64,000 nt of DNA from contig OZ219788.1 of assembly GCA_964291285.2 (NCBI GenBank), forward strand, positions 1 through 64,000, read 5' to 3'. Both the position numbers and the translations under genes were made by a program. Below, piece after piece: positions 1-64,000 of this stretch; the stretch's first letter is position 1, and each line of letters starts with the position of its first letter. The stretch comes from Alphaproteobacteria bacterium (GTDB lineage: Bacteria; Pseudomonadota; Alphaproteobacteria; Bin95). The notes beneath the pieces were generated by a model. It worked only from the letters and a program-made list of their open reading frames with translations. It was not told the DNA's origin and made no database searches.

Positions 1-806
1 GCGGTCAAACCGGCGACCGAGGCCACCATCCTGGCTGCATTGTCGGTGCCGATCCGCTCGCTCATGACATTGTCTTCGCCAACGATCATCGCCCAGGTCA
101 TGCCCGTGGCGTCGTTGACGGAGAACTTGTTCGCCTCGGGAATCGTGGCGGCAGGAATCGTGGTGTCGTGCGTCACCCGAGTACCGGCTCCATCCGCGTT
201 GGATGTGGGCCCGAGCGCCATGGCGATCGCCATGGCCACTTCCTCGCCCCTGTCGGCGGCGGTCTTCACGTCGTCCTCGTCTGTGCCCGTGACCATTTCG
301 ACATAACCTGCCAGATCGTCGCCGTTGAGGACCTCCTCGGCCGCCTCGACCTGCGTCTCAGCTGCCATGATCGCATCGTCGAGTGCCTGCACAAGCGCCG
401 GGTCCGCGTTCGCGGCAAGACCGGCCTTCGCCTGTTCGGCCTCCATCTTGTCGACCTTGGCGGCTTCGATGGCGGCCATCAGGTCCGACTTGGCCTTCAG
501 CACCATGGCGGCGCTGTTCATCGCCGACATGGAATTGCCATCGGAAGCCAGCGTCCCGCTCATGGCCGAGTATTTCATCGCCATCATCAGAGCCGAGCCG
601 TCTTCGGTTTCCGCCGCCGCCAGCGTCATCATCACCTCGACGCTGGCGTTCAGGTCGTTCGCATAGGACAGGGCGGACTTCGCCGGAGGCTGTGGCGTCG
701 TAGGTCCGGTGGAACTGGAAGATCCTCCTCCGCCTCCGCCGCAGCCCGCAAGCGCCAGGGCCGCAGCGGCCATCGCTGCGAGTGTCCAGTGTTTCATGCG
801 TCTCAT
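1..806 (-). CDS. Surface lipoprotein, paralog of 5400-7097 (partial, runs off the left edge)
   Basis: Not in the ORF track. Manual translation from the ATG at 806 gives MRRMKHWTLAAMAAAALALAGCGGGGGGSSSSTGPTTPQPP..., a lipobox LAGC plus poly-Gly nearly identical to the N-terminus of 5400-7097. Frame stays open to position 1; AAGGAG-like RBS upstream. Confidence 0.8.
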   Translation of the reverse strand, partial: MRRMKHWTLAAMAAAALALAGCGGGGGGSSSSTGPTTPQPPAKSALSYANDLNASVEVMMTLAAAETEDGSALMMAMKYSAMSGTLASDGNSMSAMNSAAMVLKAKSDLMAAIEAAKVDKMEAEQAKAGLAANADPALVQALDDAIMAAETQVEAAEEVLNGDDLAGYVEMVTGTDEDDVKTAADRGEEVAMAIAMALGPTSNADGAGTRVTHDTTIPAATIPEANKFSVNDATGMTWAMIVGEDNVMSERIGTDNAARMVASVAGLT

Positions 807-890
807 GGAGCCCTTCTCCTTTCAGCCCGGGCCGGCAACGGCCGGGAAAACCGTTTGGATTGTTCCTCCGTGGTTTCGCTTGCCGCCCCG

Positions 891-1010
891 ATCGGAAGTC
901 GATTTCGATGCCGGTCACGAAGGCCGCGCCTTGCGCGCCGCCGGTGTCGTCCTCGACGCTGAAGATCGAGCTCTTCCACGACGCGCCCGGCGCCAGCCTT
1001 CGGAAAGGCG
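891..1010 (-). pseudogene. 3' remnant (~40 codons) of a porin gene
   Basis: Reads LAPGASWKSSIFSVEDDTGGAQGAAFVTGIEIDF versus LAPGVAWKSSIFGVEDSGSGAEGTAFVTGIDIDF* at the end of the 7186 porin. The stop TGA has become CGA. Confidence 0.85.
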
Positions 1011-1093
1011 ATGATGGAGGGTATGGCCGGTGACCGGGTTTGACAACCGACGCTGGTCCCGTCCCCCAACTCTGTCGTCATGGATGAAAGACA

Positions 1094-1293
1094 TCACACC
1101 GCGCGGGGCACCACTTCGCGATCGATTTTCTGCCGCACCGTGCGTTCGGCGACGTCCGGATCGTAACGGGTTTGCAGATTGATCCAGAACTCCGGCGTTG
1201 TCCCGAAATGGCGGGCCAGTCGTGGTGCAGTATCGGTGGTTACGGCGCGCCGTCCAAGCGCGATTTCGTCCAGCCACGGACGCGACACCTTGA
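1094..1293 (-). pseudogene. higA: HigA-family antitoxin, 3' part (split by IS1634)
   Basis: VSRPWLDEIALGRRAVTTDTAPRLARHFGTTPEFWINLQTRYD is a HigA HTH C-terminal pattern. It joins in frame to ...RLARDIK at 3201 once the IS and one TSD copy are removed. Confidence 0.85.
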
Positions 1294-3200
1294 CCCAACT
1301 TGAACAGTCGGTGTCGATTTTTGCCGGGCGCGGTTTCGCCAAGTTGTTGAAATGATTGGATAGTGAGGTGATGATTGGCGCGGGTTGAGAAAAATGTAGT
1401 GAAACATTTTTGCTGATTTGGCCTTGTTTTCTTGATTGGTCGATATCGAAGACATACAACGCGGTCATGTTCGTGCGCGAAACGACCGCCCGGGGCCACC
1501 GCTATCTCTACCTCGTGGAGAGCGTGCGCGAGGGCAAGCGGGTGCGCCAGCGCACGATCCGCGCGCTCGGCCGCAAGGACGTGTTGCAGGCGAGCGGGGA
1601 GCTGGACCGTCTGATCGCGTCCCTGGCGCGCCATTCGGAGCGGTCCGTGGTGCTGGAGGACATGGAGGCGGGCGCGCTGGCCTGCGTGCGGGTCGGCGGT
1701 CCGCTGCTGTTCGGTCGGCTGTGGGATCGGCTGGGCGTGGGCGCTGTCGTGAAGGAGCTTCTGGACGGTCGCGGCTTCGGGTTCGCCGTCGAGCGGGCGG
1801 TGTTTGTGAGCGTTCTGCACCGTCTGTTCGTGTCGGGTTCGGACCGGTCCTGCGAGAAGTGGATGGCCGACTACGCGATCGAGGGGATCGAGGGGTTGCG
1901 GCTTCATCAGCTGTATCGGGCGATGGCCTGGCTCGGGGAGGAGCTGGAGGCGCCGGCGGAAGGCGCGCTTGCGCCGCGCTGCGTGAAGGACGGGATCGAG
2001 GAGCGTCTGTTCGAGCACAGGCGGGACCTGTTCACCGACCTGTCTGTGGTGTTCATGGACACCACGACGCTGTCGTTCCACGGCGCGGGCGGCGAGACGC
2101 TGGGCGCGCACGGCTACTCGAAGGACCATCGCCCGGACTTGCGCCAGATGGTTCTGGCGGTGGTGCTGGACGGCGAGGGCCGGCCTGTGTGCACGGAGAT
2201 GCTGCCGGGCAACACGGCCGACACCAGGGTGCTGCTGCCGATCGTGGACCGTCTTCGGTCACGCTTCGGGATCGGTCGTGTGTGCGTGGTGGCGGACCGG
2301 GGGATGATCTCGGCGGCGACGATAGCGGCGCTGGAAGAGCGGGGGCTGGACTACATCCTGGGCGCGCGCGAGCGGCGCACGAAGGTGGTCCGCGAGGTGG
2401 TGCTGAAGGACACGAAGCCCTTTGTGCCGCTGCTCCTCAAGCGTCCGCGCGGCGAGACGCAGCTGTTCGTGAAGGAAGTCACGGTGGGCGGCGCGCGCTA
2501 CATCGTGTGCCGCAACGAGGCGGAGGCACAGAAGGACCGCGCCGACCGGCAGGCCGTGGTGGACGGCCTCCAGCGCCGCCTTGCGGACGGCGAGAAAGCG
2601 CTGATCGGCAACAGCGCCTACCGGCGTTATCTGCGCCGCACGGGCGCGGGCAAGGCGTTCGAGATCGACGCCGGCAAGCTCGCCGAGGAGGCCGGCTTCG
2701 ACGGCATCTTCGTGCTGCGCACCAACGCCGGCATGACGCCGCTCAATGCCGTGCTCCGCTACCGGGAGCTGCTCACGGTGGAAGACCTGTTCCGCCGGGC
2801 GAAGGCCCAGTTGCGCACCCGCCCGATCTACCACTCCTGCGACGCCGCGATCCGCGGCCACGTCTTCTGCTCCTTCCTCGCGCTCGTCCTCCAGAAGGAA
2901 CTGGCCGACCGCTGCGCCGCCGCCAACGTCAACGTCGAATGGGACGACCTGATCCGCGATCTCGACCGCCTGCAAGAGGCCACCATCGAGAAGGACGGCA
3001 AGCGCATCACCACCCGCACCCATGTCGAGGGCCAGGTCGGAAAGGTCTTCCAGGCCGTCGGCATCGCGCTGCCGCCGAACTGGCGCGAACACAAAGCCTG
3101 ACCGTCCCCAAAATCAACGAAATGTAGTGGGTACACCCGGCGATGCCGGTGTAACTCCCTGTTCTATCGAATACTTTTAATCGTCACTGTTGAAGTTGGG
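1294..3200 (+). mobile_element. IS1634-family insertion sequence, 1907 bp, complete
   Basis: TIRs CCCAACTTGAACAGT (1294) and ACTGTTGAAGTTGGG (ends 3200); 5-bp TSD CTTGA at 1289-1293 and 3201-3205. Confidence 0.92.
1467..3101 (+). CDS. IS1634-family DDE transposase
   Basis: MFVR...YLYLVESVREGKRVRQRTI N-terminus; FMDTTT, GYSKDHRPD, VADRGM, VEDLFRRAK, RPIYH and RGHVF motifs. Confidence 0.92.
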   Translation: MFVRETTARGHRYLYLVESVREGKRVRQRTIRALGRKDVLQASGELDRLIASLARHSERSVVLEDMEAGALACVRVGGPLLFGRLWDRLGVGAVVKELLDGRGFGFAVERAVFVSVLHRLFVSGSDRSCEKWMADYAIEGIEGLRLHQLYRAMAWLGEELEAPAEGALAPRCVKDGIEERLFEHRRDLFTDLSVVFMDTTTLSFHGAGGETLGAHGYSKDHRPDLRQMVLAVVLDGEGRPVCTEMLPGNTADTRVLLPIVDRLRSRFGIGRVCVVADRGMISAATIAALEERGLDYILGARERRTKVVREVVLKDTKPFVPLLLKRPRGETQLFVKEVTVGGARYIVCRNEAEAQKDRADRQAVVDGLQRRLADGEKALIGNSAYRRYLRRTGAGKAFEIDAGKLAEEAGFDGIFVLRTNAGMTPLNAVLRYRELLTVEDLFRRAKAQLRTRPIYHSCDAAIRGHVFCSFLALVLQKELADRCAAANVNVEWDDLIRDLDRLQEATIEKDGKRITTRTHVEGQVGKVFQAVGIALPPNWREHKA

Positions 3201-3627
3201 CTTGATATCCCGGGCCAGTCGATAGACGCAGAGTTCCATCGGTTTCAGGAAATCACCGCGCAGAATTGCGCCGGGATGCACCGGAGGCGACAACCATCCG
3301 GAAGCGACGTCTGCGAAATCGACCTTGAACCGGTCCAGGCCTTCCCGATCAATGGCCGCGTTCGATGCGGCTCCTGATAGACAGTCGGCAATCTCGACCT
3401 CCCAACCCTCGCCGTCACGGCAGACGAAACAGATACGCCATTGCTCGTTGACGAGAACGCCATGTTGCCCTGGTCGGTCGCCACGAAGAGCTTCGGGCCG
3501 GTTGCCGGGCGGGACCTGCAGCTCTTCGAGGCGGCCAGTCGCGTCGGTTGGATCTGCGTGGGCTGCGCGCGAACGGCGTGCCCGTGAAGATGGCCGCAGT
3601 GCGTTTGCCGGCAAAGCTCTCGATCAC
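3201..3627 (-). pseudogene. higB: Degenerate higB toxin plus 5' part of higA
   Basis: MIESFAGKRTAAIF (frameshifted) then LQVPPGNRPEALRGDRPGQHGVLVNEQWRICF...VEIADC (HigB), reading through into PPVHPGAILRGDFLKPM (HigA start region). Confidence 0.8.
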
Positions 3628-3883
3628 GGACCATCGTAACGACAGTCGTTACGTTCTGGTCGAGTATTCGGAAAACCTCGCAGGATCACCGGCTGAGACG
3701 GTGATGAAACGGCTGCGCCATGCGAGCGCTGGTCCGTCGATTGCGCCCCCAACTTGTCCGGGGCGCGAAGGTGCCGGAGGGGCGTTGCAACCCGCCCCTC
3801 CGGCGACCGGTTCGGACTGGAAGGAGGCACGGGGGTGCCTGCTCTGTCCGGGCCGGCCATTCTGCGCGGCTGCCGCTTCTCCG

Positions 3884-5158
3884 TCAGAACTGCCTGACGA
3901 AGCTGAGCTCAGCGCGATTGCGATTATAGTCAAGGGCCTGGGCGTTGGTGTCGCGCTCCTCGCGCACGAGGCTGAGGCGCGGGCTGAAGCCGGCCAGGGT
4001 GAGGGCGCGGTTGTGGACGGAAAGCGAGAACGTCTGCGTCTCGTCCTCGCGCGGCTCGCGGTCGATGGTGCGGTGGGCGAAACCCTGCCCCTGGTATTCC
4101 GTGCGCTGCAGGGAGGCGCGCAGCCCGACGGTGAAGCCGGCCCGCAGCGCCAGCGTCGCGCCCAGGCTGGCCCGGGGCCCGCTGTTGCGCCAGTGCTCCA
4201 GGTTGGCGCGGGCCCAGCTCCAGCCGGCATTGCCGCCGAGACGCAGGATCGGCAGCGCGGCCCAGCTTGCGCCGAGCATCACATCGCCCACCGGGCCGTC
4301 GAGCCAGTTGCAGTCGCGGCAGTTGCGCCGCGCGGCGCTCACGCGGGCGAACATGCCGAGGCGCGGCGTCAGCCGGTGCTCCCCTTCAAGGCGCAGGCCG
4401 AAGCGGTCGGTCTCGGGCACGCCGGCGGTCCATTGCCGCTCGACCGTCGCCAGCAGGCTTGCCTCGGTGCGCGCGTCGATCAGCCGGCGCGGGCCCAGAT
4501 GCGCCGAGAGGAAATGGCGGTCGAAGTCCCCGCCCTTGTATTCCCGGATGCTGGCGTTCGCCCCGGAGCGCAGGCGGAGATTTTGCGAAAGCGGATACTG
4601 GTATTCGCCGCCGCCCCAGAGGGAGACACCAATACCGGACTTGGGCGTGGCGGGGTCGTCGAGGGTGAAGGGCAGCCGTCCGAAGACGGTGTCGAGGAAG
4701 ATCGTGCGCTCGCCCGACGCGGCATTCAGATTGCTGTCCGGAGCAAGGGCCGCGCCGAACTGCGCCGTCCAGCGCCGGCGCGCGCGCATGATGTTCAGGA
4801 AGCGCTGGATATTGACGGCCACCGCCTCGGGCGGCTTGCCGCCTAGCACCTGCTCGAAATGCCGCCGTGCCAGCGTGTCCTCCTCCTTCAGGAAGAAGGC
4901 GCGGGCGAGTTCGAGGCGCACGCGCACAAGCTCCGGCCGGTCCACCAGGATGGCGCGGAAGGCGGCGATGGCCTCGTCGAGCTTCTCCTCGCGGGCCTCC
5001 CGGTCTGCGATGGTGTGGGCGGCGTTGAGGGCTTCCATTCCGGCCTGGAAGCGCGGGCCGGTCGCATCCTGGCCGGAGGCGGGCGCCCCCCACCCGACCG
5101 CCGCAAGGACCAGGATCGACAGGCCCAGGACGAGGACGAAGGCAAGGAACCGTGTCAT
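3884..5158 (-). CDS. Surface lipoprotein assembly modifier (Slam/T11SS, TPR + DUF560 beta-barrel)
   Basis: Signal peptide, TPR-like RVRLELARAFF...ARRHFEQVL, APDSNLN motif, amphipathic barrel ending in F; lies downstream of a TbpB-like lipoprotein. Confidence 0.8.
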   Translation of the reverse strand: MTRFLAFVLVLGLSILVLAAVGWGAPASGQDATGPRFQAGMEALNAAHTIADREAREEKLDEAIAAFRAILVDRPELVRVRLELARAFFLKEEDTLARRHFEQVLGGKPPEAVAVNIQRFLNIMRARRRWTAQFGAALAPDSNLNAASGERTIFLDTVFGRLPFTLDDPATPKSGIGVSLWGGGEYQYPLSQNLRLRSGANASIREYKGGDFDRHFLSAHLGPRRLIDARTEASLLATVERQWTAGVPETDRFGLRLEGEHRLTPRLGMFARVSAARRNCRDCNWLDGPVGDVMLGASWAALPILRLGGNAGWSWARANLEHWRNSGPRASLGATLALRAGFTVGLRASLQRTEYQGQGFAHRTIDREPREDETQTFSLSVHNRALTLAGFSPRLSLVREERDTNAQALDYNRNRAELSFVRQF

Positions 5159-5304
5159 GGCGTTACTCGTCTCTCCGGCCGCCCGGACAGGAGGCTGCCG
5201 GCGGGGAGATGCGTCTCTGTTTCGCCGCTGCGAGCCGGACCGGAGAACGGCGCGGCCGCCGGAGGAGGCTGGAGGATTTCATCGGCGGACCCGACGCGGG
5301 CGGC

Positions 5305-5346
5305 AAAGAAAAACCCCCGGCGCGACCAAAGAGACGCGCCGGGGGG
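5305..5346 (-). terminator. Intrinsic terminator between lipoprotein and slam
   Basis: CCCCCGGCGCG...CGCGCCGGGGG stem followed by a T-tract on the minus strand. Confidence 0.65.
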
Positions 5347-5399
5347 AAGAAGCGGGAGGGAGAAACCCGGACGGGCACCCCTCCTCCCGATGTTATCGA

Positions 5400-7097
5400 C
5401 TACCGGCGGGCGCCGAAGGCACCGGCGATGCTGGCCGACTCGTTGTCGGCCTGGAAGGTGCCGCCGACTCCGAGCGGATAGGCGTCGGCTTTTGACGGCT
5501 GCCCGAAGAACTGGGAAGTCCAGGTCCCGTGCAGCGTCTGATCGCCCAACGTCGCCGTCGTGCCATCGAAGGCGCTCTCGGTCGGGTCGTTCTCGGTGCC
5601 CGCGGAGGTCACGTCGGCGCCCGTGGCACCTGTAATCGTTTGCTGCTCCAGCGTCACCATCCAACCGGACACGTCCACATTGCCGTTGTCGGTCTGGAAA
5701 CCACTGATGGCTCCCTCAAGCGTGCCGCCAGCGGCCGTGCCACTGAACTTCGCGGTCAGCGACGCGGCTGCCGTAAACATGCCGGCTTGCCCGTCGGTCA
5801 CGCCCGATTCGCCGATATCCTGCACCACGAACTTGCCTGCGGCCCGACCGTTGTAGGTCGCCGAGCCAGCCGCCAAGTCACCGGCGGCCAACTGATACGC
5901 CGAGCCGTCCGCGTAGTACCGGAATGTGTAGACGCCGGTCTGAGCCGTCGGTTCATGAAGCCACCAGCCGAAGCTCATGAATTCTCCTTGCTGGCCACCG
6001 CCCGCGGCAGTCCCGCCGTCCTGCAGCCATGCCGTGGCGTTCAGCTCAGGAACGAAGGTCCAGGTCCCGGTAAGCGTGTAGGCACCTCCCGGAGTAACCG
6101 CGACCGAGCATGTACCACCGCCAGCGTCGCACACGTAGCGGCCACCCGCGCCATCATAGTTCCCCGGAATGCTGGCGTGGGTATTGTTCCCACTATTGCC
6201 TGGGTCAGTGTTCAACGCGTAGTTCTGGGTGACGGTGCCTTCTTCGACAGGGCCGGGCGCCGGGAACCTCGTCAGGTCGAGTGTCGTATCGCTGACGGGA
6301 TTGGTTGTGCCGGTGCTGCTCTCAAGCGTCAGCCCCGTGTATACAGTTTCCGAGTCCGCTGCGTCCGTGAGGGCATCTATCTCGGTGTTCGCATACTTGT
6401 GTGGCGTCGCCGCGTCGTTGTCGAAGTTGAAGAACTGGATCCGGGTCGCCGGCTCCTTGTCCGTGTAGACGAAGAGATGGTTCGTCCCAACGCCTGCAAC
6501 GGCCTGCATGAGGCGTGAGCCAATCCAGACCTCCCCGTTCGGCAGTATCGTGCCATCGGACGCGGAGTATCCGGTCGACGTAACTTTGGCCGGTCCGCTT
6601 CCGCCTCGAGTGATGGTGATCGCGTTTTCCGCCGGACTTCCGCCTGTACCGAAATTGGCAGCCGCCTCAAGCGCCCGGTCCTTGCCGATGACCTGGTCGC
6701 GGCGCATGATCCGCGCGGTTTCCTTGTCAGCCATAACCTGCGTCATGGCGGTTTCGGTCAGCATAGCCGTCGCCGCGCCACCGGTGCTGGTCACGGAACC
6801 GTCCGCCATGACCTCGACCTCGCAGTCGTCCCCGTCAGCCGGGCAGGCGAAGACCACGCCGTTGTTGGTGTAGCTCTCGCCCGCCGCAATGGTCATGGAC
6901 CCCGCCATTGGCGAATTGTCTTCATCCAGATACATCGCATCCGGAATCATGACGTCCGCAACAGGCGGAGGCGCCGGAGGCGCCGGGGGCATGGTCGGCG
7001 CAATGGACGACGTCCCTCCGCCGCCACCGCCGCATCCTGCGAGCGCCAAGGCCGTAGCGGCCATCGCCGCCAGTGCCAGATTTTTCATGGTTCTCAT
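5400..7097 (-). CDS. TbpB-like (Slam-dependent) surface lipoprotein
   Basis: Lipobox LAGC + GGGGGG, Pro linker, C-terminal barrel motifs (SFGWWL, ATYNGRAAG, GTFQA...IAGAFGARR). Confidence 0.8.
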   Translation of the reverse strand: MRTMKNLALAAMAATALALAGCGGGGGGTSSIAPTMPPAPPAPPPVADVMIPDAMYLDEDNSPMAGSMTIAAGESYTNNGVVFACPADGDDCEVEVMADGSVTSTGGAATAMLTETAMTQVMADKETARIMRRDQVIGKDRALEAAANFGTGGSPAENAITITRGGSGPAKVTSTGYSASDGTILPNGEVWIGSRLMQAVAGVGTNHLFVYTDKEPATRIQFFNFDNDAATPHKYANTEIDALTDAADSETVYTGLTLESSTGTTNPVSDTTLDLTRFPAPGPVEEGTVTQNYALNTDPGNSGNNTHASIPGNYDGAGGRYVCDAGGGTCSVAVTPGGAYTLTGTWTFVPELNATAWLQDGGTAAGGGQQGEFMSFGWWLHEPTAQTGVYTFRYYADGSAYQLAAGDLAAGSATYNGRAAGKFVVQDIGESGVTDGQAGMFTAAASLTAKFSGTAAGGTLEGAISGFQTDNGNVDVSGWMVTLEQQTITGATGADVTSAGTENDPTESAFDGTTATLGDQTLHGTWTSQFFGQPSKADAYPLGVGGTFQADNESASIAGAFGARR

Positions 7098-7185
7098 CGA
7101 ACCCTTCTCCTTTCAACCCGGACCGACTGCACCGGCCGGGCAAACCGTTTGGATCATTCCTCCGTGGTGTGGACTGCCGCGCCGA

Positions 7186-8305
7186 TCAGAAGTCGATGTC
7201 GATGCCGGTCACGAAGGCCGTGCCTTCCGCGCCGCTGCCGCTGTCCTCGACACCGAAGATCGAACTCTTCCAGGCAACGCCCGGCGCCAGCTTGTAGCCC
7301 ATCGAGACCATGGTCCCGGTGCGCTCGTCGCCGTTCTCCGCATCGCGGTTCATGTAGTCGAAGCTGAACGACATCGGGCCGTCCGTGTAGCCGAGGCCGA
7401 CCGCCACGGTGTCGTGCTGGCCCGACCCGTCCTCGACGGCCATCTCGTGGCCATCTTCATCGGCCGCTGCCATGAAGCCGCCACCGTCGCGGTTGGCGTA
7501 GGAGACGCCGAAGCTGTACTGGCCCATGCCGATCGAGAGGCCCGCATTGGTGTACGTCGCGTCGTCGAAGCCCTTCGACATGTCGTCGGTGCCGTCGCCG
7601 TCGGAGTCGTAGTCCACGCTGCCGGTCTGCGAACGTGTGAGATGGCCGAGCGAGACCTTGACCGACATGTCGGCTACGTTCACGTTGTAGTTGATGCCGG
7701 CGGCTACGACCGCCTTGTCATTGTCCGTCGGCGCTCCGGTCGGGGCGTTCTCGTTCGTCGAATCCGGATGGTAGGACAAGCCCACCTGGATGCCGTTCAC
7801 GCGCGGGGTGATGTAGATCACACCCAGATCGTCGCCCGCGACGCCGCCCGTCCAGCCGGCGGTCTCGAAATAGGCGCCCGGGATCCACTTCTGCGAGTCG
7901 CCGGCGTTCAGGCCGACGCCCGCGCCGAAGGCCGCCGCATAGTGCGTGCGCGCATGGATCGGGTCGCGCTGGCCGATTTCGAGCGTGCCGAAGTCGCCGC
8001 TGACGCGCGCGAAGGACTCGTCGATTTCGGTATTGGCGTCCCCGCTGTCGCCGCCGCCGCTGTTGTTGGCCTCGAGCTGCACATGGACCGTGAACTTCAG
8101 GCCGTTGTCGGCTTCCAGCGAACCCTGGAAATAGATTTCCGAATCGGACTGGACGTCGACTCCGCCGTCCACGTCACCGTCGGAGCGATCGGCTATGCCG
8201 ACCCACTGTTCCATATAGCCGCCTACGCCGACGCTCAGCATGTCAGCCGCCGAAGCCGAACCGGCTGCCACCGCGCCCGCGAAGGCGAGCGCGGTCGTTC
8301 CCAGC
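7186..8305 (-). CDS. Alphaproteobacterial porin, 5' end probably truncated
   Basis: Porin motifs (SDSEIYFQGS, DNGLKF, EIDESF, YITPR, terminal F). Signal core LGTTALAFAGAVAAGSASA is present, but there is no ATG/basic N-region before the upstream in-frame stop. Confidence 0.8.
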
Positions 8306-8374
8306 TGTAATTTAAGAGACTGTAGCGTTTATGCAACAGTGCAGCGCAGCGGCCCAAAAAGGGGGGAAGCCTGA

Positions 8375-8779
8375 ATGCCGGACCTGAACATCAAGAACGT
8401 CCGCGCCTTCATAGCCGTGGTTAGAGAGCGCAGCACGGCGAAGGCGGCGCATCGCTGCGGCATTTCGCGCGCGGGGATCGTCAGCCGCCTGCAGACGCTT
8501 GAAGAGAATCTGGGCGTGAAGCTGCTGGAGCGGAACTTCCCTCCGAACAAGGCGGAGACCGGCAGAACGCAATTGACCGCGGAGGGGATGGCCCTCCTGC
8601 CGAAGGCCGTGGAACTCCTTCGAGCGCATGACGCGCTGTTCGACGCCCCGACGGGTCCCGACCCGCGCGAGACAGACCGCATCCTGGCCGTCGGGCTGCT
8701 GGAGCTTGCGGTGACTGCCCTGCGGCAAGACCTGTCGGACGCCGACAGAATCCGGATTCACGAAATCCTGCTGGACTGA
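8375..8779 (+). CDS. LysR-type HTH-only regulator (no effector domain)
   Basis: LNIKNVRAFIAVVRERSTAKAA...LEENLGVKLLER...LTAEG; only 134 aa; GGGGGG-type RBS upstream. Confidence 0.75.
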   Translation: MPDLNIKNVRAFIAVVRERSTAKAAHRCGISRAGIVSRLQTLEENLGVKLLERNFPPNKAETGRTQLTAEGMALLPKAVELLRAHDALFDAPTGPDPRETDRILAVGLLELAVTALRQDLSDADRIRIHEILLD

Positions 8780-9029
8780 ACACCACCCGAATCCGGGCGT
8801 CCCGTAACCGTCCATCGACAGCTGCTCAGTGCGACGTATCGCCTCCAGTGCTTTGAATGCGGGTTGTCTCGTTCTGTCCGGACATGCGCTCTGCTGCCCA
8901 TGAGCGGATGCGCATCGACGCGTCCGGGACCGGCTCGCAGGCCCGGTGGAAACTCCGACGGCAGACACCTGGCCGGAGCTTCTGCGCCCGGCGTTGCGAG
9001 AGGTAATGGTCCTTTCCCCAATCGAGCTA

Positions 9030-9139
9030 GGTCCTGTGGACGGATTTGATCAAGATGAAGGCAGCGGCGAGTGCGACGAAGGAGCTGAAGTTTGTGGCGG
9101 TCTTTTCGCAGCGCAGGGCGATGCGTTTGAAGCGTTTGA
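9030..9139 (-). mobile_element. IS5 (IS427 group) 3' end: TIR and last ~35 codons of the transposase
   Basis: Minus strand encodes KRFKRIALRCEKTATNFSSFVALAAAFILIKSVHRT*; TIR GGTCCTGTGGACG follows TA at 9028-9029. Confidence 0.9.
9128..9139 (+). repeat. Left att core TGAAGCGTTTGA
   Basis: 11/12 match to 43419-43430; marks the end of IS5 homology. Confidence 0.85.
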
Positions 9140-9725
9140 TTTGAATGGCATGACGGATGATGGGTTGAATTAATACAGCAATTACAATCCATTACAGTGA
9201 GAACACAGGATATTTCCAGAAACGTATCAACACTATATCAGCACGACAGCCGGATCGTCGCGGAAAGCTGTGCGGGGAAGGCAACCCGCGGGTCTCATAA
9301 GGCTCGTGTTGCCCGGCGCCCCTCCAGCATTGAGAATGCGGACATGTGTCTCTGGAGCATTCATCCCGGGCATCTTGCCCCCGCGGGCTGGCCGTGCTGT
9401 GGAGGAGTTGTCACGCAATTCGGAAACCCTGCGCGGACGCTCGAACGACCGGCAACAGCCGGATTCCCGGCGCTGCTCAGGCCTGCGCTGCCGACAGGGC
9501 CGACGAACGGCTCCCTGAGCCGAACCGGGCCGTATGAACGGCGGATTGGCGGAAGGTTGGGTACCTCTGTCGGAATTGGGACTGCCGCAGCGCTTCTATG
9601 GCAAGGGTCGTCTCTTCGCTCGGCATGATCGGGACATGGAAAGTGTGGTATAGCATTTGCTATGTCGCACGAGATGGTCTAATCCTTGCGCCCCATGTAA
9701 TCGAGAAACGACGGTGCGACCGGGA

Positions 9726-10847
9726 ATGGGCGACATTCCGGAAGACTATCCACTCCGGGTCAAGGACTTGCGTGGGCGGTTGGGGCTTACGCAGGCGCAG
9801 ATGGCGGAGCGCGTCGGCGTGTCGTTCGCGACAGTGAACCGCTGGGAGAACAGCCAGTCCAGGCCCGGGCGCCTGGCGTGGCGCGGGATCGTCGATCTGG
9901 AAGCCGAGGTCCGGCACTTGACCCGGCCGGCCGAGCCGCCCGCCGCTTCGGCGACGCCAACACTCGACTTTGGCTCCGAGCCGGCAGCGGTGGCTGCCGT
10001 TGCGGCGGCGACGCGGCTCGCCTACGGCCACCTGTCCAACCCGGCTTTCGCCAGCGAGATATCCTCGATCGACCCGTTGCCGCACCAGCGTATCGCCGTC
10101 TACGAGCACATGATCGGCCAGTCTCCGCTGCGGTTTCTCCTTGCCGACGACGCCGGCGCCGGAAAGACGATCATGACGGGGCTGTATCTCCGCGAGATGC
10201 TCGTGCGCCGGCTGATAACCCGTGTGCTTGTGGCGGCGCCGGCCGGACTGGTGGGCAACTGGGAACGCGAGATGCGCATGCTGTTCCGCCTCCCCTTCCG
10301 CATCGTGCGCGGCACCGACGCCCGCGCCGGGAACCCGTTCGCCGGACCGGGGAGCGACCGCATCGTCGTCAGCATCGACACGCTTGTCGGCGAGCGCATG
10401 TTCGGGCGCCTTCGCGAGGCGATGGAATCGGGTGCCGCGCGTCCCTACGACCTCGTGGTGTTTGACGAGGCCCACAAGCTGGCCGCCGCCCGCGAGCAGG
10501 ATTTCCGAGTCCGCAAGACCGACCGCTACCGCCTCGCCGAAGCTCTGGCCGGCCTGCCCGTAGACTGTGCGCGCTGGCGCCTGGGCTGGTCGGCGCCGAA
10601 CATCCTGCTGCTGACCGCGACGCCGCACATGGGCAAGGATTTCCCCTACTACTGCCTGTGGCGCCTGCTCGCGCCGGACGCGCTGGCGACCTTCGAGGCG
10701 TTCGCGGACTTCCCCGAAGCGCAGCGCCGCCGCCACTTCATCCGCCGCACCAAGGAAGAGATGGTCCACGCCGACGGCCGACCCTTCTACCCGCAACGCA
10801 AGTGCGACGGCTTGGAACAATCTTGTCGTGGCCCGTCTTTGCAGTAA
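9726..10847 (+). pseudogene. XRE-HTH + SNF2-type helicase, truncated after the DEAH domain
   Basis: LGLTQAQMAERVGVSFATVNRWEN; LLADDAGAGKT, VFDEAHK and LLTATPH motifs. Homology appears to stop near 10808 with no HELICc domain. Confidence 0.85.
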
Positions 10848-11226
10848 CCAGGGCATGTAACCTTTATGCCGGCCGCAGGCTCCCTTCCCCCGGAACCCGC
10901 AGCCTATACACTGCTGTCACCGGCGTTTGTCTGGTTTGCCTGCCATGGCCCGCGCCATCGCCTTCCCGATGCATTCCACGGCGGCTTCGATCTCGCAGTC
11001 GACGAGATGGGCGAGCGCAATGTCATCCACACCGGTACCGCCGGCACCACGCCCGCCATGCGGCCCGGCAGCCATCTTGCCGATGGCAGGATGTCCGGCT
11101 GCCGGGCTGTCGGGCGCGGCGCGTGTTGAAACCGGCCTGCGGACGGGTTATGGGTTGCACCGGCGGGTTCGCTGCGGCCGTGCGGGCGCGGCGCAGGTTT
11201 GGAATTCGGGACGGGAGGATGAGGTC

Positions 11227-12440
11227 ATGACGCGGACGCCGGGCGATGTCGGAATGCATGACCTGCGGCTCTTCGGGCGGAGCGTGAGCGCCTCACGCGC
11301 GCGTGAACCCGAACTCGTTGTACCCCCCCCCCCCCCCCTCAAGAGTCAGGGCGCGGGGCTGAGCCGGTGGGCGCCCCCGGGAGAACCGCCCGCCGCCTGA
11401 AGGCGGGACTCGCTGCCCTCTTCCTCATCGCGCTGGCCGCCGCCCTCGCGCCCCAGGACGCGCACGCACAGGTGAAGCCGGCGCTTACGGCAACCGCGGG
11501 TGTCGGCAGTGTCACACTCACTTGGACTCGTACCGGCAACACTGGATTTGGATATTGGGTTTACCGACAGGGGGTCACCGGAGGAGGTTACGGCGACTGG
11601 ATCGATATACCGGGCGGCGCCACCATCAGAACCCACACGGTCACAGGGTTGACCGCCGGCACCTCCTATACCTTCCAGGTGGCAAGGGCGGAAGGTACCG
11701 GTCTTAACTTTTCCGTCTTCGCTAGTGGGGGAGGGTACTCGAACGGGGCCACGGCGACGCCAACGGCGGCCGCTTCCACCAAGACGATCACCTTGTCGGT
11801 GGCATCGGCCTCGATCACCGAGGGCAACTCCGGCTTTACGGACGTGACGGTGACCGCCACGCTCGGCGAGGGAGCGCCGGCGGCGGATCCGGATTTGGGG
11901 ATTTTTTCGATCAGCCTTCTTTCTGCCTCTCCCTCCGGCACGGCCACAGGCTCCGTCAAGGGGGCGAATCCCTGCACGGCGCCGCTGAACCCGGCGGACA
12001 CCGACTGGTGCCATCCGGACGGGGCCAACATCACCTTCGCCGAAGGCGAGATTACGGGCACGAAGAAAGTGCGCATTCTCGGCGACACCCGGGACGAGCC
12101 GAACGAGACCATCAAGCTCGTTTCTTCGGCTGTGGGGTCTGGCTGGACAAACGGCTCCCTCACCCTGACCATCGTGGACGACGACGATCCCCCCACCGTC
12201 CTGAAGCCCCCGACAGGACTGACGGTTGTTCCCGGTCCGGACCGTCTGTATCTGAGTTGGACGGCCCCCACGGACAGCAACAGGACCGGCTGGCGTGTGC
12301 GCCATGGTCAGGCGGGAACGTCAGGGACCACTTGGAACGATTGGAGTGCCATCAGCGGTGCCGGCACCACCAGCCACACGATCACCGGGTTAAGTACGAA
12401 CTATACCTACTACGTGGAACTTCAGGCCACCGACAGCAGC
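11227..12440 (+). pseudogene. Secreted FN3/Calx-beta-like protein A (leader out of frame at poly-C; 3' truncated)
   Basis: GGAGG + ATG at 11227 (MTRTPGDVGMHDLRLF...), C16 tract, signal peptide ...QDAHAQ, then FN3, Calx-beta-like and FN3 domains. Joins the antisense of the dcm fragment near 12440. Confidence 0.75.
11323..11338 (+). repeat. Poly-C16 tract in the leader coding region
   Basis: Counted directly; C17 or C14 would fuse ATG 11227 to the FN3 frame. Confidence 0.85.
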
Positions 12441-12583
12441 GTGCGATGTGCCGTTGGCTCCATTTCGACGGAGAGGATGACATCGAACCGAGGCCGACCG
12501 AGAGGATCCCTGAAGGAAGCGAAGCCCTCGGCAAGGCCACCGGGTCCGGAGAAAAGGTCGACAACTGGTACCGGATCGGCCAT
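12422..12583 (-). pseudogene. dcm: DNA cytosine-5 methyltransferase N-terminal fragment
   Basis: MADPVPVVDLFSGPGGLAEGF...LSVEMEPTAHRTL (motifs I-II only); divergent from vsr. Confidence 0.85.
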
Positions 12584-12846
12584 CGCTGGGCGGCTACCGA
12601 GCGACTGGTTGCATGTCATTCGCCGGGCGGACCGGCGCGGAATCGTGAACCGCGTGTGTTAAACCGAGTTCGCCGTTGCGGGTGGTGCATGGGAGTGTCA
12701 TCAGGCGCCTTGCCAAGCGTCTTCGAATGACCGGACTCGACCTGAACCACCGATCGCAGGAAACCGGCGTTTCCCTTGCTTGCCTCGAGGATGTGCCGTG
12801 AAATGGACAAGCTGTCTCACTTTTCCCTCGTGTTGCAGGTCATGGC

Positions 12847-13335
12847 ATGACCGACATAGTCGATCGGGCGATCCGATCACGCATGATGGCAGGAATTGGC
12901 GGAAGGAACACGAAGCCGGAACTGATCCTCCGCCGCGCCCTGCACGCGCGCGGCCTCAGATATCGTCTTCACGACCGGAACCTCCCCGGGACGCCGGATC
13001 TGGTCTTTCGTCGGTTCGGCGCTGTCTGTTTCGTGCATGGCTGCTTCTGGCACCGTCATGAAGAATGCCCTCATGCTACCGATCCTGCGACTCGGAGGAA
13101 TTTCTGGCAAGAGAAGTTCAGGGCCAACGTGATGCGGGACCGCCGCGCCAGGGAAGCCCTGCTGGCGGCAAGGTGGCGGGTGGCAGTTGTTTGGGAATGC
13201 GCGTTGCGCGGCTCTCGTTCGCAGAGTACGGCAGCGGCCCTCCACCGGTGGCTTCATGGTACCGAACGCGAATTCGAGACGAACCTCGAACGCCATGGTG
13301 ACGACCCTCGCCAAGACCTTCGCGGCACCTTCTGA
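12847..13335 (+). CDS. vsr: Very-short-patch repair endonuclease
   Basis: MTDIVD...RSRMMAGI...NTKPEL...LPGTPD...FVHGCFWHRH...VVWEC. Confidence 0.93.
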   Translation: MTDIVDRAIRSRMMAGIGGRNTKPELILRRALHARGLRYRLHDRNLPGTPDLVFRRFGAVCFVHGCFWHRHEECPHATDPATRRNFWQEKFRANVMRDRRAREALLAARWRVAVVWECALRGSRSQSTAAALHRWLHGTEREFETNLERHGDDPRQDLRGTF

Positions 13336-13394
13336 TACCAACCGCGCCTAACCGACCTCGACTGCGCGCGACTGGTGCATTGGCCGCTACTGTC

Positions 13395-14396
13395 TCAGTG
13401 CCCGGACCTGGCCGCCAGCACTTCTTCGAGGCTCGACGCCACCAGCACCGCCTCCGCCCAAGCCTCCAGTTCGATGGCCGACGCGCCACGGACCCGCTCG
13501 CGGACCGCACCCGGCACATCACCGAAGCGCAACGCCAGTTGGCGAAGAAGAAGTTCTGCCAAGGCCTCTATCCGGCCTTCGCTCCGGCCCCGTTCGATTC
13601 CCTTCTCGATTCCTTCGGCTCTTCCCTTCTCGATCCCCTGTTCGATCCAGGCTTGCGCGACCGTTCCCATCAGCGCCTCCCAGCGGTCCGGCTTCGTCCG
13701 GCGCAGCGACGCCTCCAGCAATGGCGGCGTCAGGTTCATGCGCTCGGCAATGTAGCGCACAATATGACGCTCGAACGCGCTCCCCGCAACCGGCCCGCCC
13801 GTCATCTCGTCCAGAAGATCGGGCGGTATCTCCTCGGCATGGACGACCCTGAGCGCCAGAAGCCCGGCCCGCACCTCGGGCGAGGCCGACAGCCGGTGGG
13901 GCGCAATCTCCCCCAGATCGTGCACCACACAGGCAAACTCCCTGACGAACGGCTCCAGCTCCCCGGGTGCGTCGATCATCCCCGGCACCGAGAGTGGCGC
14001 CGTCCAGCGACCCCTGCCGTGGTAGAAGACCAGCGGGATGATCGCCGGCAGCCTGTCCCCGGCAGTGCCGTCCTCTATCTCGCGGCGCCAGATGTTGACC
14101 ATGTATTTCAGGAGCTGGAGCGGCGTGTCGGCATCGACGCGGCTCTTGTGTTCGAGGAGCACATAGAGGCGCGCATCGTGGCCGCTCCTCAGCCTGACCC
14201 GGAAGAGCGCATCGCACTGGGTCCGCGCGGCGTCCTCGTCGACGAAACTGCCCTCGACCGCCTCGGGCGGGGCCTCGGGGTCGAGGAGGGCGGCGACCTC
14301 TTGCGGCAGGTATTCCGCGAGCAGCGAAGCGGCGCGGGCCGGCTCGGAGACCAGCGCCCGGAACAGTGCATCGTGCGGCGTCGCCGGAAGGCTCAC
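13395..14396 (-). CDS. Rpn/YhgA-family PD-(D/E)XK nuclease with C-terminal EKG repeats
   Basis: PHDALFR, SFVD, CDALF, YVLLEHKS, LPAIIPLVFYHG; tail EQGIEKGRAEGIEKG...LRFG...LEAWAE. Confidence 0.9.
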   Translation of the reverse strand: MSLPATPHDALFRALVSEPARAASLLAEYLPQEVAALLDPEAPPEAVEGSFVDEDAARTQCDALFRVRLRSGHDARLYVLLEHKSRVDADTPLQLLKYMVNIWRREIEDGTAGDRLPAIIPLVFYHGRGRWTAPLSVPGMIDAPGELEPFVREFACVVHDLGEIAPHRLSASPEVRAGLLALRVVHAEEIPPDLLDEMTGGPVAGSAFERHIVRYIAERMNLTPPLLEASLRRTKPDRWEALMGTVAQAWIEQGIEKGRAEGIEKGIERGRSEGRIEALAELLLRQLALRFGDVPGAVRERVRGASAIELEAWAEAVLVASSLEEVLAARSGH

Positions 14397-14654
14397 CGGG
14401 AAAGACCTCCGGCATCGTCTCCGGGAGGCTCCCGACGGACAGTCTGCTCACCGGCCGGGAGAGGAAGGACATTCGACATGGCGGCACCCTATGCCGGACA
14501 ACATCGGCTCCGCAATCGCTGGCGCCTGTCCACGAGAATATCGGCGGCAATGCTGTCGGAGACGCGGACGGCCGACCCGTGCGGAGCGAAGGAACGAGGT
14601 TCCGTTCCCGGCATCGAAACCGGTGATGTTCGGCCGGAATCCTGACAACTGATA

Positions 14655-15890
14655 CCAAGCGCGGTTCGAATTGACTCATTGTTCCAACATGTTGTGTTGA
14701 GGTGAGGTGTTGAGGTGAGGTGCCGGACAACGTTGATAGAGTGATGTCAGGCAGTCTTGGGGTTGGAGGATGATGATGGGTGCGGCGACGCCGATAACCT
14801 GGACGGAGCATGGATCGGACGATCTCCATGATCTGGCGAAGCGCTGCGGTGAGGCGAAGCAAGCCTGTCGGGCTCGTGCGATCGCGATGATCATGGATGG
14901 GGCGTCGCGCACGGAGGCGGCGCGGGCGCAGGGCATGGAGCTTCAAGTTCTGCGCGACTGGGTGCTGCGCTACAATGCGGAGGGGTTCGAGGGGCTTGCG
15001 GATCGTCCTCGCGGGGGCAGCGATGGTCGGTTGACGGAGGCTCGGATTGCCGAGATCGGGTTGTGGGTCGAGGCGGGTCCCGATCTTGAGCGGGACGGTG
15101 TCACGCGCTGGCGGGTTCAGGACATCATACGGAAAATCGAGGAGGCCTTCGGGGTCATTTATACGGAGAGCGGCGCCCGTATGATGCTCCGAAGGGCCGG
15201 GTTTCGTTTTGTCTCGGGACGGCCGGTCCACCCCAGGGCCGACGCGGAGCGGCAGGGGGCGTTCGTGGCGGACTTCGAGGCAAGGGTGACGTCGATGCTC
15301 AGTTCCGAGGCGCTGGCGGGCCCGATCGAAATCTGGTTCCAGGACGAGGCGCGCATCGGCCAGAAAGGGATGACGACGCGCGTCTGGGCGCGCGGGAGGC
15401 AACGTCCGCGCATCGTGCGCGACCATCGCTATGGCTATGTCTATCTGTTCGGCGCCACCTGCGCACAGCGCGGCGTCGGCATCGCCCATGTGGCGGACAG
15501 GGCGAACACGGCGGCGATGAACGAGCATCTGGCGGCGATCGGCGCGGCCGTGGCGCCGGGTGCGCACGGCGTGGTCATACTGGACGGGGCAGGCTGGCAT
15601 CGCTCGGGCGACCTTCTCGTCCCCCCCCCAATCTGACGCTCCTGCATCTGCCGCCATACAGTCCGGAACTCAATCCCATGGAGCAGATCATACTGGTCCT
15701 GAAATCGAACCGCTTCGCCAACCGTGTGTTCAAGGATGTCGCCGCCCTGAGAGAAGCCTGCCGGACGGCATGGCAATGGCTCATCGAGCAACCCGACATC
15801 ATCACCAAAACAACCCGGCGAAGCTGGGCCGTCGCACCATCGTGACGATCCCCACGACCCAATACATCGGTCTATATGACTTGCGGTTGG
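14655..15890 (+). mobile_element. IS630-family element
   Basis: TA|CCAAGCGC ... GCGGTTGG|TA ends with TA duplication at 14653-14654 and 15891-15892. Confidence 0.8.
14770..15845 (+). pseudogene. IS630 transposase, frameshifted at a C9 run (15621-15629)
   Basis: HTH, WFQDEARIGQKG, ILDGAGWH; LPPYSPELNPME continues in another frame. Confidence 0.85.
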
Positions 15891-15978
15891 TATGACCCCC
15901 GGCACCGCGCACATCCCGGACGCACATCCCGGTTCCGTGAGACGGCAAGAGGAGGTGGCGAGGCTCGGCCTCCCATGC

Positions 15979-18900
15979 CTACAAGCCGAGGTCCATCTCG
16001 CGCCCCTTCGTCTTCGCCGGTGGTTCGGGTCCGGGCGCCTCGGGGCCGGCGGCGCGGTCCGGCGCCGCCTTCTCCCGGGCGACCTTTTCATTGCGCTCCC
16101 GGGCGGCTTCGGCTCGCCGGATGAGGGGGTCTTCCTGCCGGTCGCGGTTGCGTTCCCTGCCATCGGGCGCCGCTTCCCGGCCCGCCTCGCGCTCCCGGCG
16201 CAGCTCCTCGCCGATGCCCTCCAGCGCCGAGATGCGCTCGCCGGTAACCGCTTCGAGGCGTTCTTTCAGCGCCTGCGCGTCGTCGGTCACGAGCTCCGCC
16301 CGGTCGCGGGCGCGCGATATCTCGACATAGAACGCCCTGGCCGTGGTCAGCGTCGGGTGATTGGCCTCCATCGCCGCGATCACATTGTCGACCGTGCGGC
16401 CCTGGAAGGCATGCACGGTCGAGCACCAGGCATGGTCGAGATGGCGGAGTTGCGGCTCGCCCGGGGTGAGGGTGAGCCTGCGCCCGTCCTCCAGCCTGAA
16501 CGTCACCCGGCCGTTGCGGATGCCGAGCACTTCGGCATTGCCGCTGTTGACCAGTCCGAGGCCCTTGTCGTTGCGCGTCCAGCGGATGCGGTCGCCCGCG
16601 CGAAGCTCGATGCCCTCGCGGCGGTAGACCTCCGTTCCGCCCCGCCGTCCGCCGATTTCGGAGGGCTTCCAGGCGACGGTCCCGCCGCCCGGCGCTTCGA
16701 GCAGGACGGTTCCGTTCCTGCGTTCGACGCCGGCAACGCGGCGTTCCTCGCCCCTGGCGACGCCGAGCCGCTTGTAGGGGCGGTGGAAGGCGACGACATC
16801 GCCCGGCGCATAGTTGGCCGCGAGCGACTTCTCCGCACCGGTGTAGCCCTTCGAGACCAGACGCCCGGTCTCCATGGCGGGACCCGAGATACGGCCCTCG
16901 CGCACCAGGCGCTCCCGGATATGCGCGTTGATGGCCTCGCGCAGTTCGTGGCTCGGGGCCATCACCCCGGTGCGCCCGCGCTCGTCATGCGAGAGCTTCA
17001 GCCAGCGCGCCGCGACCGCGCCGGCGATGTTGTCGGCCTTCACCTCGGCGACATCGGAACCCAGCTTCCCGAAGGCCCGGGACATGTCGCCTGCGAGGCT
17101 CGCCTCGACGGCGGCCTTCAGGTCCGCGTCGCGCTGGCGCAGGATTTCGTCCATCACCGCCGTTTTCATGCCGGCGGCCTGAAGCTGGGCGAAGGGTTTG
17201 CCGGCATCGACCGCACCGAGCTGCTTCGCATCGCCCACCAGCACCAGCTTCGGCACGCGCAGCACACCCGCGATGCGGAGCAGGTCGCGCGCCTGGACGG
17301 TCGAGGCCAGCGAGCCCTCGTCGACCACCAGCACCGTCTTCGCGAACGCCGTGCGCATGTCTTTCGCGCCCTTCCCGGTCAGCCTGCCCCCGGCGACGCC
17401 CGCATTGCGCGCGAGGAAGCGTTGCAGGGTCTCCGAGGCGATGCCGGATTCCCGGCTCAGCGTATGCGCGGCCGAGGCCGAGGGCGCGAGCCCCATCATG
17501 CGCCAGCCCTTCTTCTCCGCCAGCGTCCTGGCGCGCGCGAGCATCTTCGTCTTCCCCGTGCCCGCATACCCCTGGACCCCCACCGTGCGATCCTTCTCCG
17601 ACAGGATGAGCCTGACCGCCTGTTTCTGCCCGGCGGTGAGCGGCCCCTTGCGCAGGTGGCGCTCGACCATCCAGCCCCGCATCGGCGCCTTGCCGCGCCG
17701 CTCCCCGCCGCGCATCAGCGCGACCGTCTCGCGCTCCTCGGCCACCGCCCTGTCGGTGGTCAATCCGCCGCCGCCCTCCAGCGCCGGCGCATCGTGCAGC
17801 CGGCCCGCGCGCTTGAGGCCGGCAACCGCCCGCTCGATAGCGCCGACGGACGCCGCGCCGGGATCGAAGGCGAGCGCGGCCGCGAGCAGGTCGGTGGTGG
17901 AGAACACCGCGTCGCGCTCCGAGAGATGGGCGAGCGCCCAGTCCACCGCCGCGCGCGCGGGGTCGGCCCGCGCGGCATGTTCGAACAGGTCCGGCTGGCG
18001 CGGCGGGAGAGGAGGACCGCCCTTGCCCGGTTCGGCGGCGCGCGCCTTCTCCGCCCCGTGGCGCTCCAACGCCGAGGCCGCCAGCCCCTTCGCGTCGAAG
18101 CCGAGCGCGGCGGCCTGCCCGGCCCAGGTCTCGCGCAGCGCCTCGCGGTCGACCTCGCGCCTGGCCGCGCGCGTCATCAGCGCCGCCCGCCGGGCCAGAT
18201 GCGGGTTCTCCCCCGTCGTGCCCAGCCCCCGGCCCTCCATCGCCGCCTCGATCTCCGCGCGCCGCGTGGAGAAGGCGTCGATGACCTCGCGCGAGACGCC
18301 GGCGATCTCGAACCGCCCGTCGGCGTGGGTCTTCCCTACAGTATAGCCGAGCTTCCCGAGTTCGCCGGCCAGCGCGTTGCGGTAGAGCGCCCCCAGCGCC
18401 ATCTTCGAGGCGTAGAGCCGCTCGTTGGCCATGGTGCGCCAGCGCCCGTCTTCGCCCTGCACCATGTTGGCGATCACCGAGTGCGTGTGCAGCGCGGGAT
18501 CGAGGTTCCGGGACGTATCGTGCCGGAACGTGGCGACCACCGTCTTCTGAGCGCCGGCCCGAACCATGCACCCGCCCGCCGGGTCCTGCATCCGGGTCTC
18601 GGCGGCGTTCCTCTCGAACCAGGCGAGCGCGCCCGCCACCGCGCGGTCGTGCGCCTCCACGATCCGCCCGTCGCCGCCGACCAGGGCGGCCAGGGACACG
18701 CTCTTCGGCGCGCTGAATGTGAGGTCCCGGCCGGGGCGGTGATGGATCTCGCCGTCCTTGCCGCGCTTGCCGAGGCGTTTGCCCGAGCCGTCCGGGACCT
18801 CGCCCTCCAGCACCGCGCGAAAGGTGTCCGGGGCCACCGGGCCTTCGAGCCCCAGCGCCGCCGCGCCCTTGCCCGCCCAAGCGCTCGCCGCACGATGCTC

Positions 18901-18987
18901 GTCGGACTCCTTCGCATAGTAGGAGTCCTTCTCGTAGTAGCTCACCCCCTGTGCGGGCGAGGCCACCGCGCCGATCGAGGCGACCAT
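15979..18987 (-). CDS. trwC: MobF relaxase-helicase (TrwC/TraI)
   Basis: N-terminal YY..D.YY, DLTFSAPKSVS, HDTSR..DP.LHTH (HUH), GYAGTGKT, VDEGSL, TVHAFQG and YVEISRAR motifs. Confidence 0.95.
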   Translation of the reverse strand: MVASIGAVASPAQGVSYYEKDSYYAKESDEHRAASAWAGKGAAALGLEGPVAPDTFRAVLEGEVPDGSGKRLGKRGKDGEIHHRPGRDLTFSAPKSVSLAALVGGDGRIVEAHDRAVAGALAWFERNAAETRMQDPAGGCMVRAGAQKTVVATFRHDTSRNLDPALHTHSVIANMVQGEDGRWRTMANERLYASKMALGALYRNALAGELGKLGYTVGKTHADGRFEIAGVSREVIDAFSTRRAEIEAAMEGRGLGTTGENPHLARRAALMTRAARREVDREALRETWAGQAAALGFDAKGLAASALERHGAEKARAAEPGKGGPPLPPRQPDLFEHAARADPARAAVDWALAHLSERDAVFSTTDLLAAALAFDPGAASVGAIERAVAGLKRAGRLHDAPALEGGGGLTTDRAVAEERETVALMRGGERRGKAPMRGWMVERHLRKGPLTAGQKQAVRLILSEKDRTVGVQGYAGTGKTKMLARARTLAEKKGWRMMGLAPSASAAHTLSRESGIASETLQRFLARNAGVAGGRLTGKGAKDMRTAFAKTVLVVDEGSLASTVQARDLLRIAGVLRVPKLVLVGDAKQLGAVDAGKPFAQLQAAGMKTAVMDEILRQRDADLKAAVEASLAGDMSRAFGKLGSDVAEVKADNIAGAVAARWLKLSHDERGRTGVMAPSHELREAINAHIRERLVREGRISGPAMETGRLVSKGYTGAEKSLAANYAPGDVVAFHRPYKRLGVARGEERRVAGVERRNGTVLLEAPGGGTVAWKPSEIGGRRGGTEVYRREGIELRAGDRIRWTRNDKGLGLVNSGNAEVLGIRNGRVTFRLEDGRRLTLTPGEPQLRHLDHAWCSTVHAFQGRTVDNVIAAMEANHPTLTTARAFYVEISRARDRAELVTDDAQALKERLEAVTGERISALEGIGEELRREREAGREAAPDGRERNRDRQEDPLIRRAEAARERNEKVAREKAAPDRAAGPEAPGPEPPAKTKGREMDLGL

Positions 18988-19616
18988 CAGAACCAGCGCC
19001 CGCGCAGGCGGGCGGGCGGCAGATACGCATCTTCGGGCTCCGCCTCGGCGGGCGGGCCGGGCGAGGGGACGGTCGCGGTCGAGCGGGACCCGCCCCCCGG
19101 CGCGCCGGGCAGGGCGGCGCGTCCCGGTTCCGCGGAGGGCGTTACCGGCGCCGGTGTCGTGCGTCGCGGCGCCCGGTATGCGGGGAGCGCCCCGTCCTCG
19201 ATGAAGCCGGGCCGCCGTGCCGGCGCCCCCGATACTCCCGCCGGCTCGTGCCGCGCCAGGTTCAGCAGGCCCGCCAGCGCGAACACCACCGCGAAGCCCG
19301 CGCCTGCGCCAAGCAGGAGGTTGTCCCCGATGACGGTCAGGATGAGGCGCCGCGACCCCAGCGCCCCCGGGTAGGTCGCCACCCCGTCACGGAGCCACGT
19401 CACGGTCCTGCCGTCCGCCAAGCGGTACTCCATCGCCGCGCGCCCGTCAAAGCCGACCGCGATCAGCGCTTCGGCCACGGTCACCTTGCGCGCGGCATAC
19501 CAGTCGTGGGCACCGGTGTAGCGCAACGCCGCCAGCGAGGGCAGCAGCAGCGCCATCGGGGCCGCCCCCAGCACCCCCAGAACCAGCGCCCGGCGCAGCC
19601 GGTCGAAGTCGATCAT
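18987..19616 (-). CDS. Two-TM membrane protein resembling a coupling-protein (TrwB/TraD) N-terminus, no ATPase
   Basis: MIDFDRLRRALVLG...; two hydrophobic segments; stop overlaps the relaxase start; no Walker motifs. Confidence 0.5.
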   Translation of the reverse strand: MIDFDRLRRALVLGVLGAAPMALLLPSLAALRYTGAHDWYAARKVTVAEALIAVGFDGRAAMEYRLADGRTVTWLRDGVATYPGALGSRRLILTVIGDNLLLGAGAGFAVVFALAGLLNLARHEPAGVSGAPARRPGFIEDGALPAYRAPRRTTPAPVTPSAEPGRAALPGAPGGGSRSTATVPSPGPPAEAEPEDAYLPPARLRGRWF

Positions 19617-20006
19617 CGGCCCCGGTTCCGGAGCCGGCGCCGTATGTCCGGACAGGCGCGGCGGCACCCGGCAGTCCCGTCGGAAAGGGCATCCGGGCGG
19701 GCGCGATGGAGGGTATCGGGCACGGCCATGGATACAAGGATAGGTCCGCCGAAAAGCCCTGCAACCCGTTGTCAATAGGGGATTTCCTGCGAATCATGCT
19801 CCAGGGGTCCCGGAGGGGCGCGTGGCGTCGAATGTCCCCGAAAAAATCTCGTCCGAGCCGCGCGACCGCTCCGAAACAGGCGGCCTCGACCGCGCCGGTG
19901 CCGGTATCGGCCCGCGTCTGCGGTCGGCCGGCGCACGCCGATCCACCCGGCCCTGGCACGTGCCGGTTTCAGCGCGCCGTGAGGCGATGGACCGGCCGAA
20001 GCCCGG

Positions 20007-20399
20007 TCAGCTCGTGCGGTCGAGAAACGCGCGTGGCGACAATATCCCGACCGGCCCGTAGCGCGGCTCCGTGAAGTCCCGCACATTGCCGGTGATCAGG
20101 ATCGCGCCGCCGGCCGCGGCGGTCGCCAGATAAACCTCGTCGTCGGGGTCGCGCAGGCCGAATGCGAGGTCCGCCGGCTCGACCGTGACCGCCAGACGCG
20201 CGATCTCCCGGATGACCAATTCCAGGGTTTCGCGGCAGGACGCTTGGGCGGGCCGAGCGGCAACCGTTTCGTATTCCGACAGGATGGGCGCGGACGGGAC
20301 GAGCTCGTGATCCCGCATCACCCTGTCGATCGCTTCGCGGCACGCGCCGTCGGTTCGCGCCGCCGCCACCACGACATTGCAATCCAGCACGACCTTCAT
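20007..20399 (-). CDS. PIN-domain toxin
   Basis: MKVVLDCNVVV...RDPDDEVYLATA...LITGN.RDF. Confidence 0.9.
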   Translation of the reverse strand: MKVVLDCNVVVAAARTDGACREAIDRVMRDHELVPSAPILSEYETVAARPAQASCRETLELVIREIARLAVTVEPADLAFGLRDPDDEVYLATAAAGGAILITGNVRDFTEPRYGPVGILSPRAFLDRTS

Positions 20400-20580
20400 C
20401 CAGCGCGGGCGCGGCGCTCACGGCGCGAGGCGGATATCTCCGCGACCGTCTCCTCCATGATCTCGTCCTCGGTGCGCCCGCGATCCCTGGACGAAGGCCG
20501 AGCCGCCGCAAGCGTTGCGGCGATCCGGTCGACCGCTGCCTTGCGGTCCACCACCTCCTTGGGCCTCAGCAGGAGTATCC
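20396..20580 (-). pseudogene. C-terminal part of the cognate AbrB/MazE-like antitoxin
   Basis: ILLLRPKEVVDRKAAVDRIAATL...EDEIMEETVAEISASRRERRARAG*, ATGA overlap with the PIN gene; 5' end missing. Confidence 0.6.
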
Positions 20581-20636
20581 GTTCGGGTTCCGGGGGATGA
20601 GGATTGGGTTATCCGCTTGTCGGCATTTTCACACCG

Positions 20637-22575
20637 GAGGCGTGTGCGCTGTTTGGAAGTGCTTTCTGAGCAAGGCATTGCGGAGGGTCTGGATTTTTCT
20701 TACCCCGTCAGGATGGCTGATTTCCGGGGTTTTTGCGGTTTGAAGGGAAAGGTTTTGTGGATTTCCACCCCATGGCCGTGCGCGGGCTGGTTTTCGGGCG
20801 CGTCGCGTTGAGGCGCGGGACTGAGTAGAAGGTGTCGCCATCGGGCCTGCGGCCCTTGTTCCATCCACCGGCGCTGGTTGGGAGAACGTGATGGCGACAG
20901 CGGAGAAGTTAGCCTTTTCGTGGTGGTCTGTGGAGGGCCTTGCGGACCTTGAGCGTCTGCGTGTGGTGCTCGACACGCTTCCCGACGAGAAGGTTGTGGC
21001 TGCGCTTGAGGCGGGTCGAGGCCGGGGTCGCAACGACTACCCGGTGCGGGCGATGTGGCGGGCTCTGATCGCGGGGATCGTGTTCCAGCATGCCTCGATG
21101 CAGTCGCTGCTGCGTGAGCTGGGCCGCAACCCGGCATTGCTTGAGATTTGCGGGTTCGAGGCGCTGCCCTTGCAGGGTGCGCCGGTGGTGGCGCTTTGCG
21201 CAGGGCGCGCGGTGAGGCGTCCGGCGCCGTTGCGCTCGACGGTGCCGGGCGCCTGGAACTTCTCGCGGTTCCTGGGGCGCGTGGTGCGCCTTGAGGACGA
21301 GCGCGGCCTTGTGTCGGGGATGATCGGGCGTCTGCGCGCCTCGCTGTTCGAGGAGTTGCCGGACTTCGGTCGCCATCTCGGCTACGACGGCAAGGCGGTG
21401 GCGAGCCACTCGACGGGCCGGGTTGCCGGGGCCAGGGGGCAGACCTCGGACCCCGATGCGGACTGGGGCAGGCACGAGACGGGCGGGGTGAACGCGAAGA
21501 CCGGCGCGGTGTGGAAGAAGGTGAAGTCGTGGTTCGGCTACGGGCTGCACCTGATCGCCGACACGGACCACGAGGTTCCTGTGGCCTTCGAGGTGACGCG
21601 GGCGTCGGCATCGGAACCCGGGGTGCTGTCCGGGATGCTGGAGGAGTTGTTCGCCGAGGCGCCGGAGATGGCCGGGCGCTGCGCCGATTTCAGCGCCGAC
21701 CGCGGTCTCGACAACGCCCGCCTGAAGGCGCGGCTGTGGGACAGGTGGCATATCCGCCCGCTGATCGACACGCGCCTGATGTGGCGGGCGGAGAAGAAGG
21801 AGCCGGGCCATGACCCGGCCCGGCCGATCACGCGACCGCTGTTCCCCGGGCGCGCCGACGTCATCGTTCATGACGAACGCGGCCGGGTGTCCTGCGTGTG
21901 CCCGCAGACCGGCGAGGTCCGCGCCATGGCCTTCCAGGGGTTCGAGGCCGGGCGCGGCGTCTGCGGCACGCTCAAATACCGCTGCCCCGCAGCCGCCTTC
22001 GGCTTCGAGTGCAAGGGACGCCGGGCCTGCCATCGGGCGGGTGGGGTGAAGTCCGGCGAATACGGCCGCATCCTGCGCGTCGACCTCGACAGCCATGACC
22101 GGCGTATCTTCACGCCCACGCCCTGGGGCAGCCCGTCATGGCGGCGCGGATACAACCGGCGCACCGCCATGGAGCGGATCAACGCCCGCCTCGACCGCAG
22201 CTTCAACTTCGAGACCCATTACATCCGCGGACGCGCGAAGATGAAGACCCGCATCGGGCTGGCCCTGGCGGTCATGATGGCCATGGCGCTTGCACAGGCC
22301 CGCGCCGGACGCGTCGCACGCATGCGCTCCTTGGTCGGCCCGGCGCCATACCTCGATACCGGCTGACCCCTCAGCCGACTGCCGACAACGCTGACCCAAC
22401 CCGCCGGACCCCGGCATACGGACAAACGCGACCGAAGGCCGGCGATGCTGCCGGGCTGGGCCGCTCAAGTTCGAAAAGCAACCGCGGCGACCGCCTCGAA
22501 CGCCGGAACAAACAACATCAACACCCGGACCCAACGTCCCATCCGACCGGAAAAACCCCACAGCGCAAATTTCTC
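20637..22575 (+). mobile_element. IS (IS5/IS1182-like DDE), copy A, 1939 bp
   Basis: Imperfect TIR GAGGCGTGTGCGCTGT / GAGAAATTTGCGCTGT; 6-bp TSD ACACCG at 20631-20636 and 22576-22581; ends confirmed by comparison with copy B. Confidence 0.88.
20888..22366 (+). CDS. DDE transposase (DUF772-like N-terminus)
   Basis: GRNDYPVRAM, YDGKA, WFGYGLHLIAD, SADRGLD and YNRRTAMERINARL motifs. Confidence 0.88.
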   Translation: MMATAEKLAFSWWSVEGLADLERLRVVLDTLPDEKVVAALEAGRGRGRNDYPVRAMWRALIAGIVFQHASMQSLLRELGRNPALLEICGFEALPLQGAPVVALCAGRAVRRPAPLRSTVPGAWNFSRFLGRVVRLEDERGLVSGMIGRLRASLFEELPDFGRHLGYDGKAVASHSTGRVAGARGQTSDPDADWGRHETGGVNAKTGAVWKKVKSWFGYGLHLIADTDHEVPVAFEVTRASASEPGVLSGMLEELFAEAPEMAGRCADFSADRGLDNARLKARLWDRWHIRPLIDTRLMWRAEKKEPGHDPARPITRPLFPGRADVIVHDERGRVSCVCPQTGEVRAMAFQGFEAGRGVCGTLKYRCPAAAFGFECKGRRACHRAGGVKSGEYGRILRVDLDSHDRRIFTPTPWGSPSWRRGYNRRTAMERINARLDRSFNFETHYIRGRAKMKTRIGLALAVMMAMALAQARAGRVARMRSLVGPAPYLDTG

Positions 22576-23173
22576 ACACCGGGGCGACGGTTGTGCTTCT
22601 ACCGATTGAGGGTGCGTTGCCAGTCTTTTCGCAGTGTGCGGAGCCAGATGTCCTTTTTCGGCTGGTCTCGTTTGTTGTGCCTGTCGTAGCGTCCCCGGCC
22701 CTGGGTGGTCCCGACGCGGGTCCAGCCCGATGCGCGGTATACGGCACCGGTGTAAATCTCGAATGAGATTTTTCATGTTAGGGCACTATCTGACAGAGGG
22801 TCGCATTCCTCCCATGAAGGGGGCTTGAATACTGGATATTTCCGGGCATGGCAAGAGGCATTGGCACGAAATCAGACTGATTTACAGGAAGGTCCTGAAC
22901 GCGATAGTGGCACTGGGGGAAGTAAAACAGTGACAACGCACTGTTTCCGGGGGGCATTGAGGGTAGCCTGATGCATGAATGTGGTTCTGGTACGAAAAAA
23001 GTCACGACCATCGTGGTGATGCACCAAATTGACCTGTGAGAGGATAAATATGATAATTGATATAGGAGAAACCCAAGCATGCTTGCTGGTAAAGCACGGA
23101 ATTCTGATGGCTGCGGCAGGTCCGGCGGCGGCGTCATGAGCCGGGCTCCGGGGGGCGCCGCACGCAGCATGCG

Positions 23174-25150
23174 GTGATGGCGACGGCGAACGAGTGGACG
23201 CGCATCAGGGAGCTTGCCGACGAGGCGGGCATGGAGATATCGCGCTGCATCGTTCACCGGGCCATCATGGCGGAGGCCGCGCCGGCCGTCGTGATGCGGC
23301 GCGGGCGACTCCCCGATGAGGACGCTCGCAAGGAGCGCCTATGCAGGCAAGGGTTCGACGGCGTGACCTCGGCACAGTTTGACGGAGGGGCGTGGATCGA
23401 GCGCGTTGTGGAGCTGCTTCCGCCGCTGGCGCAGGCGCAGGAACCCTTCTGCGCGAATTTCAGAAACGGTATGCGCGCGTGATTGACTTGCGGGACGGCA
23501 AACCGCCGCCTTTCCCGCTGGACGATTTGCGCCTGCTCTACGACGAGGTTCGCGACAGCAGGCCCTGGGGTCTGGAAGCGCACTATGCGCCCTTGCGCGC
23601 GGTGCTGGATCCGGTGCATCCGGTGCATCCGGTGCGTATATCCGGTGCGTATATCCGGTGCGTATATCCGGTGCGTATATCCGGTGCGTATATCCGGTGC
23701 GTATCCGGTGCGTATCCGGTGCGTATCCGGTGCGTCACGCACTGCTGGGCCATCCGACGCTCGAACGGGTCGCGGTAGTGGACCGCTTGATCGGCGACAA
23801 TCGATTCTCGATGGAGATTCCCGGTTCCGGCGAGGATATCCACGCGGGGACATTGATTGCCGGGCTGATGGCGAGGGCTGCGGAGCTGCCGGATGTCGGG
23901 TTCCGGACGGCTCTGCGCGAGCTGGGCGCATTTCTCTCGCCCCTCGGAGACGGGGTGGCGGCCGATGCGCTCGGCAGTCTCGACGAGGCTTGCGACATGT
24001 TCCTGTTCTATGGTCTCGCGTTGTCCGAGAGGATTGTGATGACGGACGGCATGGTGTTGCTGCCGTACAAAACCTTCATTGCCGGGCGGGTCGGCCACCC
24101 CGTATCATGAAAACAGGTGCCGGCCGCGCGGGCGGGACTTCGGGCTTTTACGGGGTTGCCTACCGGTCACGGTCCGCAAGACGGGCGCCGCAGATGGCGA
24201 ATATCGGACGCCTCGGGAGCAGTGCTTTGGCGGGGAGGGGTTTTTGTGCGCCCGATCCCCAACAATTTTCACGGCAAGAAGTGCTGCGGTTCGCGGACGA
24301 GGACCTGGTTAGGGAGTTTGCGCCGTCAGGCGCGGGATTCCACCGCTGGCGGGCGGTGGGAGCGGTGGCCCGGCCGTTCCGATGGCGGCCCGAATTCCGC
24401 CGAAGGGCCAGATTGAACGGGCCAGTGGGACCGCCGTCACCGCCGTTTTTCCCGGAGGCGGCGGTATTTCTGGACTTGCTGGCGGTGAGTCACGCGACGC
24501 GCGTTACGCCGCTCGCAGCATTGTCGAACCGCATCGACGGTTCGGCCGGGCGACTGCTGGGCCGGGAGAAGCAGAGTCCTGGCATTTACCGGAGCTGCCC
24601 GGCAGAGGGCTTCAGCGGATTCGACGAATGCCCGGCGATGGACCAGGAGGCGCTGGCGGAAGCGCTGGAGGCTTTTCGCAACCGGGAGAACCCTTGCTAC
24701 GAGAGGATGGCGCCGATCGTTACGCGGTTGTCGGAGGCGCTCGCGAGGAACGGGCGGTTCGCGGTCGCTGACAGGGTTCAGGATGTCGCGATGGCGCTTG
24801 AGCGAATGTATGTGCTGGATGAGCCCAACATCGGACGCAAGTTACGCAACCGCACGGCGCGGTTTCTGGGAACCGATGCGGCTAGCGAGAAGGGAATCCG
24901 CGAGAACGTAAGGGAACTCTACGCCGTGCGATCGGACATCGTTCACAACCGGTTGCACAGGCTGACGCCGGAGAGAGTCCAATCGGCGTTCGTCCGGGGC
25001 TTCGACATCGCACGGCAGTCGCTGTTCAAGCTGCTGCGCACGGGGCCGCCGGAGGACTGGGCTGCGTCAAGGGGCAACGGGAGCCAGGGGACCAGCACGA
25101 AGCGTACAATCCAGGAGCGACAAAGCGGGACCCGGGCACCTGAAGGGTAG
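23174..25150 (+). pseudogene. Degraded HEPN-domain protein, preceded by an RHH-like fragment
   Basis: C-terminal ALERMY...LYAVRSDIVH (R-x4-H). Frame is broken near 23450, by the 23609 repeat, and by an apparent ~200-bp insert near 24070-24277. Confidence 0.6.
23609..23735 (+). repeat. Compound tandem repeat on core ATCCGGTGC (2x9, 5x13, 4x11 bp)
   Basis: Parsed directly: 11 units, 127 bp. Confidence 0.9.
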
Positions 25151-25254
25151 GCTCCCGGTATCCCTTGGTACGAAATGACCATCGGTTCGTGGGCCGAAAG
25201 TGTGGCCGCGGGTGATGGAATGTGGTCAGGATAACCGTTTGGCGATATGGGAGT

Positions 25255-25310
25255 TGCGGCTTCACCAGCTGTATCGGGCGATGGCTTGGCTCAGGGAGGA
25301 GCTGGAGGCG
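25255..25310 (+). mobile_element. Tiny internal IS1634 fragment
   Basis: GCGGCTTCACCAGCTGTATCGGGCGATGGCTTGGCTCAGGGAGGAGCTGGAGGCG closely matches ~1898-1952 (LRLHQLYRAMAWL). Confidence 0.75.
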
Positions 25311-25512
25311 GCGGGCGGCCGTGAGCGGCGTGGAGCTCTCACGCTTCCTCGTTCATTGCACGCTGGCAGTGGTCCTGCGCCGGGCACCGGCTGTACGGGC
25401 CGCGGCGCGCCTTGAAACCGGCCTGCGGACGGGTTATGGGTTGCACCGGCGGGTTCGCTGCGGTCTTTCGGGCGCGGCGCAGGTTTGGAATTCGGGACGG
25501 GAGGATGGGGCC

Positions 25513-27737
25513 ATGACGCGGATGCCGGGCGATATCGGGATGCATGACCTGCGGCTCTTCGGGCGGAGCGCCTCACGCGCGCGCGAACCCGAATCTCGTT
25601 GTACCCCCCCCCCCAAGAGTCAGGGGGCGGGGCTGAGCCGGTGGGCGCCCCCGGGAGAACCGCCCGCCGCCTGAAGGCGGGACTCGCTGCCCTCTTCCTC
25701 ATCACACTGACCACCGTCTTTGCGCCGCAGGCTGCGCAGGCGCAGACCCCAGTTCTTACCGCAACAGCGGGGGACGGGCAGGTGACGCTGAACTGGACGT
25801 ATACCGGCAGCGGGCTAACCGGTTGGGGGTACAAGATCAATGGCGGTACATATACTTGGGCCGGGACACCCATCGTTATTCCAGCTTCCAACTCCGGCAC
25901 CAGAAGCCACACGGTAACGGGCCTGACGAACGGAACCCCTTATCAGTTCATTGTCTACGCGCAGACTGATGCCAATACAGCTTTCCGTCAAAGCAACCAG
26001 GTGAGCGCCACACCGCAGGTGCCGGCCCCGACGCTGGTCTCCGGACCGGACAGCACCATCAGGACCGCCGAGACGACGACGCAGGTGTGCTACAACCTGC
26101 TTTCGGTCTCGCAGGGTGCGACCACGTACCTGGAGGCGCGTCAGGGCAAGACGGCCGTGACCGCGCATTCGGTGCTCTCCGACGCGAGCCTCGGCGTCGA
26201 GATCACGCAGGCTCCCGCCGGCATCACGAAGGGGCGCGGCGTCAACCTCAGTCCCTGCGTCAATCTGGGCAAGGGCACACATACCGTCACCTGGAGCTGG
26301 AGGGGCCAGGACGGCACCGCCACGGCGGGCACGACCTCCACCACCGTCACCATCACCGACCCCGCGCCCGCACAGGCGAAGCCGGCGCTTACGGCAACCG
26401 CGGGTGTCGGCAGTGTCACACTCACCTGGACTCGTACCGGCAACACTGGATTTGGATATTGGGTTTACCGACAGGGGGTCACCGGAGGAGGTTACGGCGA
26501 CTGGATCGATATACCGGGCGGCGCCACCATCAGAGCCCACACGGTCACAGGGTTGACCGCCGGCACCTCCTATACCTTCCAGGTGGCAAGGGCGGAAGGT
26601 GCCGGTCTTAACTTTTCCGTCTTCGCTAGTGGGGGAGGGTACTCGAACGCGGCCACGGCGACGCCAACGGCGGCCACGACGCCCGCCGCGCCGACGGGTC
26701 TGACGGCGACGCCCGGCGGCCCCGCGCAGGTGTTGCTGACGTGGACCAAGCCGGCCGGCACGATCACCGGCTACAAGCTGCGCTACGCCAAGACGCCGTC
26801 AAAGGGCAGCGCCACCTGGGCCGCCATGACGGGTTCGGGCGCGAACACCGTGAGGCACATGGTGACGGGTCTGGACAACGCCGCCGAATACAGTTTCATG
26901 ATCCGTGCGGTGAACGCCTCCGGCGACGGCGACGCCACGGGCTGGGTGACGGCGACGCCTGCGGACAGCTGCCCTGGCGTGGGAGCACCGACGAACCTGA
27001 GCCTTGCGCCGCGTTCGGACGGGTTTGCCGTCACCTGGAATGCACCGACCGATATCTTACGCAACGGCTGGGAATTGTCTTACAAGAAGACCGGGGGCAG
27101 TTCGAGCTCTGTCACCATCTCGGATGCCGCCGCGACCAGCCGCACGCTGACCGGCCTGGAGGCCGGCACCGAATACGAGATCGCTCTTCAAGCGACGCAT
27201 CCTGTCAATCCCGATCCTGCTGCGTCATGCCCTCCAGGCTCCCGCGCAAAAGCCACCGGCACGACCCTCGCGGCCGCGATGCCGACCATCACCCTCACCG
27301 CCGCGACCGGGGACGGGCAGGTGACGTTGTCCTGGACCTATACCAACGACGATGGGGAGGCGTTTGATCACTGGCGGTACGCGCAGAAGAAAGGCAGCGG
27401 AAGCTACAGCTTTGGCGTGGCGATTCCCGGCGGCAAGACCGTCCGAACGCACACCGTGACAGGTCTGGAAAACGGCGCCGCATACACTTTCAAGGTCTCA
27501 CGCGGAGTTACGAGTCCTCCACCTGCGATGATCCAGTCAACAGCAGATCCTGACTCCAACGAAGTCACCGCCACACCCACGGCGGCCCCCACCGTCGCCG
27601 TCCCCGCGGCGCCGACGGGGTTGTCGGCGGAGGCGGGCAACCGTCAGGTGAAGCTGACGTGGACCGATCCGGACGACGATTCGATCACGAGGTATCGGGT
27701 GCAGCAGAGGAAGGGCAGCGCCGCCTGGGGCAGGTAG
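25513..27737 (+). pseudogene. Secreted multi-FN3 protein B (leader out of frame at poly-C; 3' truncated)
   Basis: Same promoter/leader as gene A, C11 tract, signal ...QAAQAQ, about five FN3 modules; ends mid-domain at AAWGR*. Confidence 0.78.
25604..25614 (+). repeat. Poly-C11 tract in the leader coding region
   Basis: Counted directly; C12 or C9 would restore the frame from ATG 25513. Confidence 0.85.
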
Positions 27738-28753
27738 CCCGCCGCCGCGGCGCTCAGCACCGGCTTGGGAACCGCCGCCGACGCCGACGGCGTCGCCTCC
27801 ACCACCTCCGACTGCGCGCTGTTGCCGCCGCTGTTCCGCGCCCGGATGCGGAAGCTGTACTCCACATCGTTGTCCAGACCCGTCACCGTGTGGGTCGTGG
27901 TGTCGGCGTCCGAACCGGGAATCGCGGTCCAGCTGCCCCAGGCGGCCGCCCCCTTCTTCTGGCGCATGTTGTACCGCGTGATCGAATCGTCGTCCGGGTC
28001 GGTCCAGGTCAGCTTCACCTGACGGTTGCCCGCCTCCGCCGACAACCCCGCCGGCTTGGCGGGGGCGGTGGGGGTGCTGCTGCCCGTTGGCGTGGCAGTT
28101 GCCAGGCTTTCGAGACCTTTACCCGCATTGTTCACCGCTCGTACCTCGAAGGTATAACTCGAGCCCCCATCCAATCCACTCACCGTGTGGCTCTCCGTGC
28201 TGGCGCCGGAGCCTGGTATGGCGGTCCATTCGCTCCATGCAGCGCCTGTCTTGAGGTATCTCACTTCATAGCCGGTGATGGTGCCAGGGGGCTTGGTCCA
28301 CGCGAGACTTACCTGCCTGTTGCCCGCCGTCGCCCTCAAGTTCCTTGGCTGCGCCAGGGTGGGGGTGACGCTCGCTGATGTTCCCGTGTCCGTGATCTTG
28401 ACGGCGGTTGTATCCGAAATTGACGGGTAGCCTCCCCCGGACACTGCGTAGGTGATGGTGGCATCCTCATCATCCTCATCCGTGTCACCCGCCGCACTCA
28501 CGGTCATGTTCTGGTCCTTGCCCCAGTTTGTGGTGCTGAATGTCAGGGATGTGGGGCTAAAACTCAGATCGCCATTGGTGCTGCCGGGCGTCACTGTCAC
28601 CGGACCCGTACCACGGCTGATAAGCCTGATAGAGTAGGTTTTGGAACCGCCCTCGTTTACGGTAAGAAAGGCTCCAGAAAGGAGCGTATGCACGAGGCCA
28701 CTCCGCACATTTGCTGACCCCGTTGCCTTGGTACTGAAACGGGATCCATCGGT
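27734..28753 (-). pseudogene. Internal fragment of an FN3/Calx-beta-like gene, convergent with gene B
   Basis: LTVNEGGSKTY...LTFSTTNW...; two FN3 domains; cut by IS copy B at the 5' side and by the 27733/27734 junction at the 3' side. Confidence 0.8.
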
Positions 28754-30692
28754 GAGAAATTTGCGCTGTGGGGTTTTTCCGGTCGGATGGGACGTTGGGT
28801 CCGGGTGTTGATGTTGTTTGTTCCGGCGTTCGAGGCGGTCGCCGCGGTTGCTTTTCGAACTTGAGCGGCCCAGCCCGGCAGCATCGCCGGCCTTCGGTCG
28901 CGTTTGTCCGTATGCCGGGGTCCGGCGGGTTGGGTCAGCGTTGTCGGCAGTCGGCTGAGGGGTCAGCCGGTATCGAGGTATGGCGCCGGGCCGACCAGGG
29001 AGCGCATGCGTGCGACGCGTCCGGCGCGGGCCTGTGCAAGCGCCATGGCCATCATGACCGCCAGGGCCAGCCCGATGCGGGTCTTCATCTTCGCGCGTCC
29101 GCGGATGTAATGGGTCTCGAAGTTGAAGCTGCGGTCGAGGCGGGCGTTGATCCGCTCCATGGCGGTGCGCCGGTTGTATCCGCGCCGCCATGACGGGCTG
29201 CCCCAGGGCGTGGGCGTGAAGATACGCCGGTCATGGCTGTCGAGGTCGACGCGCAGGATGCGGCCGTATTCGCCGGACTTCACCCCACCCGCCCGATGGC
29301 AGGCCCGGCGTCCCTTGCACTCGAAGCCGAAGGCGGCTGCGGGGCAGCGGTATTTGAGCGTGCCGCAGACGCCGCGCCCGGCCTCGAACCCCTGGAAGGC
29401 CATGGCGCGGACCTCGCCGGTCTGCGGGCACACGCAGGACACCCGGCCGCGTTCGTCATGAACGATGACGTCGGCGCGCCCGGGGAACAGCGGTCGCGTG
29501 ATCGGCCGGGCCGGGTCATGGCCCGGCTCCTTCTTCTCCGCCCGCCACATCAGGCGCGTGTCGATCAGCGGGCGGATATGCCACCTGTCCCACAGCCGCG
29601 CCTTCAGGCGGGCGTTGTCGAGACCGCGGTCGGCGCTGAAATCGGCGCAGCGACCGGCCATCTCCGGCGCCCCGGCGAACAACTCCTCCAGCATCCCGGA
29701 CAGCACCCCGGGTTCCGATGCCGACGCCCGCGTCACCTCGAAGGCCACAGGAACCTCGTGGTCCGTGTCGGCGATCAGGTGCAGCCCGTAGCCGAACCAC
29801 GACTTCACCTTCTTCCACACCGCGCCGGTCTTCGCGTTCACCCCGCCCGTCTCGTGCTTGCCCCAATCCGCATCGGGGTCCGAGGTCTTCCCCCTGTCAC
29901 CGGCAATCCGGCCCGTCGAATGGCTCCCGACCGCCTTGCCGTCGTAGCCGAGATGGCGGCCGAAGTCCGGCAGTTCCTCGAACAACGACGCGCGCAGGCG
30001 CCCGATCATCCCCGACACAAGGCCGCGCTCGTCCTCAAGGCGCACCACGCGCCCCAGGAACCGCGAGAAGTTCCAGGCGCCCGGCACCGTCGAGCGCAAC
30101 GGCGCCGGATACCTCACCACCCGCCCCGCGCAAAGCGCCACCACCGGCGCGCCCTGCAAGGGCAGCGCCTCGAAACCGCAAATCTCAAGCAATGCCGGGT
30201 TGCGGCCCAGCTCCCGCAGAAGCGACTGCATCGAGGCGTGCTGGAACACGATCCCCGCGATCAACGCACGCCACATCGCCCGCACCGGATAGTCGTTCCG
30301 CCCGCGACCGCGACCCGCCTCAAGCGCTGCCACAACCTCCTCGTCCGGAAGCACCTCCAGCATCACACGCAACCGCGCAAGATCCGGAAGACCTTCGACA
30401 GACCGCCACGAAAACGGTAACTTCTCCGCTGTCGCCATCACGTTCTCCCAACCAGCACCGGTGGATGGAACAAGGGCCGCAGGCCCGATGGCGACACCTT
30501 CTACTCAGTCCCGCGCCTCAACGCGACGCGCCCGAAAACCAGCCCGCGCACGGCCATGGGGTGGAAATCCACAAAACCTTTCCCTCCAAACCGCAAAAAC
30601 CCCGGAAATCAGCCATCCTGACGGGGTAAGAAAAATCCAGACCCTCCGCAATACCTTGCTCAGAAAGAACTTCCAAACAGCGCACACGCCTC
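28754..30692 (-). mobile_element. IS copy B, 1939 bp, inverted relative to copy A, no TSD
   Basis: Same ends and length as 20637-22575; flanks ATCGGT and GTTCTG do not match. Confidence 0.88.
28963..30441 (-). CDS. DDE transposase, paralog of 20888-22366
   Basis: 492 aa, near-identical C-terminal 60%. Confidence 0.88.
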   Translation of the reverse strand: MMATAEKLPFSWRSVEGLPDLARLRVMLEVLPDEEVVAALEAGRGRGRNDYPVRAMWRALIAGIVFQHASMQSLLRELGRNPALLEICGFEALPLQGAPVVALCAGRVVRYPAPLRSTVPGAWNFSRFLGRVVRLEDERGLVSGMIGRLRASLFEELPDFGRHLGYDGKAVGSHSTGRIAGDRGKTSDPDADWGKHETGGVNAKTGAVWKKVKSWFGYGLHLIADTDHEVPVAFEVTRASASEPGVLSGMLEELFAGAPEMAGRCADFSADRGLDNARLKARLWDRWHIRPLIDTRLMWRAEKKEPGHDPARPITRPLFPGRADVIVHDERGRVSCVCPQTGEVRAMAFQGFEAGRGVCGTLKYRCPAAAFGFECKGRRACHRAGGVKSGEYGRILRVDLDSHDRRIFTPTPWGSPSWRRGYNRRTAMERINARLDRSFNFETHYIRGRAKMKTRIGLALAVMMAMALAQARAGRVARMRSLVGPAPYLDTG

Positions 30693-32135
30693 GTTCTGGC
30701 CGAAATCTACGATCGGTGGGGTGCGCGTCTTCTCGAACAGAACGTGCGGGTGTTCCTTCAGGCCCGGGGAAAGGTCAACCGCGGGATCAGGACCACGCTC
30801 GAGAACGAGCCTTCGATGTTCTTCGCCTACAACAACGGCATTACCGCCACGGCCGAGCAGGTCGATATCGCGAATGAGGGAGGACAGCTGCTGCTCCGCG
30901 GTCTCCGCAACTTCCAGATCGTGAACGGCGGGCAGACGACCGCCTCCATTCACGTCGCGAAGCTCCGGAAGCTCGATCTCGCTCGGACATTCGTGCAGAT
31001 GAAGCTGTCGGTCGTGACGCCCGAAAGGGCGACGGAACTCGTGCCGCGAATCTCGGAGTATGCCAACAGCCAGAATCGGGTCAGTGCAGCCGACTTCTTC
31101 GCCAATCACCCGTTCCATGTCCGGATCGAGGGATTTTCCCGCCGCATTCATGCGCCTTCTCCGGACGGCACCTTTCGGCAGAGCAAGTGGTTCTACGAAC
31201 GGGCCCGCGGTCAGTATGCCGATGCCCGCGCCAACCTCACACCGTCCCAGCGCAGGAAGTTCGACCTCGAGAACCCGAGGAACCAGCTCTTCGCCAAGAC
31301 GGATCTCGCAAAATTCCTGACTGTCTGGGAGGGCCGCCCGCACGAGGTGAGCCTGGGCGCGCAGAAGAATTTCGCCGCTTTCGCACAACGAATCGGCCGG
31401 GCTTGGAGAAAATCCGCCGACGACTTCAACGAAGCCTGGTATCGCATGGCCGTCGCAAAGGCGATCGTCTTCAAGTCCACGGAACGCATCGTGTCGGCGC
31501 AAGCCTGGTACCAGGGCGGCTATCGCGCAAACATCGTCGCGTACGCGATCGCAAGGCTCGCCCAAGATGTCGCCGACCGGAACCGGGCGGTCGATTTCGA
31601 GACCATCTGGCGCCGACAGTCACCGGGTAGCGCCCTGGACGACGCCATTGCGATTGCTGCCGCGAAGGTTCACGATGTTCTCGTCCACCCACCCGCCGGC
31701 ATAAGCAACGTGACCGAATGGGCCAAGAAACAGGCATGCTGGGAACGAGTTCGAAACCTCGATATCGACTGGCCCGACGCTTTTCTTCAAGGACTGATTT
31801 CCGCTCAGGAACAGCTTGAGTCCGCCCGAACCGCCCGTCGCGAACAACGAGAGCTGAACGGGATGGAGGCGACGATTGCTGTCGTCAACGCCGGCAGCCA
31901 GTTCTGGTCGGAAGCACTGTCCTGGGGCCGGGCACGACGATTGCTGACGCCGACGGAAACAGGAATTCTCGATGTTGCTGTTCGCGTACCTGCCCGGACG
32001 CCATCGGACAAGCAGTCTTCCAGGGCCATGGAAATACTGAGGAAGCTGCAGGCTGAGGGATATCCTGCCGAGCTGCCTCCACACTCGTACCCGACCACGC
32101 CGAACTCCGTCTCGCCAGCTTGCGGCGGCTCTTGA
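30693..32135 (+). pseudogene. AIPR-family protein, 5' truncated by IS
   Basis: Open from the IS edge: VLAEIYDRWGARLLEQNVRVFLQARGKVN...FFAYNNGIT...QIVNGGQTT...ANSQN...WFYERARGQY. Confidence 0.85.
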
Positions 32136-32299
32136 TCTTGTGGGCGTAGAGGGTTTCGTCTGCGCGCAGGAGCGTGGTCCGGATTCTCCGCCGGAGGACC
32201 GTCGCGCTCTGGCGCGGGCATCGGTCCTGGCGCTGTTCGCGCATGAAGGAGCGGGTCGGATCGGGGCAGACACGTCGCTGGCGCTTGCCCGGTTTTCCC

Positions 32300-32772
32300 G
32301 CCATGGGCTGCGCCATCATTTCCTCGACCCTTTCTGCCGCCGCCTCGATGCCGCGATCGTGGTGTGCTCCCGGTTCGTCGAGATGCTGAAACCGGTCGAG
32401 TGCAACATTGCCGCCCTCGATTGGGGCCAAGCGATGCTGCACGGGTCGACGAATGACTGCGCCGTCCGGTTCGAGGCCTTCCAGTCCGGCGACCTGCCGC
32501 TCTTCCTTGTCGGTCTCGGGGCCGGCGGCACGAGCGTCAGCCTGACCGCTGCCGACACGGTGACCGTCTGCGATCCGTGGTGGAACCGGGCGGTGGAGCG
32601 CCAGGCCATGGACCGGGCGCACCGGATCGGCCAGGACAAGCCGGTGTTCGTGCACCGGCTGATCGCGAAGGCCAACGTCGAGGCCGTCATCCATCGGATG
32701 CAGGCGCGCAAGCAGGCGCTCGCTGACGCGCTGTTCGGACCGGCGCAACCGGGTTCCCGTGTCGGTCCATGA
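32300..32772 (+). pseudogene. Degenerate SNF2 helicase C-terminal fragment
   Basis: AGGTSVSLTAADTV..DPWWNRAVERQAMDRAHRIGQDKPVFVHRLI. Confidence 0.75.
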
Positions 32773-35035
32773 CGCGGCGCGGGTCATGAAGCCCGGCGCC
32801 GGCCGGGAACGGGGATCGCCGGACCGGGAGGTTCTGGCCGGGCCGATCGAGCGCGTCACCTTCCACAATCCCGAGAACGGCTTCTGCGTGCTCAGGGTCC
32901 GTGCGCGGGGCCATCGCGATCTGGTCACGGTAGTCGGTCATGCCGCAACAGTGGCGCCCGGGGAATGGATCACCGCCTCGGGCGAATGGGTGAACGACCG
33001 CACCCACGGCCAGCAGTTCAAGGCGCACTTCATCCGCACCGCCGCGCCCTCGTCGGTGGAGGGCATCGGGAAGTATCTGGGCTCCGGCATGATCCGGGGC
33101 ATCGGCCCGGTCTACGCCGGCAAGCTGGTGCGGGCGTTCGGCGAACGGGTCTTCGACGTCATCGAGGCCGAGCCGGAGCGGCTGCGCGAGGTGGAGGGCA
33201 TCGGCAAGGTGCGGGCCAAACGGATCACCGACGCCTGGGCCGAGCAGAAGGCGGTGCGCGAAATCATGGTGTTCCTGCACGGTCACGGCGTGGGCACGGC
33301 GCGGGCGGTGCGGATATTCCGGACCTACGGCGCGGACGCCGTGGAGGTGATGACGGAGAACCCCTACCGCCTTGCCCGGGACATCCGCGGCATCGGGTTC
33401 AGGACGGCCGACGTGATTGCGATGAAGCTCGGGGTCGGGAAGACGGCCATGGTCCGGGTGCGCGCCGGCATCGGCCATGCGCTGGCCGAAGCGATGGACG
33501 AGGGCCACTGCGGCCTGCCGGAAGCGGAGCTGGAACCGCTCGCGGCTAAGCTCCTCGAAGTTCCGGCCGGTCTGATCCGCACCGCGCTGGACCTGGAGCT
33601 GGCCGACGGCGCCGTCGTCGCCGACACGGTGGCGGACACGTCCTGCATGTTCCTGACCGGCCTGCACCGGGCCGAGCGCGCGATCGCGGCCCGGCTGGCG
33701 GAGATTGCGGGCGGAAGGCTTCCGTGGTCCCCGATCGACCCGGACAAGGCGCTGCCCTGGGTGGAGCGCAGGACCGGGCTTGCCCTGGCGCCGGGTCAGG
33801 CCGATGCGGTGCGGACGGCGCTTTCCTCGAAGGTGTCCGTGATCACCGGCGGGCCGGGGGTCGGCAAGACGACGGTCGTCAACGCGATCCTGCGCATCCT
33901 GACGGCCAGGGGCGTCGATATCCTGCTCTGCGCGCCGACCGGGCGGGCCGCGAAGCGAATGAGCGAGGCGACCGGGTTCGAGGCGAAGACGATCCACCGC
34001 CTGCTCGAGGTCGACCCCCGCACCGGCGGGTTCAGGCGCGACCGCGAGAGCCCGCTCGACTGCGGCCTGCTTGTGGTCGACGAAACCTCGATGGTCGACG
34101 TGCTTCTGATGCGCTCGCTGCTGGCGGCGGTTCCTGACGGGGCGGCGCTGCTGATCGTGGGCGATGCCGACCAGTTGCCCTCGGTGGGACCCGGCCAGGT
34201 GCTGGCCGACATCATCGCCTCGGGCGCGGCGCCGGTGGCGCGGCTGAGCGAGGTGTTCCGCCAGGCGGCGCGCAGCCGGATCGTCACGACCGCCCACCGC
34301 ATCAACCGGGGCGCCATCCCCGACCTCTCCCGGCCCGAGGGCGAGAGCGATTTCTATTTCGTGTCGGCCGAAGACCCGGAGACGGCGGTCTCGCGGATTG
34401 TCGACCTAGTGAAGACGCGCATCCCGAAACGCTTCGGGTTCGATCCGGTGCGCGACATCCAGGTGCTGTGCCCGATGAACCGGGGCGGCGTCGGCGCGCG
34501 CTCGCTCAATGTCGAACTCCAGGCCGCCCTCAACCCGGCGGGCGAGCACAAGATGGAGCGTTTCGGCTGGACCTTCGCGCCGGGCGACAAGGTGATGCAG
34601 ATCGAGAACGACTACGACAAGGAAGTCTACAACGGCGATATCGGGCTCGTGTCCGGCGTGGATCCGGAGGCGGGCGAACTTGCCGCGCGCTTCGAGGGGC
34701 GCGACCTTGTCTACGGCTTCGGCGAGCTCGACGCGCTGGTGCCGGCCTATGCGGCGACGGTGCACAAGAGCCAGGGCTCGGAATATCCGGCGGTGGTGAT
34801 GCCGGTGCTGACGCAGCACTACGCGATGCTGAAGCGGAACCTGCTCTATACCGGGGTCACGCGCGGCAAGCGGCTGGTGGTGCTGGTGGGCCAGAAGAAG
34901 GCCGTCGCGACCGCGGTGCGCAACGCCTCGGGACGTCAGCGCTGGTCAAAGCTCGACGAGTGGCTGGCCGGGGGAAGCGCCCGTCGGGAACTCGCGGCTG
35001 AACGGGCCATCGTTGCTCCCCGGTCGGCGAGATGA
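32759..35035 (+). CDS. recD2: RecD2 (RecD/TraA family) helicase
   Basis: HhH region (IRGIGP), ENPYRLA.DIRGIGF, TGGPGVGKT, VDETSM, GDADQLPSVGPG, TVHKSQGSE and LYTGVTRG motifs. Confidence 0.92.
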   Translation: MSVHDAARVMKPGAGRERGSPDREVLAGPIERVTFHNPENGFCVLRVRARGHRDLVTVVGHAATVAPGEWITASGEWVNDRTHGQQFKAHFIRTAAPSSVEGIGKYLGSGMIRGIGPVYAGKLVRAFGERVFDVIEAEPERLREVEGIGKVRAKRITDAWAEQKAVREIMVFLHGHGVGTARAVRIFRTYGADAVEVMTENPYRLARDIRGIGFRTADVIAMKLGVGKTAMVRVRAGIGHALAEAMDEGHCGLPEAELEPLAAKLLEVPAGLIRTALDLELADGAVVADTVADTSCMFLTGLHRAERAIAARLAEIAGGRLPWSPIDPDKALPWVERRTGLALAPGQADAVRTALSSKVSVITGGPGVGKTTVVNAILRILTARGVDILLCAPTGRAAKRMSEATGFEAKTIHRLLEVDPRTGGFRRDRESPLDCGLLVVDETSMVDVLLMRSLLAAVPDGAALLIVGDADQLPSVGPGQVLADIIASGAAPVARLSEVFRQAARSRIVTTAHRINRGAIPDLSRPEGESDFYFVSAEDPETAVSRIVDLVKTRIPKRFGFDPVRDIQVLCPMNRGGVGARSLNVELQAALNPAGEHKMERFGWTFAPGDKVMQIENDYDKEVYNGDIGLVSGVDPEAGELAARFEGRDLVYGFGELDALVPAYAATVHKSQGSEYPAVVMPVLTQHYAMLKRNLLYTGVTRGKRLVVLVGQKKAVATAVRNASGRQRWSKLDEWLAGGSARRELAAERAIVAPRSAR

Positions 35036-35079
35036 TTTTCTCGCGGCCCCGTCCTGGTTTTCGTGGAGCCGTCAGTCAG

Positions 35080-35262
35080 TGCTGGCCCGGCGCTCACGCG
35101 GAGTTCGTCGCCGGGGCGGTCGGGCGGTGGATCGCCGCGGCTGGGGCCCGGACTGCCTTCATCGAGCCGGGCTCACCCCGGGAGGACGGCTGTATCGAGA
35201 GCTTCAACGCCCGGCTCCGCGACGAGCTCCTCGACGGGGATATCTTCTACAGTCTGAACTGA
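35080..35262 (+). mobile_element. IS3-family integrase-core fragment
   Basis: EFVAGAV..W...TAFIEPGSP.E.G.IESFNARLRDELL..DIFYSL. Confidence 0.75.
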
Positions 35263-35349
35263 GGCTCGAGGGTCTGGTGCGGTGCGGTGCGGTGCGCCCG
35301 CCCCTTCGAGCGGGTCGCGGACGACCCCGACGGGAGCCTGTTCGCGCCT

Positions 35350-35486
35350 GCGCCTGCACCTACCGGCGGCACCTGGTGTTCTTCGCCCGGATTGCCGCCA
35401 CCGACGATGCGCCGGTAATTCTTCGCATCGTCCATCAGCGCCGCAACTTGCCCGCGCTGGCATATTTCGAGGACATCGGCGGCTGA
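35350..35486 (+). pseudogene. ParE/RelE toxin C-terminal fragment
   Basis: YRRHLVFF...VILRIVHQRRNLP. Confidence 0.55.
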
Positions 35487-35503
35487 GTTCGCCGCCCGAA
35501 TCG

Positions 35504-35890
35504 TCACGCCGGGTCTTCGCCGAGGGCCTCCGCCATCGCCAGGCGTCCGTCCTTGACGATGCTGTCGAGCTGCTTCCTGCGCTTGTCGCGGAGCAATTCC
35601 TCGCCGCGGAGCGTGGTCAGCAGGTAAACGCCGCAGTAGATGTCCTCGATCAGCGCGAGGTGACCGGGCCCGACCGCGGCCCCGGCGAGCCGGTCGAACC
35701 GCTCCCCGGCGGCGGCGAGAGTCACGGAACGGACGAGTTGGCTGGCCGGAATCCCTTGGCGGAGCGCCGCATCCTCGACCAGTTGCCACTCCGTATCGGA
35801 GAAACGGATGGTGCGCGAGCGGCGGGGATCGCCCGCCCGCTCGCCGGCTTCCGCCGACTTCCTGCGCGCTTTCCTGTCGTCTCGGGCCAT
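35504..35890 (-). CDS. Ribbon-helix-helix protein (possible relaxosome accessory factor)
   Basis: RSRTIRFSDTEWQLVEDAALRQGIPASQLVR; AGGAG upstream of ATG 35890. Confidence 0.65.
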   Translation of the reverse strand: MARDDRKARRKSAEAGERAGDPRRSRTIRFSDTEWQLVEDAALRQGIPASQLVRSVTLAAAGERFDRLAGAAVGPGHLALIEDIYCGVYLLTTLRGEELLRDKRRKQLDSIVKDGRLAMAEALGEDPA

Positions 35891-36783
35891 GTTGCTGCTC
35901 CTTTTCGACCGCGCCGGGGACCGGCGCGGGTCGAGGCCGTGCCCGGATCCCGATCCGCCCGGCCCGTTTTCGGCCAGGAACCCGCGCAATCGTCGAGGCT
36001 GTCGCGGCCCTCCACCGCCTCCCGGCCGACGGTATCGACGAGCCCCCGGAGAGGGTGGAGAGCGCGCCGCGACCGCGGTCGCGGCGGGCGATCCGGCCGA
36101 TTCCGGCGGCTACCATTCGGCTACCGAGCGTATTGCATCGCCATGCGCCAGGCAATCGGGCGATACACGGGCGGGCAGCGACCGTCGTCAGGGGCTGTCA
36201 GGGGCGGCCAAGCGTACCGGTACTGATGTAGTACCGGGCGGCATGCGCTCGGTCCGCAATGCTCCGGTCATCTCCAATCGTCGTCAGGAGTGCCGGAGCG
36301 CCCCCAGGGCATTCCATGGCAGGTTCTGGCGGGCCTTGCAGCCTGCTGCGTTCCGGTGTGACGAAATAGCGGCTCCGCCGTCGAGACAGAGCCGGAAGGG
36401 ATAGCATACACGATGGGGAAATCGACGCCGGGGAACCCGGCGGAGGGGAGCCGCCGCGGCGTGTGAGCGGACGGCCTCGCCGGCGCGAGCGCGGGCACTG
36501 GTGCGAAGCACCGTGCCGAGCGGACGGGCGGCAGCGCCGGCAGTGCCGTCGACAGTCACGCTGGCGGAAGTGCGCCGGGATCGGCGCGGACGGCGATGCA
36601 CCCGGGCGAAGCATGGTGCAGCGGCGCGTGACGCGGACGCGGAACGCAAGCGCGATCGGCGAAGCCGGAGCACGAGTGCGGCGCGAAGCGCGCGAGGTTG
36701 GCGTTGCCGCGTCATCGATGTGCGAAAGAGGAAACGGACCGTGCCGCAGCCGGAGCGACGACACGGCCCGCGATGCGTTGCGG

Positions 36784-37710
36784 TCAGGCTGCTACCTTCA
36801 TCACCGGGATGCCGAGCTGCTTCGCCTTGTCGACGAGGTTCTCGGTGATGCCGGAGCCGGGGAAGGCGATGACGCCCTTCGGCAGGAGGTTGAGCAGTTC
36901 GTCGTTGCGGCGGAAGGGTGCGGCGCGACCGTGGCGGTCCCAGTCGGGCTTGCAGACGACCTGGTGGACGCCGTTGCGCTCGGCCCGGCTTGCGGCGATC
37001 TTCTCGACGCCGGGGCCGCCGCCATGCACGAGCACGAGGTCGGCATACTTGGCGCGGGCCTTGTCGAGCCTGGCGATCACCGCGGCCGGGTCGGCGACGT
37101 CCTTTCCGCCTGCGATGGCGACGAGGGTGCCCTGCGGCAGGTGCGCCATGGTCGCGCGGTCCTTTCGGGCACGGACGAAGTCGCGGGCGTCGATGGCGGC
37201 GCTGGTGAGCGTGCCGGTCTGGCTGGCGTGGCTGCCGTGCCGGGGCCGCCACATGTCGCCGGTCTCTTCGCGGTAGGCGTGCGCGGCGGTGTTGCGCATC
37301 TTCTCGAAGGCGTCGCGCCGGTCTCCGAGGTTCTGCGCGCGGTCGGTGACGAGCTCCAGGTCGCGGGACTTGATCTCGGAGCCGTCCTGCTCGCGCTGGA
37401 GGTCGCGCAGGTCCGGGCTGAGCCGGTCGACGCTGCGGTCGAGGCGGCGGCTCTGGGCGTGGAGCATGTTGACGAAGCCCCAGAGCAGGCTCTCGCGTTC
37501 GTCGGCGAGCTGGGTGCCGTCGGGGCAGGCGCCTTCGGCGAGGATGCGGAAGGCCTCGCCGATTGCGGTCAGCGCATCGTCCTCGTCCCAGACCTCGCGT
37601 GGGTCGAGTTCGTCGCGCTCGGGGGTTGCGCCGAAGAGGGCGGCGTTGTCGCAGACGATCGCGGTTGCGGACTGTGCTGCGGTTTCGGTGGTATCGGTAT
37701 GGAAGGTCAT
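36784..37710 (-). CDS. DUF2493 (YspA/SLOG-like) protein typical of alphaproteobacterial plasmids/ICEs
   Basis: LLWGFVNMLH, GDMWRPRHGS, VAIAGG, LVHGGGPG.E.IA, GRAAPFRRNDELL and IAFPGSGITENL motifs. Confidence 0.85.
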   Translation of the reverse strand: MTFHTDTTETAAQSATAIVCDNAALFGATPERDELDPREVWDEDDALTAIGEAFRILAEGACPDGTQLADERESLLWGFVNMLHAQSRRLDRSVDRLSPDLRDLQREQDGSEIKSRDLELVTDRAQNLGDRRDAFEKMRNTAAHAYREETGDMWRPRHGSHASQTGTLTSAAIDARDFVRARKDRATMAHLPQGTLVAIAGGKDVADPAAVIARLDKARAKYADLVLVHGGGPGVEKIAASRAERNGVHQVVCKPDWDRHGRAAPFRRNDELLNLLPKGVIAFPGSGITENLVDKAKQLGIPVMKVAA

Positions 37711-37791
37711 GTCGTTTTCCTTTCGGTTTTCACGTTCGGGGCCGATCCCCGTTGTGATGTCCTGTCGGGGCACGCGCGCGCAGCAGAAGCA

Positions 37792-37912
37792 CCCGGGCGT
37801 AGAAGCTCTTGGGGCGGAGTGGTGCGGAAAGTCGGCGATGGTGCGGAAGATCGCCCTGCGATCTTCACGGTCGTCGACTTTCACGGTCCGCCCTTGGAGC
37901 TTCTTGCCCGGG
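37792..37912. promoter_or_regulatory. ~120-nt imperfect hairpin upstream of DUF2493 (candidate ssDNA promoter or sso)
   Basis: Nested pairings CCCGGGC/GCCCGGG, AGAAGCTC/GAGCTTCT, GGGCGGA/TCCGCCC, GAAAGTCG/CGACTTTC and AAGATCGC/GCGATCTT. Confidence 0.55.
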
Positions 37913-38083
37913 CCGCAGGGAGCGGAGCGACCGGAGGACCCCGCAGGGGTTGCTGTCGCGAGCACGTGTGACACGATTGGAGATCACAGCGGGGTGGCGT
38001 ATTTCTCTCGCCCTGCACGGACCCCATCGTCGTTTCGGCCCGGCACGGCGCCGGAGCGGGAGGCGCCGTTGCCCGCCCTTGCG

Positions 38084-38311
38084 TCAGTTCCACAGGGGAT
38101 GGGAGTCGACCCGCTGCCGGGCGGTCTCGCGGATGCGGGTGCGGTCGTGGAGATAGACGGGGCCGCGCGGGTCCTCGTCGAGATGTATGGCGAACACCCT
38201 GCGCCCCGGCCGGGTGCTGTCGTCGAAGGCGTGGACGTCGCCGACATGGTCGCCGTCCCGGTAGATGCGGGATTCGTCGGGGGCGATGCGGCGGAAGGAG
38301 ATGGTGCTCAT
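38084..38311 (-). CDS. Small hypothetical protein (75 aa)
   Basis: MSTISFRRIAPDESRIYRDGDHVGDV...; GGAG RBS; co-oriented with ssb and DUF2493. Confidence 0.6.
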   Translation of the reverse strand: MSTISFRRIAPDESRIYRDGDHVGDVHAFDDSTRPGRRVFAIHLDEDPRGPVYLHDRTRIRETARQRVDSHPLWN

Positions 38312-38492
38312 CGGGTTCTCCGGGTAGCGTGACGGGTGCGCGAGCGGGCTCCCTCTCCTCCTCGCGCGGTTCACCCGCTTTCCAGCCTCGCTCCCACTCC
38401 CGTATGCGCCGCGGCGAGACTCGAACCTGCCCGCATGAGAAAAGGGCCGACGCGCGAGGCGCCGACCCTGTGGGGGGGAAGAACGGGAAGCT

Positions 38493-38918
38493 CTAGAACA
38501 GGATCTGATCCCCATCCATCGGGTCGCCGCCCGCCGCGTCCGGGCCGGGCTGCGCGGCGTTGCCGTTCGCCTTGTCGAGGAACTGCACGCGCCCACCCGG
38601 GACCAGCAGGATCTCGGTCGAGAAGCGGTCGGAGTCCTCGCCCGGCTTCGACCAGCGCCGGGTCTGGAGCTTGCCGTCGATGTAGACGAGCCGGCCCTTG
38701 GTGGCGTGCTTCCCGAGCATGTCGATCAGCCCGTCCTGGAAGGTCACGACCCGGTGCCACTCGGTCCTGTCGACCTTCTCGCCGGTCTGCTTGTTGATGA
38801 ACGACTCGTCGGTCGCGATGCTCAGGTTGGCGACGCGCCCGCCCGAGGCGAGGTGGTTGACGGTGACGTCCGCGCCGAGGCGGCCGATGATCTGCACCTT
38901 GTTCAGTCCGAAGCTCAT
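38493..38918 (-). CDS. ssb: Single-stranded DNA-binding protein
   Basis: LNKVQIIGRLG...SIAT...TEWHRVV...KGRLVYIDGKLQTR; acidic tail. Confidence 0.95.
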   Translation of the reverse strand: MSFGLNKVQIIGRLGADVTVNHLASGGRVANLSIATDESFINKQTGEKVDRTEWHRVVTFQDGLIDMLGKHATKGRLVYIDGKLQTRRWSKPGEDSDRFSTEILLVPGGRVQFLDKANGNAAQPGPDAAGGDPMDGDQILF

Positions 38919-39419
38919 TGCGATACTCCTTCAGGTTCGCGTTGATGACGATGGGTTGCGAACGACCGGGGCCGGGGTCACTCCCCCGAACCCCCGCCCG
39001 TTCAATCTCTTCAGGCCCTCCTCTACCCCTGACCGCCCGGAGAGAACGACGACGCCGGTTCCGGGAAGAGGCTCGCGAAGCCGTGCACCGGACAGGCTGC
39101 GCCCCGGTCGGGACAGCGGATGGCGCGCTCGTCCCCGGCGATCTCGCGGACGGTGCGACGGTCGACGCCGAGTTCGGCGAGCAGGTCGCAGCCGGTCGGG
39201 AGGTCGAGGGATGTATCGGGATGAAACATGGCGGGAACTCCTCTGCCGTTGTCCTGCCCGGCGACCTGTGCCGGACATCGATCCGGCATCGGCGGGGAGT
39301 CCTCTCCTCCGCCCTGCCGGACACTCGCCCGGCAGGCGCTTTACTCCTCTCCACGACACAGGGACGGCGCGGCGGATCGCGGCCAGGCGAGCGCCGCCAT
39401 CGCCGCCCGGGACAGCATG

Positions 39420-40442
39420 TCAGGTCCAGGCGGTGAAGGAGGCGGTGACGGGGGCGTCGGCGACGATCTCGACGCGGTTGCGGTCGAGCTTCCCGAAGGC
39501 GAGGCAGAGGGCGACATCGGCCGGATCGTCGAACGGACCGTGCTCGCGGCCGGTCCCCAGTTCGATCACGGTCCAGACCGGCTCGTGGACCGGGATGCCC
39601 CTGAAATGCGCCGAGCCGTGATACGACCTCTCGGCACAGGGCGCACAGCGCGCCGCCCCCTGTGACGGCGCCCCGCAGGCCGTGCACAGGCCGGCGGCCC
39701 GGCGTCGGGCGTACAACTGCCGCGAGCGCGCGTTCTTGCGCTCCGGGTCGTGGCTGGCCTCCTCGATGGCGGCACACGCAGCGCAGCGCGACAGACCGTC
39801 ATGGACGGCGGCGCCGCACCGGGTGCAGAGCCCGGCCCGGCGCCGGTCCCGGTATTGCCGCCGTTCCGCCGCCTGCCTCCTGTCCCGGCAGGGCTGGCAG
39901 GTGGTTCCGCCCCCGGCAGGGGGCTGCCTGCCGCAGCGGATACAGAGTCCCGTCTTGATCCGGGCTTTCTGGCGGCGCTTGCTCTTCGCCCGGGCGGCGC
40001 GCCTTTTGGCTTCGGCATCGGCCCCGCCATACTTGAGGCCGGCGGCTTTCCCGGCGGCGTATTTCGCGCGGTCGGCTGCCCGGCGCTTCTCCAGGCACGG
40101 CTCGCAGGACGCACGGCCATCGGCGGCCGGCTGCTTGCCGCACCGGATGCAGAGCCCGGCGTCGCGGCGCATTTCAGCCTCGCGGCGGGACCGGTCGCGC
40201 TCCTGGGCGCGGGCCTTGTCGGGGTCTCTCCGGGGGAGGCCGGCGGTGCGCAGCCTTGCGTCCCTGGCCCGGCTCGCCCGGTTCCGCTTCTCGCCGCAGG
40301 ACGCGCACAGGGTCCGCGCGGGCTCGGGTTTGCGCTTGCCGCACCCGATGCACTTGCCGCGCGCGCGCCGGTCGGCAACCCGACGACGCCAGCGCTCCAG
40401 GTTCCGCGCGCGCCGCGCCCCGATGTCCTGCTGCTCGCACAT
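39420..40442 (-). CDS. Arg-rich protein with five CxxC-x9-11-CxxC zinc-finger-like repeats
   Basis: CIGC..CASC, CIRC..CEPC, CIRC..CQPC, CTRC..CAAC, CTAC..CAPC; AAGGAG RBS before ATG 40442. Confidence 0.75.
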   Translation of the reverse strand: MCEQQDIGARRARNLERWRRRVADRRARGKCIGCGKRKPEPARTLCASCGEKRNRASRARDARLRTAGLPRRDPDKARAQERDRSRREAEMRRDAGLCIRCGKQPAADGRASCEPCLEKRRAADRAKYAAGKAAGLKYGGADAEAKRRAARAKSKRRQKARIKTGLCIRCGRQPPAGGGTTCQPCRDRRQAAERRQYRDRRRAGLCTRCGAAVHDGLSRCAACAAIEEASHDPERKNARSRQLYARRRAAGLCTACGAPSQGAARCAPCAERSYHGSAHFRGIPVHEPVWTVIELGTGREHGPFDDPADVALCLAFGKLDRNRVEIVADAPVTASFTAWT

Positions 40443-40529
40443 GGGAGCGTTCTCCTTGCCGTGGGGAAAACGGAAGAGGGACGCCCGGCCGACCCGGGTG
40501 GGCCGGCCGGACATCCCTCGGGAAAGCGC

Positions 40530-40862
40530 TCAGCCGCGCTGCTTGCGGTCGCACAGGAGGCCCGCCGCAACCGAACCCCAGGCCTGTTTCCCGCCGCGGG
40601 TGCGAAGGCCGGTGCAGATGATGATCTCGGTGCGCTCCGGGCGCATCGCCTCGGCTTCCTTGCGCGAGACCACGGTGCGCCTGACCTTGCGCCGCCCCTT
40701 CGCGTTCTCCTCGCCGTCCCGGACCGGACGAATGTCGCCGCAGGCCAGGGCGCGGAACCGCTCGACCACGAAGCGGTCGTCGCCGTCGAGGCCGCCGCCG
40801 AAATAGTGGACCAGGAACGTGCTCGCCGTATTGCCGGGCATCGCCATCGTTGCTGCCGTCAT
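40530..40862 (-). CDS. Hypothetical protein
   Basis: Globular-looking sequence with GGAG upstream, in the same orientation as its neighbours. Confidence 0.5.
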   Translation of the reverse strand: MTAATMAMPGNTASTFLVHYFGGGLDGDDRFVVERFRALACGDIRPVRDGEENAKGRRKVRRTVVSRKEAEAMRPERTEIIICTGLRTRGGKQAWGSVAAGLLCDRKQRG

Positions 40863-41113
40863 GCTGCCGTCTCCATCGTGCCGTGGTGGAACCCGGCGGC
40901 AGCGCCCCGCTCTCCGAAGCGCCGACCGCCGCCCCGCTCACGGCCAGACCTTCCCTCCTGCCGGCGCGGAGCGGGGGAGGCGGCGTTCCCGACGGCGGGC
41001 GGCGGGCCGGCGGCACGGGTGACCGGTAGCTGGAGAGCACCCTGGCCATGGCCACACCGGCACGTTCGGGCTGCAATCGACCAGCGCACACGCGATGCGC
41101 TCACCGGTTGTAG

Positions 41114-41526
41114 GTGACAGGAAGGACCACGAAAACGGGGCAACGCGCAGGAAGGACGGCGCGCCCGGGTGGCGGGACGGGAAAGCGCGGCGGGAGCCTC
41201 GACCGTTTGCTCCGCCATCTCGACGACGCGGACCTCGACCGGCCGGTCGAAGCGGCGACAGCCGAGGCCCGCAGGCGCGGGCGGCAGGCCGGCAAGACAT
41301 CCGGAGGAAGGGCGCGCGCCAGGCCGGTGACGCAGGGGCAGGAAAAGCCGATCCTCGCCGCCTTCGAGGCCGGCCTCAGGCCGGCGGCGATCGCGCGGGA
41401 GTTCCGCGTCTCGCGCGCCCGGGTCGACGCGACGCGCTGTCTACGGGGACAGCTTCGGGCCGGTTCCGCCTCTCGCGCGCCCGGGTCGACGGCGTGCTGG
41501 CCGGCACCGGACAAGGCCGCCGGTGA
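41114..41526 (+). pseudogene. Small HTH protein disrupted by an internal duplication
   Basis: QEKPILAAFEAGLRPAAIAREFRVSRARVD; TCTCGCGCGCCCGGGTCGAC is repeated at ~41409 and ~41471. Confidence 0.5.
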
Positions 41527-41643
41527 GCGGGAGGCTCACGGCCACGACGCCATCCGCCGCCCGGTCTCCCGCACCCGCGACCCGATGGACCTCTACATCG
41601 TCGCCTTGCGAGGCTCGCACCGGTATATCCCCAGATAGGCCGG

Positions 41644-41972
41644 CGCACCAACGCCGGCATGACGCCGCTCAACGCCGTGCTCCGCTACCGGGAGCTGCTC
41701 ACGGTGGAAGACCTGTTCCGCCGGGCGAAGGCCCAGTTGCGCACCCGACCGATCTACCACTCCTGCGACGCCGCGATCCGCGGCCACGTCTTCTGCTCCT
41801 TCCTCGCGCTGGTCCTCCAGAAGGAACTGGCCGACCGATGCGCCGCCGCCGGCGTCAGCATCGAATGGCACGACCTGATCCGCGACCTCGACCTCCTGCA
41901 AGAGGCCACCATCGAGAAGCACGGCAAGCGCATCACCACCCGCACCCATGTCGAGGGCCCGGGAAAGGTCCA
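41644..41972 (+). mobile_element. IS1634 3' fragment
   Basis: Near-identical to ~2717-3045 (TNAGMTPLNAVLRYRELL...THVEG). Confidence 0.85.
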
Positions 41973-41976
41973 CGCG

Positions 41977-43245
41977 TCATGCTGTCGGCGGCAAGGCCGG
42001 TGGCGCGGGAATGCCTTCGCGGATCAATGCGTCGATCCTGTCAGAGATGCGCTGGGCGGCGTCGCGGAGTTGCTCCATGGTCCAGTCGGCGGCATAGCCC
42101 TCGGTCACGTCCCGGGGCCGGGCGTGGTTGACCAGCCGCTTGGTCAGGCTGGCCGGCAACATCAGGTCGCGGTCGGCGACGGTGATGAAGCAGTTGCGCA
42201 GGGCATGGAACCAGAATTTCGCGCCGCCCGCCTCGCCGATGCGCGCATTCATGTGCTGCATGCCGGTGAGACGCCCGGACCTGCTGGTTTCGGACGGGAA
42301 CACCCAGCCCCGGTTCGCCTCGGGGACACGGTCGCGTTCGGCCAGGCGGCGTTCGAGAATGGCCGCGAGCTGCCGGGTGACGGGAAGCGCCAACGGCGCG
42401 CCGGTCTTGGTGTCCTCGACCCGGAACACCATCGCCGCCCTGTCCACCCGCGCCCATGCGAGGCCGAATACTTCGGCCCGGCGCATGCCGGTATAGAGGC
42501 CGAAGTGCAAGGCGTCGCGGGCGACCGGGTTACGCACCGCCGCCTCGATGCCGCGGTGCCAGCGCGGCAGCACCTCGGCCGGCGGCTGGATGATGCGCCG
42601 TTTCGGGCGATGGGGCCGCCCGCCCGCGACGCGCCACTGGTCCACCGGATTGTGCAGCCCCTCATGGTCGAGGCACTGGCGGCGGTAGAGGGCGCGCAGC
42701 ATCTTCATCGCATTGTTGGCCTGCACCCACCCGGCATTCTCGCTCAGGCGCCGGAAGCGCTGCTCGACATCGCGGCGCCCGATGGTGTCGAGAGGGCGGT
42801 CGAGCCAGTCACCGAGGTCCTTGTGGACGGTGCTGCGGTATACCGCAACGGTACTGTCCTTGCGCGCCGGCCCGGCGGCGAGATAGTCCTCGAAGGCGTC
42901 CCGCACCGTCGGCATGGCGCGGGCGCGGGTGCGCCCGGCGGCGGGGTCCTCGCCGGCGGCGACGCGGCCCAGCGTCTCCCGGGCGAGGCGCCTGGCCTGT
43001 TCGGGGGTGATGCGGCCGTGGCGGCCGAGGACGAGGCGCCGGTTGGCGGCCTTGCGCCCGCCGTCGCCGGCGCGGTAGTTGACGATGTAGGAGCGCATGC
43101 CCGAGGGCTGGACGCGGATACCGAATCCGGTGAGGCGGTCGTCCCATGCGATGAAGGGTTTGTGCCGGGGCTTGAGGGCTTCGACGTTTCGCTTGTTGAG
43201 GGTGAGCTTGAGGTTTGCAGTGCGCTTGCCGGTCTGTGTTGACAT
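41977..43245 (-). CDS. P4-like tyrosine integrase with arm-binding domain
   Basis: N-terminal WD..LTGFGIRV.PSG...LGRHG.ITPEQAR; catalytic R (TGMRRAE), K (DTKTG), HxxR (HALR), H (LVNH) and Y (TEGY) all present. Confidence 0.93.
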   Translation of the reverse strand: MSTQTGKRTANLKLTLNKRNVEALKPRHKPFIAWDDRLTGFGIRVQPSGMRSYIVNYRAGDGGRKAANRRLVLGRHGRITPEQARRLARETLGRVAAGEDPAAGRTRARAMPTVRDAFEDYLAAGPARKDSTVAVYRSTVHKDLGDWLDRPLDTIGRRDVEQRFRRLSENAGWVQANNAMKMLRALYRRQCLDHEGLHNPVDQWRVAGGRPHRPKRRIIQPPAEVLPRWHRGIEAAVRNPVARDALHFGLYTGMRRAEVFGLAWARVDRAAMVFRVEDTKTGAPLALPVTRQLAAILERRLAERDRVPEANRGWVFPSETSRSGRLTGMQHMNARIGEAGGAKFWFHALRNCFITVADRDLMLPASLTKRLVNHARPRDVTEGYAADWTMEQLRDAAQRISDRIDALIREGIPAPPALPPTA

Positions 43246-43418
43246 AGTGATATTCCTTCGAAACAGCCCTGAATATCACCATACAGGTCAACACATGAAA
43301 GTCAACCGGGGCGTAGTCCTGGCGCGCCTTGTCCACCGGGAAAACCAATACTTCATTGATACACAACGATTTCCTTTGACATCAGTTGCCACGAACAGAC
43401 AGGCGTACGGTGGAATAC

Positions 43419-43430
43419 TGAAACGTTTGA
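43419..43430 (+). repeat. Right att core TGAAACGTTTGA
   Basis: Matches 9128-9139; IS5 homology begins here. Confidence 0.85.
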
Positions 43431-44195
43431 GCTTGCCGACGGCCTGTTCGATGCGCGCCCGTCCTCTGTAGAGCGCGCTTGCGAAGCGCTTTGGCCTGTT
43501 TTTGATGTTCTTCCGGTAGGGAATGACGGTCAGGGCGCCTCTTTTCCGGGCGAGTTGGCGGTTTCCGGCGCTGTCATAGCCCTTGTCGGCGACGATGGCG
43601 CGGGGCCGGACATCGGGGCCGATGTCCATCAGGGTCTCGAAATGCGGACTGTCGGCAGCCTCGCCGCCGGTCAGGTCGAAGGCGATCGGCAGGCCGTCGA
43701 AATCGGTCTTCAGGTGGATCTTGGTGCTGAAACCGCCCCGCGAGCGTCCAAGCGCCTGACCCTGCTGCCCCCTTTTGCGCCGGCCGCCGATACATGCGCG
43801 CGGGTCACGGTCGAATCGAACATCTGAACCAGGTGCGCCGTGCTGCTCAAATCCGCCAGCGTGGCGAAAAAGTCCTCGAACACCCCTGAACGGCTCAGAC
43901 GGTGAAAACGCCGCCATACCGTATTCCAGTGCCCGAACCGCTCCGGCAGCGCCCGCCAGGTGATGTTGTGAACCGCAAAGAAGTGCAGCGCCTCCAGAAA
44001 CAGACGGTCGTCCTTCGCCTTCGCACCCCGCCTCGGAAGGCAAAGCCGGAAAACCTCCAGCGCAACCTCCCAGTCTCCATTCGTCATCTTCGTCGACATC
44101 AAAGAAACCCCCGAATCGCCGACGCCTCATGATTCAGACAAATCCTCGCACGGGAATCCCTGAACACGCTCCTGAGTCAATACGTCCACAGGGCC
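43431..44195 (-). mobile_element. IS5 (IS427 group) 5' part: orfA and orfB up to KLKRF
   Basis: orfA 44102-43710 (WRALPERFGHWNTVWRRF, FDST), slippery AAAAGGGGG, orfB GRSRGGFSTKIH, ADKGYDS, YRGRARIEQ. TIR GGCCCTGTGGACG ends at 44195, followed by TA. Confidence 0.92.
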
Positions 44196-44409
44196 TAGGA
44201 CTTCGATCAAATGTCGGTCTCGGTGGTTGCCTGCCCCCGCTACCAATGAAATCGGGGACCCGGTCAAAATCGAAGCGGCAGCCGCCGCTCTCTCAAAGGC
44301 CTTCCAGCCTCTTGATGAACCCCCACTTGCGGGAGTGCCGCCGCCGGGTACATCCGCCCGGCGCGAGCCTCACAATTGAGTACATCCGCGCCTGCCTGCC
44401 CGTGATATT

Positions 44410-44706
44410 GTGAACGCAGGCGCCCCAATGCGGCAAAGGCAGGGACAGATGGACAAGCCGGAAACGCGCGTTTCCAACGCGGCGTCGGATGCCGGCCCGT
44501 TCGGACGCCTTTCCGAACGGGCGAAAAGAAACAAGTCCCTGACGGCCGTACTGGCGATAATTGTGGCCGTCGCAGCGTTATCGTCCGTTATGGCGTTGAC
44601 CGATTTGGAAAGTTCCCCAAGTCTCCTTGTAGTCCTGTTTGTGCTGGTGACGATCGGCCTCTTTTGCACTCTCGGCGTAATCTTCGACGCATTGGATGAC
44701 AAATAG
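44410..44706 (+). CDS. Small two-TM membrane protein
   Basis: Two hydrophobic stretches; start uncertain. Confidence 0.45.
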   Translation: MNAGAPMRQRQGQMDKPETRVSNAASDAGPFGRLSERAKRNKSLTAVLAIIVAVAALSSVMALTDLESSPSLLVVLFVLVTIGLFCTLGVIFDALDDK

Positions 44707-44802
44707 GCACGCTCTTCCGCGCTTTCATCGACAAGGATTCCACAGGCTAGCTGGAGCGGACCCTGGCGGCGGCGGAACGCTCCGCCGCCGCCGGGGTTTG
44801 CG

Positions 44803-46461
44803 TCAGGTCGTCAGCCAGCCGAACTGCTGCGGCTTGCGGCCGGCCTGCGGATGCAGGCGAACATTGACGAGCGCCGGGCCGTCATGGGCCGTCGCCGCGT
44901 CGAGCGTTGCCGGCAGGTCCGCCGGGTCTTCGACAAAGGCTCCGAAGCCGCCGAACGCCTCCATCATCTTGTCGTAGCGCGCGCCGTAGATCAGCACGCC
45001 CGCCGGGTTGTCGAACGGGTCCTCGGGATATTCCGGGATGCCCTGCCCGATGCCGCCATTGTTCAGCACGACGATCTTGATCGGCAGCTTGTAGCGGCAG
45101 GCCGTCTCGATCTCCATGCCGGAGAAGCCGATGGCGGAATCGCCGGAAACCGAGATGATCGGGCGGTCCGGATGCACCACCGCCGCGGCGACGGCGAAGC
45201 CCATGCCGATGCCCATGGTGCCGTAGCTGCCGGCGTCGAGGCGCAGGCGCGGCGAGGCGTTCGGAAGCTGGGTGCGACCGATATCCATGGTGTTCGCGCC
45301 CTCGCCGACGATGACCGCATCCTTGCCGGCCCAGGCGGCGATGTCCTTCAGCGCGCGGTAATAGTTGGTCGGCGCGGAATCGTCCTCCAGCATCGGGCGG
45401 ATCTGCTCGGCATTGCCCGCCGCCTTCTCCGCAATCGCGCTGCGCCATTCCGTATCGGCCGGGTAGAACCACTGCCGGCCCCCGAGAGCCGCGTTCAGCT
45501 GGCCGACAACCGCCTTGCCGTCACCGACAAGCGCCACCTCCGTTGGCACATTGTTGCCGATGGCTTCCGGCGAGATGTCGAGCTGGACGACACGCACCTT
45601 CTTGTTGAAGCGCGGCGGCTTGCCGAAATGCATGATCCAGTTGAGCCGCGCGCCCATCAGGAAGATCACGTCGGCCTCGCGGAGCGCATGGCTGCGCGCC
45701 GCGCCCACGGACAGCGGATGGTTGTCGTCGATCACGCCCTTGCCGAGCGGCGAGGCGAGGAACGGCACCTGGGTGCGTTCGATGAACGCGCGGACCTCGT
45801 CCTCGGCGCGCGACCACGCCATGCCCTTGCCGACGATGACCAGCGGACGCTCGGCGGATTCGAGCGCGTCCAGCGCCGCCTCTATGTCCTCGCCCATCGC
45901 CTGCATCCGGGGCGGATCGGCCACCGGGGCGGCCTCGTGGATGTCGTCGTCCTCGACGGCCTCCTGGATGATGTCGTCCGGCATGTCGAGATAGACCGGG
46001 CCCGGCCGGCCGTAGATCGAGGTGCGGACCGCCTTCTCGACATAGAACGGGATGCGCCGGGCATGCTCGACCGCATGCGCGAACTTGCAGTAGGGCGCGG
46101 CGAGTTGGACCTGGTTCTCCTCCTGGAACGCGCCCATGCCGTTCTGATAGACGGGCGAGGCGCCACCGATCAGGATCATCGGCCAGCAGTTCTGCTCGGC
46201 ATTGGCGAGGCCGGCGAGCGCGTGGATGACGCCCGGTCCGGAGACCGTGAGGCACGCGCCCGGCCGCCCGGTCAGGTAGCCGGCAGCCTGCGCGGCATAG
46301 GACGCCGCCTGCTCGTTGCGCATGCCGACATATTTTATGCCGACCTCCTGCGCCGCCTTCGCGATCGGCTGCACCGGAAAGCCGACGATGCCGAACATGT
46401 ATTCGACGCCGTGCTTCTTGAGTTCGCGCGCCATGATCTCCGCGCCGGTCGAAGTGCCCAT
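44803..46461 (-). CDS. ThDP-dependent oxalyl-CoA decarboxylase / 2-hydroxyacyl-CoA lyase family
   Basis: GMRNEQAA, MGAFQE, GEGANTMDIGR, LDAGSYGTMG, GDSA..FSGME and NNGGI motifs. Confidence 0.88.
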   Translation of the reverse strand: MGTSTGAEIMARELKKHGVEYMFGIVGFPVQPIAKAAQEVGIKYVGMRNEQAASYAAQAAGYLTGRPGACLTVSGPGVIHALAGLANAEQNCWPMILIGGASPVYQNGMGAFQEENQVQLAAPYCKFAHAVEHARRIPFYVEKAVRTSIYGRPGPVYLDMPDDIIQEAVEDDDIHEAAPVADPPRMQAMGEDIEAALDALESAERPLVIVGKGMAWSRAEDEVRAFIERTQVPFLASPLGKGVIDDNHPLSVGAARSHALREADVIFLMGARLNWIMHFGKPPRFNKKVRVVQLDISPEAIGNNVPTEVALVGDGKAVVGQLNAALGGRQWFYPADTEWRSAIAEKAAGNAEQIRPMLEDDSAPTNYYRALKDIAAWAGKDAVIVGEGANTMDIGRTQLPNASPRLRLDAGSYGTMGIGMGFAVAAAVVHPDRPIISVSGDSAIGFSGMEIETACRYKLPIKIVVLNNGGIGQGIPEYPEDPFDNPAGVLIYGARYDKMMEAFGGFGAFVEDPADLPATLDAATAHDGPALVNVRLHPQAGRKPQQFGWLTT

Positions 46462-46529
46462 CTTTCTCCATGTCCTTCTGAGGGGGTGAGGGCGAACCTA
46501 GCAGCGCGCGTCCGGCCGTGTCATCCCGC

Positions 46530-47672
46530 TCACGGATCGGTGCGGCCCGCCGCGAACGCCCTGAGCCGCGCCGATACGGCTTTCGGCTGCTCCTGCTGGA
46601 CCCAGTGTCCGGCGCCCTCGATCAGCCAGGTGCCGGCCCAGCGGGCCGCGCGTTCCTCCATCGCCTCGAGCGCGCCGGGGTTCTGGTAAACGCCCCAGTC
46701 GGCCGCGCCGGAAACGAAACAGGCGGGAACCTCGAAACGGCGCCCGGAGAAGAGCTCGTGTTCCCGGTCGAACAGCCCGCTCGTCCGGCAGCGATACCAG
46801 TTCAGCCCGCCCTGGAAGCCGGTACGCTCATATTCCCGCGCATAGACCGCGAGCTCGGCGTCCGGCAGCCATTGGCAGGCGGCGATTTCCTCCGCGCCCG
46901 GCATTTCCACGGCCACCGTCTCCGCCATCGTCCGGTCGCGGTCCATGATGTAGTAGGTCGGCATCCGCGCCAGTTCCACGGCTGTCCATCCCGCCAGCCG
47001 GAAGGGGCGGTTGCCGGCCCAGTCGGCGCTCTTGTGGTGGAAATAGGCGCGCAGGAAATCGTGAACCCCCTGGGGGCAGTCCCGCATGTCGGCATTCGCA
47101 GGCCGGGTCGAATAGTACCAGTGGTAGTGCTTGCGCGGCCGGTCCAGCGCCGCAAGGTCGTCATGGATCGACCGCGCCGGCGGCGGTTGCGGCGAAATGT
47201 CCGGCGGCCCCGGAAACGGCGCGCTCATCAGCGCCAGCCTGCGGAAGATGTCGGGCCGGATCAGCGCCGCCCACGCTGCCACCGACGCGCCGTAATCGTG
47301 CCCGGCCAGCAGCGCAACCTCCCGGTGGCCGATGGCGTCCAGCAGGCCCATGACGTCGCGCACGAGGTTGAAGAGCCGGAAAGGCGCGAGGTCGGCACCG
47401 TAGTCCGCATCCCAGCCCGTCGTGCGCCCGTAGCCGCGCTGGTCCGGCGCGACGACATGGTAGCCCGCTTCCGCTAGCGCGGGCATGACGCGCCGCCAGC
47501 TGTAGGCCAGCTCCGGGAAGCCGTGCAGCAGCAGGGCGCAGGGCCGTCCGGGCTCCTCGAAGCCGGCTTCGAGATAGTGCATGTCGAGCCCGTTGCCGTT
47601 CGCCGCCATGCGCGAGCGAATGCCGGCCGGCAGGGGAACCGGGCCGTAGGCGGTGTCGCGATCTTCTAGCAT
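46530..47672 (-). CDS. Alpha/beta hydrolase (epoxide hydrolase-like)
   Basis: HGFPE, PDQRGYG, GHDYG and GAGHWVQQEQP motifs. Confidence 0.9.
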   Translation of the reverse strand: MLEDRDTAYGPVPLPAGIRSRMAANGNGLDMHYLEAGFEEPGRPCALLLHGFPELAYSWRRVMPALAEAGYHVVAPDQRGYGRTTGWDADYGADLAPFRLFNLVRDVMGLLDAIGHREVALLAGHDYGASVAAWAALIRPDIFRRLALMSAPFPGPPDISPQPPPARSIHDDLAALDRPRKHYHWYYSTRPANADMRDCPQGVHDFLRAYFHHKSADWAGNRPFRLAGWTAVELARMPTYYIMDRDRTMAETVAVEMPGAEEIAACQWLPDAELAVYAREYERTGFQGGLNWYRCRTSGLFDREHELFSGRRFEVPACFVSGAADWGVYQNPGALEAMEERAARWAGTWLIEGAGHWVQQEQPKAVSARLRAFAAGRTDP

Positions 47673-47777
47673 CCGGGCATCCTAGCCCGGTTGGCGCCTC
47701 TCGCGCTGCCCTGTTCCCGGCCTTGCCAGCACGCAGGCCGTGGCGCAGACTTTCCGCCGACTTCCATCCGACGGGAA

Positions 47778-48086
47778 ATGCCGATGACCGCCTATCTGAT
47801 CGTGCGCGCCGAGGTGCCCGAGAGCGACCGGGACGCCTTCGACCGCTGGTATGCCGAGGAACACCTGCCGGATGCGAAGGCCGCGTTCAGCGTGAAGAAG
47901 GCGTTTCGCGGCTGGGGCGATGACGGCGCGCATGTCGCCTTCTACCAATTCACTGATCTCGCGGCCGCCAGGAAGGCCACGGGCTCGAAAGCAATCGCGG
48001 AGCTCATTGCGGAATTCGACCGGGTCTGGCAGGACCGCGTCACCCGCACGCGCCGGGTCGTCGATGTCGCGCAGGTGCTGGACTGA
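47778..48086 (+). CDS. Dimeric alpha/beta barrel (EthD/DUF4286-like) protein
   Basis: AFDRWYAEEHLPD motif. Confidence 0.65.
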   Translation: MPMTAYLIVRAEVPESDRDAFDRWYAEEHLPDAKAAFSVKKAFRGWGDDGAHVAFYQFTDLAAARKATGSKAIAELIAEFDRVWQDRVTRTRRVVDVAQVLD

Positions 48087-48111
48087 GCGGCCGAACGGGG
48101 AGGAATTCGAT

Positions 48112-48978
48112 ATGGCCTATCGACATATAGACGTAAGGACGCTCACACCCGCGGTCGGGGCCGAGATTCGCGGCGTGGACCTTCGCGAGCCGCTGCCGGA
48201 CGAGGCGTTCGGGGAAGTGCGCTCGGCGTTCCTCCGCCACCAGGTGGTGTTCTTCAAGGAGCAGGAGGCGCTCACGCCCGACCAGCAGGTCGCCTTCGCC
48301 CGCCGTTTCGGGGGCCTCCACCTGCACCCGGCCGCGCCGCATCTGGAAGGCCGTCCGGAGATCTTCGTGATCCATACCCACAAGGATTCGAAGATCGCGA
48401 ACGGCAATGGCTGGCACACCGACGTCTCATGCGACGAGGAGCCGCCGCTCGGAACCATGCTGCAACTGCACAAGCTGCCGAGCCAGGGCGGCGACACGCT
48501 GTTCGCCAGCATGTATGCGGCCTGGGACGCATTGTCGGCGCCCATGCAGGCCTTCCTGGAGACCCTGACCGCCCGGCATGAGTCCGAGCACATCTACCGG
48601 GGCCGCTATTCCGACCGGAACGTGGACGACACCGGCAAGGTCTATCCGGAAACCAGCCACCCGGTCTGCCGCACCCATCCGGACACCGGGCGGCGCGCGC
48701 TCTATGTGAACCGCGCCTTCACGACCCGCATCGAGGGCCTGGGCGCAGGGGAGAGCAAGGCGCTGCTGAACTTCCTGTTCGAGCATGTCGAGCAGGAGCG
48801 CTTCCAGGTCCGCTTCAAGTGGGAGGTCAACGACATAGCCTTCTGGGACAATCGCTGCCTCCAGCACCACGCTATGTGGGACTACTGGCCGGAGGAGCGC
48901 AAGGGCCACCGCGTGACGATACAGGGCGACCGCCCCTATCTCGCCCCGCTTGAGCTCCCGGCGGAGGCCGCCGAGTAA
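48112..48978 (+). CDS. TauD/TfdA-family 2-oxoglutarate dioxygenase
   Basis: GAEIRGVDL, WHTD, GGDTLF, HPVCRTHP and WDNRCLQH motifs; GAGGA RBS. Confidence 0.92.
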   Translation: MAYRHIDVRTLTPAVGAEIRGVDLREPLPDEAFGEVRSAFLRHQVVFFKEQEALTPDQQVAFARRFGGLHLHPAAPHLEGRPEIFVIHTHKDSKIANGNGWHTDVSCDEEPPLGTMLQLHKLPSQGGDTLFASMYAAWDALSAPMQAFLETLTARHESEHIYRGRYSDRNVDDTGKVYPETSHPVCRTHPDTGRRALYVNRAFTTRIEGLGAGESKALLNFLFEHVEQERFQVRFKWEVNDIAFWDNRCLQHHAMWDYWPEERKGHRVTIQGDRPYLAPLELPAEAAE

Positions 48979-49087
48979 GGCTGCTTCCGCTGCCGGCGAT
49001 TTTCCGGATTTGTGGGTAATTCGCTCGCTCCGGGCAGGCGAATCCGGTTAGGACCCGAATGACCTACGGTGAGGGAGTTCGGGCCCG

Positions 49088-52000
49088 ATGCCTCATGCCG
49101 ATTTCGTGCATCTGCGGGTGCATTCCGCCTACTCGCTGTCGGAAGGGGCGGTACGGATCGAGGACCTGGTTTCTCTTTGCAGGCAGTCCTGCATGCCGGC
49201 GGTTGCGGTCACCGACAGCGGCAATCTCTTCGGCGCGATGGAGTTCGCCGTCTATGCCTCGCAAGCCGGCATCCAGCCGATCGTCGGCACGCTGCTGACG
49301 GTCGGCGACGAGCCCCGGCGGCGCACGCGCCACGACGACGAGCCGGCGCCGGTCCTGCTGCTGGCGCAAAACGAAACCGGCTACCGCAATCTGCTCGAGC
49401 TCGTCACCGCTTCCTTCCTGGAAACGCCCGGAACGGACGCGCCGCATGTCGAGTGGAGCCGCCTCGAAGGCCGCACGGACGGCGTGATTGCGCTGAGCGG
49501 CGGACCGCGCGGCCCGGTCGGCCGCGCCCTCGCGGAAGGCCGAACGGAGTTCGCGCGCCAATTGTTGGAGCGCCTTTCCGCGCTGTTTCCGGGCCGCCTC
49601 TATGTCGAGTTGATGCGCCATGGCGATGGCGGGCGCCAGGAGGAAGAGGAAGCGTCGATAGAGCTCGCCTACGCGCTCGACCTGCCGCTGGTCGCCACCA
49701 ACGATGTGCATTTCGGCTCCGAGGACGATTACGAGGCGCATGATGCGCTGCTCTGCATCGCCTCCGCCCGGCGGGTCGAGGAGGAAGACCGGCCGCGCCT
49801 GACGCCGGACCATCGCTTCAAGACGGCCGAAGAAATGCGCGCGCTCTTCGCCGATCTGCCCGAAGCCGCCGACAACACGCTGGTCATAGCACGGCGCTGC
49901 GCCTTCATGCCGACCGAGTCGGAGCCGATCCTGCCCGCCTTCGACCCCGGTGTGGACGAAGCGGAGGAATTGCGCCGCCTGGCGCGCGAGGGTCTGGAGG
50001 CGCGGCTGGCCGAGCATGTCTTCCCGCAGGGCGCCGGCGAGGAAGACGCAAAGCCTTATCGGGAACGGCTCGAATACGAGCTCGGCGTCATCGTCGATAT
50101 GAAGTTTCCCGGCTATTTCCTGATCGTTTCCGAGTTCATCCGCTGGGCGAAGAACCAGGGCATTCCGGTCGGACCGGGCCGCGGGTCCGGGGCGGGGTCG
50201 GTCGTCGCCTGGGCCCTGCAGATCACCGATCTGGACCCGCTGCGCTGGGGGCTCCTGTTCGAGCGCTTCCTCAATCCCGAACGCGTGTCGATGCCGGATT
50301 TCGATATCGACTTCTGCCAGGACCGGCGCGATGAGGTCATCGCCCATGTCCAGGACCGCTACGGCCACGACCGGGTGGCGCAGATCATCACCTTCGGCAA
50401 GCTGCAGGCGCGCGCCGCGCTCCGGGACGTCGGCCGCGTGCTCGGCATGCCGTTCGGGCAGGTGGACCGGATCAGCAAGCTGGTGCCGCACAACCCCGCG
50501 AACCCGCCGAAGCTGGAAGATGCCGTCGCGAATGAGCCGGCCCTGCAGTCCATGAGGGACGAGGACGAGACCGTCGGGCAGCTCATCCATCTGGCCCTCA
50601 AGCTGGAAGGGCTGTACCGGCACGCCTCGACCCACGCGGCGGGCGTGGTGATCGCAGACCGGCCGCTGCAGCATATCGCCCCGCTCTATTGCGACCGCGG
50701 TTCCTCCGACATTCCGGCGGTGCAATTCAGCATGAAATGGGCGGAGGCTTCCGGCCTCGTCAAATTCGACTTCCTCGGCCTCAAGACACTGACGGTTCTC
50801 GAGGACGCTCGCAAATTGCTGGCGGAAAAGGGCATTGAAATTGACCTGTTAAAGTTGCCTCTTGACGACAAAAAGACCTTTGAAATGCTCTCGCGCGGGG
50901 ACACTGTCGGCGTGTTCCAGATGGAAGGCGCGGGCATGCGGGACACGCTGAAAAAGCTGAAACCGACCCGGTTCGAGGACCTGATCGCCGTCGTTGCGCT
51001 ATACCGTCCCGGACCGATGGAGAATATCCCGACTTACATCAAGAGAAAACATGGAAGTGAAAACATAGATTACATGTATGAGACGCTCCAGCCGATATTG
51101 GAGGAAACATACGGGATTATAATTTACCAGGAACAGGTAATGCAGATTGCCCAGGTCCTGTCCGGTTACACGCTCGGAGGCGCGGATTTGTTGCGCCGCG
51201 CCATGGGCAAGAAAATCCAATCGGAAATGGATGCCCAGAGAGAGACCTTCATCAACGGTGCGGTTTCACGCGGCGTCGAGCCGAAACTGGCGGAAAAGAT
51301 ATTCAATCTGGTGGACAAGTTTGCGGGCTACGGCTTCAACAAGTCCCATGCCGCCGCCTATGCGCTGATCGCCTACCAGACGGCCTGGCTCAAGGCCAAC
51401 CATCCGGTCGAGTTCATGGCCGCGTCCATGACCCATGAACTCGGCAATACGGACAAGCTGGCACCCCTGCTTCGCGAGTTGGACAGGATGGACGTCGCGC
51501 TGCTGCCCCCGGACGTGCAGCGCTCCGGCGCCCTCTTCCAGGTCGAGGCGGCGCCGGACGGCGCGCCCGCCATCCGCTACGCCCTTGCCGCGGTCAAGTC
51601 CGTCGGCAGGGCCGCCATGGAGGCGGTGGAGAGGGAGCGCACGTCCGGCGGTCCCTTCAAGACCCCGTTCGACTTTGCCGGACGGCTCGGCCCGAGAGCC
51701 CTGAACTCGCGGCTGCTGGAGAAACTGGCGGAGGCCGGAGCCTTCGACACGCTGGAGCCGGACCGGGCCCGCGTTTTCGCCGGCGCGGAAATGCTGATGC
51801 GCCATGCGGCCGTCGAGGAAGAGGAGCGGACGACCAACCAGACCAACCTCTTCGGCGCCGTCGAGGACTTCGTGCCGGACCCCAAACTGCCCAACGCCCC
51901 ACATTGGGAGCCGATGGAGCGCCTCCAGCACGAGTTCGACGCCACGGGCTTCTACCTGTCGGCCCACCCGCTGGACGAATATGAACGCTATTTCCCGCGC

Positions 52001-52534
52001 CTGCGCGTCGAACCGATCCGCACGCTGCCGGGCCTGGTGCGGCGGGGGCGCAATGCGGTGAACATCGCAGGCACCGTGCTCTCGAAACAGGAACGCACAT
52101 CGAGACGCGGCAACCGTTTCGCTTTCGTCGCCGTTTCCGACAGTTCCGGCCAGTCGGAGATCACGCTGTTCTCGGAAGTGCTGGCTTCGGCGCGGACGCT
52201 GCTCGATACCGGGAAACCGCTGCTGTTCGCCTGCGAAGCCGCCATGGACGGCGAGGATGTCCGCCTCACCGCGAAAAGCGTCGAGCCGCTGGACGCGGCA
52301 GTCGGCAAGACCGGCAACGGCGTCAGCATCTTCATCGACAATTTCGAGGCCCTGCCCCGCATCCAGAGCGTGCTGCAGCGGGAACCGGCCGGCCGCGGCG
52401 AGGTCCGGATCCTGTTCGACATGGACAGGACGCATGAAGTCCAGATGTCGCTCGGCAGCCGCTTCACCGTCACACCCGGCATGCTCGCCGAGTTGAAGGC
52501 GATGAGGAATATCGAGGAAATTCAGGAGATTTAG
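49088..52534 (+). CDS. dnaE: DNA polymerase III alpha subunit
   Basis: PHP domain, GPGRGSGAGS, MPDFDIDF, KFAGYGFNKSH and OB-fold. Confidence 0.98.
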   Translation: MPHADFVHLRVHSAYSLSEGAVRIEDLVSLCRQSCMPAVAVTDSGNLFGAMEFAVYASQAGIQPIVGTLLTVGDEPRRRTRHDDEPAPVLLLAQNETGYRNLLELVTASFLETPGTDAPHVEWSRLEGRTDGVIALSGGPRGPVGRALAEGRTEFARQLLERLSALFPGRLYVELMRHGDGGRQEEEEASIELAYALDLPLVATNDVHFGSEDDYEAHDALLCIASARRVEEEDRPRLTPDHRFKTAEEMRALFADLPEAADNTLVIARRCAFMPTESEPILPAFDPGVDEAEELRRLAREGLEARLAEHVFPQGAGEEDAKPYRERLEYELGVIVDMKFPGYFLIVSEFIRWAKNQGIPVGPGRGSGAGSVVAWALQITDLDPLRWGLLFERFLNPERVSMPDFDIDFCQDRRDEVIAHVQDRYGHDRVAQIITFGKLQARAALRDVGRVLGMPFGQVDRISKLVPHNPANPPKLEDAVANEPALQSMRDEDETVGQLIHLALKLEGLYRHASTHAAGVVIADRPLQHIAPLYCDRGSSDIPAVQFSMKWAEASGLVKFDFLGLKTLTVLEDARKLLAEKGIEIDLLKLPLDDKKTFEMLSRGDTVGVFQMEGAGMRDTLKKLKPTRFEDLIAVVALYRPGPMENIPTYIKRKHGSENIDYMYETLQPILEETYGIIIYQEQVMQIAQVLSGYTLGGADLLRRAMGKKIQSEMDAQRETFINGAVSRGVEPKLAEKIFNLVDKFAGYGFNKSHAAAYALIAYQTAWLKANHPVEFMAASMTHELGNTDKLAPLLRELDRMDVALLPPDVQRSGALFQVEAAPDGAPAIRYALAAVKSVGRAAMEAVERERTSGGPFKTPFDFAGRLGPRALNSRLLEKLAEAGAFDTLEPDRARVFAGAEMLMRHAAVEEEERTTNQTNLFGAVEDFVPDPKLPNAPHWEPMERLQHEFDATGFYLSAHPLDEYERYFPRLRVEPIRTLPGLVRRGRNAVNIAGTVLSKQERTSRRGNRFAFVAVSDSSGQSEITLFSEVLASARTLLDTGKPLLFACEAAMDGEDVRLTAKSVEPLDAAVGKTGNGVSIFIDNFEALPRIQSVLQREPAGRGEVRILFDMDRTHEVQMSLGSRFTVTPGMLAELKAMRNIEEIQEI

Positions 52535-52550
52535 GCTCTCCGGCGGTCTC

Positions 52551-53621
52551 CTACTCTCCCCGGCGCGCCGCCGGCCAGAGCATGCGGGCGAGCAGCGCCG
52601 CGCCGATCACCACGACGAAGAGGCGCCCGGTGTGGTGCGTCGCCACGAAGGCGACATCGATGTCGAGCGACAGCGCAATCAGGTTCATTTCGGCGAAGCC
52701 GCCGGGCGTGTAGGCGAGGTGGACGGCCCTGAAGTCGAAACCGCCCGCTGCCGCCACCAGCGCGGCGACGAGGAAAGCCACAGCCAGGAAGAACGCGTAA
52801 TACATGACCGAGACGGCCACCGTGCGCCCCAGCTCCCGCGGGCGCACGCCGACGAAGCGCGCCCCTGCCCCGCAGCCGATGAATATCTGGGCCACGGCGA
52901 GAAGTTCGGTCGGCGGGCGCGACGCCGTCAGGCCGCCGATATGCGCGGCCGCGCTCACCAGCATCGGCCCGACCATCTGCCAGGCCGGAATGCGCAGCAG
53001 CCTGGCCGCGCCGCCGCCGATGACGGCGGATGCCGCGAGCACGGCCCAGTCATGGAGGCTCAGGTCCGTCAGCCGGGACCCGCCGAGATCGGGCGGCGGC
53101 ACATAGTCGGTGAGCAGCCGGTAGGCCGGCGGCACGATGAACATCACCATCAGGATGCGGGTCGAGTGGGACAGCAGGATGGCGCGCTCGTCCGCGCCCA
53201 TCGACGGGCCGAGCAGCGCCATCTCGCCCAGGCCGCCCGGCGCGGCGCAGAAGAAGGCCGTCCGCCGGTCCATGCGCCCGACCCGGCGGAAGAACCAGGC
53301 GCCGGCCGCCGCGCCGGCGATGGTGAAGGCAAGCATGCCCGCAAACACGCCGCCCCACGTCGCCAGCCGGTCCAGCACGTCGGGCGCGAAGGCGGCGCCG
53401 AGCATCACGCCCAGCACGACCATCCACACGCGCCGCACATCGTTCGGCATGTAGAGGCGCACGCCCGCAAGCGCCGCGACGGTGCAGGCGAACAGGCTGC
53501 CCATCATCCAGGGCAGGGGGCTCTGGATCAGGGTGAACAGCCAGCCGCCGCACGCGCCGATCGCGAGCGTCTTGAGAAGCAGGGGCCAGTTCCGCGCGAG
53601 CTCGCGCACTGCGCGCCTCAC
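52551..53621 (-). CDS. AbrB-family membrane protein (putative ammonia monooxygenase-like)
   Basis: [22 protein letters not shown] and VATHH motifs; GTG start overlaps the nadK stop. Confidence 0.85.
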
Positions 53622-54385
53622 GGTTGGAACTGCTCCTTCAGGATACGCTCCTCCAGGCTCCGGTCGGGATCGAACAGCAGCTGCAGCTCCGTCCCCTCGT
53701 CCCGGTGGACCAGCACCTCGGCGGCGTCGCGCACTTCGGTGAAGTCGGCGACCGCGCTCACCGGCCGCTTGCGGGCCTCGAGAACGGTCAGCCGCACGGC
53801 CACCGTGTCGGGCAGGATCGCGCCCGGCCACCGCCGCGGCCGGAAGGCGCTGATCGGCGTGATGCAGAGCGACTGTCCCCGGAGCGGCAGGATGGGCCCG
53901 TGCGCGGAGAGGTTGTAGGCCGTGCTGCCGGCGGGCGTCGCAACGATGACGCCGTCGCACATCAGTTCCTCCATCCGCACCACGCCGTCCACCTCGATGC
54001 AGACCTTCGCCGTCTGCCGCGTCTCGCGCAGCAGCGAGACTTCGTTGATGGCGCGGGCCCGGCGCATCTGCCCGGCAAGCGTGCGCGCTTCCATCAGCAG
54101 CGGGTGGAGGCTGACCGTCTCGGCGGCCCCGATCCGTTCGGGCAGGTCCTCGACCCGGAACCCGTTCATCAGGAAGCCGACGCTGCCGCGGTTCATGCCG
54201 TAGATGGGCGGCGGGCGGTCGCCGAAGCTGTGCAGGGTCTCCAGCATGAAACCGTCGCCGCCGATCGCCACGACGATGTCCGCCTCCGCCGGCGGCCTGT
54301 CGCCATAGGCGGCCGCAAGCGCCCGGCGCGCCTCCTGCGCCGCGGGCGTCTCGGCGGCAACGAACGCCAGGCTGGGACCGGTCAT
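53618..54385 (-). CDS. nadK: NAD kinase
   Basis: [21 protein letters not shown] and ATPAGSTAY motifs. Confidence 0.95.
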
Positions 54386-54403
54386 CGAAAAAAGGCGGCC
54401 GCG

Positions 54404-55426
54404 TCAGCCGCCGGTCACGCTCATATGGCGCGGCACCGAGACCGCGCCCCGCCGCCGGTCGATGACGAAATCGTGGCCCTTGGGCTTGCGCGAGATCGCC
54501 TCGCGCACGGCCTCTTCCAGCGGGGCGTCGTCCGCATCGGCCCTGAGCGGCGCGCGGAGGTCGGCGGCATCCTCCTGGCCGAGGCACATATAGAGCGTGC
54601 CGGTGCAGGTCAGCCGCACCCGGTTGCAGCTTTCGCAGAAATTGTGCGTGAGCGGCGTGATGAAGCCGATCCGCCGCCCGGTTTCCTCGACGGTGGCATA
54701 GCGCGCCGGGCCGCCCGTATTGTAGTCGGTCTCGGTCAGCGTCCAGTTGCGCTCGATCTTCGCGCGCACCATCGAGAGCGGCATGTACTGGTCGAGGCGG
54801 TCCTCGCCGATGTCGCCCATCGGCATGACCTCGATGATGACGAGGTCGAAGCCGCGCTCGCCGCACCAGGCGATCATGGCGTCGAATTCATCGTCATTGA
54901 CGCCGCGCAGCGCGACCATGTTGATCTTGACCGCAAGCCCCGCGGCCTGCGCCGCGTCCAGCCCGGCCATGACCTGCTCGAAGCGGCCCCAGCGGGTGAT
55001 CTCCTTGAATTTCGCCGGATCGAGCGTGTCGAGCGACACGTTCACCCGGCGCATGCCGGCTTCGTAGAGGCCTTCCGAGAAGCGGCCGAGCTGGCTGCCG
55101 TTGGTGGTGATCGTGAGTTCCTCGAGCCCGCCCCCGTCGAGATGGCGGCCGAGCGAGCGGATGAGCTGCATGACGTTGCGCCGCATCAGCGGCTCGCCGC
55201 CGGTCAGCCGCAGTTTGGCCACGCCCATGCGCACGAAGGCGCTGCACAGCCGGTCGAGCTCCTCCAGCGTCAGCAGGTCGCGCTTCGGCAGGAACGTCAT
55301 GTGCTCCGACATGCAGTAGACGCAGCGGAAGTCGCAGCGGTCGGTCACCGAGACGCGCAGATAGGTGATCGCGCGCCCGAACGGGTCGATGACAGGCGCC
55401 GCGCCGCCCCAGGGGCCGCCGTCCAT
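54404..55426 (-). CDS. moaA: GTP 3',8-cyclase
   Basis: [24 protein letters not shown] and terminal MSVTGG. Confidence 0.97.
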
Positions 55427-55494
55427 CGTTTAATGCCCTCCTCCACCCTGTGCAGGGCAATATAGACAGCGGGCGCCCGCCCCGCCAGCCCCCG

Positions 55495-57400
55495 CGCCCC
55501 CCAACCGTCACCCCCGCTACACCACCGCCTGCCCCCGCGCCCCCCAACCGTCACCCCCGCGAAGGCGGGGGGCCATCCCTGACCGTTCGCGTCCGCCGCG
55601 GCCGGTGGAGGGCAGGCTCAACCGCCGAGGCCGCCGGGAGAGTCCGGGATGGGTCCCGGCTCGGGGGCCGGGATGACGACATGGGCCCCGGCTCGGGGGC
55701 CGGGGCGACCCCCGCCTTCGCGGGCCGCTATCCCCGCCCCTCATCCTGAGTAGCGACCGCGCCAGCAGCCTGTCCTGAGCCTGTCGAAGGGGACGGCCGC
55801 TGCGGTTCGGGACGGTCCTTCGATACGCGCCGCTCCCGGCTGGCGCCGGAAGCGGCGCTACTCAGGATGAGGGGTGGGCAGAGCGACGATGCGGCCCCCA
55901 ACCGTCACCCCCGCGAAGGCGGGGGGCCATCCCTGACCGTTCGCGTCCGCCGCGGCCGGTGGAGGGCGGCTCAACCGCCGAGGCCGCCGGGAGGGTCCGG
56001 GTCCCGGCTCGGGGGCCGGGATGACGACATGGGCCCCGGCTCGGGGGCCGGGGCGACCCCCGCCTTCGCGGGCCGCTATCCCCGCCCCTCATCCTGAGTA
56101 GCGACCGCGCCAGCGGGCGCGTATCGAAGGACGGCGGCTGCGGTTCGGGACGGTCCTTCGATACGCGCCGCTCCCGGCTGGCGCCGGAAGCGGCGCTACT
56201 CAGGATGAGGGGCGGGCATGGTCCCTATGCGTCGCCCCCGTCGACAGGCGGGGGTCGGCAGGGCCTACGCGGCGACCGGCTGGAGCAGGGCGACGATGAG
56301 CGCGCCCTGCGCCGCCAGCAGGGCCGCCATGACGCCCACCATGCGCCAGGTCATGCGGGTCTCGAGCGCCGCGAGTTCCACCTTGAGGTCGGCGATATCC
56401 GCCTTGACGGCTGCAAGGTCCGCCTTCGTCGCCAGTTCCCCGCGGTCCGCCCCGGCGGCGGCGCGGGCGGTGGCGATGATGGCCTTCGCCTTCTCCGCGT
56501 CGAGGCCGGCGTCCTGAAGCGCCTCGGCGGCGGCGAGGGTGTCGAATGCGGCGCCCGTCATGGCGCGCAGGTTAGGCCGCCCGCCGCCCCGCCGTCAAGC
56601 GCGCCGGGGCCTGCCCCCAACCTGAGCAGCGCCGCTTCCGCTGCCTTCCGACCCCCCTCCTGCCGGGCGGGACGGGGATTTGCGGGCGCTTCCCACCCCT
56701 TGTATCTCTGAGTAGCGCCAGCCGGGAGCGGCGCTGCTCAGGATGAGGGGTGGGCAGAGCGGCGGTGCCCCCCCAACCGTCACCCCCGCGAAGGCGGGGG
56801 GCCATCCCTGACTGTTTGCGTCCGCCGCAGCCGGTCGAGGCAGGGCCGGACCGCCGAAGCCGCCGGGAGGGTCCGGGGTCCCGGCTCGGGGGCCGGGATG
56901 ACGACATGGGCCCCGGCTCGGGGGCCGGGGCGACCCCCGCCTTCGCGGGGGCAGGCGGGCGGGGGCCGCACCGTCCGCCTTCGCGGGCCGCCATCCCCGC
57001 TACACCACCGCCTGCCCCCGCGCGCCCCAACCGTCACCCCCGCGAAGGCGGGGGGCCATCCCTGACTGTTTGCGCCGCCGCAGCCGGTCGAGGCAGGGCC
57101 GGGCCGCCGAGGCTGCCGGGAGAGTCCGGGATGGGCCCCGGCTCGGGGGCCGGGGCGACGAGCGGGGGCCGCACCGTCCGCCTGCACGGGCCGTCACCCC
57201 CGCGAAGGCGGGGGGCCATCCCTGACTGTTTGCGCCGCCGCAGCCGGTCGAGGCAGGGCCGGGCCACCGAGGCTGCCGGGAGAGTCCGGGTCCCGGCTCG
57301 GGGGCCGGGATGACGACATGGGCCCCGGCTCGGGGGCCGGGGCGACCCCCGCCTTCGCGGGGGCAGGCGGGCGGGGGCCGCGGGGGGATCGGCCGGGCGG
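55495..57400. repeat. Cluster of CGTC-type REP-like palindromes and composite repeats
   Basis: Repeated CCGTCACCCCCGCGAAGGCGGGGG, CCCGGCTCGGGGGCCGGG and CCTCATCCTGAGTAGCG...TCGAAGG units; a ~360-bp unit is duplicated (~55540 and ~55895). Confidence 0.85.
56265..56561 (-). CDS. DUF1640/CCDC90-like coiled-coil membrane protein
   Basis: AFDTL...L..AG...AKAI...LATKADL...C-terminal TM. Confidence 0.75.
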   Translation of the reverse strand: MTGAAFDTLAAAEALQDAGLDAEKAKAIIATARAAAGADRGELATKADLAAVKADIADLKVELAALETRMTWRMVGVMAALLAAQGALIVALLQPVAA

Positions 57401-57514
57401 GCCTTGCCGGGGCGGGGTTGCGAAAGCGTTTGTCTGCGCTTGAATCTGAAATATGGTAATTGTCCATGTTGAGAAAATGGATTTTCCGATGATTTGGCGT
57501 CAGGGGAGGGTTCC

Positions 57515-60412
57515 ATGGTTGGAGGCAGGCCGGGCATCGGGCCGCGGACCGGGATCGTTGCGGGCGCGACCCCGCGCGTCGAACGCGGTATAATTAGCGC
57601 CGAGCGCCGAGCGCCGAGCGCCGAGCGCCGAGCGCCGAGCGCCGAGCGCCGAGCGCCGAGCGCCGAGCGCCGAGCGCCGAGCGCCGAGCGCCGAGCGCCG
57701 AGCGCCGAGCGCCGAGCGCCGAGCGCCGAGCGCCGAGCGCCGAGCGCCGAGCGCCGAGCCACATCTCCGTCCCCCGCCGGTGCGCGGGGGCAGGCCAGCG
57801 GTAGCCGCAGCCTTCGGGAGTGTTTCCGCCGCCTAGCCGTCCCCTTCCTGCTCGCCCTGTCCGCGCTTGCCTTCGCGCCGGCGGCCGAGGCGCAGGATCG
57901 GCCGGCCACGCCCACCGGCTTCACGGCGACGCAGTCTGCCTCGGGCGTCGGCATCGAGCTCAGGTGGGACGCGGACACGGACCCGGTGGAACCCGGCGAA
58001 TCGATCACCGGCTTCAGGATCGACTGGCGGCCGTCTGTTGCGGGCAGCGACTGGGTCGCCAACCCCCCGACCGGGATGAAGACGATCAACAACGGGACCA
58101 TCGTCAATATCGCGATTACCGACACCCAGGACAGCCTGCAGCCCGATACCGAATACGATTTCCGCATCCGCTCCATGCGCTCCGGGAGCGCGCCAACAAA
58201 CAGTTGGTTCTCGGGCAAAGTCACGGAAAGGACGGCGAGCCGGGCGAGCGTGTCCATCGCGACCGACCCGTCGCCGCTGACCGAGGCGGACCTGGACGGA
58301 GCGCGGCTGACACTGGACCTTGTGGGAGTCGAGTACATCTCCTCCCTGTCGCCGGGCAGTTTCACCATGCCGGGGGTCCTCAGCGGCCTGTCCATCGCGT
58401 CGGTGAACCGCGTAAGCAACACCCGGGCCGTGCTGACGCTGGCCTTCAACGGCGACTTCGCCGGGGTCCAGCAGTTCCTGACGATACACGTCCCGCCCGG
58501 GTCCCACACAGGGACCTTCACTCTGTTGGCGGCCCCGGTCACGGTGACGCCGAGGCCGCCGCCGCCCGGCCCGGCCCCGGCGGCGCCGGCGGCGCGGGTC
58601 GTCACCGATCCGCCGCGGCTGACCGAGGACAATGCCGACGACGCGACCGTGACCCTGCGGCTGGCGGGCGCGACGTGGGAGGACCCGATTCCCACAAACG
58701 GCGTCACGGTCACCGGCCTGCCGGACGGCATGGAGGCAAGCGAGCCGGCGCGCGTGTCCGACAGCGAGGCGCGGATCACGCTCTCCTACACGCCCGAGGG
58801 CGCGGACGGGCTGGAGGGCGACGCCGTGCTGACGGTGACGGCCGCGGCCGCCTCGCACAGCGGCCCGGCGGCGCTGACCGGGACCGTGACGGTCCACGCC
58901 CGGAGCGCCCCGGCGGCGCTGGCGGCGACGCGCTGGCTGTCGCGGTTCGGGCGCACGGTGGCGGACCATGTGATGGCGGCGGTCGGCGCGCGGCTTTCGG
59001 AGCCGGCGGGACAGGACGACCGGCTCAGGCTGGCGGGGCGCTCCCTCTACTCCCCTGCCGCCTTGCTTAACCCCCCTCCCGCTCGGCGGGAGGGGTCGGG
59101 GGAGGGCCTCGCGGCGTGCGCGGCCGCTTGCGGGGCTTCGCCCGCCGCCGCGCTGGACGCGGCGAACGTTGCGAATGGCGGCGTTGGCGCCGCCGGCCTG
59201 GCGGCCGGCCCCCTCACCCGTCCTCTCCCCGCAGGCGGGGAGAGGGGAATTGCGGCGGCGCAGGCGCTCACGCCCCGCGACCTGCTGGCGGGGACCTCCT
59301 TCCGCGTCTCGGCGGCCGGGGGCGGCGGCGTGGCGAACGCCGGCTGGACCGCTTGGGGGCGGGTGGACCTGTCGCGCTTCGACGAGGACGAAGGCGGCCT
59401 CTCGCTCGACGGCGACACCATGACCGCCACGGTCGGCGCCGACATGCGGCGCGGGCGGCTGCTGGCCGGGGTCGCGGCCGCGCACAGCGCCGGCAGCGGC
59501 GAGTACCGGGACGTTGGCGGGGCGGCGGGCGACCTCGACGCCTCGCTCGCCTCGGTGCATCCCTATGTGCGCGTCGAGGCGGCGGGCGGGCTGTCCCTCT
59601 GGGGCGTGCTCGGCTGGGGCGGGGGCGACATGACGCTCGACCGCCGCGACGGCGACGATGAGAAGGCCGACCTCGAAATGACGATGGCGGGCGCGGGCGC
59701 GCGGGGTCCGCTGCCGGCGCCGTCTGCGGGCATGGCGCTGGCGTTGCGCGCGGAGGCGTTCGGCTCGCGGATCGAGGCCGACGGCGGCGGCGATGCGCTG
59801 AAGGGCGCGGAGGCCGAGGCGTGGCGGATGCGCCTTGCGCTGGAAGCCTCCTGGGACGAGACGGAGGCAGGCCTGCGCCCGTCTGCGGAACTCGGCCTGC
59901 GGCATGACGGCGGCGACGGGGAGACCGGGACCGGGGCGGAACTGGGCGGCGGCGTCGCCTGGGCCGGCCCGGACGGTCTGTCGGCCTCGCTCCGGGCGCG
60001 GGCGCTGCTGGACGGCGACGGGGTCTCCGAGTGGGGCGGCGGGGCGATGCTGGCCTATGCGCCCGGCGCGGACGGGCGGGGGCTGCGGCTCTCGCTCGCG
60101 CCGTCGGTGGGCGCGGCCGAGGGCGGCGTCGAGCGGCTCTGGCGCGCGGACGCGGCGGCGCTCGCAGGCGAACGGGACGCCCGGCCGCGCCTCGACGCCA
60201 AGGCGGGCTACGGCATCGCGGTGATGGGCGGGCGCGGCCTGCTGACCCCCCATGCGGGCCTCTCCCTCTCGGACGCCGACGACCGCCGCACCCGCCTGGG
60301 CGCGCGCCTCACGCTCGCCCCCGGCGCGGACCTCGCCCTCGCCGCCGAACGCACCGACCGCACCGCCGGCCCCGAACACGCGCTCACCCTGGGCGCCCGC
60401 CTGCGCTGGTAG
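57515..60412 (+). CDS. Autotransporter-like protein with FN3 passenger and heptamer repeat in the leader
   Basis: GGGAGGG + ATG 57515, signal ...PAAEAQ, FN3, WLSRFGRTVA linker, beta-barrel ending ARLRW. Confidence 0.85.
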   Translation: MVGGRPGIGPRTGIVAGATPRVERGIISAERRAPSAERRAPSAERRAPSAERRAPSAERRAPSAERRAPSAERRAPSAERRATSPSPAGARGQASGSRSLRECFRRLAVPFLLALSALAFAPAAEAQDRPATPTGFTATQSASGVGIELRWDADTDPVEPGESITGFRIDWRPSVAGSDWVANPPTGMKTINNGTIVNIAITDTQDSLQPDTEYDFRIRSMRSGSAPTNSWFSGKVTERTASRASVSIATDPSPLTEADLDGARLTLDLVGVEYISSLSPGSFTMPGVLSGLSIASVNRVSNTRAVLTLAFNGDFAGVQQFLTIHVPPGSHTGTFTLLAAPVTVTPRPPPPGPAPAAPAARVVTDPPRLTEDNADDATVTLRLAGATWEDPIPTNGVTVTGLPDGMEASEPARVSDSEARITLSYTPEGADGLEGDAVLTVTAAAASHSGPAALTGTVTVHARSAPAALAATRWLSRFGRTVADHVMAAVGARLSEPAGQDDRLRLAGRSLYSPAALLNPPPARREGSGEGLAACAAACGASPAAALDAANVANGGVGAAGLAAGPLTRPLPAGGERGIAAAQALTPRDLLAGTSFRVSAAGGGGVANAGWTAWGRVDLSRFDEDEGGLSLDGDTMTATVGADMRRGRLLAGVAAAHSAGSGEYRDVGGAAGDLDASLASVHPYVRVEAAGGLSLWGVLGWGGGDMTLDRRDGDDEKADLEMTMAGAGARGPLPAPSAGMALALRAEAFGSRIEADGGGDALKGAEAEAWRMRLALEASWDETEAGLRPSAELGLRHDGGDGETGTGAELGGGVAWAGPDGLSASLRARALLDGDGVSEWGGGAMLAYAPGADGRGLRLSLAPSVGAAEGGVERLWRADAAALAGERDARPRLDAKAGYGIAVMGGRGLLTPHAGLSLSDADDRRTRLGARLTLAPGADLALAAERTDRTAGPEHALTLGARLRW
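57596..57756 (+). repeat. (AGCGCCG)23 simple sequence repeat
   Basis: 161 bp = 23 perfect heptamers; in frame at this count. Confidence 0.95.
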
Positions 60413-60660
60413 GGTCCTTCGATACGCACCGCTTCCGGCTGACGCCGGAAGCGGCGCTACTCAGGATGAGGGGTGGGGCAGGCCCCTCTTCGCCGCCCCG
60501 GACACTCGCGGGATGACAGTTGGGGAGGCCGCACCGCCGCTCTCCTCTTCCCTCATCCTGAGTAGCGCCGGCCTTCGCCCCGCGAAGGCCGGCGCGTATC
60601 GAAGGACGGTCCCGAGCCCGTCGAAGGGGCCTGCCCTGAGCCCGTCGAAGGGGGCGGCGG
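60412..60660. repeat. REP-like doublet left of GIY-YIG
   Basis: GTCCTTCGATACGC...CTACTCAGGATGAGG and its inverse CCTCATCCTGAGTAG...GCGTATCGAAGGAC; GAGCCCGTCGAAGGG twice. Confidence 0.8.
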
Positions 60661-60690
60661 CTTCCCGTGTTCCCGTGCTATACCGCCGCC

Positions 60691-61026
60691 ATGCCGCACG
60701 AACCGCCGACCCGTGTTTACATGCTGCGCTGCGCGGACGGCAGCTTCTACACGGGGGTGACGCGGCGGCCCCTGGAGGAGCGCGTGCGCGAGCATGAGAG
60801 CGGGGCGGTCGCGGGCTATACGCAGAGCCGCCGTCCGGTGGAGCTGGTGTGGTCCGAGGAGTTCCAGTGGGCGGCCGATGCGATTGCGATGGAGCGGCGG
60901 GTCAAGGGCTGGTCGCGGCGCAAGAAGCGCGCCCTGGCGGCGGGGGACTGGGAGGCGCTGAAACGGGCCGCGAAGAAGGACTTCGGGGCGCGACCGTCCC
61001 CCGGCAGCCGCCCCGGCCCCGAATAA
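60691..61026 (+). CDS. GIY-YIG nuclease (UPF0213-like)
   Basis: VYMLRCADGSFYTGVT...RVREH..G...YT..RRPVELV...ERRVKGWSRRKK.AL. Confidence 0.9.
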   Translation: MPHEPPTRVYMLRCADGSFYTGVTRRPLEERVREHESGAVAGYTQSRRPVELVWSEEFQWAADAIAMERRVKGWSRRKKRALAAGDWEALKRAAKKDFGARPSPGSRPGPE

Positions 61027-61039
61027 CGCCGCCGCGCCA

Positions 61040-61220
61040 GTCCTTCGATACGCGCCGCTTCCGGCTGGCGCCGGAAGCGGCGCTACTCAGGATGAGGGGT
61101 TGGGGGACGCCGGCGCGGCCTATCCCCGTTCGGGACAGCCGTTCCCTCTTCCCCTCACCCTGAGTAGCGGCGTCAGTCGCGTATCGAAGGGGCCTGCCCC
61201 GAGCCCGTCGAAGGGGACGG
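61040..61220. repeat. REP-like doublet right of GIY-YIG
   Basis: Same units as 60412-60660. Confidence 0.8.
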
Positions 61221-61622
61221 CGGCCTCCCTCCCCTGCCCCTACCGCTCCGTCCACCGCCTGCGCCGGCGGCCGGCGAGGCCGGCGAGGCGGCGAGCGCGT
61301 CGCGCAGGCCGTACATGGAAATCGCGGGCTGCGCCGCCAGGATGCGGAGGATGCGCTCGCGCTGCGGCTCGATCCGCGAGGCGCGGCCACCCATCGGGTC
61401 GCGCCGCACATGGCCGCGCTCGCGAAAGCGCTTCACCCAGCTGTCGACGCTGTCCCTCGACACGCCGAACCGCCGGGCCGCGGCGGAGACGGCCATGCCC
61501 TCCTCCACCACCGCCAGGACCGCCCTGCTCCGCACCTCCTCGCTGACCGGGCGGCCCCGCACCCCCGGCCGCGGCAGCCCGCCCGCCGGGCCGCCCTTGC
61601 AACTTCGGCTCGATTCCGTCAT
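61173..61622 (-). CDS. Stand-alone IS630-type HTH protein (no DDE domain)
   Basis: GRPVSEEVRSRAVLAVVEEGMAVSAAARRFGVSRDSVDSWVKRFRERG; GGAGGA upstream of the ATG. Confidence 0.6.
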   Translation of the reverse strand: MTESSRSCKGGPAGGLPRPGVRGRPVSEEVRSRAVLAVVEEGMAVSAAARRFGVSRDSVDSWVKRFRERGHVRRDPMGGRASRIEPQRERILRILAAQPAISMYGLRDALAASPASPAAGAGGGRSGRGRGGRPPSPSTGSGQAPSIRD

Positions 61623-61859
61623 CGCCTTTCCTCCTCCGGCCGCATCCGCGCAGCCTCCGTGAACCTCCCAACCCGAACCCGATTCCCCGGGCCTCCTGCC
61701 GCCCAGGCAGACCGCGACAGCCGGCCGCCGGGCAGGCCTCCCCCCTCGCCGCCGCGGGGCGGCGGGTTCGCGGCAGAGGTCCGGAAAAGGCGGCTTGCGC
61801 GGCTGCGCCGGCCTGTCAGCTCCAGGTCACGGCCCTTTCGCTCCGTCAGGGATGTTATG

Positions 61860-61892
61860 GAACATATATAGAACTTATGGGAAGAATGTCAA
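61860..61892 (-). promoter_or_regulatory. Alphaproteobacterial LexA box overlapping a sigma70-like promoter
   Basis: GAAC-ATATATA-GAAC at 61860-61874 (GTTC-N7-GTTC on minus); minus-strand TTGACA at 61892-61887 with TATAT 16-18 bp downstream. Confidence 0.75.
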
Positions 61893-61920
61893 GAGCCGGA
61901 TTCCACGCCTCCTCCGCCGG

Positions 61921-63099
61921 CTACAGGGCGCTTTCCAGGATTTCCAGGATGTCCCCGACGCCGCGCACCGGGCGGGGATTGGCGAGGACGAAGGGCTCGC
62001 GCATCGCCTGCCCGGCGATCTCCGGGAAGCGGTCCCGTCCGACGCCGACATCGCCGAGCCGCGACGGCAGGCCGAGGCGCGCGACCAGTTCGGCCACGAG
62101 GTCGGCCGCCGGGCGGTCCGGCCGGCCCATCGCCTCCGACACGACCCGCTGGCGCTCTGCGCCCCCCTCGGCCTGCCGGTTCCAGCGCAGCACCGGCGCC
62201 AGCATCACGCAGGAGGTGTAGCCGTGCGGCACGTCGCAGGCGCCGCCGAGGACATGGCCGATGCCGTGGCTGGCCCCGACCCGCACCCCGGCCGTGACGC
62301 CGGCCATCGACATCCACGCGCCGAGCTGGCTTTCGAGCCGCGCATCGACATCCTCCGGCGCCGCCTTCGATGCCGCGAGCGAGCGGGCCAGGAGCTTGAG
62401 GGCGTGCAGGTTCATGGCGTCGGTATACGGGTTGGCGCCGGGCGCGCAGAGCCCCTCGACCGCATGGTCCACCGCCCGGATGCCGGTCGAGAACCAGAGC
62501 CAGTCCGGCGTGTGGAGCGCGGCCCGGGGATCCAGCACCACCGAGGTCGGGATCATGTCCGGGTGTTCGTAGCCCTGCTTCTCCGGGATGCGCGTGTCGG
62601 TGCTGCCCTGGTAGTGGTAGTACTCGCCGCCCGAGAGCGTCGTCGGCACGGCGACCTGGCCGATGTCCGGGCCCCGGAACTCCGGCCTCGTCCTGGTGCC
62701 GTCGGGCCGGACGACCGTGCGGAAGGGCTCCATGTCGTCCACGGTTTCGAGCCCGTGCGCCAGCGCGAGGCGCGCCATCTTGCCGACGCCGGAGGCCGAA
62801 CTGCCGCCGACGGTCACGACCAGGTCCGCCTTCGCCGCGCGGGCGTCGCGGGCCGCGGCGATCACCGTTTCGCGGTGGACATGGGCCGGGATTCCCTCGA
62901 ACAGCCCCGCGGCGCGGTTGCCGAGCCCCCTGCCGATCTCCGAGACGACATCGCTCCCGCGGTTCAGGGTGCGGCTCGCGATCAGGAAGACGCGCTCCGC
63001 CCCGAGCCGGCCGGCCTCTTCCGCGACGACCTCCGCCGCGGGCCGTCCCCACACGACCCTCTGCATCCGCGAGAATTCGACCTGCCCCGCCTTCGCCAT
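61921..63099 (-). CDS. Iron-containing alcohol dehydrogenase (maleylacetate reductase-like)
   Basis: VGGSS, VPTTLSGGE, DHAVE, SHGIGH and PHG motifs. Confidence 0.88.
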   Translation of the reverse strand: MAKAGQVEFSRMQRVVWGRPAAEVVAEEAGRLGAERVFLIASRTLNRGSDVVSEIGRGLGNRAAGLFEGIPAHVHRETVIAAARDARAAKADLVVTVGGSSASGVGKMARLALAHGLETVDDMEPFRTVVRPDGTRTRPEFRGPDIGQVAVPTTLSGGEYYHYQGSTDTRIPEKQGYEHPDMIPTSVVLDPRAALHTPDWLWFSTGIRAVDHAVEGLCAPGANPYTDAMNLHALKLLARSLAASKAAPEDVDARLESQLGAWMSMAGVTAGVRVGASHGIGHVLGGACDVPHGYTSCVMLAPVLRWNRQAEGGAERQRVVSEAMGRPDRPAADLVAELVARLGLPSRLGDVGVGRDRFPEIAGQAMREPFVLANPRPVRGVGDILEILESAL

Positions 63100-63102
63100 G
63101 CT

Positions 63103-63813
63103 TCAGCCCCTTCCAAATGCGATGCGCCAGCCCCGGAGCCGCAACGGCCCGGCGGCGCGCGAATCGGAGAGATCGTAGTCCAGCCGGTCGAGTTTTCGGA
63201 TATAGCCGCGCGTGAGCGCCGCGAGCGCGCGCCCATAGCCGTCCCGGGCGGGCGACAGCAGCGCCCGGGCCTGCTCCGCGACGGCGCGCGGCCCGGCGCC
63301 TTCCGGCAATGTCCAGCCGAAGAAGGCGGCGGCGCGCAGCCAGCCGACAAGCGCCCAGGCCGTGCCGATGTCCTCGCTGCCCGCCCGCCCGCTGACGATC
63401 TGCCCCGCAAGCGCCGCCAGGGTGCCGCCCGTCTCCCGCGCATAGGCCGGCAGGTCGGCGGGCGGCCCGGCTTCGAGGTCCGCTTGGCGCGCATCGAGAA
63501 GGCGGCCGAAGCCCTCTTCCGGCAGGTCGTGCCTGCGGATGGCGGCCGCCAGCGGCTGCAGCACGGCGTGGCGGCGCTCCCGGCCCGCGGCGGCTTCCCC
63601 GAGCGCGTCGCGCCACCATTGGAGCCGCATGGCGCCGAGCGCCGGCTCGCCCACGGTCTCGCGCAGCTGCGCCACCTCGAGATTGAAGGCGTGCAGCGCA
63701 TACAGACCGGGCCTGCTTTCCGCCGGCTGGAAGGCGATGACGGCCGCGCGGTCCGGGTCGAAACGGCAGACCCGGTCCTTGCAATAGGCGGCGTCGTCAT
63801 TCGATTCGGCCAT
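63103..63813 (-). CDS. Squalene/phytoene synthase family protein
   Basis: LYALHAFNLEVA...GAMRLQWWRD...LLDARQADL...YARETGG. Confidence 0.85.
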   Translation of the reverse strand: MAESNDDAAYCKDRVCRFDPDRAAVIAFQPAESRPGLYALHAFNLEVAQLRETVGEPALGAMRLQWWRDALGEAAAGRERRHAVLQPLAAAIRRHDLPEEGFGRLLDARQADLEAGPPADLPAYARETGGTLAALAGQIVSGRAGSEDIGTAWALVGWLRAAAFFGWTLPEGAGPRAVAEQARALLSPARDGYGRALAALTRGYIRKLDRLDYDLSDSRAAGPLRLRGWRIAFGRG

Positions 63814-64000
63814 GGTCCATTGTATTCGGGACGGGAAGTGTCGAAAGCCCGGACGGCTCTTCGAATTCGAGGCGGCATTGCAATGGCGGTTCGAGACAGA
63901 TCGCGGGAGCCGGCGGCCTGCCCGCAAACGGCACTCCGCCGGGCTTTGCGGCCGGAAAATCCCCAGCGGCAACGCAAACGCCGCTTGCTTTTCAGGGCCG

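Follow-up and report, generated by a model that had tools for sequence, protein, structure and literature searches.

The window analysed here, a 64,000-bp stretch of contig OZ219788.1 from an Alphaproteobacteria bacterium, most probably carries a member of a family of integrative mobilizable elements whose P4-like integrase targets the transposase gene of an insertion sequence (IS). In the mechanism we propose, the integrase would recombine an attP of about 315 bp with a 12-bp site in the IS. This attP would comprise the P arm next to int (173 bp), the core TGAAACGTTTGA and the P' arm (129 bp). Strand exchange would take place within the seven identical bases CGTTTGA, so that position 5 of the core would carry the G of the IS in attL and the A of the element in attR. 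Since the IS is multicopy, it would offer the element many neutral landing sites; the copies would have arisen by repeated integration into different IS copies, and movement between cells would call for a helper conjugative system. The features on which this reading rests are the following.

9030..9139, minus strand: 3' part of the split 875-bp IS5-family IS (110 bp; last 33 orfB codons, terminal inverted repeat and 12-bp core)
9128..9139, no strand: attL core TGAAGCGTTTGA, with G (attB-type base) at position 5
9140..9268, no strand: P' arm of attP (AT-rich, 129 bp)
41977..43245, minus strand: P4-like tyrosine integrase, int (422 aa, intact)
43246..43418, no strand: P arm of attP (173 bp, beside int)
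43419..43430, no strand: attR core TGAAACGTTTGA, with A (attP-type base) at position 5; includes the palindrome AAACGTTT
43431..44195, minus strand: 5' part of the split IS (765 bp; orfA and orfB up to ...GKLKRF)

Structure of the split insertion sequence

The preliminary description had placed the two pieces of a split IS at 9030-9139 and 43431-44195, and both were found there, separated by an insert of 34.3 kb. Their lengths (110 and 765 bp) add up to 875 bp, exactly that of an intact copy in the genome. With GGTCCTGTGGACG and GGCCCTGTGGACG as its terminal inverted repeats and a TA just beyond either end, the element agrees with the 875-bp IS that had been claimed. The left piece is 100% identical to the corresponding part of intact copies, and the open frame of the right piece continues for 143 nt into the island. 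The search for intact 875-bp copies that had been suggested returned 17 full-length copies and one truncated copy. In an intact copy the second frame reads ...RIEQAVGKLKRFKRIALRCEKTATNF...KSVHRT, and the stop codon of the transposase lies outside the IS, where it is built from the duplicated TA and the next base of the flank; TA is present at the ends of the flanks of the 17 full-length copies and of all junction halves. It had further been proposed that joining the halves through the direct repeat gives a continuous frame. The 18 uninterrupted sites in the genome equal the sequence left of attL, the core and the sequence right of attR, so the join is real IS sequence and not a frame arising by chance.

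Insertion sequences of the IS5 family (IS427 group) end in short terminal inverted repeats and duplicate 2 bp, TA, of a YTAR target. Here orfA (DUF4096; PF13340, 62.2 bits) lies upstream of the DDE transposase orfB (PF01609, 58.5 bits) and in a different frame, and with its DDE domain, two-frame layout, inverted repeats and TA duplication the element is a member of the IS5 family. The truncated transposase scores 102.2 bits against the NCBIfam model transpos_IS5_3 (cut-off 110), and the nearest plasmid matches of the IS are Agrobacterium and Allorhizobium genes annotated as 'IS5/IS1182 family transposase' (about 72% DNA identity). The truncated protein keeps its sequence up to ...GKLKRF, followed by a foreign tail of 43 aa.

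Attachment cores across the genome

The insert is bounded by the direct repeat TGAA(G/A)CGTTTGA. We scanned the genome (five contigs, 6.1 Mb, no N) for the core on both strands and obtained 35 occurrences: 18 uninterrupted IS sites, 1 diverged IS relative, 9 attL, 7 attR and no attP. All nine attL and seven attR lie at the identical IS nucleotide, the IS site covers the codons for L-K-R-F-K near the 3' end of the transposase gene, and the attP core matches it in 11 of 12 bases. Position 5 of the core is G in 9/9 attL and A in 7/7 attR, which is what one expects if the seven identical base pairs CGTTTGA are the recombinase overlap, as had been suggested. The idea of an attachment site inside a multicopy IS5-family transposase gene is likewise borne out, with 16 junctions beside 18 free sites, and these still uninterrupted sites would be the dispensable supply that multicopy targeting had been predicted to provide. 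About 30% of the IS copies in the genome are already occupied; the occupied sites represent at least seven different IS copies, on all five contigs.

Outside the junctions, the flanks of the seven attR all differ from the first base beyond TA, and those of the nine attL fall into seven contexts, two pairs (window and contig C5, contigs C2 and C3) being duplicates by segmental duplication. The seven attR-side IS halves form four haplotypes; the bases at which they vary are also variable among intact copies, where two of the four combinations are found. Only four attR-attL pairs are found 34-59 kb apart in the right orientation, and every paired copy is enclosed by both IS ends with their TA flanks. 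The window attR and the one at C4:230249 are identical across the IS half and int. The attR junction is also crossed by contigs of two public runs, which possibly derive from the very sample that was assembled here.

Integrase, attP arms and relatives

The integrase matches Arm-DNA-bind_3 (PF13356) with 56.7 bits (cut-off 27; residues 16-107) and Phage_integrase (PF00589) with 45.1 bits (cut-off 27.1). In an alignment of 11 homologs R255, K280, H347, R350, H374 and Y384 are invariant, and these are the residues that we take to be catalytic; a search by sequence for a relative with a solved structure found none. The gene had been described as intact and about 175 bp inside the right repeat; it is intact, and its start lies 173 nt from the core. 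The P arm in between holds a predicted sigma-70-like promoter for int (43305-43278) and conserved GTGTTGAC motifs, and its homology to integrase relatives with other targets ends, in alignment, at the core. On the other side, the P' arm and core are the only sequence common to two unrelated kinds of island left end. From this arrangement we infer that the integrase would catalyse the reaction between attP and the attB of the IS at the core. The genome encodes seven copies of the integrase with 100% identical protein sequences, and core, P arm and int together are at least 99.7% identical in all seven (0-7 differences in about 2050 nt), so the copies must be recent and are possibly in part duplications.

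The expectation that the element boundaries of homologs would fall at the same IS did not hold. Relatives in other genomes (58-93% identity) lie beside this IS at 0/34 loci (0/23 and 0/11 in two surveys). Instead, those at 77-86% identity adjoin an ssb gene, some abutting codon 2 of a mobile-element ssb, those at 61-63% adjoin a 3' fragment of tRNA-Met, and others lie elsewhere. Relatives never occur at the IS, yet the replicates within this genome exclude a one-off insertion, and IS targeting is therefore a lineage-specific retargeting of this integrase.

Alternative explanations

We weighed three other ways in which such junctions might have come about. An assembly artefact, in which mis-joined repeats place IS halves beside island ends, deserves thought in a genome that is extremely repeat-rich, but we regard it as hardly credible: the assembly consists of five contigs with no N, the 16 junctions are built alike, their halves complement each other and the base pattern is consistent throughout, and short contigs of two runs span the attR junction. 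Slightly less remote, and still very improbable, is an insertion into a secondary site by an integrase that really targets tRNA-Met or ssb, with chance copying afterwards. The positions of the relatives, at ssb, at the tRNA-Met fragment and in no case at this IS, are what such a history would leave. A one-off event is excluded by 16 junctions at the same nucleotide in one genome; moreover, all seven genomic integrase copies sit at the IS and 0/7 at ssb or a tRNA gene, despite dozens of ssb modules in the genome, and the near-perfect match between attP core and IS site also speaks against it.

The remaining alternative is unlikely but more serious than these two. A single ancestral integration might have been followed by spread of the IS::island compound, through IS transposase acting in trans, segmental duplication and homologous recombination, with no need for repeated integration. 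It would account for the TA-flanked IS ends, with both inverted repeats intact, that bracket every paired copy, for the near identity of int and P arm in all copies, for the agreement of the window attR with C4:230249, and for the two attL pairs that are clearly segmental duplicates. The genome is also heavily rearranged, with unequal numbers of attL (9) and attR (7) and a tRNA gene inverted with respect to its fragment. Against it, four IS haplotypes stand beside seven nearly identical integrase regions, two unrelated left ends meet the IS at the same nucleotide with only the 141-bp core and arm in common, and the seven attR flanks diverge immediately outside TA. We know of no small IS5-family element that transposes 34-59 kb, and even this history requires one genuine integration into the IS. 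Repeated integration by an IS-targeting integrase remains the reading that we prefer.

Excision and the transposase gene

The match of the 18 uninterrupted sites to left flank, core and right flank means that precise excision would rebuild an intact IS gene. Excised forms were sought in several sources. No attP or circular form was present in the assembly scan, none in the listed loose ends of three runs available as contigs (which drop rare forms), and none in two metagenome pattern scans; the circular junction and empty site proposed as checks thus did not turn up. For the window copy and the C2 copy no empty or uninterrupted site was shown in relatives, and in the one complete relative in which both flanks were found these map far apart. 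The suggestion that the transposase is switched off by integration and restored on excision consequently stands at the level of sequence, where the gene is truncated and its halves rejoin in frame; no excised form accompanies it, and the residues that we assume to be the YREK motif are kept in the truncated protein. No excisionase gene was identified. The elements would presumably still excise and transfer.

Island content and the island family

The remaining features of the window copy are listed below.

9657..10847, plus strand: truncated HTH and SNF2-type helicase gene (396 aa here vs 1184 aa in three other copies)
12847..13335, plus strand: Vsr-type mismatch endonuclease gene (cargo)
13395..14396, minus strand: YhgA-like (Transposase_31) gene
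14648..15893, plus strand: inserted multicopy IS with HTH and DDE_3 transposase
15979..18987, minus strand: MobF (TrwC-type) relaxase-helicase (1002 aa)
20007..20399, minus strand: PIN-domain gene (cargo)
20637..22577, plus strand: inserted 1.94-kb multicopy IS (DUF772 and DDE_Tnp_1), copy 1
25599..27737, plus strand: fibronectin-III repeat protein gene (cargo); related fragments at 11367-12662 and 27644-29191
28752..30692, minus strand: inserted 1.94-kb multicopy IS, copy 2, inverted relative to copy 1
30744..32135, plus strand: AIPR abortive-infection-type gene (MzaE- or AbiU-like)
32140..32772, plus strand: helicase C-terminal fragment, resembling the C-terminus of DpdE
32759..35035, plus strand: RecD2-type SF1B helicase gene (TIGR01448, 866 bits, cut-off 500)
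36347..43430, minus strand: conserved 7.1-kb integrase-proximal module including int (six further copies in the genome), with
36784-37974: YspA/SLOG
38493-38918: SSB
39023-39289: orf88
39420-40514: zinc-ribbon orf364
40530-40862: orf110

The island left ends are of two kinds, type 1 at three loci and type 2, with the 1184-aa SNF2 helicase gene, at six; they are 92-98% identical over the first 141 bp (core and arm) and then diverge. Between contigs C2 and C3 the copies agree at the int end as well as over the stretch from relaxase to attL (96-99% identity), and being alike at both ends they mark a discrete unit bounded by two att sites. The elements carry a MobF relaxase (in the window 282.9 bits to NF041492, cut-off 100, and 280.7 bits to TrwC, PF08751), SSB along with further genes for establishment, and defence cargo. 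Our search for mating-pore and coupling-protein genes covered three families: PF02534 and PF10412 had no match in the window or the three other paired islands, with matches only outside them, and PF03135 had no match anywhere in the genome. With an integrase and att sites, a relaxase of their own and none of these three families, the elements are read as integrative mobilizable elements, and as they contain no coupling protein of these families their transfer should depend on a helper conjugative system. The cargo is largely anti-phage defence and includes, across the family, Cas9, restriction-modification and abortive infection; the SNF2-type helicase resembles the defence helicases HmaA, BrxH and DrmD.

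The window copy is not pristine. It has undergone invasion by other IS as well as rearrangement, and its interior is a mosaic. At least four IS, whole or fragmentary, lie in it, one helicase gene is truncated, and the relaxase points the other way with respect to int than it does in the three other paired copies. With int, attL and attR intact, the copy may still be able to excise, though its function as a mobilizable unit is probably impaired.

Relation to known systems

P4-like (CP4-57-type) islands in tRNA genes share with the present family a PF13356 arm-binding domain joined to a tyrosine recombinase core, an int gene beside one att site and island boundaries formed by a short direct repeat, and more distant members of the clade (61-63% identity) adjoin the tRNA-Met fragment mentioned above. 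While those islands target a single-copy tRNA gene, the present family inserts into a protein-coding part of a multicopy IS, and one genome can therefore hold many copies. Group II introns often sit in IS or transposase genes and likewise use other mobile DNA as a harmless home; they differ in size and in moving by retrohoming, and their splicing restores only the RNA, not the DNA. For integrative mobilizable elements the sites typically described are tRNA genes, housekeeping genes or genes of conjugative elements, and to our knowledge not an IS, in which the present islands differ. The islands share with such elements, which are reviewed in PMC5704250, the combination of integrase, relaxase and cargo, with no mating-pore or coupling genes found. 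Among phage satellites, the PICI EcCIDi14 lies inside an IS110 transposase gene, and the paper that presents it stresses that integrases can target other mobile elements (PMC10111431). Helper-embedded PICIs and EcCIDi14 also split a gene of another mobile element that would be restored on excision (PMC10111431); PICIs are phage satellites with a single IS case, whereas here relaxase-bearing islands occupy an IS5-family IS at seven or more loci in one genome. No description of a multicopy IS as a regular attB was found in the literature searched.

The integrase lineage might tentatively be viewed as a specialist hyperparasite of other mobile DNA, whose closest relatives insert at codon 2 of ssb within the establishment modules of conjugative elements and which has itself switched to a multicopy IS. 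Island copy number would then rise with IS bursts, defence cargo would be spread over all replicons and long repeats would drive rearrangement; the split IS keeps both inverted repeats, so intact copies might even act in trans on an entire island and move it like a giant transposon. As a rule, a genome carries no more than one or a few copies of a site-specific integrative element, since the gene in which it attaches is itself single-copy. With a dispensable, multicopy IS as attB this family would escape the limit, as its seven integrase-bearing copies and nine left ends on five contigs and the 18 free sites suggest, and expansion of the IS would bear directly on island load, on how defence systems spread and on how replicons rearrange. 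The clade also offers a natural example of rapid retargeting, from tRNA-Met to ssb and then to the IS, which may be useful for studying the evolution of integrase specificity and for tools meant to insert DNA at safe sites that recur in a genome.

An insertion sequence split by the island

The source genome comprises 6.1 Mb in five contigs (C1 to C5) with 68% G+C and without N. In the window, C4:1-64000, the two parts of an IS5-family insertion sequence (IS) lie at either end of the island, and the gene of a P4-like integrase (int) lies inside its right end.

9030-9139 and 43431-44195, minus strand: the two halves of one insertion sequence
9128-9139: repeat at the left inner breakpoint, TGAAGCGTTTGA
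43419-43430: repeat at the right inner breakpoint, TGAAACGTTTGA
41977-43245: integrase ORF, starting 173 nt inside the right repeat

The preliminary description had proposed a split IS5 of 875 bp with TA at both ends, and this was borne out: the halves sum to 875 bp, matching an intact copy from the same genome in length, the terminal inverted repeats read GGTCCTGTGGACG and GGCCCTGTGGACG, and TA flanks either end. An intact integrase ORF was likewise present where it had been placed, with the approximate distance of 175 bp corrected to the value listed. The IS carries its orfs in two frames, a DUF4096 orfA and a DDE_Tnp_1 orfB, and its transposase scored 102 bits against NCBIfam transpos_IS5_3 (cut-off 110), a score obtained on the truncated protein. 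Its closest plasmid relatives are IS5/IS1182-family transposase genes of Agrobacterium and Allorhizobium at about 72% identity. The transposase is broken after ...GKLKRF, two codons beyond what we take to be the K of the IS5-family Y(2)R(3)E(6)K motif, and loses its last 33 codons. In all IS copies, including the one at window 9030, the transposase has no internal stop, and TAG or TAA is formed by the duplicated TA plus the next base of the YTAR target. At attR, the junction on the int side, the transposase frame extends 43 foreign codons into the island. This truncated frame (window 43288-43430) runs 143 nt into the island in the same direction as int, so that transcription starting at the IS promoter could continue into int while the island is integrated.

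Recurrent junctions throughout the genome

We searched the genome by BLAST with the IS halves and the 34.3-kb insert, and scanned both strands for the 12-bp core shared by the two repeats. Many further split IS copies were found besides that of the window. Of the 35 core occurrences, uninterrupted IS sites account for 18 and a diverged IS relative for 1; the remainder comprises 9 attL (IS 3' part, core, TTTGAATGGC...) and 7 attR (...GGAATAC, core, IS 5' part). Full-length IS copies contain 17 of the 18 uninterrupted sites. The predicted site of the excised island, attP, accounts for none of the 35 occurrences in the assembly. All free sites (18/18) and all attL (9/9) have G at core position 5 and all attR (7/7) have A, the pattern that a reciprocal exchange inside CGTTTGA, rightward of this base, would produce. 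The proposed attP spans roughly 315 bp, and its core includes the perfect palindrome AAACGTTT.

In the 40 bp beyond the IS, each of the 7 attR is different, as are 8 of 9 attL. Comparison of 1.5-kb flanks identified two attL pairs as segmental duplicates, namely window/C5, with a common flank at a 134-bp offset, and C2:1420389/C3:2199529; the number of distinct attL contexts is therefore 7. Four properly oriented attR-attL pairs enclose 34.3 kb (window), 35.9 kb (C1), 39.3 kb (C2) and 59.4 kb (C3), and 3 attR and 5 attL are orphans. The islands of this genome represent more than a single event. Regarding the window/C5 pair, window 7900-8895 and C5:359921-360916 form a 100% identical left outside flank (porin 3' end and a truncated LysR gene), and the IS end of the C5 attL lies 134 bp nearer to it than in the window. 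The pattern suggests a segmental duplication and, later, a deletion beside the IS.

Probable site-specific recombination and the history of the copies

Six lines of evidence support the view that these junctions were made by site-specific recombination. The integrase is a P4-like tyrosine recombinase (Arm-DNA-bind_3, 56.7 bits; Phage_integrase, 45.1 bits) in which R255, K280, H347, R350, H374 and Y384 are invariant across 11 homologs. It is preceded by a predicted sigma-70-like promoter at 43305-43278, and its seven copies encode 100% identical proteins. The left ends of the islands are of two kinds. Type 1 (C1, C2 and C3 copies) ends in a UvrD-like gene and type 2 (window and five others) starts with an HTH-SNF2 helicase gene, encoding 1184 aa in three copies and shortened to 396 aa in the window and C5. 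All that the two types have in common is the core plus 129 adjoining bp (92-98% identity), and this 129-bp stretch (the P' arm) behaves like a functional arm of attP. Around differing middles, the C2 and C3 copies match over 7.6 kb at the int end (98.9%) and over about 10 kb from the relaxase to attL (96-97%), which marks the element as a discrete unit with the two sites as its limits. Relatives whose integrases are 77-93% identical and which occupy another target share P-arm homology with the window from int to the core, where it ends (alignment A1). The seven IS halves at attR fall into 4 haplotypes whose variable bases also vary among intact copies, 2 of the 4 combinations being found in intact copies, and the adjoining integrase regions form two nearly identical groups. 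Cuts inside an IS at one fixed nucleotide, 16 times over and with complementary halves, are not expected of any transposase-mediated process.

Duplication also contributed copies. The near-identity of core, P arm and int, taken with the two duplicated attL regions, argues that some island copies arose by duplication and not by integration. An age argument that placed the islands before the IS copies (3% versus 0.5% divergence) was dropped, since core, P arm and int, which make up the first 2 kb, are as uniform as the IS.

Turning to excision, the outside flanks of the window copy were never adjacent in 16 other genomes of the genus, and those of the C2 copy were likewise never adjacent in the relatives searched; in the complete genome G007 the searched flanks lie 0.8-1.1 Mb apart. 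Descent of the two IS halves of one copy from one IS insertion could therefore not be shown. Multicopy elements flank the C1 and C3 copies, so that the empty-site comparison covered the window and C2 copies. Public data covering the integrase region consisted of contigs from three runs of one study. Among those mapped to 41500-45500, one loose end, at 43419, continues into intact IS, whereas none of the loose ends listed continues into the island left end, a result that covers part of the loose ends in three runs and cannot count as evidence of absence. Exact patterns for core plus P' arm and for P arm plus core had no match in metagenome contigs. Neither the circular junction nor the empty site for which the preliminary description had suggested a search was found in the assembly, the run contigs listed, the metagenome scans or the relatives, and no excisionase gene was identified in the analysis.

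Targets of related integrases

We searched 60 related genomes and 185,579 species representatives for relatives of the integrase. Homologs at 58-86% identity were present in 6 of the 60 related genomes, and the species representatives added 11 loci at 60-93% identity. The preliminary description had proposed to test whether relatives share the transposase target, and no homolog lies beside the IS or its transposase (0/23 loci with 1.5-kb flanks, 0/11 with 6-kb flanks). At L002 (genome G007), L003/L016 (genome G011), L032 and L041, integrases 77-86% identical abut residue/codon 2 of an ssb gene of mobile-element type, which has about 80% identity to the SSB of the island and is followed at L041 by a YspA gene. 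At L003/L016 and L032 this ssb also harbors, near codon 72, a second integrase (58%). The ssb of conjugative-element establishment modules therefore looks like a hotspot for two integrase lineages. Four of eight loci examined, with integrases at 61-63%, have a 3' fragment of tRNA-Met(CAT), 48-57 nt long, at a distance of about 180 nt. With ssb, tRNA-Met and IS sites in one clade, the integrases have thus switched target repeatedly, and the nearest clade members likewise target mobile-element genes.

Of 36 other family genomes, 5 contain sites resembling the IS attB (27 nt, at most 2 mismatches) and none contains the P' arm pattern. None of the PLSDB plasmids encodes a relative of the integrase at E <= 1e-50, and sequence searches found no relative of solved structure.

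There is precedent for integrative elements that interrupt genes of other mobile elements, and a study on helper-embedded PICIs also describes one PICI inside an IS110 transposase gene (PMC10111431). Within the texts reached by full-text searches, no island family was described with a multicopy IS as its regular attachment site, nor such islands accumulating many copies per genome. An island family residing in a multicopy IS is of clear interest to researchers working on mobile elements.

Genomic surroundings, cargo and decay

Two of the targeted IS copies have mobile neighborhoods. In window 44198-44247, CCCCCGCTACCA, situated 36 bp right of the IS, corresponds to the 3' end of a tRNA-Met(CAT) gene. 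A related genome has the whole tRNA-Met gene at the corresponding place, and the source genome carries the whole gene at C4:731086-731206 in opposite orientation. The likely reading is an inversion and the border of an older island integrated at the tRNA gene, so that the IS copy targeted here would already have been part of mobile DNA. At C1:778586-785154, an IS with an orphan attR (C1:785153) directly adjoins the TrwB coupling-protein and TrwC relaxase genes of another element, and here the island may have landed in an IS inside a possible helper element.

The 7.1 kb adjoining attR are about 97% conserved in all seven copies and contain int, orf110, a zinc-ribbon protein gene, orf88 and genes for SSB and a YspA/SLOG protein. 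Paired copies encode a TrwC/MobF relaxase-helicase, and the C2 copy also has NikA-like genes. In profile searches, the coupling-protein families PF02534 and PF10412 matched the genome only outside the elements and PF03135 had no match anywhere in it. TrwB-type coupling proteins, candidates for a helper function, are encoded at C1:73-74 kb and C1:778-780 kb. With a relaxase and no coupling-protein match, the elements were therefore filed as integrative mobilizable elements. Their cargo is mostly defence-like; the window copy carries an AIPR/MzaE-like gene, RecD2, a DpdE-like helicase fragment, Vsr, PIN and the truncated SNF2 helicase. The C1 copy harbors Cas9 and Cas1 genes and a type III restriction-modification pair (L056:15486-19574, i.e. 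C1:152885-156973, and L057:4669-12016).

The window copy is degraded. It has been invaded by two inverted copies of a 1.94-kb IS and one IS630-like element, contains repeated fibronectin-III gene fragments, and holds part of another IS within its conserved module:

41643-41970: 331-bp fragment of a multicopy DDE-transposase element, between int and orf110
1410-3101: full copy of that element, encoding 563 aa, with about 17 copies genome-wide

Its relaxase is oriented opposite to that of the three other paired copies relative to int. We considered whether the window copy is a recent chimera of two elements. A decayed sibling on C5 has its outside flank, truncated helicase and module order in common with the window copy, and the arrangement may thus be older than a duplication.

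Two repeats were noted within the window copy, namely about 10 tandem copies of a 13-bp unit (ATCCGGTGCGTAT and variants) at 23609-23735, and a 210-bp repeat at 24068-24277 with about 40 genome copies, often in adjacent pairs, which looks like a miniature mobile element. The orf110, zinc-ribbon, orf88, SSB and YspA module also occurs without this integrase in more than 20 further copies in the source genome, a sign that this genome is very heavily loaded with remnants of conjugative or mobilizable elements.
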